From a virus: a stretch of 64,000 nucleotides of DNA. The notes beneath the pieces were generated by a model. The model worked only from the letters and a program-made list of their open reading frames with translations, did no database searches and was not told where the DNA came from. Position 1 is the first letter of the stretch. Each line of letters starts with the position of its first letter. Position numbers and translations under genes: made by a program. The DNA is taken from the IMG/VR virus record IMGVR_UViG_2915168811_000001; one strand, written 5' to 3'. Shown here one piece after another: positions 1 to 64,000 of this stretch.

Positions 1-1
1 G

Positions 2-79
2 CTCAAAATCAACCAACTCGAGACCATCACCGACGACGTCATCGAAGCGGCCGCCAGCATCCTCGTCATCGGCAACTAA
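2..79 (+). CDS. C-terminal end of transposon-associated AAA ATPase (TniB/IstB-like), partial
   Basis: Frame 2 reads LKINQLETITDDVIEAAASILVIGN*, resembling the C-terminus of actinobacterial transposon ATPases; followed by a repeat-bearing end. Confidence 0.55.
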   Translation, partial: LKINQLETITDDVIEAAASILVIGN

Positions 80-81
80 CG

Positions 82-127
82 CCGCCAAGCGATCACAGAA
101 AACCGCCAACTAGCGATCAGATCCACA
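82..127. mobile_element. Probable transposon terminal end
   Basis: Two CCGCCAA..GCGATCA repeats (82-95, 103-119) ending in ...ATCCACA; a CA-3' end is typical of DDE/Mu/Tn7-like elements. Confidence 0.5.
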
Positions 128-276
128 GTTCCGGGGTCGGCTCCGCGGCCTAATTTCGTCCGGCAACCGATCGGCTAACGGACACGGGGGTGGACCGTGC
201 ATTGAGGGTCGCGGCATGGTGATGACGGTGCAGTGCCTGCGCCGCGGTCAAGAAAACCGAAACCGTGAGCTTCCGT

Positions 277-576
277 CTACAGCGGCGGCATCCCGAACGC
301 CCTTCGAGCGGCGTCGTCGAGCGCTTTCATCTCAGGCGTGAGCTCCGGCTTCGCCTCCTCCGCCAGAAGGAAGACGAGTCCGAGCGCGCGCGCGACGCTC
401 AGCACCTTCGCGAGTTCCGCGCGCGGGCTTTTGCCGGTCTCGAAGTTTGAGAGCCAGCGCTGCGAAACCTCAGCCTTGAGAGCGAGCTCCGCCTGGGTGA
501 GGCCTCGGTCAAGACGTTCATCCTTCAGGCGGTACCCGAAATCCTCGGTGCGCTTAATTTGTTCCCTGTAGGTCAT
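277..576 (-). CDS. XRE/HipB-like HTH transcriptional regulator
   Basis: RLDRGLTQAELALKAEVSQRWLSNFETGK HTH_3 pattern. Confidence 0.85.
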   Translation of the reverse strand: MTYREQIKRTEDFGYRLKDERLDRGLTQAELALKAEVSQRWLSNFETGKSPRAELAKVLSVARALGLVFLLAEEAKPELTPEMKALDDAARRAFGMPPL

Positions 577-579
577 AAT

Positions 580-595
580 TTGACCGTACGGTCAA
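580..595. promoter_or_regulatory. Perfect 16-bp palindrome, likely operator of the XRE gene
   Basis: TTGACCGTACGGTCAA immediately upstream of the 576 start. Confidence 0.6.
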
Positions 596-693
596 GAGTG
601 GGAATGTGCAAGTACCGTCAAGTCGCGGCCCGCCGACGAGCTGCCGTCGAACGCCTCAGCATCCAGCAGCGCCCTGTCGCCCATACTGAACTC

Positions 694-1119
694 ATGACGA
701 CTCCCGCTCCCTCCGTCGAGCATGCACGAGATGACTCACTTTCCATCGCAGTGTCGTCCGCGGTGATCGACGCCGTCGTCGCTGGCCGCGGCCTCGAGGC
801 GATTGAAGTGGCCGGGATCCCCTACGAGCTGGTGTGGACGGACTGCGTAGACCTGGGTACGTTCGATGACCAGCGTCAGGAGGTCGCCGCGGCGGGCGAG
901 CCGCAGCCGATCGTGATCGAGGTCGGCCTGGATGATGACGGGGCTCCGGTGCTGTCAGCCTGGATCGAATATCCGGCATCCCCCGCCGGACTGCGCTGGC
1001 TCACCGCCGCGGAATGGGAGGCGCTGTCGGCGCGCTGGGAGTCGGTGATGCACTGGCCGATGGGGGACGAGTTCGAAGCGGTGCTGTTCGGGGACGGTAT
1101 CGACGCCCCTTCGAGCTAA
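694..1119 (+). CDS. Hypothetical protein (leaderless)
   Basis: Acidic ORF; CATACT -10-like hexamer at 682-687, 6 nt before ATG. Confidence 0.65.
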   Translation: MTTPAPSVEHARDDSLSIAVSSAVIDAVVAGRGLEAIEVAGIPYELVWTDCVDLGTFDDQRQEVAAAGEPQPIVIEVGLDDDGAPVLSAWIEYPASPAGLRWLTAAEWEALSARWESVMHWPMGDEFEAVLFGDGIDAPSS

Positions 1120-1133
1120 GCGGCTCTGCCTGA

Positions 1134-1751
1134 TCAGATCAGCACGAGCTCCTGCTCGGCGGTGACTTTTGTTGCGTCGCCGATGAAGGTGCAGGATTTG
1201 GACCAGACGTTCCCCTTGACTTCCCCGGTCTCGGCGTTCTGAAGATGAACGCCGCTGTTGGGCGCCAGTGAGATGACCAGCCACTCGCCCGGCAGATCAG
1301 TGGCCCCGTTATTGACGGTGACGAGCGCGCCGACCTTCACTTTCCCGTCAGGGCTGAGCTTCGGGGCGACGTACGCTTTCGGCGTGCTCGCCTTCCTGCG
1401 TTTCGTCGGCCCGGCCGAGTTCGCGATCAGGAAGTTCTCCAGATCCTCACCTGTCGAGGTGCTGGTCGACTTCTCGATCCGGCTGTCGAAGGGCACGGTG
1501 CGGTCAGTGTCATCCCATTCATGTCCGTAGAACGTGACGTTCGCCCGGCTGTGCACGCTGCTGAGACTCCAAGACCCCCGTCCTTCGTATTGGTCGGAGC
1601 GGGTGGTTTTGAAGAAGTTGAACGTCCCGCGGCGCTGTGTGCCGTCCGCGTCAGTGACGATGACTCCGCAGCCGCTGTGGAGGCTGCGGAGCGTTTCTTG
1701 GTCAGTGACATGCTGCTGATCAAACCCGACTGTGTCGTTGAACGAAACCAT
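1134..1751 (-). CDS. Hypothetical protein
   Basis: ATG 1751 follows a minus-strand copy of the repeated element and a GAGGGAG RBS. Confidence 0.7.
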   Translation of the reverse strand: MVSFNDTVGFDQQHVTDQETLRSLHSGCGVIVTDADGTQRRGTFNFFKTTRSDQYEGRGSWSLSSVHSRANVTFYGHEWDDTDRTVPFDSRIEKSTSTSTGEDLENFLIANSAGPTKRRKASTPKAYVAPKLSPDGKVKVGALVTVNNGATDLPGEWLVISLAPNSGVHLQNAETGEVKGNVWSKSCTFIGDATKVTAEQELVLI

Positions 1752-1877
1752 GACTCCCTCACCTGCCGGCACCGCGCCGGCCTCTGGTGCAGTAATGCGC
1801 GGCGGAGTGCACGACCGCCTTCGGGTGCCGTGAATCGGTCCAGCTGGCGTCGGAACGCCTCCCGATACGATTTCGGC

Positions 1878-2570
1878 ATGTCGCTTTCTCTGATCCATTC
1901 CTCGGTGCATGAATACCGAGGCCAGATCCAACAGCGGTTGACGACCGGATACAAAGCCAACGGGAGGGGAACGGCATCGAAAAAGCTTGGGCCGCAGTCC
2001 TGGCACGAGCGGGAGCGCGTACAGCTCGGCGGCGAAGTCATCGACTTGCTCTACTTCGGCGGGCACGGAATTGAAGCGAACCCGGGCACGCTCGAGCTCC
2101 CGAAACACTCCAGCATGGATGGAGAGCTCAAGGCAGCATCCACCCTGCTGCTGCCTGACGCCTTGCCGGGCGATGTGAACGCCCGGCTCATCTACTTCGA
2201 CTCCTGCTACCAGGCAGGGCAGCTGGATGCCCTCGTTGCGAAGTTCCCGAGCACGTTGATGTTCGCGCAGTGCAGCGTCTCCAGCTTCGAGGGCGCCACC
2301 AACAACGCGCGCCGTCTCGCCCGCGCAATGGAGCTGCTGTTCGAAGAGGCTGGCGGTTTTCCTGATGACCCGGCGACGCTGCGCGCTGAGCTCGGGCGGG
2401 TCAGCGGCCGCGGCCACGACCCGCTGCCTACGCAGAACGCCCGCAAGTCGTTCGTGTTCTGCGGGCACTGGTCCGCTGGATCGCATCGAGCGCGGCCCGC
2501 AAACGGACCGCTGCAGCCCTCCCGTGAAAACTGCCTGCGAAAGACTGACTGGGAGCTGCCGCCAAGCTAG
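1878..2570 (+). CDS. Caspase/CHAT-fold (clan CD) peptidase-like protein
   Basis: LLYFGGHG ... IYFDSC His/Cys dyad motifs; TACGAT -10 six nt before ATG 1878. Confidence 0.55.
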   Translation: MSLSLIHSSVHEYRGQIQQRLTTGYKANGRGTASKKLGPQSWHERERVQLGGEVIDLLYFGGHGIEANPGTLELPKHSSMDGELKAASTLLLPDALPGDVNARLIYFDSCYQAGQLDALVAKFPSTLMFAQCSVSSFEGATNNARRLARAMELLFEEAGGFPDDPATLRAELGRVSGRGHDPLPTQNARKSFVFCGHWSAGSHRARPANGPLQPSRENCLRKTDWELPPS

Positions 2571-2593
2571 CTCGGCGGCAGCTCCCAAAAACC

Positions 2594-3397
2594 TCACGAG
2601 TGGTAGTCGAAGCTGACGAGCCAGCCCTGCGGCTTCGCGCCCTTCTTGAGGGTTTGCGTGGACACCAGCACTTCGATGTTCCCGTCATCAGGCAGTGGGC
2701 TTCCGACGCGGACAAGGATCTCAGGCCGCTCGGCGTCGCTGCCGCGCACGAGACGCGCGGTGATGGTCAGCTCACCGATGACGGGATTGTTCTGCGCGAG
2801 CTTAACTGCGGCCGCGGTGGCCTCCGCAACCGTAGCGGCCGCGCCCAGGCGCTCGATGGAATAGCGCGCATTCGCGTGGATTTCGTAGACCGTCTTCGTT
2901 TTCCCTTCAGTCCGTGAAGCGCGGGGCTTGCGCGCCTTCGGGAAAGACACGATCTCCAGCTCGCTGGCGGTGATGCCGTGCTGTTTGGCCACGAGGTCAG
3001 CCAGCGGGGGCATCTGCACGTCAGCGCTGGAACCCATGATCGCGGCGTAGTTCATCCCGCGCTGCGCGTAACGGATGCGTTCACTGCTGACCGCGACTTT
3101 CAGCTTCCGGGTCTTCACGTCGAAATCAGCTGCGGAATACACCGGAGTCACGGTGGAGTGCTTGAAGGCATCTCTCATTCCGGCGTCGCTATCTACATGC
3201 CGGTACGCCTGTTCCTCAGTCATCGGTGCGGTGAGCAACCCCTTCCCTTGACGGGGGTTCCCCCGGTCATTGTCGGGGTTGTTCGCCCAGCTCGACACCG
3301 CCGTTTCGACCAGGTCGACCAGGAAATTCCGGGCAGCCATGCGTTCCTGGCTGAACCCTTCGATCGAGATGAACTCGCTGTGCAGACCGTGTCCCAT
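2594..3397 (-). CDS. Hypothetical protein
   Basis: ATG 3397 downstream of the minus-strand element copy at 3443-3454. Confidence 0.7.
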   Translation of the reverse strand: MGHGLHSEFISIEGFSQERMAARNFLVDLVETAVSSWANNPDNDRGNPRQGKGLLTAPMTEEQAYRHVDSDAGMRDAFKHSTVTPVYSAADFDVKTRKLKVAVSSERIRYAQRGMNYAAIMGSSADVQMPPLADLVAKQHGITASELEIVSFPKARKPRASRTEGKTKTVYEIHANARYSIERLGAAATVAEATAAAVKLAQNNPVIGELTITARLVRGSDAERPEILVRVGSPLPDDGNIEVLVSTQTLKKGAKPQGWLVSFDYHS

Positions 3398-3550
3398 GAC
3401 GCGCTCGCTTTCGTTCGAGCCGCACCCTGCGACCCTCACCCCATTGATGCGCGGCGCACCCTCCGTGAGGACGCTCACCTGTCCAGTCGCGGGGCCGCGC
3501 ATCAGTGTGATGAAGCCGCACCAAGCGGCAGCGAGAGGATCTGGAAAACC
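3398..3550. promoter_or_regulatory. Back-to-back divergent pair of the repeated element
   Basis: Minus copy 3443-3454 and plus copy 3495-3506, each with hairpin and RBS, in front of divergent genes. Confidence 0.75.
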
Positions 3551-4375
3551 ATGCAGCTCGACCACAAACTTGAAGTGCTCGACGCGGTCGCTCCCCTTGA
3601 GCTCAGCCCGATGATGCTCGTGGAGTACGGTTCGCGCGCGTACGGCACCGCAACCGATCAGTCCGACCATGACCTGCTTGGCGTCTTTGTTGAGTCTGAC
3701 GCGGAACTGTACGGACTGGATACCGCCGCCACCTGCAATTTCCGGCTTCGGCGCGACGGCCGCCTCGAGAAGATGGGGGTTTCCGCGAACGAAGCGAAGT
3801 CCGCCCATGACGTCGTTGAGATGCACTTCCACCCCTTGCGGAAATACGTGTCCCTCGCCGCGGCCGGCAACCCCACTGTGCTCAGCACCCTTTGGACTGA
3901 CCTGGGCGGCGAGGACAGCATCTTGGCTGGCGACGCCGCAGAGAAGCTGACCGCGAATCGGGACCTGTTCCTGTCCAAGCATGCCGCGTACCGTCACGCC
4001 GGGTACGCGCGCAGCCAGCGCGAGGCGATGCTCGGCCTCTCGAACCAGCGGACCAGCCGCCCGGACCTAGTGGAGGCGCACGGCTACGACGTGAAGTACG
4101 CCTCGCACATGATCCGCATTCTGATCTCCGGACTCGACCTGGTCCACGACCGGACGTACCATCTGCCGATGAAGGATGAGCACCTGGAGTTGCTCCGGGA
4201 GATCCGAGACGGGCAGTACAGCTGCGACGACGCAGTGGCGATGTCCGAGAAGCTGGAACACGACCTCGTCACCGCGGCTGAGGATTCCTCCCTCCCCGAG
4301 TCGGTTGACTTCACGAAGCTGAACGCGCTTCTGAAAGAGGTCCGCCACCGGCACTTCGGGGCGCTTTCCAGCTGA
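3551..4375 (+). CDS. Pol-beta superfamily nucleotidyltransferase (YcgL/RlaP-like)
   Basis: YGSRAYG...SDHD motif, GNP, YDVKYASHMIR. Confidence 0.85.
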   Translation: MQLDHKLEVLDAVAPLELSPMMLVEYGSRAYGTATDQSDHDLLGVFVESDAELYGLDTAATCNFRLRRDGRLEKMGVSANEAKSAHDVVEMHFHPLRKYVSLAAAGNPTVLSTLWTDLGGEDSILAGDAAEKLTANRDLFLSKHAAYRHAGYARSQREAMLGLSNQRTSRPDLVEAHGYDVKYASHMIRILISGLDLVHDRTYHLPMKDEHLELLREIRDGQYSCDDAVAMSEKLEHDLVTAAEDSSLPESVDFTKLNALLKEVRHRHFGALSS

Positions 4376-4455
4376 AGGTAACTCGGTCTGGAGACGCAAC
4401 GCCCACCGCGCATCAGTGAAGTGAGGCCGCACGGTGCGGCCCGTGAGAGGGCATC

Positions 4456-4866
4456 ATGCGTTTCAGTGCAGAAAATCCAGACCGGTTCAACGCGCTTCAG
4501 TACGCGAACGACGACACCAGTAACGCGTACAGCATGGGCGCGCTGTCGGTCATCAATAAGGTGGTTGCAACGGGCGAGGTGGGCGAGGATTTCATCGTTA
4601 AGGTCAACCGCATCGGGATCCGGAAGGGCCAGGACTCAATCCGCAACATAGACGACTTGGAGTCAGGAACCGAAGGGTTCTACGTCAGCGTCGCCGTCCG
4701 CGTTGACACTTTCGGCCCTAATGATGTCACTGAGGCGATGTCGAAGCTAGAGAAAGAGATCCTCGATGACCTGCGCAGCGCGAAGCTAGCTGCAGCCGAT
4801 GCCGAGGTGGAAGCGCTCAGCAAGAAGCTCGCCGCCGCCGAAGCGGCGCGCGCACGCCTGAACTAA
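4456..4866 (+). CDS. Hypothetical protein with C-terminal coiled coil
   Basis: ORF after element copy 4406. Confidence 0.7.
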   Translation: MRFSAENPDRFNALQYANDDTSNAYSMGALSVINKVVATGEVGEDFIVKVNRIGIRKGQDSIRNIDDLESGTEGFYVSVAVRVDTFGPNDVTEAMSKLEKEILDDLRSAKLAAADAEVEALSKKLAAAEAARARLN

Positions 4867-5094
4867 ACAGAATCTGGCCACCGCGCACTGAACTTCGAGA
4901 TTGACCGACTGAACGCGCTCGAGAACCACGCGAAAGTTGAGCGGGATCGTCTGCGCGTATCCCGCTGATCTCGAAGCGGTCGCCGACGAGTAACCGCGCA
5001 TGGATACAGGTGAGGCCGCAGGGAGCGGCCCTTCATCTGAATGGAACGCGCGCATGAACTGCTGCAGGAATAACTTCACCCGGACGGTCAAGCG

Positions 5095-5958
5095 ATGAAT
5101 CGGCTGGTGCGATCCGCTCTCTCGATCGTGAGTGCTTCGGTCGTCGTCTCATGACTTGCCTCCCCGTTCCAGGTGGAGATGCTGTCGGTCGAAACCATGA
5201 GCTCCGTTGTGCGCAGCACGGTGTCGGACGTGCACCGCATCGCGAGCGTGCGGGATGCCCGCGCCGCCCGCGATGACCTGGCCGCCCGAAGCGTGGAGGT
5301 CACGGCCCTCGTCGCGCAGCCGTCCGAGACCGGAGATCTGATCGATACGGCTGCGAACCGTCTGACTTTGGCGCTCAGAGGAGCCGACCAAATCTCGGCG
5401 GTGCCCGATTCATTACTGCTTGAGTTCAGCACCGTGCCGACATACGAATCATCAGTCGCGCTCGACCCTGTGGTGGTCGCTGGCGAAGAGCTTGAAGCGA
5501 GCTTCGCGGCATGGGAGCAGGCGATTGCTGACACTCGCGCCGAGCGTGAGGCGCAGGAAGCCCAGGCTTCAGCGGAGGCGGAACTTGCCGCGCGTGCCAC
5601 ACAGCCTTCAACCTCCACACCTCAGCCAAGCACCGCCGCTGCCAACTACACGGTGTATCCGGCCGGCACTGGCGGGCAGGCGCTCGTTGACACATGCGCC
5701 GGCCCGGTCTGGTTCGAAAGCCTCCCCTCCTATCTCGCTGAGCACTGGCATTGCGGCGGGGCGAGCTTCCCGAAGAACGCCGGCGCGATCATTGACGTAG
5801 CCGGGGTCGGCACGTTCGTCTCCCAGGGGGTCATCGTTCAGCTCGACGGCTTCAACTCGACGATCAATGACGTCCCGCCTGGCTACGACCTGTACTACCA
5901 AACCTACCTCCGCATGAACCCAAGCACCACCTTGATCCTCGGGCTCATGCGGAGGTAG
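5095..5958 (+). pseudogene. Secreted protein with sortase-like C-terminal domain, nonsense codon in signal peptide
   Basis: MNRLVRSALSIVSASVVVS*LASPFQ: in-frame TGA at 5152-5154; LAEHWHCGG and LYYQTY (QTC expected). Confidence 0.5.
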
Positions 5959-6067
5959 CGCCGCCGCATCGCCGCACAGCCTGACGGTATTTCCGATCGA
6001 CTGCCGCAACGCCCACCGCGCATCACTGTGGTGAGGCCGCACCCCGCGGCCAAGATCTGGAGCACCC

Positions 6068-6394
6068 GTGTCCCTGCAGTTCATCCTCATTCCCGCCGAC
6101 GATGCGGCCCCGCGCTCAATCCTCACAGTCGAGGATCCGGAGCAGACCCTCGAGATCCTGCAGACGGCAGTGGGAGGGAACATCGAGTTCATCGACCTCG
6201 TCGCCCCGGACGCGAACATGTACCTCAACGAGGAAGGCAAGCTGCTCGGCCTGCCGCTCAACAACCGCGCCACGACGCTCGCCCGCAAGAGCATCCCGAT
6301 GGGTGATTTCATCGTTGGCGACGTCGTCATTGTTGGTGCGATCGACGACAGCGGCGACGAAACTTCCGCGCCACCAGCGCTCCTGAACGAGTAG
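6068..6394 (+). CDS. DUF3846 family protein
   Basis: LQTAVGGNIE...YLNEEGKLLGLPLNNRAT...IVGDVVI. Confidence 0.8.
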   Translation: MSLQFILIPADDAAPRSILTVEDPEQTLEILQTAVGGNIEFIDLVAPDANMYLNEEGKLLGLPLNNRATTLARKSIPMGDFIVGDVVIVGAIDDSGDETSAPPALLNE

Positions 6395-6529
6395 CGCCAT
6401 CGTCACGGACTGCGTCGACGACGGACAAGTCCAGCTGCTCCCCTCTGACTCCTAGCGTCCCTGTGCCGCGCGGCCGCGCATCACTGTGGTGAGGCCGCAC
6501 CGCGCGGCATGTGAGAGGACAGCCTGAAC

Positions 6530-7228
6530 ATGCGAGTAGTACAACCCATCAGCTCAGAGCCTGGGAACTTGGGCGGAGACCGCCGCGATACCCACCCTGC
6601 CTTCGGGACCGCAGTCGTCACCCGATCTCAGGGGACCGGGACCGCACTGTTTCAGAGCGACGTGAAGCATAACCACACGATCGTTCTTGCGATCAACCGG
6701 GCTGAACGAATTCGAGGGCTGAACATCGATCGCGTCCACTCGCGGGACAACCTTGTCGAGATTGAGATGAGCACCGCCCAGTGGGGCGCGCTTATCTCTT
6801 CGATCGGCATGGGTTCAGGTGTTCCGGTCACCATTCGAAGAACTGAGTCCGTACCGACGCTGCCTGACATTCCGTATGAGCCACGCCTTGCTGAGAACCT
6901 CTCCGAGGTCAGTGACGCAGTCACACGCATCTTGGCTCAGGCCCGTGCTTCGACCGAGAAACTCGAGTCAGCGATCACGGACAAGCAGGGCGCCAAGGCT
7001 ATCCGCGAAGCGCTTAGCTCGCTGAACGCAGCGCTCGGAAATGCTGAGAACAACGCCAAGTTCGCCGTCACCTCGTTGGAGCGCGCCGCCGAGCATGTTG
7101 TGTCTCAGGCGCGCAGCGACATCGAGGCGCACATGTATCAGACAGCTCAGACCAGCGGTCTAGCTTCACCGATTCAGATGCCCGAATTTGGCAGCACCGC
7201 CGCCATTGAACCGACCCCAGAGGGGTAG
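6530..7228 (+). CDS. Phage-type hypothetical protein
   Basis: HPAFG...LFQSD...EIEMSTAQWG; after element copy 6474. Confidence 0.7.
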   Translation: MRVVQPISSEPGNLGGDRRDTHPAFGTAVVTRSQGTGTALFQSDVKHNHTIVLAINRAERIRGLNIDRVHSRDNLVEIEMSTAQWGALISSIGMGSGVPVTIRRTESVPTLPDIPYEPRLAENLSEVSDAVTRILAQARASTEKLESAITDKQGAKAIREALSSLNAALGNAENNAKFAVTSLERAAEHVVSQARSDIEAHMYQTAQTSGLASPIQMPEFGSTAAIEPTPEG

Positions 7229-7303
7229 CGATCTCTCAATAGCCAGAATCCCGGCCGCGCATCAATGCAGTGAGGCTGCACCGCGCAGCCGGAACAGGAA
7301 GCC

Positions 7304-7891
7304 ATGACCCGCCAGTCCGCCGCACCGCTCCAGCATCAGTCGCTGTCACCGTCGAACCGCACCGCGCGCGAGCTGGTGCGCCTGCTGGTTGACGCCGGTG
7401 ACCTCTCCCCCGCGTACCAGCGCGGTTCGGTGTGGAATAACGACCAGCGCATCGGCCTGATCCGCTCCTGGCTGCTCGGCGTCCCGATCCCGTCGATCAT
7501 GCTGAGCAACCGAGTCAGCTCCCGCACGTGGCCCACGGACGCCGGCGGCTGGCCCGAGGGCGGGTACGAGCTCGCCGTGATCGACGGCAAGCAGCGCGTC
7601 GAGACCGCGCTCATGTGGTTCAGCGGTGAGCTCGCCGTACCGGCATCCTGGTTCCCTTCCGAGCACATCGAATTGACAGTCAACACGAACGACGGCCCGT
7701 ATGTCACCTTCGACCGACTCACCGCGGTCGGGCAGCGGCTGTTCGGAAACCGCGCCACGCTCCCCGTAGTGGAAGCGTGCGTCGGATCTGTCGAAGAGGA
7801 AGCAGCGCTCTACCTGCTCGTGAACGGCGCCGGCACTGCGCAGAACGATCAGGACATGGCGAACGCTCGCTTGGTGGTGTCCGGCGGGTAG
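7304..7891 (+). CDS. Stand-alone DUF262 (ParB/Srx-like, GmrS-type) protein
   Basis: PAYQRGSVW...LIRSWLLGVPIPSI...VIDGKQR. Confidence 0.85.
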   Translation: MTRQSAAPLQHQSLSPSNRTARELVRLLVDAGDLSPAYQRGSVWNNDQRIGLIRSWLLGVPIPSIMLSNRVSSRTWPTDAGGWPEGGYELAVIDGKQRVETALMWFSGELAVPASWFPSEHIELTVNTNDGPYVTFDRLTAVGQRLFGNRATLPVVEACVGSVEEEAALYLLVNGAGTAQNDQDMANARLVVSGG

Positions 7892-7931
7892 GGCGACAAC
7901 GATTCACGAGCAGAGATATGGTGGTGAAACC

Positions 7932-8366
7932 ATGAATGCAGAGACTGTTCCCGACAGCGCACCCGACCGCTTCGGTTCGTTGAGCGAAGCTTTCCAGGCT
8001 CGGCAGACATCTCTGGTGAATCGAGAGTTCCTGCAGCATCTGATCGGTCATGTCCCGATCTCCGAAATCGTGGATCTGGCAAGCTATATCAAAGTGGTAC
8101 GAGCTGATGGCGGACCGGATCTGAGGATCAGCGCTGGTTACACCAATGGGTTCGCTGCGGAGTCTGAAATCCGTTCTCGGTTCCCTGACGCTGAAACATG
8201 GAGATCAAGCGCCCGGACCGGGCTTTGGGGCGTTACCCATCCGGAGAATGGGATGTTGAACGCTGCAGGCCGTGAGAACGGATCGCAGCCCGCCCGCGAT
8301 CTGGAACCCTGCCCGAACTGCTTCATCTTGATGGACGTCACCGGGGTCTGTGCGCGCTGCGAGTGA
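7932..8366 (+). CDS. Hypothetical protein with C-terminal Zn finger
   Basis: CPNC...CARC at C-terminus. Confidence 0.65.
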   Translation: MNAETVPDSAPDRFGSLSEAFQARQTSLVNREFLQHLIGHVPISEIVDLASYIKVVRADGGPDLRISAGYTNGFAAESEIRSRFPDAETWRSSARTGLWGVTHPENGMLNAAGRENGSQPARDLEPCPNCFILMDVTGVCARCE

Positions 8367-8486
8367 CTGTTGCGTTGACGTTGGACGGGTTCGGCCTCTC
8401 TGTTTTCTGCCCCCGCGGTCCGAGGTTTCACGCCGCGCATCTTTAGGTTGAGGCCGCACCGTGAGGCTGAGATCTGGAGTCATCGA

Positions 8487-8954
8487 GTGACCGAGCACAC
8501 CCACGACCCCCGACCACTCATCCGGCTTTCACACGACGAGGATACGCTGGACAAGCTTCGCGCTCGTGTCGTCTCCGAGGTGCTCCCAGCACTGACTCGA
8601 GCAATGGAGCCGATCGCTCAAGACGTCGCTGCCGAGCATGGTCTTACCGCCGAGGACACCGGCATCGTGATGGCACGTCTGGTTGCTGAATGTACCGATC
8701 TACACCGCTGGGTCATGGCGGGCCAGCTTCGCGCAGCAGGGGCGCCCATCCGTTCGGTCGTGTCCGGGCTTGGGTACGCGTCGAACACATCGGTGCAGCG
8801 CCAAATCGGTACGGCGGAACAGCCAGGACTTATTCGCAGAGCTGAAACTGCCTCTCGGCTGAGTGTCACAACTGGCACTCAGCAGGAAGTAGTCGACGAT
8901 TCAGGATCCTGGAGCTTTTCGGTTGCAGCACCGCACCGCGCATCACTGGGGTAG
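8487..8954 (+). CDS. Hypothetical protein, possible HTH
   Basis: GTG after GGAG RBS of element copy 8433; stop lies inside the next element copy. Confidence 0.65.
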   Translation: MTEHTHDPRPLIRLSHDEDTLDKLRARVVSEVLPALTRAMEPIAQDVAAEHGLTAEDTGIVMARLVAECTDLHRWVMAGQLRAAGAPIRSVVSGLGYASNTSVQRQIGTAEQPGLIRRAETASRLSVTTGTQQEVVDDSGSWSFSVAAPHRASLG

Positions 8955-8990
8955 GGCCGGGATCTTCCGGCCGTTGACCTTGGAGTTGCC

Positions 8991-9571
8991 GTGACTGAAC
9001 AGATTGCCCACAAAACCACTGACCCTCGAGTGATCGAGTGGCTGACGAATTTCCGTGCCATGCAGGACGCAGCGGACGCCAAGATGATTGCGCTGCCGGG
9101 GGCGTTCACTGAGATGTTCGGCCCGCGCGCGGACGGCGTCAAGCGCAGTCTGGTGCGGTTCTTCCGGCACGGATCGGACCTGATCATTCACGGCGTGATC
9201 GCGGAGGGCTCCGACCTCGCTGACCCGCCTGAGGGGACCCGGTTCGAAGGGAAGAATGTCATGGTCGGGCGGCGCACCACCAAGATCGGCAAGGCGTACG
9301 CGGCACTGATCTCCCAGCATTCAAGCCGGAATGTGGCTGCCGGAGCGCGTGCGGTCGGTTTCGCTGACGAGTTCACGGTTCCCGGATTCCGGCAGTGGGG
9401 CGACATCTTCCTGGACGAAGACACCGGGACGGTATTCCAGGTCGCCGGAGTGCGCGACGGCACCGAGTCGGCTGTCCTCGCGATCATCGAGCGGTCCGGT
9501 GTCCCTGGGAGCGCGCGAAACTGTCGGAGTTCTACGCCGCGAAGGAGCGCTGCGACGCGGCCGGGAAGTAG
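8991..9571 (+). pseudogene. Hypothetical protein, frameshifted near 9503; paralog of 11207-11803
   Basis: Adding 1 nt at GTCCCTGGG restores ...WERAKLSEFYAAKERCDAAGK*, matching the paralog C-terminus SEFYAAVERHDDAAK. Confidence 0.7.
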
Positions 9572-9649
9572 CTGCGGTCCCGCCTCTCGCCGAACGCACC
9601 GCGCATCACTGTCTCCAAAGGGGCAGCATCGCGCAGCCCCGCATGAGCA

Positions 9650-11137
9650 TTGGTGGAAACTGTGGGTCGAAGTGGCGTGTTTGGGTTCATCGGGGCGGCG
9701 CTGGTCGCCGGGCTGATCTGGATGCTGTTCCCGGTGATGGTGCATGAAATCTGGCAGGGCGTCCGGGCCTCCTGGGTAGTGCTGCTTGTCGCGGTCGTGC
9801 TCATCGTTCTGGCGGTAGTTTTCGCTGCGATGGAGATCTCCTTCCTCGCTTTCCTGGCTGGGGTCGGTGCGGTTGGCTGGCTGATCTTCGGGGGCATGGG
9901 CATCCATTTCCAGCAGATGCAGGCGGTCGCGGCGTCAGTCACAGTCGTGGACGGTGACCCGAACGATCTGTCGTTCCGTGAGCGCGCACCGTACGACGTC
10001 GCGAAAGCCACCTCGAGCCGCACCCTCGGCAATACGACCGGTGACGCCACCGGGATCGTGCGCGCGTTGCCGGCGCGCGGCGACACCGGAGAATACACGA
10101 CAAGTGTGGTGCGCCGCGGCCTGTTCCAGGGTTACGAGTCCACGCAGGTGCTCACTCCCCCGCTGTTCGGTTCAGCGTCCGCCGCGGACGTGAGGTTCTG
10201 CAAGTTCGATGAGCGTGCCACGCTGCGCTTCGGCGGGCTCGGCTGGGGTAACGACCTGAAGCGAGCGATCGCGTTCATCACCCCGCTGGGCACCCGCGCC
10301 GATCAAGGGGACGCGTTCGTGACCTGCGACGGCGATACGCCGATGGTGTACGCCCCGCTGACGAAGCAGGTGGGTGCGATCACGCACCGCGTGCCGGCTG
10401 GCGTCGCTGTCTACAACGGGTCCACCGGGAAGCTGAGCTACTACGACAATTTGAGCGATGACCTGCCACTGTACCCGCAGTCCATCGCCACCGCGCAGCG
10501 GGAATCTTCGACCGCCTCCGAAGGGTTCTGGGACTGGATGTTCAAACGGTCCGGGTTTGAGGACACCGGGAAGGATACCTCTGACCCGAACGGCTCCAAC
10601 CGGGCTGAGTTCGGGCTCGCGAACGACGGCGGCATCAACGAGCGTGGCTGGCAGTCCTATGTCACCCCGCTGAACTCGCGCGGCTCCTCATCGTCACTGG
10701 TTGGCCTCGGCACCGTGAACGCTTCCCACGTCGAAAATGGGGTCCTGAACCCGTACTCCGTGCACCTGTACCCGGAGGGGAAGTCGCGCCAGGCGAACTC
10801 CGCCGTGGCGGACGCCATCACCGGCGGGATCCTCGACGGCTACAAAGCGTCTGGCTTGAAGGTCTTTGAAATCGTGCCAGCGAAGGACTGCACCTGGGTG
10901 GCATCCATCGGAAAAGCGCAGTCGATTCTCTACCGCGCTTCGATCGCTCCTAACGGCGACATCACCCTGATCGACGGAAGCAGCCCGGACGAGCAGCCCA
11001 ATGTCGAGCCGAACGGCGAACAGCCCGCCGGGTCTGTGGACCTCGAGAAGCCGCTCGACAGTATGACCGTCGCGGAGCTGAATGACTTCGGCGACGCAGT
11101 GCTGGCCGAGCTCGCCGCCCGGGCGGCGCAGAAGTAG
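9650..11137 (+). CDS. Membrane protein, 3 N-terminal TM segments plus large extracytoplasmic domain
   Basis: 495-aa ORF with hydrophobic N-terminus. Confidence 0.8.
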   Translation: MVETVGRSGVFGFIGAALVAGLIWMLFPVMVHEIWQGVRASWVVLLVAVVLIVLAVVFAAMEISFLAFLAGVGAVGWLIFGGMGIHFQQMQAVAASVTVVDGDPNDLSFRERAPYDVAKATSSRTLGNTTGDATGIVRALPARGDTGEYTTSVVRRGLFQGYESTQVLTPPLFGSASAADVRFCKFDERATLRFGGLGWGNDLKRAIAFITPLGTRADQGDAFVTCDGDTPMVYAPLTKQVGAITHRVPAGVAVYNGSTGKLSYYDNLSDDLPLYPQSIATAQRESSTASEGFWDWMFKRSGFEDTGKDTSDPNGSNRAEFGLANDGGINERGWQSYVTPLNSRGSSSSLVGLGTVNASHVENGVLNPYSVHLYPEGKSRQANSAVADAITGGILDGYKASGLKVFEIVPAKDCTWVASIGKAQSILYRASIAPNGDITLIDGSSPDEQPNVEPNGEQPAGSVDLEKPLDSMTVAELNDFGDAVLAELAARAAQK

Positions 11138-11206
11138 GGCGACCGCGCATCACTGTCCATGAACGCGCGGGCCCCCTGCCCGCAAACCCTGTGAAACGGA
11201 GTCCCG

Positions 11207-11803
11207 ATGACCGAGAAGGTCGCATACCGCACAACTGACCCGAAGGCGATCGCCTGGGTGACTCAGTCGATCGCCGCCCGCACAGCTGCGCGCGCTCGAA
11301 CCACTGAGTTCCTGAATGAGGCGCGGGACTTGATCCCGCCGACCGCTGACGGTTCCGTCCGCGAGACCGTCTCGTTCTTCGACCGCCGCGGCGAAATCAC
11401 AATCTTCGGCATCGCATCCGGTCCCGGTGAGGATGAGAAGCCGCCGGCCGGCACCCGCTACGACCGCGGCACGCTGATCCCTGATCTACGCACGAAGGTC
11501 GGCAAGGCGTACGCCGCGGTGATTGACAAGTTCGGACCCGAGGGCAACTACCTCGACGGCAGTCGAGCGGTGGGCATTGAGCAGTCAATCCTCGCAGGCA
11601 ACTACCTCGTGAACGTCAACTTCTTCATAGACCCGGAGTCCGGCGCAGCGATCCAGTCTGCTGATGATCTTCACGCCAGAGTTGGACAGAGCATGGAGTC
11701 CGCCATTGCGAAGTCCGAGCTGGTCTGGACGCAGATGAAGCGCTCGGAGTTCTACGCCGCGGTCGAACGCCACGATGACGCTGCGAAGGCTGGTGCGAAG
11801 TAA
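11207..11803 (+). CDS. Hypothetical protein (paralog of 8991 gene)
   Basis: MTEKVAYRTTDP vs MTEQIAHKTTDP; PPxGTR and TKxGKAYAA shared. Confidence 0.75.
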   Translation: MTEKVAYRTTDPKAIAWVTQSIAARTAARARTTEFLNEARDLIPPTADGSVRETVSFFDRRGEITIFGIASGPGEDEKPPAGTRYDRGTLIPDLRTKVGKAYAAVIDKFGPEGNYLDGSRAVGIEQSILAGNYLVNVNFFIDPESGAAIQSADDLHARVGQSMESAIAKSELVWTQMKRSEFYAAVERHDDAAKAGAK

Positions 11804-12249
11804 TGAGGACAGCAGACCTGCCGGTCGCTCTCGCGAGCACTGCCGGACCACGGGACGCTGTGATTGAGCTCGCCCTGCTGTCGACTCTCCGCGAGGTGCA
11901 GACTCACGCCGCTGAGGTTGAGTCGCGTGACGGCATACCGGCCGCTCTCGTTACCGTCCGGATGATGCGTGAGCTCTACAGCGCGACCCGCAGCCTAGTG
12001 GAAGTTTCCGTCGGTGAGGCGCTCAGTGCCTCTGCGTCGCGCGCAAAGATCGCGCTCGCGCTCCAGGTTTCCTCGCCATCAAACGTCAACGTCTCCCACC
12101 CGACAGCGCCAGACGTCGCCCGTGCTCGAGAGGCGTTGTCGAAGCCTGGCGCGGCCCCGCAAACTGTCACCGTCCGTGGCCATAACGTCACGCTGTCGCC
12201 CGGCGGCGGCGTTGCAGCGATCACTCCTTCCCAAAAGGACTTCCGATGA
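11803..12249 (+). CDS. Hypothetical protein, possible HTH
   Basis: TAATG-coupled ORF. Confidence 0.6.
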   Translation: MRTADLPVALASTAGPRDAVIELALLSTLREVQTHAAEVESRDGIPAALVTVRMMRELYSATRSLVEVSVGEALSASASRAKIALALQVSSPSNVNVSHPTAPDVARAREALSKPGAAPQTVTVRGHNVTLSPGGGVAAITPSQKDFR

Positions 12250-13409
12250 ACGAGAAAGAGCTTCGTCACGCGCTCGATGAGACGGCGGATCGCCGCCGCA
12301 CTGCCACGGAATCCCTGGCTGATCAAGCGAGCACCGACTTTGAGATAGAAGGTGAGCAGGCGCAGCGGGAGCACGGCATCCCGTCAGGTCTGCACGAGAT
12401 CCGACACATCAGCGATTACCAGAACTCCGTCCAGGAGCTGCTCGAAGTCGCCGTGACCGCGGAGCTCGAAGCCGGAACGGACAAAGAGCTTGTCGCGGCC
12501 GCGCTCGATATGGAACTCGACTCTGAAGAGTTGACTGAAACGGCCGGCTTTACCGATCAGTCCCGCCCGGACCCTTCGGACCGAGCCCTCATCGCGGCCT
12601 TCGCCGTGCCTCTCATGCTGTCTATCCTCTGGCTTTTCATCGCGCCGACTTTCGTCTGGTATCCGGAATGGTTTGGACTCGAAGTCAGCGAGGATGCAGC
12701 AACTTTCACTGCCGCGACGGGGTCGTTTCTGCTGCTCGGATCCACCATTATTTTTCGGACCCTGGCGTCAACGTTTGCGCCGCGTAGTGTCGCTGCGCGC
12801 CGGGTCAGAACCGCCTTCACCTGGCTCATGGCCGCATCCATCCTGCTTATCCCCTGGCATGTCGCCCTCCCTGGAGCGGTCGCAGATGCACACTCGGCGC
12901 CCGAACAGGTCAGCGAAGGTTGTGCCTCCGACTCCAGCAATATGTTTTGGTGGTGTGCTGAGCCCGCTGAGGACGAAGTGGGAGCGGGCACCTGGTTTGA
13001 AATCAGTGACCAGACGATCGCCGTGACCGAGCAGTTCCGAAGCGGTACGCCAGCGCCGGACCTCTGCGACAACGCCCTCTGGGTACCCAGTGACGATGGA
13101 CTCGCCGCTGCATGTGTTGTCGGCGACCAGATAATCGTTGGGTCGATCCACCGTGCCACGGAAACAGAACTGGCAGATACCGCCCTTCGCTCGTTCGAGA
13201 CCGCCTGGGCAGGCTCATTCAAGGGGCCGTTCACGATCAAGCCTGACGCCGCCACGTACCTGCGATCGAGGGTTTTCCAGTTCGACGAACCACTCACGCC
13301 ATTGGACTTTGAACTGGCGACCGTACCGAATGAAACGACCGAACTCGAACGAAGCCAAAGCGCAGGTTCAGACCACGGTGGAGTCAGTCGTGACGCGTCC
13401 AGGGCTTAA
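12246..13409 (+). CDS. Membrane protein
   Basis: ATGA overlap; three central TM segments. Confidence 0.7.
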   Translation: MNEKELRHALDETADRRRTATESLADQASTDFEIEGEQAQREHGIPSGLHEIRHISDYQNSVQELLEVAVTAELEAGTDKELVAAALDMELDSEELTETAGFTDQSRPDPSDRALIAAFAVPLMLSILWLFIAPTFVWYPEWFGLEVSEDAATFTAATGSFLLLGSTIIFRTLASTFAPRSVAARRVRTAFTWLMAASILLIPWHVALPGAVADAHSAPEQVSEGCASDSSNMFWWCAEPAEDEVGAGTWFEISDQTIAVTEQFRSGTPAPDLCDNALWVPSDDGLAAACVVGDQIIVGSIHRATETELADTALRSFETAWAGSFKGPFTIKPDAATYLRSRVFQFDEPLTPLDFELATVPNETTELERSQSAGSDHGGVSRDASRA

Positions 13410-14462
<1,053 letters not shown>

Positions 14463-14592
14463 CGCCGGGACTTTGTTTGACTGGTTTCGCCGGCGCCGCG
14501 CATCACTGGAGTGAGGGCCGGATCCGCCGGCCGGGAATCGGAGCCATCATGTCGACAGCAGATCTCGGAATGCCACGAGCTGGAGCCGGATC

Positions 14593-14883
14593 GTGAGCGA
14601 CTTCGCCGAGAACGCGATCGTGGTCACGGTTTGGGACTGTTTCGAAGACGCCCCGGGGTATTACAGGGGGGAGGAGGGCGTCGTCAGCGGCGCACAGCTC
14701 GACAGCAAAGACGGGGTTGTCCCCGCCGAGGTTCGGAAGCTCGACGATCAAGTTGACAGTCTGCGTCCCGCCACGATCGATGAGCAGATCCAATTCCTCG
14801 CCAGTGAGATCTTCGCCCGCGACGCGATCATCGAAACACTCGCGCGTCGCATCGAAAATCTTCCGAATGACGGCCAGGTATGA
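14593..14883 (+). CDS. Hypothetical protein
   Basis: GTG start overlaps the stop of the mini-ORF 14549-14596. Confidence 0.6.
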   Translation: MSDFAENAIVVTVWDCFEDAPGYYRGEEGVVSGAQLDSKDGVVPAEVRKLDDQVDSLRPATIDEQIQFLASEIFARDAIIETLARRIENLPNDGQV

Positions 14884-15659
14884 GTAGGATCCTTCTCGCC
14901 CTGCTGCTGTTCGTCCTCGCCGGCACTATCGCGCACTGGTGGACGCCCGCAGCTGAGATCCTCACTGCTCTCCGGGCGCAACCGCAGGTGTCGGCATTCC
15001 TGCTCCTGGTCTTCTTCGCCTTCATCGCTTTCGTAAGCGGGGTGTACCGAATGATGAGGTCTCATCGGCGCCGGGGTCTAGCTCTCATCGATCGATCGGG
15101 GATCGGCGCCACCGGCATTGCTACCGCCGCACCGCGACTCGAAGACGCCGAGCTTGCGATCGTGACCGAGCATGAGGCGAGGCATGCAGTCGTCGCCCAT
15201 CACTTCGGGCACACGGTGACCAGGTTGTCCGCGGTCCCCTACGGCAGGGAAGGTGGCAACGTCCAATATGACTATGTCAGCGATGATCTGTCCGGCGTGG
15301 ATCAACGCTGGTCCATCGCCGTGACCTCGCTTGCCGGCGCGGCCGCGTGCCCGCCGTTCCAGCAGGACGACGACCAGAAGGCGCTGTCGATGTTCGTGCA
15401 AATTCTCGCTTCCGGGCAGCGCCCCACCATGTACGACGGTGCCATGGATCTGAGCTCGATGATCTCCGCTGGACTTACGCTCGCGGACAGCATCGTGGAG
15501 CTCGAGCGCCCCGCGGCTGAAGCCCTCGCCGCGGCGCTTGCTGAAAAACGGATCCTGGGCCGGGAGGAAATCGCCGCGGTCTTCGCCGAGAATGCCTCAC
15601 CTAGCCGAATTTCACGCTGCTTCTCCGCAGTAGGGCCCCCAGAGCGATCTCCCGCCTGA
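14880..15659 (+). CDS. Membrane-anchored M41/FtsH-like zinc metallopeptidase domain
   Basis: Two N-terminal TM segments; HEARHAVV...GG...LAGAAA. Confidence 0.7.
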   Translation: MSRILLALLLFVLAGTIAHWWTPAAEILTALRAQPQVSAFLLLVFFAFIAFVSGVYRMMRSHRRRGLALIDRSGIGATGIATAAPRLEDAELAIVTEHEARHAVVAHHFGHTVTRLSAVPYGREGGNVQYDYVSDDLSGVDQRWSIAVTSLAGAAACPPFQQDDDQKALSMFVQILASGQRPTMYDGAMDLSSMISAGLTLADSIVELERPAAEALAAALAEKRILGREEIAAVFAENASPSRISRCFSAVGPPERSPA

Positions 15660-15702
15660 CCCCACTGAGCTGTGAGGGACCGGGTGGGAGATCGCTCTGG
15701 GG
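15637..15702. terminator. Long inverted repeat between convergent genes
   Basis: CCCCAGAGCGATCTCCC ... GGGAGATCGCTCTGGGG. Confidence 0.7.
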
Positions 15703-15720
15703 CGCTCGAGGATTCTTCGG

Positions 15721-16254
15721 CTACGGCATCCGGAAGCGGCCGAGGAAATCGTCAATCTCGAACTGGGTGGTCTGAGACATCCCCTCAACAATGGCGTTGA
15801 CGAGCCAGTCCGGTGTGCCGCTCGCGATGATCTTGCGGACAGCTACAGTGTGCGGGTCCCCGCCGGGGATCTCGACCCTGTCGACGTGACAGTAGCTCCT
15901 GTCGCCGGCGAACTTGATTGCCGCCCTGTCGAACGCTTCGATTCCGCCTGCCCCACTGTCGATCACTATCCCGGTTCGTCCGTCATGCAGATCCCAGCTG
16001 TCCCCGTCTAACTGCCCGCCTCCGACCAGGACATACCCTTCGGATTCGAGTCGGTCGTACTCAAGCGTCAGGAGCCGATCGTATTCGTCCTCAGCGGCTG
16101 TTAGCTTTTCTACGATGTCCTGCAAAGAACCTGGCTGGTGATTGACGGTGTGCGGGGCGCCGCCCTTCAACGCGTTCATCGCCTGAGTGTAGGTTTCTCC
16201 GGTGGTAGACATGCGTTCACGAATTGCGCGGGTCAGTGCACGGTTGTTACTCAT
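15721..16254 (-). CDS. Hypothetical protein
   Basis: MSNNRALTRAIRERMSTTGETYTQA N-terminus; AGGAAG upstream. Confidence 0.7.
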   Translation of the reverse strand: MSNNRALTRAIRERMSTTGETYTQAMNALKGGAPHTVNHQPGSLQDIVEKLTAAEDEYDRLLTLEYDRLESEGYVLVGGGQLDGDSWDLHDGRTGIVIDSGAGGIEAFDRAAIKFAGDRSYCHVDRVEIPGGDPHTVAVRKIIASGTPDWLVNAIVEGMSQTTQFEIDDFLGRFRMP

Positions 16255-16417
16255 TTTCGTTCTGCTTCCTGGGACCACCCACGCTGCTCCCGAACAGGGA
16301 TGAGTTGCAGAGTCACGGGGCGTCGGAGACAGCTTGTCCTGATGAGCTTGATGGCGACGTGGGCGCTGGGAGCTCGGAACCAGGCGGACGTGACCGCCTG
16401 AAGCAAATAGTACTCCG

Positions 16418-17130
16418 CCTCGCATCACTTTGGCGAAGGCTGGATCCGCTGGCCGGGAACTGGAGCCGTCATGAGTGAGCGGTGACACATGCACGTGATC
16501 GAGCCTTCCCACCCCCGTATTCTCGAGTGACGTCACTGAAAGAGAGCACCGCATGAAGACTTTGACCCTCCTTACGAAGATCACAGGTGCTGTAACGGTG
16601 GCGTCAATCCTCATCCCACTGCTGTTCTTGTCTTCCGACGGCTATGCCGGCCTGGTGGCCGTTGTACTGTGCTGGGTGTTCATCGCCCCGGCGATGACGG
16701 TCTTGACGCTGCTGCTGGGTCTGTCCAGGTCGGTGGTTTTCGCACTCGCTCCGACGACATCGCAGCGCGCACGGATGCAGAGGTTGAGAGCCTGGGCTGT
16801 GCTGCAGGTCGTTTCGCTTGGCCTGGTCGTCGTCGCCGGTTTCAAACCGTTCGAGGAGGTCGTTGTCAACAGGGTGTTATTCGGTGGGTCAATCCTGATT
16901 TTCATTGCTTCGTGCAGTGCAATCATCCTGATCGCGCAACGAGTCGCTACCGCCCGAAGGACTCTGACAGCTGACCCTATTGATAGGCAAATTCAGATGT
17001 GAATTCTGGCGCAATTACGCGTTGAGGGTCGCAGTAGCAGCGACCCCCTGGTCGGACTCGTATTGACCGCGCATCACTATGGCGAAGGTCGGATCTGCTG
17101 GCCGGGAACTGGAGCCGTCATGAGTGAGCG
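16418..17130 (+). repeat. ~64-bp direct repeat (element plus first codons) flanking one gene
   Basis: 16418-16481 vs 17067-17130: CGCATCACT(T/A)TGGCGAAGG..GGATC.GCTGGCCGGGAACTGGAGCCGTCATGAGTGAGCG. Confidence 0.9.
16553..17002 (+). CDS. 4-TM membrane protein
   Basis: Four hydrophobic segments; appears lower in GC than neighbours. Confidence 0.75.
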   Translation: MKTLTLLTKITGAVTVASILIPLLFLSSDGYAGLVAVVLCWVFIAPAMTVLTLLLGLSRSVVFALAPTTSQRARMQRLRAWAVLQVVSLGLVVVAGFKPFEEVVVNRVLFGGSILIFIASCSAIILIAQRVATARRTLTADPIDRQIQM

Positions 17131-18547
17131 CACGTCTGCGATTGAAAGCGAGATGGAGCTGCTGGCTTTGACCGGTGCTCTGCATGCAGGTGGCGCATTT
17201 GACGCGAGCCAGGTGGCAGAGCTGCTGCGCGGGCAGCCGGACCTGCTGGCGCAGTTCGAGCGGGCGTATGAACGTTCGTCGGACGGTTACAGCGTCATCG
17301 GTCCTGCGTTCGCCGATGTTCGCCAGCCACCGACTGACGGCCAGATCGCCGCTGAGGATCTGATCGACGGAATCGTGGGTGACCTTGCTACGCAGACACC
17401 CATCTGGAGCACCGCAGCACCGCAGCGCCCGGCTTTGTCCCGCGCTGGGTCGGATCAGGGCAGCATGGCCAGGCGCACGGCGTCGGCGATGAGTCTGGAC
17501 AGTTCGGTGCGCCCGATGGCCACGGGCGACGCCCTCACCCGGGACATGCCGGAGGGCGGCGCCGCAATGCGGCTGCAGGCGCTCGCGCAGTCCCAGTCCA
17601 TCGAGGGGACGGATGATTCACGGCAGCAGGCCTACCACCGGTTCCGTCAGGGGCTCGACATCCTTGATCTGGATGACCTCACCCATCAGATGATCGCTCA
17701 GAACCCGGACTCGATGGGTTTCTGGCTGCCGAAGCTGATGGCAGCGAACGCAGGCCGTGATCTGCTGCGCATCCCGGAGACGACGATCGTCACCGTACCT
17801 CTTCCGCTGCTGCAGCTCACACGCCTCGAATACGGCAGCATCAACGGCACCACTCACGAGATCGTGAACCGCTGGGCGAAGGAGGTGTTCGGGCTCCGCG
17901 ATGACGGCGACTACTTCATCAAGACCGGCACTTTCTCATCGAAGTTCGATTTCCGTAACGCCCGCGTGCGGGGTGGCGAGGTCGCCGAGCTGGGCGACTA
18001 CCTGCTGTACGTGCACCAGTTGGCGCTGTCCATGGCGAGCCCGCTCAACACCCCTAGTGTGTACGGCGCCGGCACGACGGTGGAATGGGCGGTGCGCGAG
18101 TTCATCGAAGCTGAACCGGGCACCCCGACGATCTATCACGGCCTCCCGCTGCGCTGCGAGTTCCGAGTGTTCGTGGACTGCGACCGTGACAGGGTCCTCT
18201 CCGTCGTCCCGTACTGGGAGCCGCGCACGATGAAGCGGAGGTTCTCTGAAATGTCGGACCGCGATGACCCGAACAACCGCCATGACCTGGTCACGTTCCT
18301 GATGGCGGAACCGGAGCTCGCCCGCCAGGTGAAACAGCTCAAGCGGCGGGTGTCCGACGCGGTCGCTGACCTGCTCCCGTCACTGGATCTGCCCGGCCAA
18401 TGGTCGCTCGACGTCATGGTGAACGGTGACGATCTCTGGGCGATCGACATGGCTCAGGCGCACACCAGCGCGTTCTACGAGTCGGTTCCGAAGCGGCAGA
18501 GGCAGCCCCTGCCCGTTGAGCGGTGGCTCCCCCAGCTAGAAGGGTAA
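17120..18547 (+). CDS. ATP-grasp protein (R2K/Cdc123-like clade)
   Basis: FIKTGTFSSK, VREFI, EFRVFVD, WSLDVM, WAIDMA. Confidence 0.7.
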   Translation: MSERTSAIESEMELLALTGALHAGGAFDASQVAELLRGQPDLLAQFERAYERSSDGYSVIGPAFADVRQPPTDGQIAAEDLIDGIVGDLATQTPIWSTAAPQRPALSRAGSDQGSMARRTASAMSLDSSVRPMATGDALTRDMPEGGAAMRLQALAQSQSIEGTDDSRQQAYHRFRQGLDILDLDDLTHQMIAQNPDSMGFWLPKLMAANAGRDLLRIPETTIVTVPLPLLQLTRLEYGSINGTTHEIVNRWAKEVFGLRDDGDYFIKTGTFSSKFDFRNARVRGGEVAELGDYLLYVHQLALSMASPLNTPSVYGAGTTVEWAVREFIEAEPGTPTIYHGLPLRCEFRVFVDCDRDRVLSVVPYWEPRTMKRRFSEMSDRDDPNNRHDLVTFLMAEPELARQVKQLKRRVSDAVADLLPSLDLPGQWSLDVMVNGDDLWAIDMAQAHTSAFYESVPKRQRQPLPVERWLPQLEG

Positions 18548-18644
18548 ACAGGCAGAGGTAGTCCCGCCTGGCCTTACATCCGCAGAGCGCCGCGCATCAC
18601 TGTAGTGAGGCCGCGCTGGGCGGCCGTGAATGCAGGAGGACCAC

Positions 18645-18842
18645 ATGACCACGAACGCCCCCGAATCCCGTTGGCAGATTGTCCAGCTGCCGGAGTCCTC
18701 GAAGCACACCGAGGAGATCATGGTGGAGTTCACCGCGACCGAGGAGGCTGCGATTGACATCGCCAGCTGCTTCACCGGCGACGATGAGCGGCTCGCTTGC
18801 CGCGTTTACGCGGCGCGCAAGGTGGAGGTGCCAGTCGTATGA
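18645..18842 (+). CDS. Small hypothetical protein
   Basis: AGGAGG RBS of element copy 18590. Confidence 0.65.
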   Translation: MTTNAPESRWQIVQLPESSKHTEEIMVEFTATEEAAIDIASCFTGDDERLACRVYAARKVEVPVV

Positions 18843-19501
18843 GCGAGAAGACCGCAACGCTGATCGCGAAGCTGCAACGCGCGCACCGCATGTCGTGCAG
18901 CGACCCGGACGACCCGGAGCGCAGCACCCTGTACTCCGAATCCCGTGACACCATCCTGGATCTGTTGGAGCAGCTGGGTGATGCCAGCACCCCCGCGCAG
19001 CTGCTCGTCACTGACGACGTCATCGACCGGCTGCAGGCGCGGGCGGTAAGGGAAGGTCAGGATCCGATCACTGACGCGCAGCTTCGCCAGGCCTCAGAGA
19101 TCGTCGTTGAGGCGGTCCTCGCCTCGAGCCGAGCTGCCCACGCGCCGCAGCGGCTGAGCGGGTTCGATGCAAGCTCAGTAGGTGTCGCTACACAGTCGCC
19201 AATCGAGGTCATTTACTGCCCGACTCATGGTGACCTGCTCACCGCACCTCGGAGTACTAGATGCTCGAGCGCTCCCGCTGGGCACGAGCTCCCGCTCCAG
19301 CTGCGGCCGTTGAGTGCTGTAGACGAAGGGAAGCTCGCTGAGGTGATCAAAGCCCATTGGGTTGATTGCAACAGCGGCATAGGGACAGTCTGCCGATGCG
19401 GGGAGAGATTCCCCTTCACTCCCGACCTAGTGGAGCACCAGGCCAAGAAGGTTGCTGAGTGCTTGCGAGATCTGATGCCTCAGGCTGAGCGCAGTGAGTA
19501 G
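18839..19501 (+). CDS. Phage-type mosaic hypothetical protein
   Basis: ATGA overlap; SAVDEGKL module. Confidence 0.65.
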   Translation: MSEKTATLIAKLQRAHRMSCSDPDDPERSTLYSESRDTILDLLEQLGDASTPAQLLVTDDVIDRLQARAVREGQDPITDAQLRQASEIVVEAVLASSRAAHAPQRLSGFDASSVGVATQSPIEVIYCPTHGDLLTAPRSTRCSSAPAGHELPLQLRPLSAVDEGKLAEVIKAHWVDCNSGIGTVCRCGERFPFTPDLVEHQAKKVAECLRDLMPQAERSE

Positions 19502-20108
19502 CTTCACAGAGCGTGACCTTCTGAACCGTCTCGGCGTCCGTTACTCGAACATCCGACGCGGCACTCTCGCGGACCGTTGGGTGCGCGCGGAGCATGTGCG
19601 CCGGCGGCTCGGTCACGCCTCGATGAACTACGTCGCCGATTTCATCGCCCTCGATAAGTACCCCGGGATCCCGTACGGAACGGCGCTCGCGATGCACTGG
19701 TTCGAGGTGAAAGTGAGCCGGTCTGACTGGCTTGCGGAGTTGCGGCAGCCGGAGAAATCCGAGGCATTCACCCGGTTCGCGAACCACGCATGGCTGGTTG
19801 TGTCCGATGCGTCGATCGTGAAGCCCGGCGAACTGCCGGACGGCTGGGGGCTCCTGGTCGCCGCCGGCGCCGGCCTGCGCGCAAAAGTGGCGGCACCCCG
19901 AGTGGACGCTGAGCCCGTCCCGTTCGATCTGACGATCAGCATCGCGGCGGCCGCGCAACGCACCGGCGCCCGCGAGCTCGCGCACCGGGACGCCGCCACC
20001 GCGCACATTGACTACGGGGTCAAAAAATGCTCCGCTTGCGGGAAGTCGGCCCCATGCCGGTGGCATCAGCCGCGAGCGTTTGGCGGGCACCGCGCATCAC
20101 TGGAGTGA
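19494..20108 (+). CDS. MmcB-like PD-(D/E)xK endonuclease
   Basis: ADFIALD...FEVKVSRSDWLAEL...ELPDGWGL. Confidence 0.7.
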   Translation: MSSFTERDLLNRLGVRYSNIRRGTLADRWVRAEHVRRRLGHASMNYVADFIALDKYPGIPYGTALAMHWFEVKVSRSDWLAELRQPEKSEAFTRFANHAWLVVSDASIVKPGELPDGWGLLVAAGAGLRAKVAAPRVDAEPVPFDLTISIAAAAQRTGARELAHRDAATAHIDYGVKKCSACGKSAPCRWHQPRAFGGHRASLE

Positions 20109-20142
20109 GGCCGCAGATCGCGGCCAGGATCTGGAGTCCTTC

Positions 20143-20514
20143 ATGACCGCCACGCTCACTCCTCCCGCAGTCGTCCAGCTTGCCGACGGTGACCGGCTGT
20201 CGATCGAACTGCCTCGCTTCCGCGGCGGCGTGATTGCTCACGACTTCACTGTGGTGACGACAGAGGGCCTCGCCCGCAGGCGCGGCGACGATCCTTCAGT
20301 CTGGGTTGAGCGCGCGCGGCACCTCGGCCACGAGCTGCACGGAGCGTTCAACGAGGGCGTCACCATCACCGCCCACCAGCAAGAGGTCGTGGCGCGCACC
20401 GAAGTCGCTCTCGGCCAGACGGTCGAGCTCGAAGGCGTCACCTACACGATCGCCGCGGCGCCGAACCACAACATCCAGTTTGTGCCGGTCGTCGACACCG
20501 AAGAGGAGGTGTGA
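20143..20514 (+). CDS. Hypothetical protein
   Basis: After element copy 20090. Confidence 0.7.
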   Translation: MTATLTPPAVVQLADGDRLSIELPRFRGGVIAHDFTVVTTEGLARRRGDDPSVWVERARHLGHELHGAFNEGVTITAHQQEVVARTEVALGQTVELEGVTYTIAAAPNHNIQFVPVVDTEEEV

Positions 20515-20870
20515 CCGTGGAAACGACTAGATCAACCCCGAAAGCCCGCGTACGCCATTGGTGCGAGGTTTGCGGTTGGGCTATCGAGCCAGGCGAAACG
20601 TATGCGCGCGTGGTGAGGTTCTACGACGGCACGGCGAGCACGTGGAAGAACCATGTCAGCCCATGCCAAACGGCTATAAATCGTGCATGGGCCGCCGAAT
20701 ATCACGACGGCGATGACGGCGTAAGTGACGACGACATCTCTGAGTGGGCGAGCGGGAATCGCGACACCGACGAGGTCGCGGCAGAAATTCACCGTCGCCT
20801 CGAAATCAACGCCGAGAATTCGCGGGCGCACCGAGAAGCACTTGCCAGGATCGAAGGGCAACGCCAGTGA
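20511..20870 (+). CDS. Phage-type Zn-binding hypothetical protein
   Basis: KARVRHWCEVCGWAIEPGETY. Confidence 0.7.
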   Translation: MTVETTRSTPKARVRHWCEVCGWAIEPGETYARVVRFYDGTASTWKNHVSPCQTAINRAWAAEYHDGDDGVSDDDISEWASGNRDTDEVAAEIHRRLEINAENSRAHREALARIEGQRQ

Positions 20871-21289
20871 CCAGTGTCAGGTACGTGCATGCGCGCCGGG
20901 GAGGTGTCTGCGCGGGGGAATTTGCCCACCCGAACTGCATCGAGCCGGGTGACATCACGCGGGTGACCACACTCCTCCCCGGCGACGAAGCCGTGAGGAG
21001 TTTTGGAGCTCCCGCTTTCGCCCGGATGCGCGTCTGTCAGTGGTGCGTGATTAGCGACGCGATGCGCGATGCACAGCGCCACGGATCCGGGCTGCTGGAG
21101 TTCCGCGACAGGCAGGGCGACGTGTGGACGTTCGGCCCCGACGGGCTGCTGCACACGCGAGAAACCCAGCCGTTCTCGTTCGAGCATGTGCAAAGGAAGT
21201 GGGGCCCACTGAGAGTTATTGACCCACGCGCAGCGTTGCGCCGCCCGCAGAATGACACCACTAATGCACAAGAGAAAGCTGTCCGATGA
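20867..21289 (+). CDS. Phage-type hypothetical protein
   Basis: GTGA overlap; DRQGDVW...WGPL C-terminal module. Confidence 0.6.
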   Translation: MTSVRYVHARRGGVCAGEFAHPNCIEPGDITRVTTLLPGDEAVRSFGAPAFARMRVCQWCVISDAMRDAQRHGSGLLEFRDRQGDVWTFGPDGLLHTRETQPFSFEHVQRKWGPLRVIDPRAALRRPQNDTTNAQEKAVR

Positions 21290-21774
21290 GTGAAATCAAC
21301 GCCGCAGAACTTCGAGCGAAAGCCGAAGTAGCCACCCCGGGCCCATGGATAGTCCAGGGGCACGAGATTGTCTCTCGAGCCGACGTCCCTTCCACCTCTC
21401 TGCAGTGGCCGTGGGTTGCCGATGTTGACGGACCGTTCGAGGACGCCGCATTCATTGCCGCCGCGAACCCTCTGGTTGTCATCGCCCTGCTGGACGATCG
21501 CGACCGTCTCGCCGGCGACCTGCGGACAGCGCGGCGCCAGCGGGATGAGGAGAGCGAAGCGAAGTCCGGAAACATTCGGGCGTTGAACAGAGCACTCACC
21601 GAACGCGACGCGGCACTCGGGCACGTGGAAGCGGCGTTGGAGCTACATCAGCCATGCCTGGGCTGCGCTGTCGCGCACTGCTTCGAATGCGGCACCGATT
21701 ATCCGTGCAGAACCGCGAAAGCTCTCGGGCTGACGCCAGAACAGAAAGGAGCTCGCGATGAGCCTGCAAGCTGA
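21286..21774 (+). CDS. Ead/Ea22-like phage protein
   Basis: ELRAKAEVATPGPW...DAAFIAAANP. Confidence 0.75.
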   Translation: MSEINAAELRAKAEVATPGPWIVQGHEIVSRADVPSTSLQWPWVADVDGPFEDAAFIAAANPLVVIALLDDRDRLAGDLRTARRQRDEESEAKSGNIRALNRALTERDAALGHVEAALELHQPCLGCAVAHCFECGTDYPCRTAKALGLTPEQKGARDEPAS

Positions 21775-22276
21775 AACATTCTTCGCCGTAAAGTGCGACT
21801 TCCCCGAATGCGGGGATCTGTACGACGGTGGCGAGTACACCTACTTCGCTGACGGGCCCGACGCCGGACTCCTGGACGAGGCCGGCTGGCTGTACGACGA
21901 AAGCACGGACGCCGCCTTCTGCTCAGAACACACGATGACGATCGAATGCCCTCCAGAGGGCTTTGTCACGGATCCGTTCGGCGACAGGTACTGCCAGTGG
22001 TGCGAAGACCATGGCGGCGACGGTCACCTCGTACCGATGCCTGACACGTGGGAGAACCGCCTGAAATGCGCGCTCGACCGGGTCACTCGAGGTGCGCACC
22101 AGGAGCTGGACCGGCTCGAGCGAAAGCTCACCGATCAGCACGGACCGCTCGGCCGTTACGGTTCAAAAGCGCGCGCGATCGACGCCGAACTCACCGCGAT
22201 CTGGGAGCGCACCTGCCGGGATTGGAAACCCGACATCACCGCCCAGGGACTCTTCGAACTTAGGAGCGCCGCGTGA
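21758..22276 (+). CDS. Cys-rich hypothetical protein
   Basis: CDFPEC, CSEH, CQWC motifs; AAGGAG RBS. Confidence 0.65.
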   Translation: MSLQAETFFAVKCDFPECGDLYDGGEYTYFADGPDAGLLDEAGWLYDESTDAAFCSEHTMTIECPPEGFVTDPFGDRYCQWCEDHGGDGHLVPMPDTWENRLKCALDRVTRGAHQELDRLERKLTDQHGPLGRYGSKARAIDAELTAIWERTCRDWKPDITAQGLFELRSAA

Positions 22277-22518
22277 GCGCCGCACAGCGGGCTGTGGACG
22301 CGCTCGCCCAGTACGACCGCTAGGCCGCGTCAGGCCTCGGCACCAATCACACGGAGGACATGCTGGCGTCCGCGCTGCGCGCGATGCTCGCCGACACCCC
22401 GTCTGGCCGCGCCGCCGTCGTGACGAGCATCCGAAACGCCACCGACCTCTCGAAAGTCGAAGCCGAGGCGCTTGCTCAGCACCTCGAAGTGGATGGGATC
22501 GGCTTGCTGCCGCAGTAG
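22273..22518 (+). pseudogene. Small ORF with internal TAG
   Basis: GTGA-coupled start; in-frame TAG at 22321; frame continues to TAG 22516 just before element copy 22540. Confidence 0.5.
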
Positions 22519-22617
22519 GCCGTCAGTGCTGCGCGTCTGCCGCGCATCACTGTACGAAGACAGCTGGGGTCAAGACGCCAACCTGTGCGCCTTCAGCGAC
22601 CAAGAAAGCAGGATCCA

Positions 22618-23013
22618 ATGGGATACGCAACATACGAAGATCGTCCGGCCGGCAAGCTCGGCGTCGAGCGCTGGGCTGGATACGCCGTGCCTGCGGTCTG
22701 CGACGTGCCGTCATGCGAGAACGTGATCAACCGCGGCATGGATTATCGCTGCGAGGAGTTCGTGACCTACGGGGAGGAAGACCCCGTCACCTTCGAGGAG
22801 CCGGAGATCGTCCGTCCGGGCTGCCAGCTGCATTTCTGTGACGCGCATCAGGAGCACTCCGTGCACGGTGACGGCGTGACGCCGAAGCCGGACACTGATG
22901 AGTGGGTGCGGTATCTGCTCTCCGACCCCGAAGCGAGCGTGTGGCGGTATGAGAATCCGGACCGCGTGGCGAAGCTGCAGGCGAGGATTGACGCAGCTGG
23001 GGCAGCTCAGTGA
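22618..23013 (+). CDS. Phage-type Cys/His-rich hypothetical protein
   Basis: MGY...AGYAVPAVCDVPSC...GCQLHFC. Confidence 0.7.
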   Translation: MGYATYEDRPAGKLGVERWAGYAVPAVCDVPSCENVINRGMDYRCEEFVTYGEEDPVTFEEPEIVRPGCQLHFCDAHQEHSVHGDGVTPKPDTDEWVRYLLSDPEASVWRYENPDRVAKLQARIDAAGAAQ

Positions 23014-23381
23014 ACGCGCCGACTTCATTGCGGGAAGTAACCCCGAAGTCAGTGTTCGGTGAAGCTCGCGCCTGGATCGAACGACTTGAGAGGGACGCAC
23101 ACTACGCCCGCACCCCTGAGATCCGTGCCGAGAAGCAAGAGAGCATTTCGATTCTTCGCGGACTTCTGGAATCCTCGACCGCTGGTTCGTACGCTCCTGT
23201 GCAGCTGCCCACCCGTGAGCAGCAGATCGATGCCGGCGCACGGGCCCTGCATCGCTACGGCCAGTACGTCACGCCGTACGAAGCGCTGGAGCTGCATCAC
23301 GAGGCCTGGCGCACCCAGGCGGCATGCGTGCTCGATGCGGTCGCCGCCCTTCCCGCTGGAATGAACGGAGCCGCCTCTTGA
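23010..23381 (+). CDS. Hypothetical protein
   Basis: GTGA overlap chain. Confidence 0.6.
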   Translation: MNAPTSLREVTPKSVFGEARAWIERLERDAHYARTPEIRAEKQESISILRGLLESSTAGSYAPVQLPTREQQIDAGARALHRYGQYVTPYEALELHHEAWRTQAACVLDAVAALPAGMNGAAS

Positions 23382-23695
23382 ACGAACAGAAGGCCACTGA
23401 GGCTGCACAGCCTGACGGCTACACGCCGACCACCCAGGAGGTCGAGGCCCACTGGGCTGACGTCGGTTTCGCGGGTGATCGTGCGTCGTTCCGGCGCTGG
23501 CTGGACGCGCGTGACGCCGAGGTGACTGCGGATGCGTTGGAGCTCGCCGCAGATCGTCTGGATGTGCGTCACGACGAGGATCAGCGCGAGACCCGACTGG
23601 CATTCAACCGCGGCGTCGACGCGACGAGGAACGCACTGCGCGAGCTTGCTGGACGTACGGCACCCACAATGCCGGGGAAGGTAAGCCAGCGATGA
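23378..23695 (+). CDS. Hypothetical protein
   Basis: TTGA overlap; YTPTT...FRRWL..RDAEV phage-type module. Confidence 0.6.
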   Translation: MNEQKATEAAQPDGYTPTTQEVEAHWADVGFAGDRASFRRWLDARDAEVTADALELAADRLDVRHDEDQRETRLAFNRGVDATRNALRELAGRTAPTMPGKVSQR

Positions 23696-24383
23696 ACGAG
23701 CCAGGAGAGTCCCGCGTGGAACTGATCGCTGAAGCAGAGATTGTGAACGCTGACCTCAAGCTGAACGTGCTCGGGGTGAGACTTCCGATCCTCGACAAGA
23801 TGATTGAAGCGGTGAGCGATCCGTGCACCCACTTCGGTGCGCACAAGGCCGCAATGCCGACCGTTGAACAAGTGGAGCGGGCTGCGGTCGCCCTGCATGC
23901 AGCGACGAGGAAAACCCTTTGGAGCAGCCAAAACTTGGCCTACCAATCGAGTATTCGAATGCAGGCGCGCGCGGCGCTCATCGCTGGCGCCCCTACGGCT
24001 GACGCAACACCGGCTGTTTCTGAGGACCACACCCCTGACCGCGCTGAGCTCTCCACTTTCCTGACGGATCGGATCGCGGAATGGGAGGCCACTGCCCGTC
24101 GGCCGCTGTCAGACCTCGGCGTATTCCTGTCGAACGGGCTTTCAGAATGGCTACGACTGCACGCCGCGACCCCAGACATCGTCTCGATCCCCGCCCGGTC
24201 GTCCCGCACGGCCCTGGCGACGTCCCGGAGAACCTCGCGACCGCGCATTACTTCCGACAGGTCATCAAGAAGATCGACAGCAAACATGCGGTCGTCGGCG
24301 GCTCGAACGTGACTGCGACGGTTCGCAAACTGCTCGCAGACACTGCAGCGGCACTGGAAGCCATTGACGGAGGAGAAAAATAG
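23692..24383 (+). pseudogene. Hypothetical protein, probable frameshift near 24190 (or two fused ORFs)
   Basis: Protein-like sequence switches frame at ATCCCCGCCC to PVVPHGPGDVPENL...GGEK*, whose stop abuts the next start. Confidence 0.45.
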
Positions 24384-24868
24384 TGAGTGGAATGTCGAAA
24401 ATCAACGCCGACATCGAGCGGTATCGAGAAGGCTACGGCGACATTTCTTTGGCGATTCAAGCGCTGGAAGGACGCCTTGCGGACGCTCTCGCATCAGCTA
24501 CTCACTCACCAGAGCAGGGCGAGGCGAGCGCAGCGATAGAGCGCGTGCGAGCGCTGGCCTGCAAGCACCGCAGCGTGGAGCAGCACAACGAAACGGTGCC
24601 ACTGAGTGACATTGGTGACCTGATCGGGGAGCCATCATCTGCGGAATACTTCGCGGCGCTCGACGGGGCACCCGAGGCCGAATGGGAGTACGGATTTCGC
24701 GGCAGGTACGCAGTTATGCATCCCACCAAAGCGGGTCAGCGCATCGAAACACCCGAGATAACTCAACGAACACCCGACAACTGGTTGCCGGAGATGGGAG
24801 AAATCTACCGCCGCCGCCCGAGCACCCCGGCTGGCCCATGGCTTCCAGCAGCAGGAGAGAGCGAATGA
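24383..24868 (+). CDS. Hypothetical protein
   Basis: EWEYG...RRR...GPWLP phage-type module. Confidence 0.6.
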   Translation: MSGMSKINADIERYREGYGDISLAIQALEGRLADALASATHSPEQGEASAAIERVRALACKHRSVEQHNETVPLSDIGDLIGEPSSAEYFAALDGAPEAEWEYGFRGRYAVMHPTKAGQRIETPEITQRTPDNWLPEMGEIYRRRPSTPAGPWLPAAGESE

Positions 24869-25443
24869 CGAACCAATTCACTGACGAGCAGGTAGAGGCT
24901 GCATATCGAGTCAATGCGGAGGTTCACTTTGACCTTTCGCTGGCTGCCGCTGACACGGGAGAGGCTGGTGGTGGGAGGGCAAGAGGCCTTCAAGCCATGC
25001 GCGCCGCTCTCGAAGCCACTGCGGGTGCCGCCCCACAAGCAGGGAGCGGGGAGCGCCTGGAGGACGCAATCAACGCCTACATTCGAGAAGTGTCCGATGT
25101 CCCATTTCGACTATCGGTAATCGAAAACTGGAATGAGCACGTTCGAGGGATACGTGCAGCTCTAGCTACCCCGGTGCAGCCGTCGAGCGCACCAGGCCAG
25201 CTCACGCGAAAGTTTGACAGTGGGCGATGGGCGATGCTCAACGAGGCGGGCGTGATTGTCGGCTACTACACGCCGCCGGTGCGGCCGTCGAGTGCTGTTG
25301 ACGAGGGGAAGCTCTCCGAGGTTCTTGAAGTGCATCGTTACCAGGGCATGGGCGACTGCGCCTGCGGTGAGGTCGTTCAAGACGATCATCGCGAGCATGT
25401 CGCGCGCGCGGTGGCTGAGTGGCTGCGAGGTCAGAGCCGATGA
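24865..25443 (+). CDS. Phage-type mosaic hypothetical protein
   Basis: ATGA overlap, AGGAG RBS; SAVDEGKL module. Confidence 0.65.
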   Translation: MTNQFTDEQVEAAYRVNAEVHFDLSLAAADTGEAGGGRARGLQAMRAALEATAGAAPQAGSGERLEDAINAYIREVSDVPFRLSVIENWNEHVRGIRAALATPVQPSSAPGQLTRKFDSGRWAMLNEAGVIVGYYTPPVRPSSAVDEGKLSEVLEVHRYQGMGDCACGEVVQDDHREHVARAVAEWLRGQSR

Positions 25444-25802
25444 GCACCAAGGGAAGATTCGACCCGGAGGAAGGCGTCCCGTACGGCCGCTGCCTCAGCT
25501 GCGAAGGCGAAGTGCTGTTCGCCTCCAAGGAGGCCGCCAGTGAGCACATGAGCGCGACGTTCGAGGAGGCGCAGAAGGCCGGCGGGCGAAGCGGTCACCG
25601 AATTTCTGTGCTGAACCAGACGCGGGAGATGCGCATCCAGTCCGAGATCGACGACATCGTAGACAAGGCGATGATCGACGTGATGGACGACGCTCTGCGT
25701 CTGATCGGCGACGCGACCGAGGAGGAAATCACGAAGGCGTTCCGCCATGCAACCGCTGACTTCTCTGACGCCTGGTACGAAGCACTGGAGGAGAACCGAT
25801 GA
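25440..25802 (+). CDS. Hypothetical protein
   Basis: ATGA overlap; CLSC. Confidence 0.65.
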   Translation: MSTKGRFDPEEGVPYGRCLSCEGEVLFASKEAASEHMSATFEEAQKAGGRSGHRISVLNQTREMRIQSEIDDIVDKAMIDVMDDALRLIGDATEEEITKAFRHATADFSDAWYEALEENR

Positions 25803-25966
25803 GCAAACGCAAGCAGCTCGCCGAGGCGAACGCCGTCGTGGCGAAAGCTGCGACCGACTTCATCCGTGAGGTCGAATGCCCGGCGCCGGACCTGGTCTAC
25901 CGGGCGGCATTACGCGACCGTCTGGCGTCCGCGGTGCACGAGCTCGAGGAGGTGCAGCGTGGCTGA
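25799..25966 (+). CDS. Small hypothetical protein (55 aa)
   Basis: GGAGGAG RBS and ATGA overlap; MSKRKQLAEAN... Confidence 0.55.
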   Translation: MSKRKQLAEANAVVAKAATDFIREVECPAPDLVYRAALRDRLASAVHELEEVQRG

Positions 25967-26504
25967 GTCGGCACTCCGCTCGGACGTCCCCGAACCGTGC
26001 GTGATGACGCACACTCCCCCGTTCGACTTCGCGGTGTGCGAGACGCACGACGAGACGTTCCCGGTCGGCGGCGTCTGTAAGTGGCACGGCAGGACGTCGA
26101 TCGCCGATGTGCTGCAGGACGAGGTCGACGCCCAGCGGGCCCGGGCGGTATTCGCAGAGGAGGCCCGCGAGCGCGCCGAGCAAGAACTGCGCGCGGCGCG
26201 GCTGGCGGAAGATGTAGTGATCGCGATGGCGCGTGATGTCATTGCCGGCGCTCGGCTGAACACGCACTATGCCGGGTGCGAGGAGGTCCATGTGGCCTGC
26301 TTTGCCGCGCGAGTGGCGGAGGCGCTCTGCGCGGAACCGGACCTGCGGCCCCACAGCCCAATGCTCCTGCCCGACCAAATCCAGGTGTGCAGCGACTGCG
26401 TGAACTCAGAAGGCCATCTGATTGCGTATGAGCAGGCGCACCCAGTGAGAATGCTGCTGACGGCGCACAGCGACACCGAAGGAGGGCGCGATGGCGTTCA
26501 ATAA
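25959..26504 (+). CDS. Cys/His-rich hypothetical protein
   Basis: GGAGG RBS before GTG. Confidence 0.6.
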   Translation: MAESALRSDVPEPCVMTHTPPFDFAVCETHDETFPVGGVCKWHGRTSIADVLQDEVDAQRARAVFAEEARERAEQELRAARLAEDVVIAMARDVIAGARLNTHYAGCEEVHVACFAARVAEALCAEPDLRPHSPMLLPDQIQVCSDCVNSEGHLIAYEQAHPVRMLLTAHSDTEGGRDGVQ

Positions 26505-26721
26505 TCGCGTCGTTCACGCGCGCTGCGGCGACGGCGAGGTCGTTCGATACGACCGAACCGGGAAGTACTACCTGGAGAACGAGTTGGAGCGACGCCGTGT
26601 CACGCTCGCTGAGGCTGTGGAGTTCGCCGTCCAGCCTGGCGTGGTTGTGCTGCTCGGACGGTACGGCGGCACACGCTTCGACGCTGAGGTGCGCAAGCGC
26701 CGGGCCAGAGGGCGCACATGA
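26491..26721 (+). CDS. Small hypothetical protein
   Basis: AAGGAGG RBS; VVRYDRTGKYY. Confidence 0.65.
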   Translation: MAFNNRVVHARCGDGEVVRYDRTGKYYLENELERRRVTLAEAVEFAVQPGVVVLLGRYGGTRFDAEVRKRRARGRT

Positions 26722-26954
26722 GCCGCCGCTGGCTGATCCCGTACCGGCTGTACCGCTGGGCCGGGGATCGCTTCATGGGGAAGTTTCTCGTCTACGGGTT
26801 CAAGCGAGAGATCGACCGGGGTGACCTGCATGAGGCGAATCATCTCGCCGCCGGCGTGCAGCTCATCAACTCGACGCCTTGCAGCCAAGGTGAGCTGTGC
26901 ACGCTCCACCTTCCCGTGCGGCCGGTGCTCGGCGGCGAGGACCCCCGCCGGTAG
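26718..26954 (+). CDS. Small hypothetical protein
   Basis: ATGA overlap. Confidence 0.5.
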   Translation: MSRRWLIPYRLYRWAGDRFMGKFLVYGFKREIDRGDLHEANHLAAGVQLINSTPCSQGELCTLHLPVRPVLGGEDPRR

Positions 26955-27014
26955 CCGACCGCCTGTCGGCGGCACCCGGTACGCTGGCATTCGAACGATC
27001 GAGAGGTGGACTCC

Positions 27015-27449
27015 ATGGCGACCACGGAAACTGAACTGCACGCCGGCCTTCGTGCATGGGCGGACGGGGACCGCACCCGGGTCGCCGCCGTCGAGCTGCT
27101 GATCCGGAACGGCCGCGCGATCTACCTCCGCGCGCCGTGGCTCACCGTGCACGATGGAGGAAATGTCTCCGTCGACGCCGCGGCGCTTCGCGACGGCACC
27201 GGCGCATACTCGAGCGGTGAGCTGGCTGTCATCGACATTGCCGTCTCGCTGCTCGGCGGGGAGCCTGTCGATCTCTCGGAGGCGCTCCCCCGTCTCGAGC
27301 ATGCCGCCGCCGAGCTCGTCATCGCAACAGTCAGCACCGCTGCAGGATTCGACCGGCCGACGACGTCGGTGCAGATGGTCGACGGCGGCCCCCGCCGAGT
27401 CAACCTGCCAGTGCTGGCGACGTGGCCGGCTGAGGTCGCACCCGCCTGA
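27015..27449 (+). CDS. Hypothetical protein
   Basis: GAGG RBS; LRAWA..AAVELL..SSGE. Confidence 0.7.
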   Translation: MATTETELHAGLRAWADGDRTRVAAVELLIRNGRAIYLRAPWLTVHDGGNVSVDAAALRDGTGAYSSGELAVIDIAVSLLGGEPVDLSEALPRLEHAAAELVIATVSTAAGFDRPTTSVQMVDGGPRRVNLPVLATWPAEVAPA

Positions 27450-27502
27450 CCGCGCATCACTGCAGGTGAAAGCCGGATGTGCCGGCGGAATCTGGAGTGG
27501 TC

Positions 27503-28156
27503 ATGCACGTCGCCGATCATCAGTGGCTGCTGAAGCTGGACCGGTTCGAGTCATTCGTTGCTGAGCATGGGCAAAACCCGAAGCAGCGTGACAGCGACGG
27601 CCAGCGTCCCCATCTCGGCTCCTGGGTTCATGGTCTCCGCCAGGGGCATTCCCTCAGCCCTGAACGCGTGCAGCTTCTGAACGAACGAATCCCCGAATGG
27701 GGTGCGTCGAGCGGATGGCCTGATGACTTCGAGGGGAATCTGCGCCGCCTACTCGCGTTCATCGACGAGCGCGGGCATCTGCCCGGCTGCACCGACACCG
27801 ATTGGGAAGACGCCATTCACCTTGGCGCTTGGCTCGCACGCCAGCGGATCCACGCGAATCTCGCACACGACCGGGAGCGCGCCCTCAACGAAGCGGTCCC
27901 GAGCTGGCGCGGGATCGATCTGAACTTCTTCGACGAGGATGTTGAATGCCTCGCGAAGTTCACTGCGGAAATGGGACGCACTCCCACCGCTTTCGAACAC
28001 GGGGAGCAGTTCCGGCCCGTATTCGGAAGCGGGCGATCCCGGAGCGATCGCACCTCCCACATCGGCCCGTGGCTGTCGCAGATACGCCGAATCCAGCTGA
28101 CTGCAGAGCAGCGCGCGAAACTTGACCGCGCGGCCCCAGGCTGGGGCTTGACGTAG
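27503..28156 (+). CDS. Helicase-associated (HA) repeat protein
   Basis: Three F...G..P....LG.W...R repeats. Confidence 0.75.
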   Translation: MHVADHQWLLKLDRFESFVAEHGQNPKQRDSDGQRPHLGSWVHGLRQGHSLSPERVQLLNERIPEWGASSGWPDDFEGNLRRLLAFIDERGHLPGCTDTDWEDAIHLGAWLARQRIHANLAHDRERALNEAVPSWRGIDLNFFDEDVECLAKFTAEMGRTPTAFEHGEQFRPVFGSGRSRSDRTSHIGPWLSQIRRIQLTAEQRAKLDRAAPGWGLT

Positions 28157-28377
28157 CGAATCGGATCGGTAGGTCGCCTCGTCGACATGCCGGCGCTGGC
28201 TACCAGTACGGCTACCGCAGAAAGCAACGCCTTGACCGGAAGGGCGCAGCCAAGAGCGCTATTCGCCGTTGCGCGCCACCCACGCTTCATAGCCTTCGCA
28301 GGCCGGAGCTCCGGGAACCGGTTCCGAATGCCTCGCCGGCGCCGACGACTGCATGTTTCCCGCGTTCTAGCCTCGCC

Positions 28378-28563
28378 CTACTCAACCTTTGCTGAGGATG
28401 GGGTTACCAGTCCCCCGCAGAGCGGGCAGGGCTCGGCGACCTGACCGCCAATGTTGACCGGTCGCAGCACGAAGAGGTTGAACACTGGCTGACCTTCGCC
28501 CGTCAGACGGTGCGACTCCGTTGCGCCGCAACCCCTGCACTTGAGAGTGAATTCCGTGGCCAT
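28378..28563 (-). CDS. Small Zn-finger protein (leaderless)
   Basis: CRGC...CPLC; TACCCT 6 nt before ATG. Confidence 0.55.
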   Translation of the reverse strand: MATEFTLKCRGCGATESHRLTGEGQPVFNLFVLRPVNIGGQVAEPCPLCGGLVTPSSAKVE

Positions 28564-28636
28564 GCCCCCAGGGTAACTGCGACCGCGCATCACTTCAGGT
28601 GAAGGCTGAACAATCGGCCTCGAAAGGATTCGAACT

Positions 28637-29131
28637 ATGTGCACGGTGAACGCTGTTCCCTGCGAAAGCTCCACGACGGTGACGCTGAACTTTGAGCAAG
28701 ACGAGCTGCTTGCCAGTATTCGGCCCGGATTCGCACCGGTTGAGGTTCAACGAATTGATTTCATCTACAAAACCGATGGCAGCGGGAAGAGCCATTGGAT
28801 GAAATCCCGAATTAGCTACCGAGACCCGAATGACGGCAGCGAGAGGATCAACAGCAGGTGTTACCGGATCACCGGCAGCCGGATTTCAACGTCACACCGT
28901 AGGGATCTCGACCCGTCAATCCTCCGCCTTCAGCACGAACACATGCCGGGAAAGTTCCGCCAGGCGGCGGTGTTATCTGTCGCCGGCATCTCCGAAGCGA
29001 TGGTTCATGAGGGAGCCTATGCGCTAGCAGGAAGCCAGGAGTTGTTCTCCTCTGAGACGAGCGCCCAACAGAGAACCCTCCTCGACGGAGTTCGAGCTGT
29101 ACTTGTCGCAGTGCACGGTGCCACGATATGA
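28637..29131 (+). CDS. Hypothetical protein
   Basis: After element copy 28583, AAAGGA RBS. Confidence 0.65.
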   Translation: MCTVNAVPCESSTTVTLNFEQDELLASIRPGFAPVEVQRIDFIYKTDGSGKSHWMKSRISYRDPNDGSERINSRCYRITGSRISTSHRRDLDPSILRLQHEHMPGKFRQAAVLSVAGISEAMVHEGAYALAGSQELFSSETSAQQRTLLDGVRAVLVAVHGATI

Positions 29132-29679
29132 CCGGGCCTCGCGCCGACGTCGCCTCATGGGAGGACACGTTCATGGCGATGGCTCAGGTCGTGAAGCTGC
29201 GATCGAAGGACCCCAGCACACAGGTTGGAGCCGTCCTGGTGTCGGCCGACAATCGGGTGCTGTCGCTGGGCTACAACGGCGCACCGAACGGCTTCGACGA
29301 CTCCGCCTTCCCGTGGGGGAAGGACTCGGACGACCCGCTCGAGACGAAATTCCCGTACGTGATCCACGCGGAACGCAACGCTGTCTTGAACTTCCGCGGA
29401 TCCCTGCGCGAGCTCGCCGGCGCCACCGCCTTCGTGACGCATTTCCCATGCAACGAATGCGCGAAGGAGCTGATCCAGGTCGGAGTCCGGCGCGTCATCT
29501 ATGCGGAGCCGTACCGTTCAACGGTCGGCCTCACCGAAGCGTCCATTCGCATGTTCGACCAGGTCGGCGTCGAACATGAACAGCACGGGCAAGGACGGGT
29601 GGAGGGCGCGCCCGAACAGTTAGCGCCCGTGCCGCGCATCACTGGAACCGAGGCTGCACCGCGCCGCCGCGAAGGGTGA
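29128..29679 (+). CDS. dCMP deaminase (ComEB-like)
   Basis: SKDPSTQVGA, GYNG, HAERNA, PCNECAK. Confidence 0.92.
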   Translation: MTGPRADVASWEDTFMAMAQVVKLRSKDPSTQVGAVLVSADNRVLSLGYNGAPNGFDDSAFPWGKDSDDPLETKFPYVIHAERNAVLNFRGSLRELAGATAFVTHFPCNECAKELIQVGVRRVIYAEPYRSTVGLTEASIRMFDQVGVEHEQHGQGRVEGAPEQLAPVPRITGTEAAPRRREG

Positions 29680-29681
29680 GC

Positions 29682-30149
29682 ATGATGAACAACCCCATTG
29701 CCGGTTTCAGCGGCGAGCACCGTTTTCTGTCGAACTTCTGGCCGGTCCCCGGAGGTGTGGTGTTCGGCCACATGTACGGGCCGACGACCGAGCACGTGTA
29801 CCAGGCGGCGAAGACACTGAACCCGTCAGCAAGACTGCGCATCCTCAGCTGCGAGACTCCGGGCGCCGCGAAGAGGTACGGCCAAGAGCTGGCGACCATT
29901 CGCCCCGACTGGGACTCTGTGAAGCTCGGCGTCATGGCGTCGCTCACGAAGGCGAAGTTCTCCCATCCGGAGCTCGCCGATCTGCTTGCGGCGACCGGTG
30001 ACGCCGAAATCATCGAAGGCAACCACTGGTGTGACACCTTCTGGGGCGTGTGCAGCTGCGACACCCATGAGGGTGCCGGCCAGAACTGGCTCGGCAAGAT
30101 CCTGATGATCGAACGGAGTCAGCGCCTCGCCGCGCATCACTACGTGTGA
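29682..30149 (+). CDS. NADAR family protein
   Basis: FLSNF, TTEHVYQAAK, KFSHPEL..LLATG, FWG, GQNWLGKILM. Confidence 0.92.
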   Translation: MMNNPIAGFSGEHRFLSNFWPVPGGVVFGHMYGPTTEHVYQAAKTLNPSARLRILSCETPGAAKRYGQELATIRPDWDSVKLGVMASLTKAKFSHPELADLLAATGDAEIIEGNHWCDTFWGVCSCDTHEGAGQNWLGKILMIERSQRLAAHHYV

Positions 30150-30181
30150 GGCCGAGGATTGGCCGACGACCGAGGAGCTCC

Positions 30182-30499
30182 ATGTACACCGTCACCACCA
30201 CCACCCGCGCCGTTGAGCGCCTCACCGTAGCGCTCACCTATGAGCCGCGGGAAATGATGCTGCGCAACGCAGCCGGGGTGGAGTGCTCGATCGACCACAT
30301 TCTGATCGCATTCGAGCGAAGCGGCGACGACACCTGGGGCGACCCCGCCACGGTCGAGGTCATCTACCGAGCCGAGGACCATCTGACCGGAAAGCTCGGC
30401 CACTCCCACACCGGCGACCCCAACATGTTCGCGAACCCCGCACTCTTCGCCCGCATGGTGGAAGCCCATCGCCCGACTCTGGTCACCGACCGCGCATAA
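30182..30499 (+). CDS. Hypothetical protein
   Basis: Bracketed by element copies 30130 and 30490. Confidence 0.7.
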   Translation: MYTVTTTTRAVERLTVALTYEPREMMLRNAAGVECSIDHILIAFERSGDDTWGDPATVEVIYRAEDHLTGKLGHSHTGDPNMFANPALFARMVEAHRPTLVTDRA

Positions 30500-30542
30500 C
30501 TACAGCTGAGGACGCACCCTGCGTTCAACAGAGGAGACTTCC

Positions 30543-30923
30543 GTGCCCAGTTCCCCGTCCAAAAATCGTGTGCTCGCAGCACTGAATGCTCACCAGCGAC
30601 TCGACCACGAGCAGTGCGGCGTCACGGGCGAGCACCAGCCCTCGCACAGCCTTGACGACTGGACGCCGAACACCGTGGACAAGATGCGCGCGGCCATAGC
30701 GGCTGCGGACGAGGCCATGCCTGAGCCGGTAGTGAGCATGGTCCGCTTCCACCAGAGCTACATGGGCTTGCCAGACCTCTGGCATGTCTCCTGTAAAGAC
30801 CATCCCGAGTTCGGGACTTGCGCCGAGAGTGGGCAGGCTCGCCAAGATCTTGAAGAGCACGTCGCGTCGGCACACGCCGGCACGCCTGACGGCGTGAATG
30901 CTGGCGCAGGCGTCCATGTCTGA
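30543..30923 (+). CDS. Hypothetical protein
   Basis: GAGGAG RBS of element copy 30490. Confidence 0.65.
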   Translation: MPSSPSKNRVLAALNAHQRLDHEQCGVTGEHQPSHSLDDWTPNTVDKMRAAIAAADEAMPEPVVSMVRFHQSYMGLPDLWHVSCKDHPEFGTCAESGQARQDLEEHVASAHAGTPDGVNAGAGVHV

Positions 30924-31254
30924 CAGCGTCCGTGAGCGGGAAGCCCTACTCCCCGAAGCCGAACCGCAGAACCCCTGCTGCCCGGTGTGCGGCGAAGTCA
31001 CTTCGTTCGATGCAGACGATTTCGAATGCGCCAACTGCCTGCTGATCTTCTCAACCACCAACCTGTCGGCGTCGCTGGCAGACAGCTCCGCACCACAGTG
31101 CGCTTCGGAGTGCGAAGACAAGCATCATCGCGAGCAAATCGCCCTGCATGGCTACCGGTACGCCTGCCGCCCGTGCGCGCTCAGCGCTGGACACACGGAC
31201 GTTCATTTCACCGGCTGCCGATTCGAGCGGATCCCGGCGGAACCGAACTCATAA
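30916..31254 (+). CDS. Cys-rich Zn-binding hypothetical protein
   Basis: CPVC, CANC, C.L.AGH...H. Confidence 0.65.
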   Translation: MSDSVREREALLPEAEPQNPCCPVCGEVTSFDADDFECANCLLIFSTTNLSASLADSSAPQCASECEDKHHREQIALHGYRYACRPCALSAGHTDVHFTGCRFERIPAEPNS

Positions 31255-31299
31255 CGGCTGACCAGCCGCGACAACCATGCCCCAAACCTCAGGAGAATC

Positions 31300-32025
31300 G
31301 TGAACCTACTCGACTTGTACTTACCGGCCACGCTCATCCTCATCCTCTTCATCTTGGTGGTGGCGCGTGCAGTGCGTTCGCAGTGGCGCAACGTGTCGAC
31401 CAAGGGCTCCACCCATACGCAGATCCTGATGCTTTGGTTGATCATCCTGATGGTCAACCCCCTCTTCGCTGCCCTTCCCAACCCGCTTCCGCCACGAGCA
31501 GACATTGCAGCGACGGCGCTCTGGCAAGCAGTGCTTCTGGCAGTCATCTTCGAGATCGTGATGCGACTCCGCTCCGCAGGACCAGGTGCTGCGGAGCCCC
31601 TTGAACTCCCGGTCACCGGCACCCTCCCGTCGCGCGCGAACCCCGGCGATGCCGGCCTTGACCTTCGGATGGACCACGAGCTCGAGGCGGTCACGATTGC
31701 ACCGGGAGAGCGGATGATGGTTTCGACGGGTACGAGCCTGGAGCTTCCGGAAGGGGTTGCCGGCCTCGTCTGCCCGCGGTCCGGTCTCGCGCTGAAGCAC
31801 GGCGTGACAGTGCTGAACGCCCCCGGGGTCGTAGATGCGGGGTATCGCGGCGTCGTCGGCGTCATCCTGATCAACCATGGGGCGGAACCGTTCGTCATCA
31901 ACCCGGGTGACCGGATCGCGCAGCTGGTGCTGACACCGTTCGTCTCGCCGACACTGGTCCATGCCGAAACGTTGAGCGCGAGCACGCGCGGCGGCCGCGG
32001 CTTCGGATCGACCGGGGTCAGCTAG
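31300..32025 (+). CDS. dut: Trimeric dUTPase with N-terminal transmembrane extension
   Basis: All five motifs: DAGLDL, PRSGLA, GVVDAGYRG, GDRIAQL, RGGRGFGSTG. Confidence 0.9.
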   Translation: MNLLDLYLPATLILILFILVVARAVRSQWRNVSTKGSTHTQILMLWLIILMVNPLFAALPNPLPPRADIAATALWQAVLLAVIFEIVMRLRSAGPGAAEPLELPVTGTLPSRANPGDAGLDLRMDHELEAVTIAPGERMMVSTGTSLELPEGVAGLVCPRSGLALKHGVTVLNAPGVVDAGYRGVVGVILINHGAEPFVINPGDRIAQLVLTPFVSPTLVHAETLSASTRGGRGFGSTGVS

Positions 32026-32030
32026 GCGCC

Positions 32031-32930
32031 ATGGCCGAGACACTCTCCTGCCCGGGCGAGCACGGTCACGCCAGCTCCCTGACGTGCTACGCCAATCATC
32101 GCTGCCGGTGCGATCCCTGCCGCGAAAGCTACGGTGCCTACAATCGGGGCGCGAAGGCCATGACGAAAGCGTTTCGCGGGGAACCTCGTGCGGTTTCGGC
32201 CGCGCCGATAATCGCCCATGTGGCGAAACTGCGCCAGGTCGGCATCAGCTACCGACGCATCGCCGAGCTCGCTGAGATTTCCGAAAGCCATGTGCGAAAC
32301 TTCGCGCCAACACCCTCCCGACCCGTCCCCGTGTCCTGGGTGAGGGAAGCGCTCGCGCGCAGGATCCTCGCGATCCCCGCAAGCGTGGAGCTTGCCGGCG
32401 ACATCGACCGGGTGGAGAGCCGCGGCGCGAAACGGCGACTGCAGGCGCTCGTCGCGCGTGGCTGGTCAAGCCCGCTGCTGGCCGCCCGCCTCGGCATGGC
32501 GAACGCCAATCTGCACAGCCTCATGGTGTCGCCCCCGGAACGCCGCATCCGTCCCGCCCTGCATTTCGCGGTCGCCGCGCTGTACTCGGAGCTCTGGAAC
32601 CAGAACCCGCCAGCAGCAAGCTCTGCGGAGCAGTCCGCCCGCACCCGCGCGATCAATTCGGCTGTGAAGCACGGATGGGTGCCACCCCTCGCCTGGGATG
32701 ACATCGACATCGACCCTGCGCCGCCGGAACCGGAGACGGGGCCCGCCGAGGTGGATCACGTCGTGTTCGATCTCGCTCTCGCCGGGCAACCCGTGACCGT
32801 CGCGGTATCCGAGCGTGCGTCGCTCATCTACGCCCTCAGTGATGCGAAACGATCCCGATCAGAAGTCGCCGCGGTGCTCGGCATGACCACCGCAGCCGTC
32901 CAAGCCAGATTGCAGCGCCGCGCTGCATGA
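32031..32930 (+). CDS. Actinophage-type multi-HTH DNA-binding protein
   Basis: CRCDPC; GISYRRIAELA; RRLQALVARGWS; PPLAWDDID. Confidence 0.75.
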   Translation: MAETLSCPGEHGHASSLTCYANHRCRCDPCRESYGAYNRGAKAMTKAFRGEPRAVSAAPIIAHVAKLRQVGISYRRIAELAEISESHVRNFAPTPSRPVPVSWVREALARRILAIPASVELAGDIDRVESRGAKRRLQALVARGWSSPLLAARLGMANANLHSLMVSPPERRIRPALHFAVAALYSELWNQNPPAASSAEQSARTRAINSAVKHGWVPPLAWDDIDIDPAPPEPETGPAEVDHVVFDLALAGQPVTVAVSERASLIYALSDAKRSRSEVAAVLGMTTAAVQARLQRRAA

Positions 32931-32973
32931 CCCACCGCCCGACATCCCGCCGGGCACCAACCGAAAGGCAGTC

Positions 32974-33672
32974 ATGACCATCCGCAACACCTGGGCCCTG
33001 CCCGCCATCGCCCTCGCCGGCGCCCTCGCCTTCACCGGCTGCAGCGCCTCCACCCCGGAGCCGACGTCGCCGCCGCCCGCCGCCGAGCAGAAGGAAGCCC
33101 CGCCCGCAGAGACCGCAACGCCCGCAGGCGCCGGCAACGTCCCTGAATGGGCGAACGGCGCGGTCGGCCTCGGCGACCTTATCGGCGGTCAGAAGACCGC
33201 GAGCTGGAACATTGAGGCGTTCCAGGTTGGCACCGGAGTAACAGCGAAGGATTCGATGTTCGTCGACGCTGAGACGAACGAGAACCTACTCCCGGCCGGC
33301 TCCAAGGTCGTGTTCGTGAACTTCGAATACACCAACATCTCCGACGCGCCGATCGGTGTTGGGTTCGGGTTCGGAAGCCCCGACGTCCGTTCTGCGAACT
33401 GGAACTTCGGCATCGGCCAGCCCGGCGAATCGAGTGCCGCCGGGTTCGAAGCGCAGGGCGTCTCCAACGAGCTCGTCAAGGTGGGGGCGGCCGGCGACAA
33501 GCAGTCGTTCGAGGTCGGGCCCGGCGAAACGGTGTCCCGCGCCATCAGCATTGGGTACGAGCCCGGCGTCTCCGCGCACGCGCGCGGCTTCATCCTCACG
33601 CCGGTCAGCGCTGACGGTGTGATGGATCACGACAACTCCGAGCAGGCAGAGTTCGACATCACCATCAAGTAG
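32974..33672 (+). CDS. Lipoprotein
   Basis: Signal peptide with lipobox LAFTGC and Pro/Ala linker. Confidence 0.8.
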   Translation: MTIRNTWALPAIALAGALAFTGCSASTPEPTSPPPAAEQKEAPPAETATPAGAGNVPEWANGAVGLGDLIGGQKTASWNIEAFQVGTGVTAKDSMFVDAETNENLLPAGSKVVFVNFEYTNISDAPIGVGFGFGSPDVRSANWNFGIGQPGESSAAGFEAQGVSNELVKVGAAGDKQSFEVGPGETVSRAISIGYEPGVSAHARGFILTPVSADGVMDHDNSEQAEFDITIK

Positions 33673-33765
33673 CACTCCCCCGCGGCGGCGCGCAGCCAGC
33701 ACGGAGGCGCGCCGCCGCGCACAACCACTGGTGAGGCCTCAAAAGCCCGCGATCGAAAGGGACAC

Positions 33766-34047
33766 ATGTCCGCCCAGCCCATGAAGCTCATCGATGTTGG
33801 ATCGCTCCTGGTTCTTGACGTCCCCGACCAGCATGCGACCATCACGCTGACCATCGAAGATGCGCAGCAGCTCGCCATGATGCTCTCGGCGAACCTCATC
33901 AAGCGCGGCGAAGGCGCGGCCGGAATGCAGGCGGCGTACCAGCTCGGCAAAGAGCATCTCGCGGCCGCCACCCTCCCGCAGCATCGGGATCCGGACACCG
34001 GCATCTCCACCGGCCCGACGAGCCCGTACCTCTCCCGGGAGGTGTGA
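33766..34047 (+). CDS. Hypothetical protein
   Basis: After variant element copy 33715. Confidence 0.6.
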   Translation: MSAQPMKLIDVGSLLVLDVPDQHATITLTIEDAQQLAMMLSANLIKRGEGAAGMQAAYQLGKEHLAAATLPQHRDPDTGISTGPTSPYLSREV

Positions 34048-34050
34048 ACG

Positions 34051-34290
34051 ATGGCGCGATCGACTTTCGTGTCCGGGCACGCCCTCCAATTCGAGGGGGC
34101 CGCGCACGATGAGACTGGACGCAAGATCCCCCGGACCGGGAACTACGGCGACGGCCGAGGCCTGTGCAGCTGCGGCGCACTCTCCCCCAGCGTCGGTTCC
34201 GGCAACAGACGGAAGGCCTGGCATCGCGAGCACAAGGCTACGATCTCCGCCGCACATACTCCAGCACATGAGCGCCCTGATCAGACATAA
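34051..34290 (+). CDS. Small Zn-binding hypothetical protein
   Basis: GGAGG RBS; CSCG...RKAWHREHK. Confidence 0.6.
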   Translation: MARSTFVSGHALQFEGAAHDETGRKIPRTGNYGDGRGLCSCGALSPSVGSGNRRKAWHREHKATISAAHTPAHERPDQT

Positions 34291-35296
34291 AGCCGGAACA
34301 GTCACCGCAGGACAGCAGTCCGGCGGTCGGTTCAAGCAACTCCAGCGTGAAGCCGCCACTGGGCCGGCCGCGCCACGGACGCGGTGGCTTTCCGACGAAG
34401 AGACGCGCTACGCGACCGAACTGATGGAGGAGAGGTTCTACAGCTCCGTCGTTGCGAAGCACGGACGGAGGGCTGACCGCGTACGCGACGACATCATCCA
34501 GGACACCATCATCGACCTCGGGGTGCGAGCGCAGGCGATGGGCATTGAACGGCTGAACAAAAGCCACGCAGGCCTTACCGTTCGGATCATGCAGGCGCGC
34601 GCGATCAGCAACATCTACAGCGAACATCACACCGCCGCCTCAGGGCGCAAAGCCCTGGAGAAGCATCGCCAGGAGTTCGAGGCAAGCCTGGGCAGAGAGC
34701 TTTCCTCAAGCGAAATCTCAGAGCTCGCCGAGGAAGTGCGGCTGAGTTTCGCCCCCGGACGACGCCCTACCGTCGGCTACCACGAGGAGTTCGAGGCCTC
34801 CAGGCTCCACAGGGTGGCCGAGGAAATCGGTGCGAACGCTGCCCGTGCAGGTGTTGCATACCGGGACGTTTACCCGACGGAGATGGACCCCGAGCGCAGC
34901 GAGCATTTAGAGCAAGTGCTCGAGAGTCTGCAAGGTGAAGAGGGCGATGCCGTGTCGAAGAAGTACGCCAAAGAGGCGCTGAAAGAGGCCCGCAGCAACG
35001 TGTGGACGATGCTGCAGTCGGCCACGCCAGGACTTCCGCCTGCCCTGGGCCTGTCGGCCTGGAATGCCCAGAAACAGCGTGCCGCGCTCACCGCCGTCGG
35101 CGGGGCGCACGAGGCAGCCCGGCAATATCTCAGCGGCGCCCTTGACGGGCCCGGCGCCGACGCATTGTTCTCCCCGTTCGGCATTCGTGACGGAAGCGAC
35201 GGGGCTGAAGACCGTGAAGCGGTCGCCCAGAAGCTCGCCGCCACCGGCGATGCGGCCGGCAAAGTGTGGAGTTCAGCGGCTCAGACGCGTCGCTGA
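34268..35296 (+). CDS. Divergent sigma70-like protein (candidate; regions 2 and 3)
   Basis: SVVAKHGRRADRVRDDIIQDTIIDL (region 2-like); RQEFEASLGRELSSSEISELAEE (region 3-like); CATACT 7 nt before ATG. Confidence 0.45.
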   Translation: MSALIRHKAGTVTAGQQSGGRFKQLQREAATGPAAPRTRWLSDEETRYATELMEERFYSSVVAKHGRRADRVRDDIIQDTIIDLGVRAQAMGIERLNKSHAGLTVRIMQARAISNIYSEHHTAASGRKALEKHRQEFEASLGRELSSSEISELAEEVRLSFAPGRRPTVGYHEEFEASRLHRVAEEIGANAARAGVAYRDVYPTEMDPERSEHLEQVLESLQGEEGDAVSKKYAKEALKEARSNVWTMLQSATPGLPPALGLSAWNAQKQRAALTAVGGAHEAARQYLSGALDGPGADALFSPFGIRDGSDGAEDREAVAQKLAATGDAAGKVWSSAAQTRR

Positions 35297-35332
35297 CTCA
35301 ACGGCGGCGCATCGGTTGCTACAGTCAAGCTC

Positions 35333-35680
35333 ATGGCAACGAAACAGACTGTGCAGTTCATCGACGACGTCGACGGTTCAACCATCGACGGCGGCACCGA
35401 CCCCGCTGTGCAGTTTGGGCTCGACGGCCGGGCGTACGAAATCGACCTCACGGATGAGAACGCCGCAGCCCTGCGCAGCACCTTCGCACCGTACATCGCA
35501 GCAGGACGGAAGGCGCAGTCACGCACCAGCGCATCAGCTGCGCCTGCTGCCGCCAAGGATCCTGATCGTGTCGTCCTGCTCGCCGAAGCGCGCGTCTGGG
35601 CTCGCGAGAACGGTCACACCGTGTCGGACCGCGGCCGTATCGCGGCACCGATCATGGACGCATTCCTCGCACAGCGGTAA
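35333..35680 (+). CDS. lsr2: Lsr2 nucleoid-associated protein
   Basis: DDVDGS, FGLDGRAYEIDL, RVWARENG..VSDRGRI; TGC-TACAGT extended -10, leaderless. Confidence 0.93.
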   Translation: MATKQTVQFIDDVDGSTIDGGTDPAVQFGLDGRAYEIDLTDENAAALRSTFAPYIAAGRKAQSRTSASAAPAAAKDPDRVVLLAEARVWARENGHTVSDRGRIAAPIMDAFLAQR

Positions 35681-35713
35681 CAGCGCCGACACTCTGACCT
35701 AGGAGGTTCGATC

Positions 35714-35914
35714 GTGGAAGTCACCACGTACCTGTTCATCTCCCTGTCAGCTGTTGGCGCAGCCATGGCCGTGTACGGACTCCAGGGGCTCGTGAAGCGC
35801 CGTCGGGCAGCGGCCGAGCCGCAGGATCCCGGCGCCAAGGTGCCGCCATACACAATGGGTGTCGTGCTCGGCGTCCTCCTCATCCTGATCGGACTCCTCG
35901 GCGCGCTCTTGTAG
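35714..35914 (+). CDS. Small 2-TM protein
   Basis: AGGAGG RBS; two hydrophobic segments. Confidence 0.65.
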   Translation: MEVTTYLFISLSAVGAAMAVYGLQGLVKRRRAAAEPQDPGAKVPPYTMGVVLGVLLILIGLLGALL

Positions 35915-35969
35915 CTCAGCCGCGCATCACTGCCTTCGAGGTCGGACGCTCCGGCCGCGAGAGGTGGCC

Positions 35970-36530
35970 ATGAGTGTGAACCCCGTCCTGTACTTGGACG
36001 TCGACGGCGTGATCAATTTCGCAGGCGGCCGCGGCTCGCACGCGAAGAAGTCCGGCCTTGGCCACACCCGGCGGACCAGTGTGTTCGCACGCTCAACTGT
36101 GCGCGCGTACGGAGCCCCTGCACCGGCGCCGCAGTCGTACGAGATTCGCTGGAGCGCCGAGCTGCTGCGGAAACTGTCCGCGATCGAAGGTCTCGACATC
36201 GTCTGGCTGAGCACCTGGCGTGACGCCACCGCTGACCTCGAGCGAGCGTTGTCCTGGCGCGGTCCCGTCGGATGCCTCGACTGGGTTGACGGCCCGGCAG
36301 GGGCTGAGCATTCCGGGAAGGTGCCGGCGCTGCTGCAAGACCAGGCCTTCAGACCTCGCCCGTTCATCTGGGCTGATGACGAGGCCCACGACTTCTACCT
36401 CCCTGAACACCGCGCGCGCACCGCAGGGACGCCGCAGCTGCTTATCGCCCCGGTCGAGAGCATCGGCCTGACTGCAGCCAACCTCGACGAGATCGCCGCG
36501 TTCGCGCACGAACACCGTGCATCACTGTAG
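35970..36530 (+). CDS. HAD phosphatase (RNA-repair Swiss-army-knife type)
   Basis: LYLDVDGVIN, WLSTW, FIWADD, IGLT. Confidence 0.8.
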   Translation: MSVNPVLYLDVDGVINFAGGRGSHAKKSGLGHTRRTSVFARSTVRAYGAPAPAPQSYEIRWSAELLRKLSAIEGLDIVWLSTWRDATADLERALSWRGPVGCLDWVDGPAGAEHSGKVPALLQDQAFRPRPFIWADDEAHDFYLPEHRARTAGTPQLLIAPVESIGLTAANLDEIAAFAHEHRASL

Positions 36531-36575
36531 AGAGGTCGCAGCTGCGTCCCGCTTGCCGCCGTCGAAGGGACGCCC

Positions 36576-36923
36576 ATGGCCGACGAATTGATCCTGTTCC
36601 GAGTCGCCCTGGGGAGCACCCCAACCCGCGAAGAGGTGGACAGTCACCTTGAGACTTTGAGCAACAGAGACCTTGTGACGACCCAGCTCCTTATCGAACG
36701 GGACGGGGCCCGGATTGCAGGGCTGGATAGGTCGACTTCGCATGAATGCGTCACCGCGACCGTCAACGGCCGGGCTGCCACCGAAAAGCGCAAGGACGAC
36801 AAAGCCCGCCAGGTGTCCAGAGTCATTCTGCTGGCCGTGATTGGGGTCATGATCACGATGGTGCTCGTCCTGCCTGCGCTCGTGCATGGTGTCGAAAATT
36901 TCCTGACCTCCCACACCCATTAG
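36576..36923 (+). CDS. Membrane-anchored hypothetical protein
   Basis: C-terminal TM segment. Confidence 0.6.
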   Translation: MADELILFRVALGSTPTREEVDSHLETLSNRDLVTTQLLIERDGARIAGLDRSTSHECVTATVNGRAATEKRKDDKARQVSRVILLAVIGVMITMVLVLPALVHGVENFLTSHTH

Positions 36924-36958
36924 AACTTCTCACGAGACCACCAACCAGGAAGGGCGTC

Positions 36959-37645
36959 ATGCCTGAACCCACCATGCCCGTCTGGGCTGAACACCTAGCC
37001 GTCTTCGACACTGAGACGACCGGGACCGACACGAACACGGACCGTATCGTTACGGCGACGGTCGGCATCATCGGTCCGTACGGCACCCTCGAGTTCGCGC
37101 GCTCCTGGCTGATCAACCCCGGCATCCCGTCCGCTCCGGAAGCGGTCGAAATTCACGGTGTCACCAACGAGCGCGCGGCCGCGGAGGGTGCCGACCCGAG
37201 CGTCGCGGTCGCGGCGATCCTTGATGCTCTGCACACAACCGGGCTGCCGGTTGTGGCGTACAACGCTGCATTCGACCTCTCCATCCTGCGCGCGGAATGC
37301 GAACGGTACGGCGTCGAGTTCGCGCTGCCGCCTGCGGGGATCATCGACCCGTTCATCATCGACAAGGCGAAGTGGAAGTTCCGCAAAGGTAAGCGCACCC
37401 TCGCCGTCGTCTGCGAGCTGTACGGCGTCGAACTGCTGGATGCGCACGATGCGACCGCGGACGCCGTCGCCGCCGGCCAGCTCGCACAGAAGCTCGTCAC
37501 CCGATACCCGGGCATGGAGCCTGACGGGCTGCAGCGCCTACAAGCAATCTGGCAGCGCGACCAGGCCGCCGGCTATCAGGAGTTCCGCCGTCGAAGTGAG
37601 CCTGAGTTCGTCGTGGACAGCGGCTGGCCGGTGTACGACCGATGA
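36959..37645 (+). CDS. DEDDh 3'-5' exonuclease (DnaQ-like)
   Basis: FDTETTG, YNAAFD, HDATAD. Confidence 0.92.
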   Translation: MPEPTMPVWAEHLAVFDTETTGTDTNTDRIVTATVGIIGPYGTLEFARSWLINPGIPSAPEAVEIHGVTNERAAAEGADPSVAVAAILDALHTTGLPVVAYNAAFDLSILRAECERYGVEFALPPAGIIDPFIIDKAKWKFRKGKRTLAVVCELYGVELLDAHDATADAVAAGQLAQKLVTRYPGMEPDGLQRLQAIWQRDQAAGYQEFRRRSEPEFVVDSGWPVYDR

Positions 37646-37815
37646 CAGGCATACCGCTGATTGCAGCGATCCCCTTCGCGCTCAGCGTGCTGTTCGGCCT
37701 GGTTCTCTCCCTGTCCGGCAAGCGCGAGCTGCGTGTGCTGGCCACGGTGACCATAGTCGCTGGGGTGGCAGGCGTCGCTCTCTGTGCGCTCCTACTGCCC
37801 CTCATCTTCGGCTGA
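37642..37815 (+). CDS. Small 2-TM protein (57 aa)
   Basis: ATGA overlap; stop directly precedes element copy 37816. Confidence 0.55.
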   Translation: MTGIPLIAAIPFALSVLFGLVLSLSGKRELRVLATVTIVAGVAGVALCALLLPLIFG

Positions 37816-37868
37816 CCGCGCATAACTCCAGGTGAAAGCCGGACGGTCCGGCCCACCTGGAGGTCGTC

Positions 37869-38273
37869 GTGAATGAGTATCTGCTGTCGCCCGCCGAGTT
37901 CAACGCGACTGCTCGCAAGATCGAAGCGATCAACGCCCGCGCCGCCAAGCGCGGATTCACTGGCTCGTTCCGGCTCGCAGGTGTGTCGGAGATCATCCAG
38001 GAAACCAGCCCGACCGGGCTCCCCGTCGCGCGCGTGATGTACCGGTGCACGTTGGACGGCGAAGCGCCCAGCTACGGCGGCTGGCGCTTCCTCGCCGCGC
38101 TCGAGGGACTGCCCGCGGCCGGCGGCGGCGACGTCGCCTGGATTGTCCGTTGCGCCCCCGGGGTCAGCGACGAAGGGGTCGACCGGAGCACACTCCGCGT
38201 GGGCTTTTGCTCCCACTGCGGCGTCGCCCGCGCGAACCGCCGGAAGCTCTTCCTGGTGCAGCACGTCGAGTCC
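37869..38273 (+). pseudogene. 5' part of a gene split by the inserted element
   Basis: Ends ...CSHC...FLVQHVES; joins in frame to GEYRQVGSTC at 43069. Confidence 0.85.
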
Positions 38274-38516
38274 AGACACCGATTGAAACAGATATGGGTC
38301 TGCCTAGGCAAGTCGCAGACCCGTGACCAGGCTGTGCTCGGGTGTCCTAACGCTCACCCTCGAACGGGTCTACTACGCTGTGGAGACCGTGCTCGGGACA
38401 GCTGAACGCGATTCGGAGCCCTCGGCCCTCTCCTGCCTCGAACGGCTCTGGGATGCAGTCCGCACCGCACCCGGAGCACGTTCGGTATATTTCATCCTCC
38501 GGGGAAACACCGGAAG

Positions 38517-38738
38517 TCATGCGTCATCTCCGTCCGTGATCTCGACGGACAGGCCAAGCGCAGTCGCGAGCTTGCGAGCCGTGCGCATCGACGGCTCGTG
38601 ACCGAGTTCCACCCGCGACACGGTCGGGCGGGACACTCCCGCCTTCTCGGCTAGTTCATCCTGCGACCACCCGCGCTCAAGTCGCGTCATTTGCACACTC
38701 TTTCCGAAGCCCTTGGCCTGTCCTGGAGGTCGGCTCAT
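38517..38738 (-). CDS. XRE HTH regulator
   Basis: RLERGWSQDELAEKAGVSRPTVSRVELG. Confidence 0.85.
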   Translation of the reverse strand: MSRPPGQAKGFGKSVQMTRLERGWSQDELAEKAGVSRPTVSRVELGHEPSMRTARKLATALGLSVEITDGDDA

Positions 38739-38741
38739 GAG

Positions 38742-39833
38742 TCACCCCGACACCGTCGTAGGCGTGGACAGCTGCCGTTCCGCACGTGCCCGCAAGATCT
38801 TTCCGTAGAGGGTCATTCCGTCCCAATCGACGACCTCGTCACCGGAGTCGTCGGTCGCGACAGGAACCATAATTCGTTGGCGTCCTAGCCGATGGAGAGT
38901 CAACTTGTATCCGAATCCGAACTTCGGGACGCACTGTTGCGTAAGCATTGTGACCAACATGAGGAGCGCCTCCTCAGTGGCATTCTCCGCAGCTGGCTCG
39001 AGCACCGTTACATCATCGGAGGCGTTGAACGGCATCGGCTGGTACTTGGCGTGGCCGGTACCACCGTCACCGTTATAGATCAGCGAAACCCAGCCGCCGG
39101 GGAACAGCGCGGGGACGTCAGCAAGGCCTACGATGCTGTTATTGACCCGGGAGCCTGCAACGAAGGGCATCCGGCCCGGTTTGCGATGGGCCGCGATCAA
39201 GCGTTTCCCCTTATGAGCGTGGAAGATGCCGCGCTGCTGACGAGGCAAGTCGATGACGAACATCGGTGCAAACCTCAGATCCGGGAGGTCTGTGTCGGCA
39301 ACGACGTCATCAGACGTGCGGGCGCTGTTTGCGCGAGTGACTGCGCGGGCAGTCAGTTCTTCACCGAGCCGCGTCATGCCCTCCCAGTCCACGACCCGGT
39401 CGCCGAAGTCGTCGGTCGTCACGGGGACCATGATCCGGGTCTTCACGAGACGTGCCATGGAGACGCCATACCCCCACGAGAACTTCTGCATGGCCCTGCG
39501 CATGATCGTCGTCAAGAGTAAGCCGGAGTGAGCGTTCAGCAGCTTATGGCGAAAGATCAAGAAGTTCTGCGCCGTGTAGAAGGATACCGGCTGGTAGAAA
39601 GTCGCCTGGGTCTTGAGGGTAACGGTGATGCAGTTACCAGCTTCACGGATAACACCCTGATCAGCGACAATCGCGGCAATGCTGTTCGCCGAATGCGTCT
39701 GACTGAGATACGGAACTTTCGGTTCACCACTCTTGAGGTGAACCTTGTCAAACCAGGCCGACGACGACTTCATCGTGTCGAAGACATCTGTGATCAGCAT
39801 CGGGGCGAACGTCAGATCATCATACGCACTCAT
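38742..39833 (-). CDS. R-M specificity subunit (BcgIB/HsdS-like)
   Basis: Two repeated TRD halves, each ending KFxxGY...IMVPV.TDD.GD.VVDW.GM. Confidence 0.85.
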   Translation of the reverse strand: MSAYDDLTFAPMLITDVFDTMKSSSAWFDKVHLKSGEPKVPYLSQTHSANSIAAIVADQGVIREAGNCITVTLKTQATFYQPVSFYTAQNFLIFRHKLLNAHSGLLLTTIMRRAMQKFSWGYGVSMARLVKTRIMVPVTTDDFGDRVVDWEGMTRLGEELTARAVTRANSARTSDDVVADTDLPDLRFAPMFVIDLPRQQRGIFHAHKGKRLIAAHRKPGRMPFVAGSRVNNSIVGLADVPALFPGGWVSLIYNGDGGTGHAKYQPMPFNASDDVTVLEPAAENATEEALLMLVTMLTQQCVPKFGFGYKLTLHRLGRQRIMVPVATDDSGDEVVDWDGMTLYGKILRARAERQLSTPTTVSG

Positions 39834-41836
39834 GCGTCATCACCGACCTCGAATCCCGTGCCCTTGTTATGCACCGGTGTAATGAGGGCACCATAACCAT
39901 GGGTGTGCATGTCGACCTGCCAGGTGATGTAGTCCGCCACCGTGGTGTAGAAGTCGTCGTAGGTCGGCGGCTGGTCGTTGAAATAGAAGTAGCTGTGCTG
40001 CCACTCGTCGGTCGCAATGATCTCTGAACGCACCACAAACGATGTGTCATCGGGCACGCCGTCCCGGAGGACCTCAAGCAGATGCTTGCGCCGATCGGCA
40101 GCGCGCCCGTCGTCGACCAGGCCGACGTGTTGGCGGACCTTGTAACCATCGTCTTTGAAGTCCACGAAGGCAGTCTTCTTCGTCTCGGGGTGGGGTACCC
40201 CCGCTGTGAAGAGCGCAATGACTGCATGAGTACCGATGCCGTGGAACGTGTCCGGATTCATCGTTAAGACGGCATCAAGCGTGTGATGCTTGAGAATCTT
40301 CGCCTTGAGGGCCTTATCAACCTTGTTCTTCCCGACCATGGCAGACTGCGGGACGATCGCGGCGAGGCGGCCCCGAACTTCCAGCTGAGACAGCGCCCGC
40401 TCAAGGAAGGACAGTTCGGACAGGTGCCAGGTGGTCGGGTCCTTCGCCTGCGAATACGGCGGGTTCATGAGCACCTTCGTGAATCCCTCCAGACGACCAG
40501 GGCGCTCGGGGTTGTACGGGAAGAAATCGTCCCGTGTGGTGTCGAAGAAGCTCCTGCGCTGGAAATTCGCCTTTCCGTCACCGCGCAGGATCATATTCGT
40601 AGTGCCGACAGCGAAGAGTTTGTCCTGGAGTTCGACGCCATGCAGCTGGAACCTTTTGATCTCGTCGAGGCGTTCAGCGAGGCGAGTGGGGTCGCCACCA
40701 TACCGCGTAGTTGCGTCGGCGAACATGCGGCGCATCGCAGCGATTAGGAACGCCCCAGAGCCTGCGGTCGGATCGAGCACCACGTCGTCACTGTTCACGT
40801 CGATCAGCTCGGCCATAAGGTCCGTGATGTGGTGCGGTGTGAGCACGATACCCAGCGAGTTTCCGTCGGAGCCGCCGTACTTCACGAACTCACCGTAGAA
40901 GTTTCCCAGCACGTCGAACGCCGAGTGGGAGGGAGACGATACGACCTCGAAGACCTCATGATCGAGGATCTCCGTGAAGTGCTGGAGCGGTGTCTTCCCG
41001 AGATCGCGGTTCCGCTGGTTCAGCAACACGTGACGCTTGATGAAGGCGAAGCGATCGAGCATGATCCCGATCTTCTGCTTCGGCCCAAGGTCGGCCTCGG
41101 GGCTCTCCAGGAACTCCTTCGCGGCGTTGTAGACTTTCTCGCCGTCCCGGTATCCGTTGCGCTGGTCACCGGCGAGGTCGGCGAGCAGTTCGGGGCGGTA
41201 CTTGAGCGCCAGCAGGATCGCAGAGACCAGCGTCGCCTTGTTCTCGTTCTCCAACGAGGCGTAGTTGCGCATACCCTCGTGAAGATTTGCCGCCACCTTG
41301 CGAATCTCACGGACCTCGCGCTCCTCGCGAGGTAGCTCACCGAGCACGGCGACGCGGTAGTACTCGTTGATGTTCTCCGCCGCGAACGGTGTGAGCGTCT
41401 CCAGCCCGTCCAACACCCTGGACTCCGTCCGAGGAGCGACGAAAGCAATCGACATGTCGTAGTGACTCTCGGTACCGGCGACACCCACCGCGAAAACCTT
41501 CTTGCCGGTCCTATCAGCGAAGGTCTTCGCATAGTGCACGGCACCGTTCAGTGCGTATTTGACGCGCGCAGGAGGATCAAGTGCTATGCGGCCCTCCTCG
41601 TCGAGCATGACAGAGTCCTCGAACCGAGCCTTGTCCTCCACAACCACGATGAACTCGCCCGACTCAATGACGAACTCGGGCTTGCCTCGACCAGAACCAT
41701 CGGACTTGGATGCGCCTTCGAGGGCCTCGTAGATGTAGGCGGGAGCGTCGGAGCAGCTCTGCTCCCACGGTCTGGGGTAGCCGATCTCACGCAACATGTC
41801 GCGTACGAACTGGTCGGTGCTTCTCTCGTTCCCCAT
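39830..41836 (-). CDS. Type IIB/IIG restriction-methylase subunit (BcgIA-like)
   Basis: N-terminal GKPEF...VEDK nuclease motif; LDPTAGSGAF; MNPPY. Confidence 0.88.
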   Translation of the reverse strand: MGNERSTDQFVRDMLREIGYPRPWEQSCSDAPAYIYEALEGASKSDGSGRGKPEFVIESGEFIVVVEDKARFEDSVMLDEEGRIALDPPARVKYALNGAVHYAKTFADRTGKKVFAVGVAGTESHYDMSIAFVAPRTESRVLDGLETLTPFAAENINEYYRVAVLGELPREEREVREIRKVAANLHEGMRNYASLENENKATLVSAILLALKYRPELLADLAGDQRNGYRDGEKVYNAAKEFLESPEADLGPKQKIGIMLDRFAFIKRHVLLNQRNRDLGKTPLQHFTEILDHEVFEVVSSPSHSAFDVLGNFYGEFVKYGGSDGNSLGIVLTPHHITDLMAELIDVNSDDVVLDPTAGSGAFLIAAMRRMFADATTRYGGDPTRLAERLDEIKRFQLHGVELQDKLFAVGTTNMILRGDGKANFQRRSFFDTTRDDFFPYNPERPGRLEGFTKVLMNPPYSQAKDPTTWHLSELSFLERALSQLEVRGRLAAIVPQSAMVGKNKVDKALKAKILKHHTLDAVLTMNPDTFHGIGTHAVIALFTAGVPHPETKKTAFVDFKDDGYKVRQHVGLVDDGRAADRRKHLLEVLRDGVPDDTSFVVRSEIIATDEWQHSYFYFNDQPPTYDDFYTTVADYITWQVDMHTHGYGALITPVHNKGTGFEVGDDA

Positions 41837-42049
41837 GGGCAACACTCTCACTCACTGATTGCATCAAATATCTAACAATGACAGTACTTGACTACGCATG
41901 CTCGGAGCTAAAGCAACGCGCTGGAAGATGCCCCGCACAGCGGGGCCGGGAGCCTCCACGAGAGCGGCGACGTGGCGTAAGTGCGTCGATTCACCGAGCA
42001 CGACTGCCTGTCGCGCCAGCCGCTCTCCCAGACCTCGGAAGAGACCGCC

Positions 42050-42604
42050 ATGACCACCAGCACCGACATAGAGACCACACCCAGCGCCTGGATCGGCTGC
42101 CTCGCCTGCTACAACAACGGACGACTCGTAGGCGCGTGGTTCGATGCCGAGACTGCCGACACCGTGACTCTCGCAGATGTCCACGACGGCGCGAACCACG
42201 TGCGCCGAGACTGTGAGGAGATGTGGGTGCTGGACCATGAGAACATCCCTACCAAGGGCGAGATGAGTCCCTCGGAGGCCGCCGAGTGGGGTCGCGTCAT
42301 CGTCTCGGTCCCCGAGCGCGATCGTCCGGCGCTGTGCGCTTGGGTCGCGTCCGGCGACTACATCGCGGAAGGAGCGGGAGACATTCCGTCGGTGAACGAC
42401 TTCGAGGAACGGTACGCCGGACATTGGGACAGCTTCCGCGACTACGCCGTGGACTTCGCAGAGGACATCGGGTTGCTGAACGACGCGCCAGAAACGCTGG
42501 CAACCTACTTCGACTGGGATGCCTGGGCTCGCGATTTGGCGATGGATTACACGACAGTGGCAGCAGGCGGTGGATGCGGCGTGTACGTCTTCCGCGCCCT
42601 GTGA
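42050..42604 (+). CDS. ardA: Antirestriction protein ArdA
   Basis: WIGCLACYNNGRLVGAWF, acidic body, YFDWDAWARDL, VYVFR. Confidence 0.9.
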   Translation: MTTSTDIETTPSAWIGCLACYNNGRLVGAWFDAETADTVTLADVHDGANHVRRDCEEMWVLDHENIPTKGEMSPSEAAEWGRVIVSVPERDRPALCAWVASGDYIAEGAGDIPSVNDFEERYAGHWDSFRDYAVDFAEDIGLLNDAPETLATYFDWDAWARDLAMDYTTVAAGGGCGVYVFRAL

Positions 42605-42616
42605 GAGGAGGCGGTC

Positions 42617-42808
42617 ATGAGCGCAGAGTCCAACGCCCACAGCCACGCCCAGGACTTCCGTTGGTGGGTCGGCAACCCCGAGATGAGCGACGAGGAAGCG
42701 CACTTGCATGATCTACTCGCCCTGCATCGGGCGACGGGCGATCTGATCCGTGAGCAGCGTGACATCCTCGGGCATTATGACACCGACGTCGAACCTGCCC
42801 TCGTCTAG
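42617..42808 (+). CDS. Small hypothetical protein downstream of ardA, 3' end runs into recombinase remnant
   Basis: GAGGAGG RBS; QDFRWWVGNPEM. Confidence 0.6.
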   Translation: MSAESNAHSHAQDFRWWVGNPEMSDEEAHLHDLLALHRATGDLIREQRDILGHYDTDVEPALV

Positions 42809-43042
42809 GTCATCTACGAGCTGGGCGAACCCCTCCCGTCCGCGTCTCGCATACCGAGAGGCCGAGCGGTCGTCATCACGGTACGACTGCGGGTGTGCTG
42901 ACCAACCCTGGTCGGAGATCGCACGGATGTTGTCGTCGTGCTGCTGGTCGGTGCTCTTGCCCCGACCCTTAGCGTCTTTGGAGACCCTCAGGTACTCCCT
43001 GGCTACCGTCTTGCGGGTCGTGCTCTTCTGACTACTCATCAC
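42713..43042 (-). pseudogene. Truncated large serine recombinase (catalytic N-terminus only)
   Basis: EYLRVS...S..QQ...YRDDDRSAS...REGF..L..DL..GRFDV, after which similarity stops (~42785). Confidence 0.8.
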
Positions 43043-43068
43043 TCACATCTATTAATAACTATATCTCC

Positions 43069-43848
43069 GGCGAGTACCGCCAGGTGGGTTCCACCTGCGC
43101 CAAGGACTTCCTCGGCTGGTCCGGGAACCCCGTCTGGATCGACGAGGAGAAGGTGCGCGACGAGATCGATGCCGCCATCGGCACCGGCGGGGATCTGTCC
43201 TGGACACCACGCACTGTGCTGGCGGCGGCGATCGCGGCTGTGGCCGCGTGCGGCTGGGCGCCAGCCTCCTGGGATGGCGTCACGACCGCGGAGCGTGTCC
43301 GTGTACTTCTCGGCGGAGGTCGCACGAAGCGTGACAGCGAGCTCGTCGAGGGAATCTCTGAACATATTGACGCCGCAGAAGCTCAGGTGGACGCTGACCT
43401 CGCGGACGCACTGGCCCTCTCCTCATCCGCGCGCGACGGGTATGTCGCGAACCTGCACTCCGCCCTCGCGGCTGACGCGGTCACGCCGCGCACGTTCGGT
43501 TTGATCTGCTCCGCGGTCTCGTACCTGGCGCGCGAACGCCAGGAGACCGCCATCCGGGCAAAAGGCGAGGCTTTTGAGCCGGAATGGCTCGGCGAGATCA
43601 ACGAGAAGATCACCTTCTCAGGCCAGGTCACAACCTGCATGCCCGTGGAAGGGTTCGCCTACGGAACCACTGAAATGTTCGTCATCGTGACCACGGAGAC
43701 CGCCTTGGTGAAGTTCACGACCGCAGCCCGCTGGGCTGACGACCTGAAGCGCGGCGACCAGGTCACACTGACCGCCAAGGTGAAGAAGCACGACGGATAC
43801 AACAAGAAGAAGCAGACCGTCGTCACCCGGCCGAAGCCGGTGAAGTGA
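43069..43848 (+). pseudogene. 3' part of the split gene (C-terminal OB-fold-like domain)
   Basis: GEYRQVGSTCAKDFLG...LTAKVKKHDGY...QTVVTRPK. Confidence 0.8.
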
Positions 43849-43907
43849 CCACGCCCGTCACGTAGGTTCGCCCGCACCGTGCGCTGTCTGGGCTACTGTG
43901 TGAGGCG

Positions 43908-44534
43908 ATGACCTCCTCAGACATTGAACGACGTACGCAGCTCAGCGAGCTGAACATGGCGGTGGCGCGCGCCGTCGGGACTCATCCGCAATGCATCACT
44001 GCGGTGGCAATTCTCGTCGAGCTCGGGCGCCTGAAAGGGTTCGATCTTGTTCCCCGCGCGGTCTCCGTCTCGGGTAGATCTGGTGCTACTTTCCTTGCGA
44101 CCGGTGGGGCAGCGAAAGCCTCACTGATCCGTCAGGGTGTCCCCGTTGAGTCGATGGCGACTCAAAAGGCGATGGTGAGCGACGGCTTCGTGGACTCACC
44201 GTTCCTCAACTCGGGCCACATGGTCGCGATCGATGAAACGTCGAGGACACTTCTGGATCCGTCCTTCTCGCAGTTTTCAAGAGCAGGCTTCCCCATGGCT
44301 GGCATTACAGCGAAATTTGGGGATGGAGCAAAAACACTAGAGATGCCACTGTCCGAGGACAGTTTCGTCGTCTATCACCTGGACGCAGATACCGGCGGCT
44401 GGCGCGATCAGTACGAATTCGCGCAAGCGCACATCGGTTCGATGCCGTCCGAGATCTCGGATCATCTCAGTGCTGGCGGCGACCCGCTCACGCACAGCGT
44501 ATGCCTCGGCCTGGACGGCTCTATCCTCGTCTGA
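43908..44534 (+). CDS. Hypothetical protein, possible papain/transglutaminase-like C-H-D triad
   Basis: QCI...GHMV...LLDPSFSQF; TACTGT -10 upstream. Confidence 0.55.
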   Translation: MTSSDIERRTQLSELNMAVARAVGTHPQCITAVAILVELGRLKGFDLVPRAVSVSGRSGATFLATGGAAKASLIRQGVPVESMATQKAMVSDGFVDSPFLNSGHMVAIDETSRTLLDPSFSQFSRAGFPMAGITAKFGDGAKTLEMPLSEDSFVVYHLDADTGGWRDQYEFAQAHIGSMPSEISDHLSAGGDPLTHSVCLGLDGSILV

Positions 44535-44626
44535 CGGTCCAGATTTTCGTCCCTGCTTCGTCTTTGGAGCGCTCACGCCGCGCATCACTCCGGTGACGCT
44601 GCAGATCGCGGCCGGAAGGCGGACCC

Positions 44627-44878
44627 GTGAAGATCAAGACCCTTTGGGCAACCCGGAAATCTTGGGAGGGCCCTCCGGAGCTTCTCATCGCCCAGGACGA
44701 AGCCGGCATGGACGACAACTTCGAATGGTTCGCTGAGCGGCAGGCCATCGAACTGAAGGCAATGGGCGATGACCTCGGCGAGCACCGCGTCATCATGCTT
44801 GAGGTCGACGGATCGGCGATCGAGCGCGCGTTCACTGCGCCGACAGTTCCCGGGACAGTGCAGGGCACGACGTCGTGA
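44627..44878 (+). CDS. Small hypothetical protein
   Basis: After element copy 44578. Confidence 0.65.
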   Translation: MKIKTLWATRKSWEGPPELLIAQDEAGMDDNFEWFAERQAIELKAMGDDLGEHRVIMLEVDGSAIERAFTAPTVPGTVQGTTS

Positions 44879-44974
44879 ACACCCTCCCCGGAGTGCTGGC
44901 CTGACCTCAACCGCGAGTAGGCCGCGCATCACTGTGGTGAGGCTGCACGGTGCGGCCGGACAGGACGTCGCCTC

Positions 44975-45559
44975 ATGAGCATGAGAATGCTTGACCTCAA
45001 CGACACCCTCACTCGGGATGTGTTTGTGCGCAGTTTGGTGCCGACCGAGACTTTCACTGTCAACTCAGTGAACCCCTATGGAGGCCAGCCCGAGAACACC
45101 CTGCTGTGGGTGCCGATCGCTGCGCTGCTCGGCGGGGCATGGATCGGCAGGCCGGTGAGCGATCTCGTGAAACTTACCGCAGCCGCAGCGTTCGACGATC
45201 CGTTCGGAGCTCCGAGATACCAGGTGTGGTCGCACGAGGTCGCAACCGGTGTGCCTCTGCGGATGCAACTGCGTGGTCTTGAGCAGGTCATTTACATAAC
45301 CATGCTGCTTTGCCATGAGGCTTACGTGATGCCTGCGCCGAGCTTTTCCTGCAAGCGCTGCGGGGCTGGGGTTGAACGGAAGCCGGAGCACTGGACGAGA
45401 TGTGCTGGCTGCGGTTGGTCACGCAGGTGGGTCGTCGACCTGCATGCGCCCTGGCTCACCCTCGACCCACTCGAGCTTCACTTTGATCGAGAAGACGAGC
45501 GCCTCGTCACCGTCTGGTCCGACGAAATCGCTACCAACCGCTCCAAAGGAGTCTCATGA
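44975..45559 (+). CDS. Hypothetical protein with Zn ribbon
   Basis: CKRC...CAGC. Confidence 0.65.
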   Translation: MSMRMLDLNDTLTRDVFVRSLVPTETFTVNSVNPYGGQPENTLLWVPIAALLGGAWIGRPVSDLVKLTAAAAFDDPFGAPRYQVWSHEVATGVPLRMQLRGLEQVIYITMLLCHEAYVMPAPSFSCKRCGAGVERKPEHWTRCAGCGWSRRWVVDLHAPWLTLDPLELHFDREDERLVTVWSDEIATNRSKGVS

Positions 45560-46671
45560 AACAGCTCTACTCCGGCGACCTGCGCGCCTACCCCGGCATC
45601 CCTGACCGCTGGTCTGGGCACAAGCGGGAGTACGCCGCGCGAGTGCTTAGCCTCCTCCAGAATGTGACGCCGGACCGCGACTTCACACCTGACCCAGAAG
45701 CGGACATCGAAGACTTCTGGGAGGACGCCGTCCGCCTTGCTGCGTCGTTCGTCGCCAGCCGCGGGGAGATGGATGTCGTCACCGGGAAGATCAAATGGTC
45801 TCCCGACGAACTCGAGCGCCGGTTGGGGCCAATCAGCTGGGATGAGGTCGGAGGGCGTCATTCCCGCGACCCGTTCATTGCGCACCCGTTGGTCCTGAAA
45901 TACGGCGGCCGCGCAATGTCGCTCGCCACTCATTGCAGCGAATGGCCTGACGACCCTTCCGGGGAGCGGGGCCCGCTCGACGAGGTCGACACTCTGGTGG
46001 ACTGGATTGTCGCACGGAACGCGGCAGGGGTATCCGACGTCGTGGTGAAGAACGCACAGAGCAAGAGCGGCATCTGGGTGCTCCCGACCAGTTCGGACCG
46101 CGCCGAGGTGCGCGCTTGTGTGAGCCGCGCTCTCGAATGGACGGCCGTCAGGCTCGACGGTCTACGTGACGCACTGCTCGTGCAGGACATGGTCGACCTG
46201 GAGAGCGAGGTCCGCTTCTTCGTGGTCGACGGCGAGGTCGTCACCGCGGCCGGCAACGTCGAGGAGTTCACTCCCCTGGACATGGTGTCCCGCCCGGATG
46301 ACGGCTTGAGTGTCGAGCTCGGGGCCTATGTGGATGCGCGTCTGCGCGTGCACCGCGGACACCTCACGCAGGGAGGCCCGTCCGAAATCATCCACGCCCC
46401 GGACACCATGCGCGCCCAGTTCCTTGCCGCGAAGCAGATCGCGGCCGAGCACGGCGGCACCATCGTGCTCGACATGGCGATGCTTGACGGCAGTCCCGTC
46501 CTGGTCGAAATCAACGAGCTCACGAACTCCGGGCTGTACGCATCCGATCCGTGGGCGGTTGCTCGGCGGCTGGTGACAGCCAAGGACCGCGGGTACGGGC
46601 AGCTGCGCGACAACCCGATCGGCGGCATCGTGTTTCGCCAGAACGGGTGCGGCCGCGCATCACTGGAGTGA
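45556..46671 (+). CDS. ATP-grasp protein (DUF4343/R2K-like)
   Basis: VVVK...K, EVRFFVVDG, VLDMA, VEIN...SGLY. Confidence 0.8.
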   Translation: MKQLYSGDLRAYPGIPDRWSGHKREYAARVLSLLQNVTPDRDFTPDPEADIEDFWEDAVRLAASFVASRGEMDVVTGKIKWSPDELERRLGPISWDEVGGRHSRDPFIAHPLVLKYGGRAMSLATHCSEWPDDPSGERGPLDEVDTLVDWIVARNAAGVSDVVVKNAQSKSGIWVLPTSSDRAEVRACVSRALEWTAVRLDGLRDALLVQDMVDLESEVRFFVVDGEVVTAAGNVEEFTPLDMVSRPDDGLSVELGAYVDARLRVHRGHLTQGGPSEIIHAPDTMRAQFLAAKQIAAEHGGTIVLDMAMLDGSPVLVEINELTNSGLYASDPWAVARRLVTAKDRGYGQLRDNPIGGIVFRQNGCGRASLE

Positions 46672-46701
46672 GCCCGCGCCCGCGGGCCCCGAAAGGCACC
46701 C

Positions 46702-47040
46702 ATGTTTGAGCGCATCCCAGCTGGCATTCGCGAGCGAGCCGTTGTCGCGTATGCCAACGCGACGGAGTACCCACGCGTATTTGCCTACGACGAACTGACC
46801 GAGTTCGAGCTGGCGAAGTTCGAAGGGGACGTCGAAGAAATCCACTACGCCCTGTTTGAGGCAGCCACTGGCAAGGACTGGGACGCGGTCCTCGCCGCGG
46901 CGGTCCGCCACCTGTACACGGTGTGCGCGCCTTCCGGGGATGGGGCAGGGCCGTTCGACACGCTCTCCGCCGAGGATCTCGCCTGGTGGCAGGACCGGGT
47001 CAAGCGGCCCGCCGAAATCCTGAAGGAGGCAGCGCGATGA
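46702..47040 (+). CDS. Hypothetical protein
   Basis: After element copy 46653. Confidence 0.65.
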   Translation: MFERIPAGIRERAVVAYANATEYPRVFAYDELTEFELAKFEGDVEEIHYALFEAATGKDWDAVLAAAVRHLYTVCAPSGDGAGPFDTLSAEDLAWWQDRVKRPAEILKEAAR

Positions 47041-47591
47041 ATGACGCCGAGCTTCACGCTGAACACGAGCGGTGGATCCAAACTCCTGGCCGCAAAGAGT
47101 TCGCCGTCTACCCGCGCAAAGCGCACCGCGACTTCTACATGATCACCGCCGAGCCTGACGGTTCGTTCGCTTGGGCCTGGTTCGACTTGGATGTGCGCGT
47201 CCCCGCCGAGCTGAGCACGTCCACGTTCCCGACGGCCGCCGGTGCACTGCGGTCTGCGGCCGATAACTTCGAGGATTGTTCAGGCGTCAACCCCACCCTT
47301 CCTCCAACCATGCGCGCCGCGGCGACGCGGCTGGAGAAGGTGCACGCCGACCCGGAGCCGACCTCCCCCGAACCAGCTGCGGCAGTTCCCACGATCCAAT
47401 GGGTCTCGGACCGCCTCCGCTGCGGCATGGACCTCGACCCGACGGAGTTCGGTGATTCCGAAGCTGACGGTGTCCGCTTGGACTCCTCAGGCCGCGAGTA
47501 CATCCGGATCACGCGGTTCAGTGAGGATGGGCAGAAGCTCGGCTACGCTCGCCTGTACGCCACCTTCCAGCTTGAGGAGCTCCCCGTATGA
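47037..47591 (+). CDS. Hypothetical protein
   Basis: AAGGAGG RBS, ATGA overlap. Confidence 0.65.
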   Translation: MNDAELHAEHERWIQTPGRKEFAVYPRKAHRDFYMITAEPDGSFAWAWFDLDVRVPAELSTSTFPTAAGALRSAADNFEDCSGVNPTLPPTMRAAATRLEKVHADPEPTSPEPAAAVPTIQWVSDRLRCGMDLDPTEFGDSEADGVRLDSSGREYIRITRFSEDGQKLGYARLYATFQLEELPV

Positions 47592-48412
47592 CTCGAATCA
47601 CGGTCGAACTTGGAGACATCACCCGTCAGAGAGTGGACGCAATCGTGAACGCGGCGAACCGTGCCATGCGTGGCGGCGGAGGCGTCGACGGCGCGATTCA
47701 CCGCGCCGGCGGGCCCGCTGTGCTCGCGGAGTGCGTGGAACGATTCCCGCGCGGGCTCGACACCGGAGATGCCGGATGGACGATCGCAGGCAACATGCCA
47801 GCCGGGCACGTGATCCACACCGTCGGCCCGAACTTCGGTGCAGGCGAGACTGACCCGCAGCTGCTCACATCCTGCTACCGGCGTTCCCTCGAAGTCGCCG
47901 ACGAGCTCGGTGCGAAGACCGTCGCCTTCCCGCTGATCAGCGCCGGCATCTACCGCTGGCCGATCCAGAGCGCTGTGGAGATCGCGATCGACACCGTGGC
48001 TCAGTCCCCCACCCGTGTCGACGAGGTTCGTTTCGTGGCGTTCGATCAGGCGATCTATGACCGGCTCCGCGCCGCCGCGCTGGCCGTGTCCCCGCCGGAG
48101 GTCGCGCCGGGATCCATCGGAGCTCTGTTCGATCCTGAACCGGCCCAGTGGGGGTACCGCGGCGACCCGTACCTGTGGCGGGAGCTGCGCGCACAGACCG
48201 CGGACGTCCCCGTTCCTGCCACCGCCGACGAGCTGAAAGCGGACCTGCTGGAGCGTATCTCCCGCATCTGCGACCTGAACGAAGAGGACGCTTCGCAGGT
48301 GCCGGCGTTCAACCCCGGGCACGGAATGTCGGCCGGGCAGGTCAACACCCAATGGTGGCTCAACATCGGACTCCCCGCCATAGTCGGCGAGGCGTTCAGG
48401 CCGGGCAAGTGA
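47588..48412 (+). CDS. Macrodomain ADP-ribosylhydrolase (YmdB/MacroD type) fused to a C-terminal domain
   Basis: GDIT, AIVNAAN, GGGGVDGAIH, VIHTVGP, AFPLISAGIY; C-terminal QWGYRGDPYLW...GMSAG. Confidence 0.92.
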   Translation: MTRITVELGDITRQRVDAIVNAANRAMRGGGGVDGAIHRAGGPAVLAECVERFPRGLDTGDAGWTIAGNMPAGHVIHTVGPNFGAGETDPQLLTSCYRRSLEVADELGAKTVAFPLISAGIYRWPIQSAVEIAIDTVAQSPTRVDEVRFVAFDQAIYDRLRAAALAVSPPEVAPGSIGALFDPEPAQWGYRGDPYLWRELRAQTADVPVPATADELKADLLERISRICDLNEEDASQVPAFNPGHGMSAGQVNTQWWLNIGLPAIVGEAFRPGK

Positions 48413-48419
48413 CATCGTT

Positions 48420-48608
48420 ATGGAGCCGGATGATTGGGATGCGCTGCCTGACTCGCAGCGCCAGCTTGTCCGCGACGCCATTGAGGCCGAGCGCGAAAGT
48501 CTGGTCTCAGCGATCCGGGATGCGCAAAGTCCGGAGGTCGCTGAGACCAGGCAGCGGGAGCTCGCGCAGATCGACGCATTGTCGGCTGACATTCACCGTA
48601 AGGAGTAG
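48420..48608 (+). CDS. Small hypothetical protein
   Basis: 62-aa helical ORF. Confidence 0.45.
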   Translation: MEPDDWDALPDSQRQLVRDAIEAERESLVSAIRDAQSPEVAETRQRELAQIDALSADIHRKE

Positions 48609-48660
48609 GCGCACTTTCTGGCGCTGACCGGCGACGCCACGCGCGGCTGCTCCTGTCGCG

Positions 48661-48710
48661 TTGCCGGTGTCTGAAGCTCGGCGTACACTTCGAGTCGAAC
48701 ACATGTTCGA
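48661..48710 (+). promoter_or_regulatory. SigA promoter with LexA (SOS) box
   Basis: TTGCCG-17nt-TACACT, then TCGAAC-ACAT-GTTCGA at 48695-48710 (actinobacterial LexA consensus). Confidence 0.88.
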
Positions 48711-48725
48711 GCGAAAGTGGAGAAA

Positions 48726-49166
48726 ATGCGAACACTCGAGGGGGCCCCGACTCCCTACTGGGGACCGTTTCCCTCGATGCCTGCCGCGTCCGAAGCTGTT
48801 CAGGCCGGCTTCCCCTCCCCCGCCCAGGACTACTTCGACGGCGACCTTGACCTCGGGGAGCTGCTCATGCCGAGCCGGGTGTCCTCATACGTCGTCACGG
48901 CTGCCGGCGACTCCATGATTCGCGCCGGCATCTTCGACGGCGACAAGCTCATCATCGACCGCGCCATCAACGCGATCAGCGGCCACGTCGTGATTGCCGT
49001 GCTCGACGGCGAGCTCACCGTCAAACGCCTCTCCATCGACGCTGGCGGACAGGTGGTCCTGCGCGCCGAGAACCCCCTCTACCCTGACATCCAGATCCAC
49101 GGCCTGGCCGACCTCACCGTGTGGGGCGTTGTGACCTGGGTGCTTCACCGACCTTCCCGTGTGTGA
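48726..49166 (+). CDS. umuD: UmuD-like S24 autopeptidase
   Basis: AGFPSPA, GDSM, TVKRL. Confidence 0.93.
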   Translation: MRTLEGAPTPYWGPFPSMPAASEAVQAGFPSPAQDYFDGDLDLGELLMPSRVSSYVVTAAGDSMIRAGIFDGDKLIIDRAINAISGHVVIAVLDGELTVKRLSIDAGGQVVLRAENPLYPDIQIHGLADLTVWGVVTWVLHRPSRV

Positions 49167-49170
49167 GGAT

Positions 49171-50400
49171 CTACCCCGGGGTTCGACGCCCGGCGCGTTC
49201 GGCGAACCTGTCGATGGCGTCAAGCACCGCCTGCGCCCGCCACACTGCAGGACCGTTGTGCTCCGTCTTCATCGCAAGCACCCCGCTGTCCTTCAGCTCT
49301 CGCAGCGCCCGATAGATGTTCTCATTCGAGACCCCAACGCCCAGCGCCGCCGCCTCGGCGGTGAAGGCCGGATGCTCCATCGCGTAGTCAAGGATCCGCA
49401 GCTTCGCGCTGCCGGCCCGCGGCCTGCTCGCTTCCAGCCATTGATCCCGGACTTCATCGAGTTCGGACATGAGCTGTCGTCCATTCGGCACAGCCCTGAG
49501 GCTGGCGGACGCGAACTGCTCGACGATCGGCGACAGGTTCCCGCTCCGGAACTCGTTCAATGCCTCGTGGTACCCCTCGATGTCAGTGAGCAGCCCCGCC
49601 GACACCGGCACGGCGACGTTGCGCGTCAGCCCGCTCCCTCGAAGCATCCCCTGAGCGAGCGCGCGGCCGGTACGGCCATTGCCGTCGCTGAACGGGTGGA
49701 TGGTTTCAAATTGGGCGTGCGCGGTCGCGACATGCAGCAGCGGTGTGATGTCGTCCCGGCCCGCATACTCGGCAAGGTCCGCCATCAGCTCGGGTACTCG
49801 ACCGGCCGCCGGCGCCACGAACTCCGCGCCGATGGGGCTCTCGTTCTTCTTGCCGATCCACACCTGATCCGCTCGGAAGTGACCAGGAGTGTGCCGCACC
49901 TGCCCGTCCATCAGGACGCGATGCATCTCCAGTATTGCCGAGACGCTCAGGTCATCAGAGAGCCCGATCGCCGTGATCATGGCCCGGGTGTTGGCGACAA
50001 TTTCAGAAGCGTTGCGCTTGCCGCCGCCCACCGCTTCAGCCGTGAAGATCTGCCGAGCGGACGCGGTCAAATGCTCGATCTGGGAGGAGGAAGCTGCCTC
50101 GGAGCGCAGCAGGATCGGCCCGAACGCTTGCAGGCGGCTCCCGGACGCTTCATCGAATCGAGCCAGCTCAGCCTCCGCCTCCTGGGCGAGCTTCGTCGTC
50201 GCAGCGTCGACCGTCGGCGACAACGCGGCAATGAAGGGCGGCACCGCGGCTTCGTACTTTTCGTTCAAGTTGAAGTGCCGGGAAGCCGCGGGGCCCATCG
50301 TCGCCGTAGGTCCACTGGCCCAGACCAGTTCTTCGTACTCGAGCGCCGGCCACGCCTCACCGACACCTCCGAGCGCATCGCCATTCGGCAGTGTCCGCAT
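49171..50400 (-). CDS. Fic family protein with C-terminal HTH
   Basis: SSSQIE; HPFSDGNGRTGR. Confidence 0.92.
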   Translation of the reverse strand: MRTLPNGDALGGVGEAWPALEYEELVWASGPTATMGPAASRHFNLNEKYEAAVPPFIAALSPTVDAATTKLAQEAEAELARFDEASGSRLQAFGPILLRSEAASSSQIEHLTASARQIFTAEAVGGGKRNASEIVANTRAMITAIGLSDDLSVSAILEMHRVLMDGQVRHTPGHFRADQVWIGKKNESPIGAEFVAPAAGRVPELMADLAEYAGRDDITPLLHVATAHAQFETIHPFSDGNGRTGRALAQGMLRGSGLTRNVAVPVSAGLLTDIEGYHEALNEFRSGNLSPIVEQFASASLRAVPNGRQLMSELDEVRDQWLEASRPRAGSAKLRILDYAMEHPAFTAEAAALGVGVSNENIYRALRELKDSGVLAMKTEHNGPAVWRAQAVLDAIDRFAERAGRRTPG

Positions 50401-50503
50401 GCGAGTTCCGTACCTTCCGTCTTGCGGCCTTGGCCGATCCACTCGCGTCCACCACTTTCGATAACTGACAACCTGATGCCCCAAAACTATCACTTAGTCA
50501 CAC

Positions 50504-50536
50504 AAGTGACAATGAAGGCCGGTTTCGTTGTCACTT
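50504..50536. promoter_or_regulatory. Inverted repeat in the fic/umuC divergent spacer
   Basis: AAGTGACAATGAA-N7-TTCGTTGTCACTT, plus a related TGACAA at ~50466. Confidence 0.55.
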
Positions 50537-50552
50537 ATTCGGGGTCAACGAC

Positions 50553-51842
50553 GTGACCGGGCCACTTCAGCAGATAGCGCTGATCGACTGCGTCTCGTTC
50601 TACGCGGCCTGCGAGCGCGTGTTCGAGCCGAAGCTGCTGGGAGTCCCAATAGTTGTACTTTCAAATAATGACGGATGTGTAGTAGCGGCGAGCACCGAAG
50701 CGAAGGCTTTGGATCGCGAAATTATGGGCAAGCCCTGGTTTCAAATCGAAGGCTGGTGCAAGGCGAAAGGGGTGATCGCCCGGTCTTCGAACTACGAGCT
50801 GTACGGCAGCTTGTCGGCGCGGGTCATGGAGATCATTGGGCGCTATTCAGCATGGTCCGAGATTTATTCAATCGATGAGTCGTTCGTAGGGCTCCGCGGC
50901 ACCCCCGCCGAGCTCACCCGCGTCGGTCAGGCCATCAGGGCGGACGTGCTCAAATGCACCGGGGTGCCCGTCCGCGTCGCCATCGGACGCACGAAGACTC
51001 TCGCGAAAGTCGCAGCGATCGGCATCAAGAAGAGCCCGGCCATGAACGGGGTCCTGCACCTCGGCGGGTACAGCGACGACGTCCTCTCCCAGATCCTCGG
51101 CACCATCCCCACCACGGACCTGTGGGGTGTCGCCGGCCGCACCGGCAAGAAGCTCACCGCGATGGGGATCCACACCGCGCGCGACCTGCGCGACGCCGAC
51201 GCGAAAGCGATCCGGAAGAAGTTCAGCGTCGTCATGGAGCGCACCGTCATGGAACTGCGGGGCGAGCCGTGCATCCCGCTCGAAGACCAGCCGCCGCCCC
51301 ACAAGGAGCAGCTGATCTTCTCCCGATCCTTCTCGAAGAAGATCGTCGACCTCGCCGAGCTTGAGCAGGTCCTCGCGATCTACGCGCAGCGCGTGTCCGG
51401 CCGGCTGCGCGCACAGAACCTCGTCGCGACACAGCTGCAAGCATGGGCGGCGACCGGCTGGGCGCAAAGCGGACCCTCCCACTCCCCTAGCGTCTCCGTC
51501 TCGCTCGGCGTCCCGACCGACGACCCGATCCATCTCGCACGGGCCGCAAAACAGCTGATGCCGCGCGCGCTCCCCGACATGCGTTACGCCCGCGCCGGCG
51601 TCGTGCTCACAGGCCTGCAGCCCAAAACCGGGCTCGCCCCACTGTCCCTATTCGAGCCAGAGTTCGAAGGGCGCAAAGTCGGCGAGACGCTCGACGCCAT
51701 CACCCAGAAGCTCGGCGACGGCGCGATCGGTGTCGGCCGCGGAGGCCTCAAACGGCCGTCCTCCTGGGAGATGAAGCGAGAGATGCTCTCCAAACGAGCC
51801 ACCACCCACTGGGACGAGCTCGCGGTCGTTAATGCCAGCTAG
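50553..51842 (+). CDS. umuC: Y-family DNA polymerase UmuC
   Basis: DCVSFYAACE, VLSNNDGC, SSNYELY, YSIDE, TKTLAK, WEMKREMLS. Confidence 0.95.
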   Translation: MTGPLQQIALIDCVSFYAACERVFEPKLLGVPIVVLSNNDGCVVAASTEAKALDREIMGKPWFQIEGWCKAKGVIARSSNYELYGSLSARVMEIIGRYSAWSEIYSIDESFVGLRGTPAELTRVGQAIRADVLKCTGVPVRVAIGRTKTLAKVAAIGIKKSPAMNGVLHLGGYSDDVLSQILGTIPTTDLWGVAGRTGKKLTAMGIHTARDLRDADAKAIRKKFSVVMERTVMELRGEPCIPLEDQPPPHKEQLIFSRSFSKKIVDLAELEQVLAIYAQRVSGRLRAQNLVATQLQAWAATGWAQSGPSHSPSVSVSLGVPTDDPIHLARAAKQLMPRALPDMRYARAGVVLTGLQPKTGLAPLSLFEPEFEGRKVGETLDAITQKLGDGAIGVGRGGLKRPSSWEMKREMLSKRATTHWDELAVVNAS

Positions 51843-51906
51843 ACTCACTCCGTCGCCGCGCATCACCGTGGATGAGCTTCGACAACCGACGCCCGGAAGG
51901 ACCACC

Positions 51907-52227
51907 GTGCACCAGATCAACTCCCCCACCAGCGCCACCGAAATGCCTCTGCCCCGCGTAGTCATCGGCGGGGTGCTCCGCGACGTCCGCCTGCAGAAAC
52001 AGCTCACCCTGCGCACCGTGGCGGAGGCGGCGCCCGCCGCGCTCGGATACGTCTCCGAAGTGGAGCGCGGCATCAAGGAGCCGTCCAGCGAAGTGCTCGG
52101 CGGAATCGTTGCCGCCCTCGGTATCCCCCTGTCAGAGCTGTTTCGCGAGGTCAGCTTCCGGATGCAGGTGTCCGAGCAGCTCTCCGTTGCTCCGATCCCC
52201 GTGGACAGCGTTCGTCAGCACAGCTGA
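51907..52227 (+). CDS. ClgR-like XRE regulator
   Basis: IGGVLR..R..TLR.VA...LGYVSEVERGIKEPSSEVL. Confidence 0.8.
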   Translation: MHQINSPTSATEMPLPRVVIGGVLRDVRLQKQLTLRTVAEAAPAALGYVSEVERGIKEPSSEVLGGIVAALGIPLSELFREVSFRMQVSEQLSVAPIPVDSVRQHS

Positions 52228-52310
52228 AGAGTGATTCACGATTCCAGTGTGTTCGATGCCTGATACTGGTCGTGAGGAGCGGGAGCGGGTCCCGTCCAGC
52301 AGGGGCATCA

Positions 52311-52577
52311 ATGAGATCTGTATCTGAAGCCGAGTTCGCGGCGATCGTCGAGAGAGTTCTCGACAGCAGCCATCGCTACATACAGGCTGCTGTCTCCGGC
52401 CACTCCGTCATGCTCACCTTCACGTCGAACTCGAGACGGATCGATCAGAGGGTGAACATCGACTTCGACCTCGCCGGCGGCAACCCTGTCATCCATCAGA
52501 ACTTTCATGGCTCGAACCAGCCATTGTTCTTCGCGAGAAAGGTCCGCGACGGAATCGTGGAGGCCCTCGCGCGATGA
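52311..52577 (+). CDS. Hypothetical protein
   Basis: AGGGG RBS; stop directly before element copy 52578. Confidence 0.6.
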   Translation: MRSVSEAEFAAIVERVLDSSHRYIQAAVSGHSVMLTFTSNSRRIDQRVNIDFDLAGGNPVIHQNFHGSNQPLFFARKVRDGIVEALAR

Positions 52578-52629
52578 CCGCGCATCACTAGGGTGAAGAT
52601 CCGCACGGTGCGGCTCTCGGAAGGGCATC

Positions 52630-53535
52630 ATGTCGGTCATCACCCCCAGCATCCACGCGCAGCTCAGCCAGCTCATCGGGGCCGAACTCACTGAGGCGGC
52701 AGCGCTTGACGCTTTCAACCGCATCACCCTCTCGCTATCCGCCGAACCCGGCGGCGATTCGATCATTGCCGCCGACGAGACGGCAGCCGACGCGGTCGCA
52801 GCGGTGGAAGGTGTCAGTAGTGCCGATGCCGTTGCAGCCCGTAATCGCCGCACAATCGGTGTGATCGCGGAGGCTGTGAAGCTCGGCCACATGCTGCTTA
52901 CTCCGACCAATCCCGCCTGGCCCGCACGCCTGAACGACCTCGGCGCCCGCCGACCTGTGCTGCTTTGGGCGCGCGGAAACCTCGCAGTGCTCAGCGGAGA
53001 CTCCGTCTGCCTGACCGGGGCTCGAGCCTCGTCGGCGTACGGCGAGCAGATGGCCGCTCACCTGACTGCTGGCCTCGCCGGTGTGACTCTGATGAACGGC
53101 GGTGCGTACGGCATCGACGCCGCTACGCTGCGAGTCGCTCTGCGGAACGATCTTCCGACTGTGGTTGTCCAAGCATCCGGTATTGACCGCGTCTACCCTG
53201 CGGCGCACAGCGAACTCAACGACCGGGTCGCCACCAATGGCCTGATCGTGACGGAGTACGCCCCCGGCACCGCCCCGACCCGCTGGCGCTTCCTTCGTCG
53301 GAACGTCGTGATCGCCGCCCTCGCGTCTGCGACCGTCATCATCGAAGCTGGCGCCCGCTCCGGCAGCCTGTCCGTCGCCGGAAACGCCCTCGAGCTCGGT
53401 CGGCCGGTCGGCGCAGTCCCTCATTCTGCGCTCTCGAGCACAGGCGAAGGTCCGCACCGTCTGATCCGTGAACACGGTGCTGCTCTCGTCACCAGCAGCG
53501 CCGACATCATGTCGCTTGCAAAGGACGGAGCATGA
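52630..53535 (+). CDS. dprA: DNA-processing protein DprA
   Basis: LWARGN, GARASSAYG, GGAYGID, YP, FLRRN, EAGARSGSL. Confidence 0.92.
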   Translation: MSVITPSIHAQLSQLIGAELTEAAALDAFNRITLSLSAEPGGDSIIAADETAADAVAAVEGVSSADAVAARNRRTIGVIAEAVKLGHMLLTPTNPAWPARLNDLGARRPVLLWARGNLAVLSGDSVCLTGARASSAYGEQMAAHLTAGLAGVTLMNGGAYGIDAATLRVALRNDLPTVVVQASGIDRVYPAAHSELNDRVATNGLIVTEYAPGTAPTRWRFLRRNVVIAALASATVIIEAGARSGSLSVAGNALELGRPVGAVPHSALSSTGEGPHRLIREHGAALVTSSADIMSLAKDGA

Positions 53536-53581
53536 CCGCGCCGAAGTACAGCCGAGTCGTGGGCGCGAGGCGTGTGAAGTC

Positions 53582-54343
53582 GTGACCATTCACATCGTCG
53601 AGCTGCCGCGGCTTGTGCACGCAGGGATGGTTCCTCATCTCTGCTCGGGACTGCCACAGCATCTCAATGGAGGGCAGGTGGAGCTGCGCTGCCGAGCGTT
53701 AGCTGACGGGGACCCGGACCCCGTCGCTCGAGCGGCGGTCGAGGAGATTGTTGTCCGCCGGCACGGCTCCATCCTGGTGCGGGGCGCATCCGAACAGTTC
53801 ATCGCTGCGCTGACGGTCGCCGCCAATATCGCAAAAACGGAAAGTGGGGACGGTGCCGCGTACGTCCTAGTGCCACAGGATCCCGAAGATATGGTGTTCC
53901 GTCATGGTGGCGTAACCGTCACATTGGGCGACCTGATCGCTCATCTGGAGCGGATCCCTGAAAGCCGCTGGCGGACAGGAACTGTTCGATCTGAAGACGG
54001 GCGAACGAACTGCTTCTTCGGCCATCTGCATCACTACGGAGTGTTCATGTCTAGCTACGCCGCCACCCTCCCCGAGGCGACGGCGAAGTGTTCAGGCGAG
54101 GAAGTGTTCGCCTCCCGGCTGTGGGACTGGTTCGAATCCACCTGGGCGACGACGTACCGGATCTACCCGGTCAACGACGGCGAATCCCTCAAATACCCGC
54201 AACCGAACCCGAAATCGCGCGTGCTCGCATTCCTGGCCGCGCTCCGCTCCGGCGCCGAGCCAAACACCACGCGGTCGCTGGATGCCGAATACTTGCATGG
54301 CGAGCATGTTGCCTGCTGCTCCCCAGAACGGATGACCTCATGA
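53582..54343 (+). CDS. Hypothetical protein
   Basis: GTG coupled to mini-ORF 53532-53585; NCFFGHL...VNDG..YPQ..PK.R. Confidence 0.6.
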   Translation: MTIHIVELPRLVHAGMVPHLCSGLPQHLNGGQVELRCRALADGDPDPVARAAVEEIVVRRHGSILVRGASEQFIAALTVAANIAKTESGDGAAYVLVPQDPEDMVFRHGGVTVTLGDLIAHLERIPESRWRTGTVRSEDGRTNCFFGHLHHYGVFMSSYAATLPEATAKCSGEEVFASRLWDWFESTWATTYRIYPVNDGESLKYPQPNPKSRVLAFLAALRSGAEPNTTRSLDAEYLHGEHVACCSPERMTS

Positions 54344-55167
54344 TCGAACGCACCACCCTCGAGCCCCGCTACTTCGAACGCATGGCTCGCTCCATCGGAG
54401 ACAAAGTCCGCCTGCTCGAATGGGTGCTCCCCGGCCGCGTGGCCGACATCGGTGCAGGCGGTGGAGATCTCTCCCTCGCGCTCGGCGGCCTGGATGACGT
54501 GCACACAGTGTTCGCGCTGGACGACTCCGATGACGCGCTCGAACTGCTTACCGATGTGCCCGGCGTGACCGCGGTGCGCGGCTCATTCGGAGAAGCGCTC
54601 GAAGCATTGCCCGGAGGCCAGGTCGACACGATCGTCTGCTCCAGCGTGATGCACGAGGTGTATTCCTATGGCGGCGGCTGGGCAGCTATCGACCTGGCAC
54701 TCGAATCCGCCTGGGCGGCGCTGCGACCCGGCGGACGGCTCGTCATTCGAGACGGTGTCATGCCGGAGGCGCAAGGATGTCCGGTGAGAATGTGGACGCC
54801 CGACAATGACCTCGCCCGCGAGTACGCCGCCCTCACACCGCATCCTGAATTGCAGATCATCGAGGATGCCGACGGATGGTGGGTAGGGAGCGCGCATGCC
54901 ATCGCCGAGGCACTGCTCACCCTCACCTGGGGCCGCGGCTCCCTCGCGCGCGAAGCGCAGGAGCGATACCAGCTCGCCACGGAGAGCGAATACCGGCTCA
55001 TGGTCGAACCGCACGGCTTCACCCAGATCCACTCCGAGTCGTACACGCTCCCTGGCTACCGCGACCACCTGCGGCAATACCGGGTCGAGAGTGCGCAGGA
55101 TCCAAACTGGTTCCCACTGACCAATGCCGTCTGGGTGTTTGAGAAGGTCGACCGCGCATCACTCTGA
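54340..55167 (+). CDS. Class I SAM-dependent methyltransferase
   Basis: VADIGAGGG, SSVMHEVYSY, LRPGGRLVIRDG. Confidence 0.88.
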   Translation: MIERTTLEPRYFERMARSIGDKVRLLEWVLPGRVADIGAGGGDLSLALGGLDDVHTVFALDDSDDALELLTDVPGVTAVRGSFGEALEALPGGQVDTIVCSSVMHEVYSYGGGWAAIDLALESAWAALRPGGRLVIRDGVMPEAQGCPVRMWTPDNDLAREYAALTPHPELQIIEDADGWWVGSAHAIAEALLTLTWGRGSLAREAQERYQLATESEYRLMVEPHGFTQIHSESYTLPGYRDHLRQYRVESAQDPNWFPLTNAVWVFEKVDRASL

Positions 55168-55201
55168 CGTAGGGCGCAGGTTGCGGCCGCGAAGGAGAGT
55201 C

Positions 55202-55690
55202 ATGGACGCCCCTCATCAGCAACAGCTCGAGCCAGCTCGCGTCCGTGAAGCAGTCATCGTCGACGTCGACGGGACCCTTTGCGATGTCAGCAGCATTCGC
55301 CACTACATCGCCGAGGGGCTGCTGAATCGTGACTTCACGTCCTTCCATGGAGCCTCACGACTCTGTCCGCCCATTCAGGCCACGTTCGCTTGGGTCGACA
55401 AACACCGTGCCGCCGGCCGCACGGTCATCGTTGTCACTGCCCGAGCTCAGCGCTGGGAGTTCTTAACGAGGCAGTGGCTTCGCAAATGGGAGTTCCAGCA
55501 CGACTGGCTGTTCATGCGCGGAGATCGCGACGAGCGCCGCGACGATTTCGTGAAGGCTGACATTCTCGCCCGCATCCGCGCTGCCGGCTACACCGTCGTC
55601 GCCGCGATCGACGACAACCCCACCGTCATCGCACTGTGGGAGCGAGAGCAGATCCCTGTCACCGTTGTGCCCGGGTGGTGGGAAGCGTGA
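55202..55690 (+). CDS. HAD phosphatase (polynucleotide kinase 3'-phosphatase type)
   Basis: IVDVDGTL, VTAR, LFMR..D.R.D..VK, IDDNP. Confidence 0.88.
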   Translation: MDAPHQQQLEPARVREAVIVDVDGTLCDVSSIRHYIAEGLLNRDFTSFHGASRLCPPIQATFAWVDKHRAAGRTVIVVTARAQRWEFLTRQWLRKWEFQHDWLFMRGDRDERRDDFVKADILARIRAAGYTVVAAIDDNPTVIALWEREQIPVTVVPGWWEA

Positions 55691-56799
55691 ACACCAAGCG
55701 CGGAGTTATGAGCCTCGAAACCCTCGAGCGCAGCCTCCACTTCCTCGACCTCACCGGCATCACCGACCCCGGGCAGGTCGAAATCCGCCGTCTGTACCTG
55801 CAGATCGCGAACGGATCCGTACCGGCCGGACCAGTCCTTGCGGGGCTCGAAACCGTCGCTGGCGGGGAGCTCGCTGTGGGGACCCTGCCGATCCGCACCG
55901 ACCCGCGCACCCTCGTACACCGGTTCGACTGGCAATGGTGGAGCAACTGCGCCGCGCTCGAAAGATTCGTCGCGGAGCATGGGCGGCTCCCAAGCACAGT
56001 GTCCGCCGACCCTGAAGAGAAGCGGCTGGGCTTTTGGGTGCAGACCCAGAGGAATTCAATAGCCGGGAGGGGTACGCCGTTGATCGCAGACCAGGTCGCC
56101 CGGCTCGTACTCGTTCCTGGGTTCGTTGTAGACCGTGCGCCGACATGGGGTGATCGCTTCGCGGCGCTCGAAAGGTTCGTCGCGGTGCACGGGCGGACCC
56201 CAAGCAAGGTGTCAGCTGACCCGGAGGAGAAGCGGCTGGGCGTCTGGGCGAACAAACAGAGGAGTTCAATCGCCGGCAGGGGTACGCCGTTGACCGCGGA
56301 GCAGGTCGCCCGGCTTGTGCTCATCCCCGGGTTCGTTACGGACCGCGCACCGACATGGGGTGAAAGCTGCGCAGCTGTCGAGTTGTTTGTCGCGGAGCAC
56401 GGCCGGGTCCCAAGTACGGTGTCTACGGACCCGGAAGTAAGACGGCTGGGCGGCTGGGTGCAGACTCAGAAAAGCAGGATCGCGGGCAGAGGGGCAGCGC
56501 TGAGCCCGGATCAGGTCGCCAGGCTCGAGCTCATTCCTGGTTTCGCTACAGACCGTGCTCTGATATGGCTCGAAAGCATCGCCGCGGTCGAGACGTTCGT
56601 TACTGCACAAGGTCGGCTCCCGCAGCAGAAGGCCACTGGTCCGGAAGAGAAGCGGCTGGGCGGCTGGGTGGACAACCAGAAAAGGTCAATCGCAGGCAGA
56701 GGTGGGACGTTGACCGCAGATCAGGTCGCCCGGCTCGTACTCATCCCTGGGTTCGTTACGCCAGTTGTCCGCCGCCACTTGGACGGCAAGCAGGGGTGA
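55687..56799 (+). CDS. Helicase-associated (HA) repeat protein
   Basis: Four 70-aa repeats FVAEHGR.PS...EEKRLG.WV..Q. Confidence 0.85.
   Translation: MNTKRGVMSLETLERSLHFLDLTGITDPGQVEIRRLYLQIANGSVPAGPVLAGLETVAGGELAVGTLPIRTDPRTLVHRFDWQWWSNCAALERFVAEHGRLPSTVSADPEEKRLGFWVQTQRNSIAGRGTPLIADQVARLVLVPGFVVDRAPTWGDRFAALERFVAVHGRTPSKVSADPEEKRLGVWANKQRSSIAGRGTPLTAEQVARLVLIPGFVTDRAPTWGESCAAVELFVAEHGRVPSTVSTDPEVRRLGGWVQTQKSRIAGRGAALSPDQVARLELIPGFATDRALIWLESIAAVETFVTAQGRLPQQKATGPEEKRLGGWVDNQKRSIAGRGGTLTADQVARLVLIPGFVTPVVRRHLDGKQG
55935..56760 (+). repeat. Four tandem 210-bp intragenic repeats
   Basis: Related GAAGAGAAGCGGCTGGG-like segments at 56014, 56224, 56434, 56644. Confidence 0.9.
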
Positions 56800-56869
56800 C
56801 CGCGCGCCGCCGCGCCGCGCATCACTCTGGGTGAGGCTGCATGGTGCAGCCAGACTTGGAGTGCTCTGC

Positions 56870-59140
56870 ATGACCGTCACTGCTTTGGCCGCGCCGCCCG
56901 CCCTTGGCACTAAGTTCGCTTTGCGCCGCGATCAGCAGGACGCTGTTGCTGCGCTGTATAACCATTTCGTGGCGAAGGACCGTAAGTTCGGCCGGTACAT
57001 TTCGGCGTGCGGGACCGGGAAAACTGTGGTGATGGCGAGGCTGCCTGAGGTGCTGAAAGCGAGCACCGTCGTGGTGTTGGTGCCGAGTTTGAACCTGGTC
57101 ACGCAGACTTGGGATGCGTTCGCGCGGCAGCTTGGCGTTGACGGGTTTCAGGGGTTCATCGTCTGCAGTGACGATCAGCGTTCGCGCGCGAAAGCGACGG
57201 ACTCCGACTCGGTCGATGATGAGGACCGGATCACCACGAAAGTTCAAGCGAACGTAACGGAAGATGAGCTGGCTGCGAAGTTCCACGGGCAGGTACTTCG
57301 GGATCCCGCCACGATCGGTCATGCCCTCGACACGATGACGAACCGCACCATTGTGTTCTCCACGTACCAGTCCGTGCATCTGCTGCGCGACGGCCTACGT
57401 GCCTCCCGATCCGGTGAGGTGGATCTGCTGATGTGCGATGAAGCCCACTTCCTGGTGCAGTCCAAGCCTGAGAAGGTGAAGGATCGCCAGCATCCCGCCA
57501 ATATCGTGCTGAAGCAGCTGCCCGCGAAACGGAAGCTGTTCGCGACCGCGACGCCTCGCACAGTGGAGGGGTCCGGCGTGTTCTCCATGGATGACACTGA
57601 GCTGTTCGGAAAAGTCGCGCATGAATACAGCTACCCGGAGGCGGTCAAGGACGGCGTCGTTGCTGAGTTCGACATCGTTGTCTGCCAGGTGGATCGTGAG
57701 CAGGACCTCACCCGGTTCACGTCGGAGCTGAGGGACCGGTTCGGGCTCGGAGGCCCTGTTGGCCTCGGTTACGACATCTCCCACGACAAAGTCCGCAGCA
57801 TCGTGATCTCCCACACCCTGTCGAACATGATCAAAGACGGCCGGGTTTCTCGGGCGCTCACCTACTCGTCCAGTATTCCCAGGCTGAAACAGAACGCCGC
57901 GGACCTGAACCGTTTCCTCGGTCCGGGCTGCGCGGTGCCGCTGTCCTCCCAGTCGAGCACGAAGCAGCGCATCGAAGGGGTGCGCAAGCTGGATGCAGGC
58001 GAAATCAACGTCATCACGAACTGCGGGCTGTTCGGCGAAGGGCATGACACCCCGGCTCTGGACGCGGTCGCGTTCGTGGACCCCCGCCAGTCCGTCACCC
58101 AGATCGTCCAGGCCATCGGTCGCGCCTGCCGCATACCGTACGGCCAGTCCGGGAAACGCGCCATCGTGCTCGTGCCGGTGGATGACTTCGACTACGACCA
58201 GCAGGGACGACTTCAAGTGGACATCCACGGCCGCGCGACTGTAGATACCGCCGCAGTCAGGAAGGCACAGAACGGGCAGTTCGCCCTGCTCGAAACCGTG
58301 CTCGCCGCCATGTCATCGCCGGGCCTGCGCCTCGTTGACGCTGCGGAAGGTATCCGCGGGGAGCTTGCAGGTCGCGGGCGCCGCAGCGGCCAGACGCCTG
58401 AGGCGGTCCGGCCGCTGCGTGGAATGCCGGGCAAAGAGCACAAACCGGGCGTCGGCATTAGCCCGGCCGAGCTTGAAGTCATGCTGAATGAAACCCCTGC
58501 GGAGGCCCCATCTGTGGGTGCTGACGCGGAAGTGAACTTGATCGTCGACCGTCCGTTTACGGACCGCAGTGACGCTTTCGACACGTCCGGGCTGACGGCG
58601 AAAGATGAGTTGATCGCAGCGTTTGTGCGGGAAAGTGCAGTGAACCCGCTGATGATCGCAGACCACCGGGGATACCTCAGTGCAACCGTCGACCACGCCA
58701 TCCGCGACGCCGAAACCGGGGAGCGCGTCATCACGGACTATCGACCTGATGTGAAACTCTGGCGCACGTACCAGCTGATCCGCACTCGCGCTGGTCGTGC
58801 GACACTGCTGAAGCACCTCCCTTCCAGCCGCACAATTGAAGGTGACGTGGACGGGAAGCCGATGTTCCTTGACCTGGACCGGGACGCTTTGCGTGACATC
58901 ACCGGTCGGTCCCATGAGCTTCGCTTACAGGTCGCGGCGATCAGCGCTGCGATCCCGTCCGCGAACCTCATTCAGCTTGGTGTCAAAGCTGCGTGCTCCG
59001 AAGCGCGTCTGATCGGTGGCCCGAACCTGAACGCTCAAACCCGGAAGCATCGCAACGGCGAGCAGTCCCAAGTGTTCGAGCGCGCGTTCCGTTACGCCGG
59101 GTGGGAGCCGGGAAAGGATTGGACCGAACTGACCCCGTGA
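56870..59140 (+). CDS. SF2 DEAD/DEAH-box helicase (ResIII-like)
   Basis: ACGTGKT, DEAH, TATP, LFGEGHDTP, QAIGRACR. Confidence 0.92.
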   Translation: MTVTALAAPPALGTKFALRRDQQDAVAALYNHFVAKDRKFGRYISACGTGKTVVMARLPEVLKASTVVVLVPSLNLVTQTWDAFARQLGVDGFQGFIVCSDDQRSRAKATDSDSVDDEDRITTKVQANVTEDELAAKFHGQVLRDPATIGHALDTMTNRTIVFSTYQSVHLLRDGLRASRSGEVDLLMCDEAHFLVQSKPEKVKDRQHPANIVLKQLPAKRKLFATATPRTVEGSGVFSMDDTELFGKVAHEYSYPEAVKDGVVAEFDIVVCQVDREQDLTRFTSELRDRFGLGGPVGLGYDISHDKVRSIVISHTLSNMIKDGRVSRALTYSSSIPRLKQNAADLNRFLGPGCAVPLSSQSSTKQRIEGVRKLDAGEINVITNCGLFGEGHDTPALDAVAFVDPRQSVTQIVQAIGRACRIPYGQSGKRAIVLVPVDDFDYDQQGRLQVDIHGRATVDTAAVRKAQNGQFALLETVLAAMSSPGLRLVDAAEGIRGELAGRGRRSGQTPEAVRPLRGMPGKEHKPGVGISPAELEVMLNETPAEAPSVGADAEVNLIVDRPFTDRSDAFDTSGLTAKDELIAAFVRESAVNPLMIADHRGYLSATVDHAIRDAETGERVITDYRPDVKLWRTYQLIRTRAGRATLLKHLPSSRTIEGDVDGKPMFLDLDRDALRDITGRSHELRLQVAAISAAIPSANLIQLGVKAACSEARLIGGPNLNAQTRKHRNGEQSQVFERAFRYAGWEPGKDWTELTP

Positions 59141-59202
59141 GTCCGCACCGCGCATCACTCCTGATGTAGGCCGAAGCTTTCGGCCGGAATCAGGAGCCAG
59201 TC

Positions 59203-62200
59203 TTGTCGATCCCTCGTGCCGCTCAGCAGGCAATTTCAGCTTTGGAAGCGCTCGCGTCCATCCCGGCGGGAGGCGAAGCTGATTCTGTTCAGCGGGAGGT
59301 GCTTTCGGCTTGGACTGGTTGGGGTCCGCTCGCACCGGCGCTGGGTGTTCTCGTGGATGAGCGGTGGCAGGACACCGCCGATCGGCTCGAAGCGCTGCTG
59401 TCGCCGGAGGCGTTCACCTGGGCGCAGGACGTGTGCGACACAAGCTACTTCACTCCCACGGTCGTCGGCGAGGCGGTGTTCGATCTGCTGCGCCGTTCCG
59501 GCTTCACGGGCGGCCGCGTGCTCGAACCCGGCGTCGGGTCCGGCGCGCTCATCACCGCAGCTCCTGCGGACTGGGCGATCGACTGGACCGGCATTGACGC
59601 TGACCCGACCGCGGCGCGGATCGCGCAGCTGCTGCACCCGGACGCCACGATCATCGCGAAGCCGCTGCAGGACCAGCAGTTCCCGTCAGGCTCATTCGAC
59701 GCGGTGATCGGAAACGTGCCGTTCTCGAAATCAGGCGTGTACGACCCGAACTTCAGTGTGCACAAGCGCCCTTCACTGCACACCTACTTCACGGTGCGCG
59801 CACTCGACGCCGTCAAGCCCGGCGGATACCTCGTGCTGATCACGAGCCGCTACTTCCTCGACTCCATCGACGACATTGCAGACACCGTGTTCGGCGGTCT
59901 CGCCGACCTGATGGCTGCGGTGAGGCTCCCATCCGGCGCGTTCGACGGCACTGAAGTGGTCGCCGATATTCTCGTGCTGCGCCGCCGGGAGGATCCGCGA
60001 ATTTCAGGCGGCGTCCTCCCGATGGAGATGGTCCAGCGGAGCGTCCGATCGTACGCGCGGTACGGCGACACTTCTACCACCGAAATGCTGGTGCAGCGGC
60101 GATCCGAGGTGCCGCACGAAGTGCGTGAATTCAGCGTCACCGTGTCATCGCTCTGGGAGGATCACCCCGCGTTGATTGCAGGGCGCATGGAACCCACCGG
60201 CTACCTTCCGGCGCCGCTGAAAGTGCGGACTGATGATGTGGCAGGGTCGATCCGCGCCGCAGTGCATGCGGCGAAGGCGCTGTACTCCCCTGAGGACCAG
60301 CGACCCGTCGACTCACTTCCGGGGCTTCCCGAGATCGCACTGTGCGACGCGGAGGGCCGCAAGGAGGGGTCCTTCCACCTGATCGACGACGTCGTGCACC
60401 AGGTGGTCGGCGGTTCACTGCGAGCGACGACGAAAGCCTCCAAGGAGCTCCGAGCGCTGATCGCTCTGCGCGACGCTGCCGTGGCGCTGATTGAGCTTGA
60501 ATCAGACACCGCTCTTGCCGACGCGAAGATCGCTCCGCAGCGCGCCGCCACGCTTGCGCTGTACGAAGCGTACGTCAGCTCGTTCGGGGCGATCGGCCGA
60601 GGCAACCTCACCGAGGGGAAGCCGGACCCGGACACCGGAGCCCCGTCGTACACCTGGCGTCGCCCGTTGATGGGCGGGTTCCGGAAGGATCCCGACTACC
60701 TCACCGTGCTCGCCATTGAGCATTTCGATCAGGACACCGGCGAGGCTTGCCCCGCGCCGATCCTGCTGCGCCGCGTGAACTTCGCCCCCGTCCCCGTCAC
60801 GAGCACGGACAGCCCTGCTGAGGCGGTCCACCTTGCAACGGACCGCTCAGGGGTGGTCGACATCGATCACGTCGCCTCCCTGCTCGGTACCGACATTCCG
60901 GGCGCCGAAGAAGCCACCGCCGGTCTGGTGTTCACAGATCCAGTGCGGCAGGAGCTCGTCACCGCGGGCGAATATCTGTCAGGGAATGTCCGGGTGAAGC
61001 TCGCGGCGGCGGAGGCCGCTGGCGCGGACGCCAACATGGAGGCGTTGCGCGCAGTCCTTCCCGCACAGCTGGGCCCGCTCGACATTCGTCCGCAGCTCGG
61101 CGCACCCTGGATCAGCGCTGACATCATCCGCACCTTCATCGGCGACGTACTGAAGATGAACCCTTCCGTGAGCTACATTCCGGAGCTCGCTGTTTGGGAG
61201 GTCGGGAAGTCCTACGGCGGCGACCTGCAGTCCCGCACCGAGTTCGGCACACCGGACATCGAGCCTGTGAAGCTGCTGGAGCTCGCGCTGAACGGCGCAG
61301 TCCCGGTTCTGTCGGACGAAGTGTTCGTGGACGGGCGATGGAAGAAGGTGAAGAACTCCACGAAATCCCTCGCCGCAGAGCAGAAGCAGCTCGCGATCCA
61401 GCAGCGCTTCGAGGTCTGGCTGTGGGAGGAAAAAGACCGAGCCGATCAGGTGTGCAACGAGTTCAACCGCCGTTTCCGCTCGCACCGCCCGCGCCGCGGC
61501 GACGGCCAGCACCTCAGCTTCCCGGGACTCAGCACCTCAATTGAACTGTGGCCGCACCAGAAAGATGCTGTGCAGCGGATCATCACCGACCAGCGCACCA
61601 TCCTCCATCACCCGGTCGGCGCCGGCAAGACGCTCGAAGCTATCGTCGGCGCGGTGAAGCTCAAGCAGCTCGGCCTCGCTCAGAAGCCGCTCATTACCGT
61701 CCCGAACCACCTGCTCGAGCAGATCGCACGCGAAGCACGTACCGCCTACCCGACGGGCCGTTTCCTGATCGCCGGACGTGACGAGGTCACGAAGGAGAAC
61801 AAGCGCCTGTTCGCGGCCCGCTGCGCCACGGGCGACTGGGACGCCGTCATCATGACGCACACCGCCTTCGCCTCCATCCCCGTCAGCGCGGAGCTTGAAA
61901 GCCGCTGGGTTGAGGAACGGAAAGCCGAACTGCGCGACGCCATGTCGAGCATCGAGCAGTACTCGAAAGGGCAGAAGAAGGTCGCGGCCGCCGTGCGCCG
62001 CCTGGAATCCCAGCTGATGGAACTGCGCGACGACGCCCGCCGGGACGAGCACACCATCACGTTCGAACAGCTCGGCGTTGACCATGTCAGCGTGGATGAA
62101 TTCCACATGTTCCGCCGACTGATGGTCACCTCCAACAGTCAGTCGGGGTTCTCGCTCGGTCATTCCAAGCGCGCCACCGACCTGCTGCTGAAAGTGCGTT

Positions 62201-63954
62201 CACTCACCGACCGGCACCCGGGAAAGCCCGTGTTCGCTGGCTTCACCGGCACCCTGATCTCGAACACGCTCGCGGAAGTGTTCGTGTGGCAGTCGTACGT
62301 CCAGCCTGAACGCCTTCAGGAGGCTGGGGTCAGTAATTTCGACGCCTGGGCGGCGACGTTCGTGCGCTTCGAGACAGCGGTCGAAGTGAAGCCGACCGGT
62401 CAGGGGTTCCACATGCGCCGCCGGCCGCGCGCCATCCGGAACGCACCGGAGCTCTACGCGATGCTTTCCGAGAATTGCGACCGCGTCACCGCGGAGCAGA
62501 TCAATCTCGAGCGCCCGACGCATGAAACCCATGACGTCGTCAGCCAGCCGAGCGATGTGCAGCAGGACATCGTGGAAAGCCTCGCCTACCGCGCGGACCG
62601 AATCTACGCCGGTGGGGTGGACCCCCGAGAGGACAACATGCTCGCCATCTGCGGCACCGGGCGCGCAGTGGCGTTGGACCCGCGCCTGCTGCATGCCGAC
62701 GGCGGCAGTCCCAAGATGAGTGACGCGACCGCGAGGATCACCAAGCACTACCTGCAGAACCGAGGGCGCGCCTTTCCTGGCTCCGCGGTACCGGGAATGT
62801 TCCAGCTGGTGTTCTGCGACCTCGGCACGCCGAAGCCCGGCGACACATCCACGTACGGTCGCCTTCGCGCTGAACTGATCGCGGGAGGGATCCCCGCCGC
62901 CATGATCCGTTTCGTGCACGAAGCGACCACCGATAAGGCGCGCGCTGCGCTGTTCGCTCAGTGCCGTTCAGGTGAGGTGGCTGTGCTGATCGGTTCGACG
63001 GCGAAGATGGGGATGGGCACCAACATTCAGACCCGCCTCGGCGCGCTGCATCACCTCGATGCGCCCTGGCTGCCCTCCGACCTCGAGCAGCGCAACGGCC
63101 GGGCCCTCCGCCCGAAGAATCACTGCCCGCACGTCGACATCTACCGCTACGTCACCGAAGGCACCTTCGACGCCCTCACCTGGGAGACACTGCACCGCAA
63201 GGAGCTGTCGATCGGCCGGTTCCTGAACGCAGGGGACGTGGAGCGCGACATCGACGACGTCACTGAGGCTGCCCTGTCGTACGGTCAGGTGAAAGCGCTC
63301 GCTACCGGTCGCCCTGAGCTGCTGCGGCACGCGGAGATCTCCGCCGAACTCCAGAAGCTCCGCCTCATGCGTTCCGTGTGGGCGCAGCAGGTCAACGCCG
63401 CGCACAGCGGAATCGCCACACTGAACGGTTACGCCGACGGCGGGGAGCGCAGACTGGAACGCCTGGCCGAAGCGACGGGCCGTGACCGGAATAGGCGGGA
63501 TGAAACTGATCTGCTCGCTACCGACGTGGTGGAAGCCGCCCGGAAGAAACTGACGGGATCCTTCTACAGCCCCCGGCGATCATGTGACGGACTCTCCCTC
63601 TCCCTGAAAAGCTCATCGCTGTCTGGCTTCGAGGTGACAGTGGAGCACGAATATCTGAACCTCCACTCGTTCGCGCTCACCCGGAAGGAGATTCGCCGCG
63701 GCCCCCGTCATGTCGCGAAACTGATCCGCTCGACGGTGCAGAACTTCAGCGACGACCTGCCCGAAATGATGAAGCGGCTGTCCTCGGACATCGTCGAATA
63801 CCGCCGGCGGGCGGATGAGAGCCGACGGTTCGTAGAAACGGCGGTGTTCGACCGGGAGGCAGAACTCAGCGAGCTGGTCGCGGAGCGCGCGCGTCTCGAA
63901 TCTGAGATGGCCCAATCAGCCGAGCCGGCACATCTGGAAGCCGTCGCGGCGTAG
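59203..63954 (+). CDS. DarB-like adenine methyltransferase-SNF2 helicase fusion
   Basis: VLEPGVGSG, GNVPF, HPVGAGKT, VDEFH, TGTLISN, GTNIQ, EQRNGR. Confidence 0.9.
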   Translation: MSIPRAAQQAISALEALASIPAGGEADSVQREVLSAWTGWGPLAPALGVLVDERWQDTADRLEALLSPEAFTWAQDVCDTSYFTPTVVGEAVFDLLRRSGFTGGRVLEPGVGSGALITAAPADWAIDWTGIDADPTAARIAQLLHPDATIIAKPLQDQQFPSGSFDAVIGNVPFSKSGVYDPNFSVHKRPSLHTYFTVRALDAVKPGGYLVLITSRYFLDSIDDIADTVFGGLADLMAAVRLPSGAFDGTEVVADILVLRRREDPRISGGVLPMEMVQRSVRSYARYGDTSTTEMLVQRRSEVPHEVREFSVTVSSLWEDHPALIAGRMEPTGYLPAPLKVRTDDVAGSIRAAVHAAKALYSPEDQRPVDSLPGLPEIALCDAEGRKEGSFHLIDDVVHQVVGGSLRATTKASKELRALIALRDAAVALIELESDTALADAKIAPQRAATLALYEAYVSSFGAIGRGNLTEGKPDPDTGAPSYTWRRPLMGGFRKDPDYLTVLAIEHFDQDTGEACPAPILLRRVNFAPVPVTSTDSPAEAVHLATDRSGVVDIDHVASLLGTDIPGAEEATAGLVFTDPVRQELVTAGEYLSGNVRVKLAAAEAAGADANMEALRAVLPAQLGPLDIRPQLGAPWISADIIRTFIGDVLKMNPSVSYIPELAVWEVGKSYGGDLQSRTEFGTPDIEPVKLLELALNGAVPVLSDEVFVDGRWKKVKNSTKSLAAEQKQLAIQQRFEVWLWEEKDRADQVCNEFNRRFRSHRPRRGDGQHLSFPGLSTSIELWPHQKDAVQRIITDQRTILHHPVGAGKTLEAIVGAVKLKQLGLAQKPLITVPNHLLEQIAREARTAYPTGRFLIAGRDEVTKENKRLFAARCATGDWDAVIMTHTAFASIPVSAELESRWVEERKAELRDAMSSIEQYSKGQKKVAAAVRRLESQLMELRDDARRDEHTITFEQLGVDHVSVDEFHMFRRLMVTSNSQSGFSLGHSKRATDLLLKVRSLTDRHPGKPVFAGFTGTLISNTLAEVFVWQSYVQPERLQEAGVSNFDAWAATFVRFETAVEVKPTGQGFHMRRRPRAIRNAPELYAMLSENCDRVTAEQINLERPTHETHDVVSQPSDVQQDIVESLAYRADRIYAGGVDPREDNMLAICGTGRAVALDPRLLHADGGSPKMSDATARITKHYLQNRGRAFPGSAVPGMFQLVFCDLGTPKPGDTSTYGRLRAELIAGGIPAAMIRFVHEATTDKARAALFAQCRSGEVAVLIGSTAKMGMGTNIQTRLGALHHLDAPWLPSDLEQRNGRALRPKNHCPHVDIYRYVTEGTFDALTWETLHRKELSIGRFLNAGDVERDIDDVTEAALSYGQVKALATGRPELLRHAEISAELQKLRLMRSVWAQQVNAAHSGIATLNGYADGGERRLERLAEATGRDRNRRDETDLLATDVVEAARKKLTGSFYSPRRSCDGLSLSLKSSSLSGFEVTVEHEYLNLHSFALTRKEIRRGPRHVAKLIRSTVQNFSDDLPEMMKRLSSDIVEYRRRADESRRFVETAVFDREAELSELVAERARLESEMAQSAEPAHLEAVAA

Positions 63955-64000
63955 ACACCGCGCATCACTACTGGTGAGCCGCACCGCGCGGCCGGAAACA

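Follow-up and report, generated by a model that had tools for sequence, protein, structure and literature searches.

A 13-nt box repeated at the gene starts of a megaplasmid-like element, a probable private promoter read by the element's own sigma-like protein

Within the 64,000-nt stretch of DNA analysed here (IMG/VR record IMGVR_UViG_2915168811_000001; hereafter the window), 36 copies of a box, R-CCGCGCATnnnT, were found compared to ~1.3 expected (4th-order Markov model of the window; mean, 1.3; maximum, 6). Judged by their sequence, the copies are very probably promoters, and a sigma factor encoded by the element is likely to read them; a private double-stranded promoter with a 5′ leader, read by the element's own sigma-like protein, is probably the best explanation of the cassette as a whole. 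The plasmid seems to run its own genes by a private switch, in a phage-like manner.

The exact core, CCGCGCATnnnT, occurs 33 times (31 on the plus strand and two on the minus strand, at 1802 and 3454), accompanied by three one-mismatch copies (16418, 36515, and 51856), and 23 copies read exactly CCGCGCATCACT. As a purine precedes the core in 33/33 exact copies, the box is 13 nt long. A gene-start cassette repeated ~36 times had been proposed from the letters of the window alone (the sequence-only reading), and the counts bear this out, as they do its orientation, every copy being in the sense direction relative to the next gene with the two minus-strand copies included, and its absence from the inserted element (0 copies in 38.5–44.5 kb) and the umuD-fic-umuC block (0 copies). 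Absent from that reading were a further, degenerate copy (the 37th, at 33715), a sister box located 18 nt 5′ of the ATG at 34268, and the fact that eight gene-start copies lie inside the preceding coding sequence or straddle its 3′ end. The features of the window are:

1749..1803, minus: cassette (core 1802-1791), 51 nt before 205-aa ORF
3395..3455, minus: cassette, divergent partner of 3495, 57 nt before 267-aa ORF
3494..3553, plus: cassette, 56 nt before RlaP-like nucleotidyltransferase
4405..4458, plus: cassette, 50 nt before 136-aa ORF
4993..5040, plus: variant cassette with hairpin, start codon not clear
6015..6070, plus: cassette, 52 nt before DUF3846 gene
6473..6532, plus: cassette, 56 nt before 232-aa ORF
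7254..7306, plus: cassette, 49 nt before GmrSD_N (DUF262) gene
8432..8489, plus: variant cassette, 54 nt before 155-aa ORF
8935..8993, plus: cassette, 55 nt before 241-aa ORF (paralog of 11207)
9598..9664, plus: cassette within upstream ORF, ~63 nt before 491-aa membrane-like ORF
11142..11209, plus: cassette, 64 nt before 198-aa ORF
14495..14551, plus: cassette, ATG at 53 nt, frame of 15 codons only
16417..16473, plus: one-mismatch copy, 92% identity to the 17067 copy over 64 nt, frame ends after 4 codons
17066..17122, plus: cassette, 53 nt before 475-aa conserved hypothetical gene
18589..18647, plus: cassette, 55 nt before 65-aa ORF
20089..20145, plus: cassette in upstream ORF tail, 53 nt, starts long run of small genes
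22539..22620, plus: core and weak hairpin, 78 nt before 131-aa ORF
24240..24252, plus: core alone, without hairpin or start, membership doubtful
27449..27505, plus: cassette, 53 nt before helicase-associated (HA) domain gene
28582..28639, plus: cassette, 54 nt before 164-aa ORF, then dCMP deaminase
29631..29684, plus: cassette in dCMP-deaminase tail, 50 nt before NADAR gene
30129..30184, plus: cassette in NADAR tail, 52 nt
30489..30545, plus: cassette spanning upstream stop codon, 53 nt
33714..33768, plus: 37th copy (degenerate), 51 nt before 93-aa ORF that precedes sigma-like gene
34250..34270, plus: sister box CCGCACATA, 18 nt before ATG, without RBS (leaderless)
34268..35296, plus: sigma-like gene P0168, 342 aa, with N-terminal tag, predicted sigma regions 2 and 3, and helical C-terminal domain
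35919..35972, plus: cassette, 50 nt before HAD_SAK_2 gene
36514..36578, plus: one-mismatch copy in HAD tail, 61 nt
37815..37871, plus: cassette, 53 nt before 178-aa ORF, left edge of inserted block
44577..44629, plus: cassette, 49 nt before 83-aa ORF
44921..44977, plus: cassette, 53 nt before 194-aa ORF, then ATP-grasp gene
46652..46704, plus: cassette in ATP-grasp tail, 49 nt, starts run with macro-domain gene
51855..51909, plus: one-mismatch copy, 51 nt before HTH_3 gene
52577..52632, plus: cassette, 52 nt before dprA
55151..55204, plus: cassette in methyltransferase tail, 50 nt before PNKP phosphatase
56814..56872, plus: cassette, 55 nt before ResIII helicase
59147..59205, plus: cassette, 55 nt before 1583-aa methylase-helicase (TTG start)
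63957..64000, plus: cassette truncated by window end
277, 32031, and 51907: HTH genes in the window

Motif density was ~5,000-fold higher in the window than in 121 actinomycete genomes (360 per Mb vs. ~0.07 per Mb, the host's own chromosome not being among the 121), for which the background amounted to 30 matches in ~454 Mb, 1/30 from an unpublished genome (G017). Four matches in another genome (G036) were likewise at chance level, and searching GTDB, metagenome, and viral contigs for the exact pattern returned chance matches only, mostly coding. A PLSDB search yielded no close DNA relative of the window, and one wastewater DNA run contains fragments of a near-identical element, whose short-sided joints were left out of the analysis. 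Compared against Rfam, as the sequence-only reading had proposed, the window had no match at gathering score, Rfam covering described families only.

The core-to-start distance of 49–57 nt claimed earlier holds for 29 copies (53 nt in eight), but the copies at 14496 and 16418, both at 53 nt, open frames of only 15 and four codons. In four copies the distance to the gene is 61–78 nt, while copy 4994 has no clear start codon, copy 24241 lacks both hairpin and start, and copy 63958 is truncated by the window end. A shorter spacing occurs in related plasmids. On the Curtobacterium plasmid D40, the same 8-base core, CCGCGCATA (n = 105; both strands, spread over 600 kb), has an ATG or GTG at exactly +17 in 41 copies, too close for an RBS to fit, and a Y|R step at +17 in 49 of the 64 others; two copies precede tRNA genes, by 45 and 59 nt. 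The +17 ATG peak is also present in pS16, pACHL01, pYJN5-1, and an A. caoxuetaonis plasmid (Arthrobacter-group) and in Lysinibacter, a leaderless-start peak at +17 being found in five plasmids. In the window, a Y|R step falls at offset 17 or 18 in 34/36 copies (background 0.52, nominal P = 3e-8; copies non-independent), and the leaderless sister box before the ATG at 34268 may serve to calibrate the start site. The 17-nt spacing of the relatives and this Y|R step therefore make TGAGG the predicted transcription start; (G)TGAGG had been taken for a separate box, a role that passes to the predicted start itself.

With the start predicted at TGAGG, the hairpin that follows would be a 5′-end mRNA stem. 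It is more stable than random 32-mers (mean, −11.1 vs. −7.1 kcal/mol), is more stable on the sense than on the antisense strand (P = 0.003), and covaries (0.358 vs. 0.175), though RNAalifold on an automatic gapped alignment found no consensus structure. Upstream of the box, none of the columns from −40 to −2 of the window copies was conserved above chance (maximum, 0.24 bit; P = 0.30), and weight matrices from the upstream regions of D40 and pACHL01 detected no −35 signal in the window. The earlier statement that a conserved −35 is lacking thus stands for the window but fails as a general trait, and since the Arthrobacter-group relatives carry an upstream CGGNGAG element, the lack is specific to the window's lineage.

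The candidate readers comprise three or more sigma-like backbone genes together with one WhiB-family gene. One of the former, P0168 (34268–35296), is unannotated and sigma-like, with regions 2 and 3 apparently present and region 4 absent. With its family profile, 26/27 PDB matches were sigma factors (best E = 1.1e-4), and among 127 family members 28 matched Sigma70_r2, five r3, and none r4. Most top structural matches of the P0168 model were to sigma region 2 (Z 6–7, rmsd ~3 Å over 70–77 residues), although common helical folds also reach a Z of ~7. No Foldseek match to the whole model reached significance, and the C-terminal domain folded alone reached a pLDDT of 50. A paralog is encoded on a contig of the same length as the window's own. 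The family appears related to sigma factors remotely, by profile and by predicted structure. The P0168 N-terminal peptide is common to many element proteins, and the sigma-like genes carry a box of the same family 16–18 nt before their own ATG. The P0168 family and two other sigma-like backbone genes occur in 5/5 box-bearing plasmids (from two clades only) and in 0/3 without the box, but because all backbone genes co-occur equally well, co-occurrence cannot pick out a single reader. A search for the P0168 family in 401 actinomycete genomes gave no detection among the five candidates scored per genome. P0168 from the window is unlikely to be the box reader itself and is not the favoured candidate.

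In the proposed mechanism, each copy would be a double-stranded promoter with a 5′ leader, private to the megaplasmid-like element. As the start site lies 17–18 nt after the first C, CCGCG would occupy the extended −10 place (about −17 to −13) and CAT-nnn-T the −10 place, with its A at −11/−12. Within TGAGG, transcription would begin at the TG-step purine, a 5–8 bp GC stem located 2–4 nt past the start would probably shield the 5′ end, and the RBS and then the start codon would follow 3′ of the stem. The reader would most likely be host core RNA polymerase with one of the element's divergent sigma-like proteins, and with a common sigma-like reader, dozens of cargo genes (nucleotide metabolism, repair, methylase/helicase, and anti-defence-type) would be switched on together. 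The 17-nt leaderless spacing in relatives, the Y|R step at 17/18, the covariation, and the sigma-like genes all favour the element-private extended −10 promoter with 5′ hairpin and RBS that had been suggested from the sequence.

Alternatively, the promoters would depend on host sigma A (or B), which an activator or appropriator encoded by the element (WhiB-like or T4 MotA/AsiA-like) would redirect, and the box would combine an activator site with a poor −10. A WhiB-family gene does lie within the sigma-like operon of D40, a start at +18 would put the invariant T at −7, like TAnnnT, and host-type TACACT or TATACT cassettes are repeated in other actinobacterial megaplasmids; however, the invariant bases fill the −10 region itself with C at −12, where sigma A needs T, D40 and pACHL01 lack T at −7, and the box does not resemble the host-type promoters of the element (umuD, lsr2), making this reading unlikely. 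The core reads CAT-nnn-T and TAnnnT is absent at −12 to −7, in agreement with the earlier remark that it does not match SigA. Very unlikely is an operator of an element repressor that would hold establishment genes off in the donor and release them in the recipient (ArdK/CUP or pLS20-family EGeRS2 type). Such regulons are known (PMC6289460, PMC8708921), the cargo is similar to establishment genes, and many copies hold a partial inverted repeat (TCAC-N3-5-GTGA), but this repeat is variably spaced and missing in relatives, the core is asymmetric, no host-type promoter stands beside the box in 1–20 kb, upstream conservation is absent, and the distance from box to start site is fixed.

A main role in recombination or cassette exchange is highly improbable, despite the copy at 16418, which is 92% identical to that at 17067 with the first codons included, and the paralogous genes 8991 and 11207 with one copy each. 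The sequence-only reading had seen a possible recombination hub, but conservation is restricted to 13 nt between unrelated flanks, eight copies overlap the coding tail of the gene before them, recombination needs no fixed start-codon distance, and no integron-type recombinase was found among the window genes scanned. The local duplication 16418/17067 reflects incidental copying only. That 34/36 copies lie on one strand and that the cargo resembles that of leading regions (PMC11541004) would suit a single-stranded DNA promoter of the Frpo type, active right after transfer, an analogy the same reading had drawn; it is extremely improbable, as the box lacks sigma A hexamers base-paired to a complementary arm of a long DNA hairpin, the complement of the core is not above chance within 250 nt, the hairpin is downstream of the core, and D40 copies occur on both strands over 600 kb. 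The link to start codons and the fixed orientation recall the translation signal SAS of mycobacteriophages, the other analogy drawn, but SAS sits at the RBS position (PMC3203893, PMC7302621), where no such 13-bp repeat was found. The box lies 49–64 nt from the start with a separate RBS, or 17 nt from it without one, and D40 boxes also occur upstream of tRNAs, so that a translation signal is scarcely credible.

Returning to the private promoter read by a sigma-like protein, an extended version of it, which we regard as unlikely, is that the tagged sigma-like protein, made from its own leaderless promoter, would be delivered with the DNA at transfer and turn on all box promoters in the new host, with further cryptic sigmas driving later classes; if true, this would be a plasmid with a phage-like early programme. 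Plasmid genes are usually assumed to run on host promoters and a few plasmid regulators. Here, a Micrococcales megaplasmid family (pACHL01 and D40 being cultured and fully sequenced) seems to use its own promoter code for up to 100 or more transcription units, with sigma-like proteins that are 'hypothetical' in standard annotation. The box and the sigma-like genes were found described nowhere in the literature searched, most subscription papers lying outside the search. If true, the reading would provide, for actinobacteria, an orthogonal sigma-promoter pair amenable to direct testing and, as box spelling differs per lineage, a one-domain test of specificity change in sigma regions 2 and 3, and would explain how cargo is kept off or on independently of the host.

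T4 late promoters consist of a single −10-region box without a −35 and are read by gp55, a divergent sigma without region 4. The box shares this position, the lack of a −35, and a sigma-like protein without region 4, but it is GC-rich and belongs to a plasmid-like element; the sigma-like protein retains a predicted region 3 and carries an additional C-terminal domain, and the sliding-clamp coupling of T4 is not evident.

CUP/ArdK of IncN plasmids (PMC6289460) and EGeRS2 of the pLS20 family (PMC8708921) are host-sigma promoters with repressor sites, and EGeRS1 is 400–600 bp of inverted repeats (PMC8708921). CUP and EGeRS1/2 are, like the box, repeated upstream elements at the head of scattered establishment operons; here, in contrast, the box is 13 nt long and non-host, and no host promoter is overlapped by a repeated operator. 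SAS of cluster K mycobacteriophages overlaps with the RBS, and in cluster EC Microbacterium phages an 18-bp motif contains a TATA-like core (PMC3203893, PMC7302621); SAS/ESAS and the EC motif differ from the box in sequence and position, but all are asymmetric repeats of fixed orientation that accompany gene starts in mobile elements of actinobacteria. Unlike the Frpo/ssi single-stranded promoters (PMC11541004), the box is without a self-complementary −35/−10 duplex, though anti-defence-type cargo lies downstream of both.

SigN (ZpdN) of the Bacillus subtilis plasmid pBS32 is a plasmid-encoded, recognisable sigma with −35/−10 promoters, an autoactivated promoter, LexA control, and a small, lethal, plasmid-restricted regulon (PMC6751061). 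The element differs in having several cryptic sigma-like proteins, 36 to >100 promoters of several classes, and, in the window's lineage, no −35, but as with SigN, its sigma-like genes are themselves preceded by a box of the family, 16–18 nt before their own ATG.

The core CCGCGCATnnnT occurred exactly 33 times in the window (31 copies on the plus strand, two on the minus), compared to an average of 1.3 expected under a fourth-order Markov model, and three one-mismatch copies brought the set to 36, bearing out the roughly 36-fold repeat of the sequence-only reading. All 33 exact cores were preceded by a purine. The resulting 13-nt box was found 23 times in the 64-kb window versus 30 times in ~454 Mb of actinomycete genomes, where the reversed box, used as a control, gave 20 matches. 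Downstream, a frame of at least 65 codons starts at 49–57 nt for 27 of the 36 copies and at 61–78 nt for four; the others open dead frames (n = 2), lack a start (n = 2), or are cut by the window end (n = 1).

The register of the box was clearest in related plasmids. The Curtobacterium plasmid D40 carries 105 copies of CCGCGCATA, the box also found in pS16, and in 41 of these an ATG or GTG lies exactly 17 nt from the first C, leaving no space for a ribosome-binding site (RBS); a pyrimidine-purine step occupies the same offset in 49 of the remaining 64, and two copies lie upstream of tRNA genes (at 45 and 59 nt). The +17 peak is the same for CCGCACACAT, the spelling in pACHL01, pYJN5-1, and the A. 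caoxuetaonis plasmid. Distinct spellings also occur at the Leucobacter luti-like, HY1910, and Lysinibacter loci, and an independent element (L218/L220) has the window form (final CT, five spacer bases, TGAA). Leaderless mRNAs beginning on ATG are common in actinobacteria, and +17 is therefore taken to mark the start site. Within the window, a sister box at 34250 has an ATG 18 nt downstream, and a pyrimidine is followed by a purine at offset 17 or 18 in 34 of the 36 cassettes, which points to the TG of TGAGG as the predicted transcription start. Core A would then fall at −11 or −12 and the CCGCG block would occupy the extended −10 position. The repeat is very probably a promoter. The extended −10 promoter proposed earlier is thus supported, with (G)TGAGG as the predicted start itself; the reported absence of a −35 element holds in the window, where no conservation was found 5′ of the core, but not in the Arthrobacter-group plasmids, which have CGGNGAG at about −38 to −32 (a weak trace in D40, absent when looked for at the window copies).

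In the window, a hairpin begins 2–4 nt after the predicted start and is followed by an RBS, with no U-tract 3′ of the hairpin. The GC hairpin described previously was upheld by folding energy (mean, −11.1 kcal/mol; random, −7.1 kcal/mol), greater stability of the sense than the antisense strand (P = 0.003), and covariation (two-sided changes in 17 cells; score 0.358 versus 0.175, subject to the method's relatedness caveat). Stems located right at the 5′ terminus are known to slow mRNA decay, and the window hairpin may do likewise. Such stems are only occasional in D40 leaders, suggesting that the uniform hairpin is an addition of the window's lineage.

A candidate reader is encoded in the window, which includes several other features:

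20143-26954, ~20 small, overlapping, densely packed phage-like ORFs, few cassettes at the head
34268-35296 (+), sigma-like gene (342 aa, sigma regions 2 and 3)
34268-34340, its short N-terminal peptide, which also opens many unrelated plasmid proteins (pACHL01, pYJN5-1, and D40 have dozens of such genes)
35320-35680, Lsr2 homolog (leaderless, TACAGT promoter) directly 3′ of the sigma-like gene
38500-44550, block of lower GC encoding type I S and M subunits, a short resolvase fragment, and ArdA (not under a box); zero cassettes
48680-48728, umuD, with a perfect actinobacterial SOS box overlapping its −10 (TACACT, host-type), which accounts for the umuD block lacking a cassette
55947-56757, tandem helicase-associated domains encoded by four 210-nt repeats

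The sigma-like protein has ~130 relatives, whose family profile matched sigma factors in 26 of 27 PDB hits; 28 members match Sigma70_r2, five r3, and none r4, and its predicted structure (pLDDT 81) can be aligned to sigma region 2 (Z 6–7). One full family member is encoded by each of the five box-bearing plasmids, and neither family member nor box was found in the Frondihabitans, Tsukamurella, and Bifidobacterium plasmids (0/3). The family box lies 16–17 nt 5′ of the sigma-like gene's own ATG in five of six related loci inspected, the exception being Lysinibacter. The same five plasmids have two further sigma-like genes in the backbone: one matches r3 and HTH, and the second is a putative sigma. 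In D40 they adjoin a WhiB-family gene. There, an operon (L230:4002-8001) encodes an AAA ATPase, a WhiB-family protein, 326-aa and 137-aa proteins, and a sigma-like protein; its two long hypothetical genes are kept in all five. Since the window's copy is an extra paralog on a long branch, outside the usual backbone locus, and L218/L220 has the window's box beside a backbone-type member, a backbone paralog or complete sigma would be the likelier reader, ahead of the window's own gene. The family also occurs in Rathayibacter (P0189 cluster), where a contig of 3.4 Mb is among the carriers, and integration of some elements is therefore possible.

Overall, the box is probably a promoter read by an element sigma; reading by a host sigma with an element-encoded activator is unlikely. 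A repressor regulon would require a host promoter, and none was found in the 1–20 kb scanned, nor any conservation 5′ of the box. The proposed recombination hub was not supported, as conserved bases are few (13) and eight copies lie within upstream coding tails (five of these genes Pfam-supported); the 16418/17067 duplication reflects only occasional copying. Two of the suggested analogues did not hold: mycobacteriophage start-associated sequences sit at the RBS position, and the single-stranded DNA promoter Frpo fails on the lack of a complementary arm within 250 nt and on use of the box on both strands in D40.

Five near-identical D40 repeats (322349+, 419124+, 437685+, 533893−, and 225957−, the last at L080:35576) hold the private box inside their left end and one sits 5′ of an annotated IS607 tnpB, which suggests an insertion sequence that captured a plasmid promoter. 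In L220, an IS256-type (Transposase_mut) element is inserted exactly at a cassette's predicted start site (9071, minus strand; intact in L218) and a second box (6940) lies upstream of an IS605-type gene. The Leucobacter luti-like element has another box class, ending GTAAT, 6–7 nt 5′ of leaderless ATGs (L032: 7947−, 9220, 12039, 13050). A third, CGCATGTG-like motif precedes membrane/transfer-type backbone genes (L218:3421, L219, L220:11044 and 17352, pACHL01) and is absent in gene-start form from the window. The Frondihabitans plasmid (L079/W02) and B. longum megaplasmid (W08) lack the box; their own repeated cassettes are long and promoter-like, with −10 hexamers of host type (TACACT, TACAGT, TATACT), apparently the same design with the host sigma as reader.

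The window (64% GC) carries nrdF, dUTPase, dCMP deaminase, NADAR, macro domain, DprA, UmuDC, GmrSD, ArdA, Lsr2, and a 1583-aa methylase-helicase. Its proteins belong to a 217,787-bp contig and have their closest named relatives in Leucobacter. Related replicons are complete plasmids of 375–608 kb (Curtobacterium, Arthrobacter, Pseudarthrobacter, and Paenarthrobacter), and we infer that the contig is also a plasmid.

No paper was found on the box or the sigma-like proteins. T4 gp55 is the model of a −10-only promoter. The nearest working model for the window's box system is the plasmid-encoded sigma SigN of pBS32, whose regulon is confined to the plasmid (PMC6751061). Both differ from the window system in sequence, scale, and sigma architecture.

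What the first reader, a model, noticed from the sequence alone, without database searches (positions are those of the whole stretch)
34250..35296. Candidate cognate factor: divergent sigma70-like protein with regions 2 and 3 but no region 4
Seen: SVVAKHGRRADRVRDDIIQDTIIDL resembles sigma region 2.1-2.2 (xxDLxQExxxxL) and RQEFEASLGRELSSSEISELAEE resembles region 3 (LGREPTxEELA); I see no region-4 HTH at the C-terminus. Established: regions 2/3 read the -10 and extended -10, region 4 reads the -35, and region-4-less phage sigmas such as T4 gp55 use -10-only promoters. Inference: this fits a repeat with one 12-bp conserved block and no -35. The gene appears leaderless behind a host-type CATACT (34255-34260, in the context CCGCACATACT, itself motif-like), which would give a cascade of host SigA, then this factor, then ~36 promoters.
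Basis: inference. Interest (0 to 1): 0.82.

Follow-up and report, generated by a model that had tools for sequence, protein, structure and literature searches.

The report
Tagged plasmid sigma lacking region 4
A giant actinobacterial plasmid encodes a real but unannotated relative of bacterial sigma factors, with an unknown domain in place of the usual -35-reading part; it probably lets the plasmid run its own promoters on the host RNA polymerase, but which promoter set it switches on is still open.

Summary
The 342-aa gene (34268-35296) is a real sigma70-family derivative. Its 131-member family profile hits almost only sigma factors (regions 2, 3, 3.2). No member hits region 4; a confidently folded, unassigned C-terminal domain sits there instead. 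The family is a core gene of 375-608 kb Micrococcales megaplasmids (8 of 8 in PLSDB), each with CCG(C/T)(A/G)CA-type private promoters. The proposed host-SigA start is not supported. The leader is the plasmid's own -35-less, leaderless promoter class (best of 1273 window starts), shared with 33-50 proteins per plasmid that carry the same N-terminal tag; 0 of 56 such leaders have TANNNT. The cognate link to the ~34 CCGCGCATCACT sites is unproven. All eight plasmids also encode a complete sigma, and in three Micrococcaceae plasmids the equivalent promoter class has a -35 box (76-84%) that tagged promoters lack (0-10%). This copy is non-syntenic, long-branched and probably a second paralog. The scan noted this family before on another genome (e1-5629263).

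The parts
34268..35296 (+). Gene for the 342-aa sigma-like protein (P0001), leaderless
34249..34260 (+). Own promoter core GCCGCACATACT: the -35-less, leaderless 'tagged-gene' (T) class, 19 nt before the ATG
   Evidence: 11.3 bits, best of 1273 starts, next 5.7, with a matrix trained on pACHL01 and D40 only; orthologous leaders
34280..34393 (+). N-terminal tag (residues ~5-42; R...G..GGxF), low-confidence in the model, shared with 33-50 unrelated proteins per plasmid
34382..34621 (+). Sigma domain 2 (residues 39-118) with the core-binding D75, Q78, D79 motif; no aromatic residue in 92-116
34622..34783 (+). Sigma domain 3 (residues 119-172): region 3.0 helix, LGREL..SE..LA, then a family-specific RxSxxPGRRP loop
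34784..34876 (+). Region 3.2-like linker; the family's SLD motif (62 of 127 members) is lost in this copy
34877..35293 (+). Conserved all-helical C-terminal domain (residues 204-342) in place of region 4; unassigned fold
   Evidence: (pLDDT 89.1, pTM 0.77)
33715..33726 (+). Degenerate copy of the abundant repeat with hairpin and RBS, heading the two small genes upstream; could read through into the sigma-like gene (inference)
34051..34290 (+). 79-aa ORF with a CxC/H motif overlapping the promoter and first 23 nt of the gene
35920..35931 (+). Nearest exact copy of the abundant CCGCGCATCACT ('G' class) promoter-like repeat; 34 copies with <=1 mismatch across the window, most with a start codon 49-56 nt from the first base
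35317..35325 (+). Contrast: TG-N-TACAGT, a canonical SigA extended -10, 7 nt before the lsr2 ATG (35333)

Best explanation
The gene encodes a plasmid-specific sigma factor. Shown: sigma2-sigma3 homology with the core-binding motif, no detectable region 4, a new C-terminal domain, a tag shared with dozens of plasmid proteins, and membership of the -35-less leaderless 'tagged-gene' promoter class. Inferred: it binds host RNA polymerase through sigma2, reads the GC-rich box at about -18 to -9 through regions 2.4/3.0, and needs no -35. Its most likely targets are the -35-less tagged-gene promoters, including its own (positive feedback, as for SigN). The abundant CCGCGCATCACT class is then read mainly by the element's complete sigma. 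Because this window's repeat shares the CCGC(G/A)CAT core and spacing and has no -35, cross-reading by this second paralog is possible.
For: Sigma homology. Core motif [DE]xx[QG][DE] in 89 of 127 members. One full copy per complete plasmid, in all 8 PLSDB plasmids. In pPA-B-2242, pACHL01 and pYJN5-1 the same core has a -35 box (G-37 and A-33) before 117/153, 136/162 and 101/124 untagged genes but only 3/30, 3/30 and 0/20 tagged genes (Fisher p <= 7e-12); a region-4-less factor fits the class without -35. By orthologous genes, that -35 class corresponds to the Curtobacterium CCGCGCATA class and, on two genes, to this window's repeat. The tagged-class box is respelled per element and shared between the sigma gene and another tagged gene (L064, L002, L063), and the most deviant box goes with a deviant region 3.0 (P0008; anecdotal). 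Autoregulation is a precedent in SigN (PMC6751061).
Against: No binding or transcription data. Regions 2.3-3.0 are only 11-22% identical between Micrococcaceae and Curtobacterium orthologues, although their tagged-class box is nearly the same. The window's repeat has no -35, so the -35 argument does not apply directly here. The C-terminal domain could itself read a -35 box, as the non-homologous domain of sigma-I is thought to (PMC10575876). This copy is long-branched and has lost the SLD linker motif. Kinship confounds all co-variation.
Confidence: 0.45

Rival explanations
1. One reading: the protein reads the abundant CCGCGCATCACT class. It is made from a tagged-class promoter by another plasmid factor, and the tag carries it into the recipient during transfer, where it fires the accessory genes (nucleotide metabolism, ADP-ribose erasers). 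In Micrococcaceae its C-terminal domain would read the -35 box, as in sigma-I.
For: The window repeat has 12 informative bases and no -35, and shares the core and start spacing with the gene's own box. The abundant class differs between host families, as do the factor's regions 2.3-3.0. This copy sits among repeat-led accessory genes, outside the conserved operon. Best, weak, fold match of the C-terminal domain is a helical part of the DNA-binding enzyme BsoBI (Z 4.8). Proteins delivered with DNA to jump-start transcription are a proposed theme (PMC5512222).
Against: A complete sigma with a C-terminal HTH is present in all 8 plasmids and is the simpler reader of a class with a -35 box. Translocation by the tag is untested.
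Confidence: 0.3
2. This copy is a degenerate or repurposed paralog: it binds core RNA polymerase as a competitor or decoy, or has lost function, while the syntenic paralog (probably P0004) is the working factor.
For: Long end branch (1.33 against a median of 0.83, quick tree). Not in the conserved gene order seen at ten other loci. Lost the SLD motif, and several family-consensus positions are changed. A second family member lies on a contig of identical length, 217,787 bp.
Against: Intact frame, tag and promoter box; the near-invariant residues M1, G20, E149, A154, R158, R166, P167, W246, P257, G279 and P303 are all kept. Its close relatives in syntenic position also lack SLD.
Confidence: 0.15
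3. The protein is not a stand-alone sigma but one part of a split or assisted system: it needs a separate plasmid protein that plays the part of region 4 (as gp33 does for T4 gp55), or it acts as an activator beside a host sigma.
For: Few aromatic residues in region 2.3 (46 of 127 members have none), and the boxes are GC-rich, so melting may need help. T4 gp33 clamps the beta-flap tip like region 4 without structural relation (PMC7892883). Conserved unknown genes follow the syntenic copy.
Against: The C-terminal domain is in the right place to serve that role in cis.
Confidence: 0.1

Closest known systems
SigN (ZpdN) of Bacillus subtilis plasmid pBS32 (PMC6751061)
   Same: Plasmid-encoded divergent sigma with a plasmid-restricted regulon that includes nucleotide-metabolism and replication genes; activates its own promoter.
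   Different: SigN is ECF-like with -35 and -10 elements and is started by a LexA-repressed SigA promoter. Here there is sigma3, no region 4, a new C-terminal domain, an N-terminal tag, and no conserved SigA promoter.
T4 gp55 with gp33 (PMC7892883)
   Same: Mobile-element sigma2 homologue for promoters with only a -10-like element.
   Different: gp55 has a sigma2 homology domain plus an HLH motif and a clamp-binding tail, and works with gp33 and gp45. This family keeps sigma3 and, in half the members, a 3.2 linker; it has a 120-140-aa C-terminal domain, reads GC-rich boxes (inferred), and was not found in 50,697 phage records.
Sigma-I (SigI) of Bacilli and Clostridia (PMC10575876)
   Same: Sigma2 plus a C-terminal domain without sequence homology to sigma4.
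   Different: SigI promoters have an A-tract -35 element and SigI has RsgI anti-sigmas. Here sigma3 is present, no anti-sigma was seen, and no likeness of the C-terminal domains was found (not excluded).
Group 3 and ECF (group 4) sigma70 factors (SigB/FliA; SigE, ShbA, CnrH)
   Same: Best sequence and fold matches for domain 2; SigB and sigma32 align over domains 2-3.
   Different: Both groups are defined by a sigma4 domain, not detected here by sequence.

Membership tests
sigma70 family | Domain 2 with the region 2.1/2.2 core-binding motif | tested here: met
   fold support Z 7.6, middling for a helical bundle
sigma70 family | Binds core RNA polymerase and directs initiation | not testable with these tools
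Group 3 sigma70 | Domain 3 (regions 3.0-3.2) | tested here: met
   5 of 127 members hit Sigma70_r3; profile aligns to SigA regions 3.0, 3.1 and 3.2; SLD motif lost in this copy
Group 3 / ECF sigma70 | Region 4 detectable by sequence (Sigma70_r4, r4_2 or other HTH profiles) | tested here: not met
   0 of 127 full-length members at E<=0.05; none among the 25 families listed (of 28) for 124 C-terminal parts at E<=0.1; no sigma hit in PDB for the domain profile
Group 3 / ECF sigma70 | C-terminal domain has the sigma4 fold | tested here: inconclusive
   confident model; searches gave no Z>=5 and no significant match, which does not exclude a distant fold
ECF sigma70 | Absence of domain 3 | tested here: not met
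   domain 3 present
Sigma-I | SigI-type C-terminal domain | tested here: inconclusive
   only a weak hit to SigI1 domain 2 (E 2.5); C-terminal searches uninformative
Sigma-I | A-tract -35 promoter element | tested here: not met
   no A-tract in any promoter class
T4 gp55 | Phage late-gene context with gp33 and sliding clamp | tested here: inconclusive
   no PHROG or phage hit; TerL PF03354 absent from 5 plasmids (one family only); gp33 not searched

The most novel reading that the evidence does not exclude
A new group of sigma factors (tag, sigma2, sigma3, new domain) that giant actinobacterial plasmids export with their DNA into the recipient by an N-terminal address tag, where it reprograms host RNA polymerase to the plasmid's private early promoters; a multi-sigma, phage-like transcription cascade on a conjugative element.
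Probability: 0.2. Interest if true: 0.88.

Novelty: new variant of a known kind. Interest (0 to 1): 0.68.

Why it matters
It is an unannotated sigma70 architecture that does not fit groups 1-4 or sigma-I, conserved as a core gene of giant plasmids in cultured soil and plant actinobacteria (pACHL01, pYJN5-1, Curtobacterium D40). These plasmids appear to put 100-200 genes under private promoters with at least two own sigma-like factors, so they may control transcription much as large phages do. That would explain why their genes are silent or active independently of the host and offers orthogonal sigma/promoter pairs for Actinobacteria. The natural split between -35-containing and -35-less promoters with an identical core makes the role of region 4 and of the new domain directly testable. 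I found no paper on the family in the held library, which omits most subscription journals.

Tried and rejected
Host-SigA promoter for the gene: rejected. Phage origin: no hit in phage records with two queries, one IMG/VR fragment only, no TerL in 5 plasmids. Single-sequence Pfam/PHROG scans were uninformative. Foldseek of the full model gave no E<=0.001, though most top rows were sigma factors. The C-terminal domain gave no clear fold match in three libraries, and no sigma4 chain was listed; this does not show that the fold is new. A -35 element for the window repeat was not found in fixed register or as enriched words. Co-variation between factors and motifs did not separate the models. Words such as GATCGGCTAC, GATACCCAC and TTCATGCATG are palindromic or clustered repeats, not promoters. 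Not available: whole genome, DNA around P0004, complex prediction, sequencing runs. GTDB scans gave one short MAG contig. The tree is the quick version; the careful search did not finish.

Full report
Observation. The gene runs from ATG 34268 to 35296 and encodes 342 aa. It lies in a run of + strand accessory genes, before lsr2. The dispersed word CCGCGCATCACT is real: 23 exact copies, all on the + strand, 34 with at most one mismatch; the 10-mer core occurs 28 times against 0.8 expected. Most copies are followed by a hairpin, a ribosome-binding site and a start 49-56 nt from the first base. There is no information between -45 and -20.

Is it a sigma? Alone, the protein hits no sigma model. 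An exhaustive search found 131 family members. Of 127 aligned, 28 hit Sigma70_r2, 5 hit r3 and none hit r4. The profile retrieves 27 PDB sequences, 26 of them sigma factors, with a SigA aligned over regions 2-3.1 and 3.2. In the model (pLDDT 80.9), residues 39-118 match ShbA (Z 7.6) and SigE (Z 7.2) best, and SigB over 36-178; a non-sigma bundle is tied, so the fold evidence is supportive only. D75, Q78 and D79 match the core-binding motif (89 of 127 members). Region 2.3 is poor in aromatic residues. Residues 204-342 form a conserved helical domain (pLDDT 89.1, pTM 0.77) with no region-4 profile hit and no clear fold match. So region 4 is replaced rather than simply missing.

Where it lives. 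The contig is 217,787 bp. A second family member, P0004 of Leucobacter sp. cx-169, lies on a contig of the same length, so host and paralogy are inferred, not shown. The family is on eight PLSDB plasmids of 375-608 kb from Pseudarthrobacter, Paenarthrobacter, Arthrobacter and Curtobacterium, one full copy in each of three scanned, on Lysinibacter and Leucobacter contigs, and in a Rathayibacter chromosome. No phage record matched. Neighbours include a VirB4-like AAA_10 ATPase, FtsK and CHAP genes, which suggests a conjugative element, although MOB-suite finds no known relaxase. At ten loci the gene heads a conserved block ending in about 150, 1000 and 225 aa genes. The window copy is outside that block and has a long branch within a Leucobacter-like clade (quick tree).

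The tag. The first 40 residues carry a motif shared with 33-50 unrelated proteins per plasmid. In pACHL01 31 of 50 and in D40 25 of 33 tagged genes have a GCCGCRCACA-type box at -18 to -9 from the start codon, which implies leaderless transcripts. The tag's role is unknown; delivery with the DNA is an inference.

The gene's promoter. A matrix trained only on those two plasmids scores the window gene at 11.3 bits, first of 1273 candidate starts, the next at 5.7. Orthologues carry the same box, respelled per element and shared with other tagged genes of that element. None of 56 tagged leaders has TANNNT, and CATACT occurs only in this copy among 8 sigma-gene leaders tested. The adjacent lsr2 gene does have a canonical extended -10. 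The host-SigA step of the proposed cascade is therefore not supported.

Which class does it read? Whole plasmids show related words: CCGYACACA 144-192 times in three Micrococcaceae plasmids, CCGCGCATA 89-105 times in two Curtobacterium plasmids (two plasmids read over 400 kb only). In the Micrococcaceae plasmids the core is the same for tagged and untagged genes, but a -35 box (G-37, A-33) precedes 76-84% of untagged and 0-10% of tagged sites (p <= 7e-12). Orthologous genes link this -35 class to the Curtobacterium class (4-6 genes per comparison) and, on very few genes, to the window repeat; tagged maps to tagged. All eight plasmids also encode a complete divergent sigma with a C-terminal HTH, related to this family over regions 2-3. 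The simplest pairing is complete sigma to the abundant class and region-4-less sigma to the -35-less tagged class, with autoregulation as in SigN (PMC6751061). Against it: the window repeat itself lacks a -35, shares core and spacing with the gene's own box, the factor's recognition regions are poorly conserved where the tagged box is constant, and sigma-I shows that a non-homologous domain can stand in for region 4 (PMC10575876). I put 0.45 on the tagged class, 0.3 on the repeat, 0.15 on a decoy or decayed paralog and 0.1 on an assisted system.

Comparison and novelty. It works like SigN or T4 gp55: an element-encoded factor that redirects host polymerase to private promoters (inferred). It is a sigma70-family derivative but not a member of group 3, ECF, sigma-I or gp55 as defined. 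I found no paper on it in the held library. The scan has noted the same kind of protein on another genome (e1-5629263) and the promoter classes and tag several times; those are unchecked notes, not support. New here are the -35 split between tagged and untagged promoters, the class correspondence across hosts, and the non-syntenic status of this copy.

Noticed in passing
window 35317-35680: lsr2 gene, apparently leaderless behind a canonical SigA extended -10 (TG-N-TACAGT), unlike its neighbours on private promoters.
   Followed up: partly
pACHL01, pPA-B-2242, pYJN5-1 (W03, W01, W05), whole: A third promoter-like class, TCTACGCATG, 25-33 copies each; one copy precedes the orthologue of a D40 flagellar FliI-type ATPase gene. 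No orthologous gene carries the Curtobacterium abundant class.
   Followed up: partly
W03:378959-379630, W01:186273-186938, W05:47289-47501: The three Micrococcaceae plasmids also encode a strongly canonical sigma70 (r2 E ~1e-25; r4 found in the two tested), about 1000 aa in two of them; another candidate reader for the -35 class.
   Followed up: no
L057 (D40 565000-585000): The Curtobacterium plasmid carries a flagellar gene cluster with its own FliA-like sigma.
   Followed up: no
L072, L073, L070, L071: Curtobacterium plasmids hold extra paralogs of the complete sigma, one lacking most of region 3.
   Followed up: no
The first gene's C-terminal half is the most conserved segment tested across hosts (43-47%).
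   Followed up: partly
L006:20992-21411 and 25483-26193: Genes of the conserved block behind the sigma-like gene also carry the N-terminal tag.
   Followed up: no
window 55947-56757: 210-nt tandem coding repeat, 3-4 copies, in a 387-aa ORF.
   Followed up: no
window 38742-41851: Minus-strand methylase and specificity-like genes at lower GC, within a region flanked by split halves of an ORF (also noted by the first stage).
   Followed up: no
W01, W02, W04: Clustered or palindromic repeats (TTCATGCATG, GATCGGCTAC, GATACCCAC), possibly iterons or partition sites.
   Followed up: no
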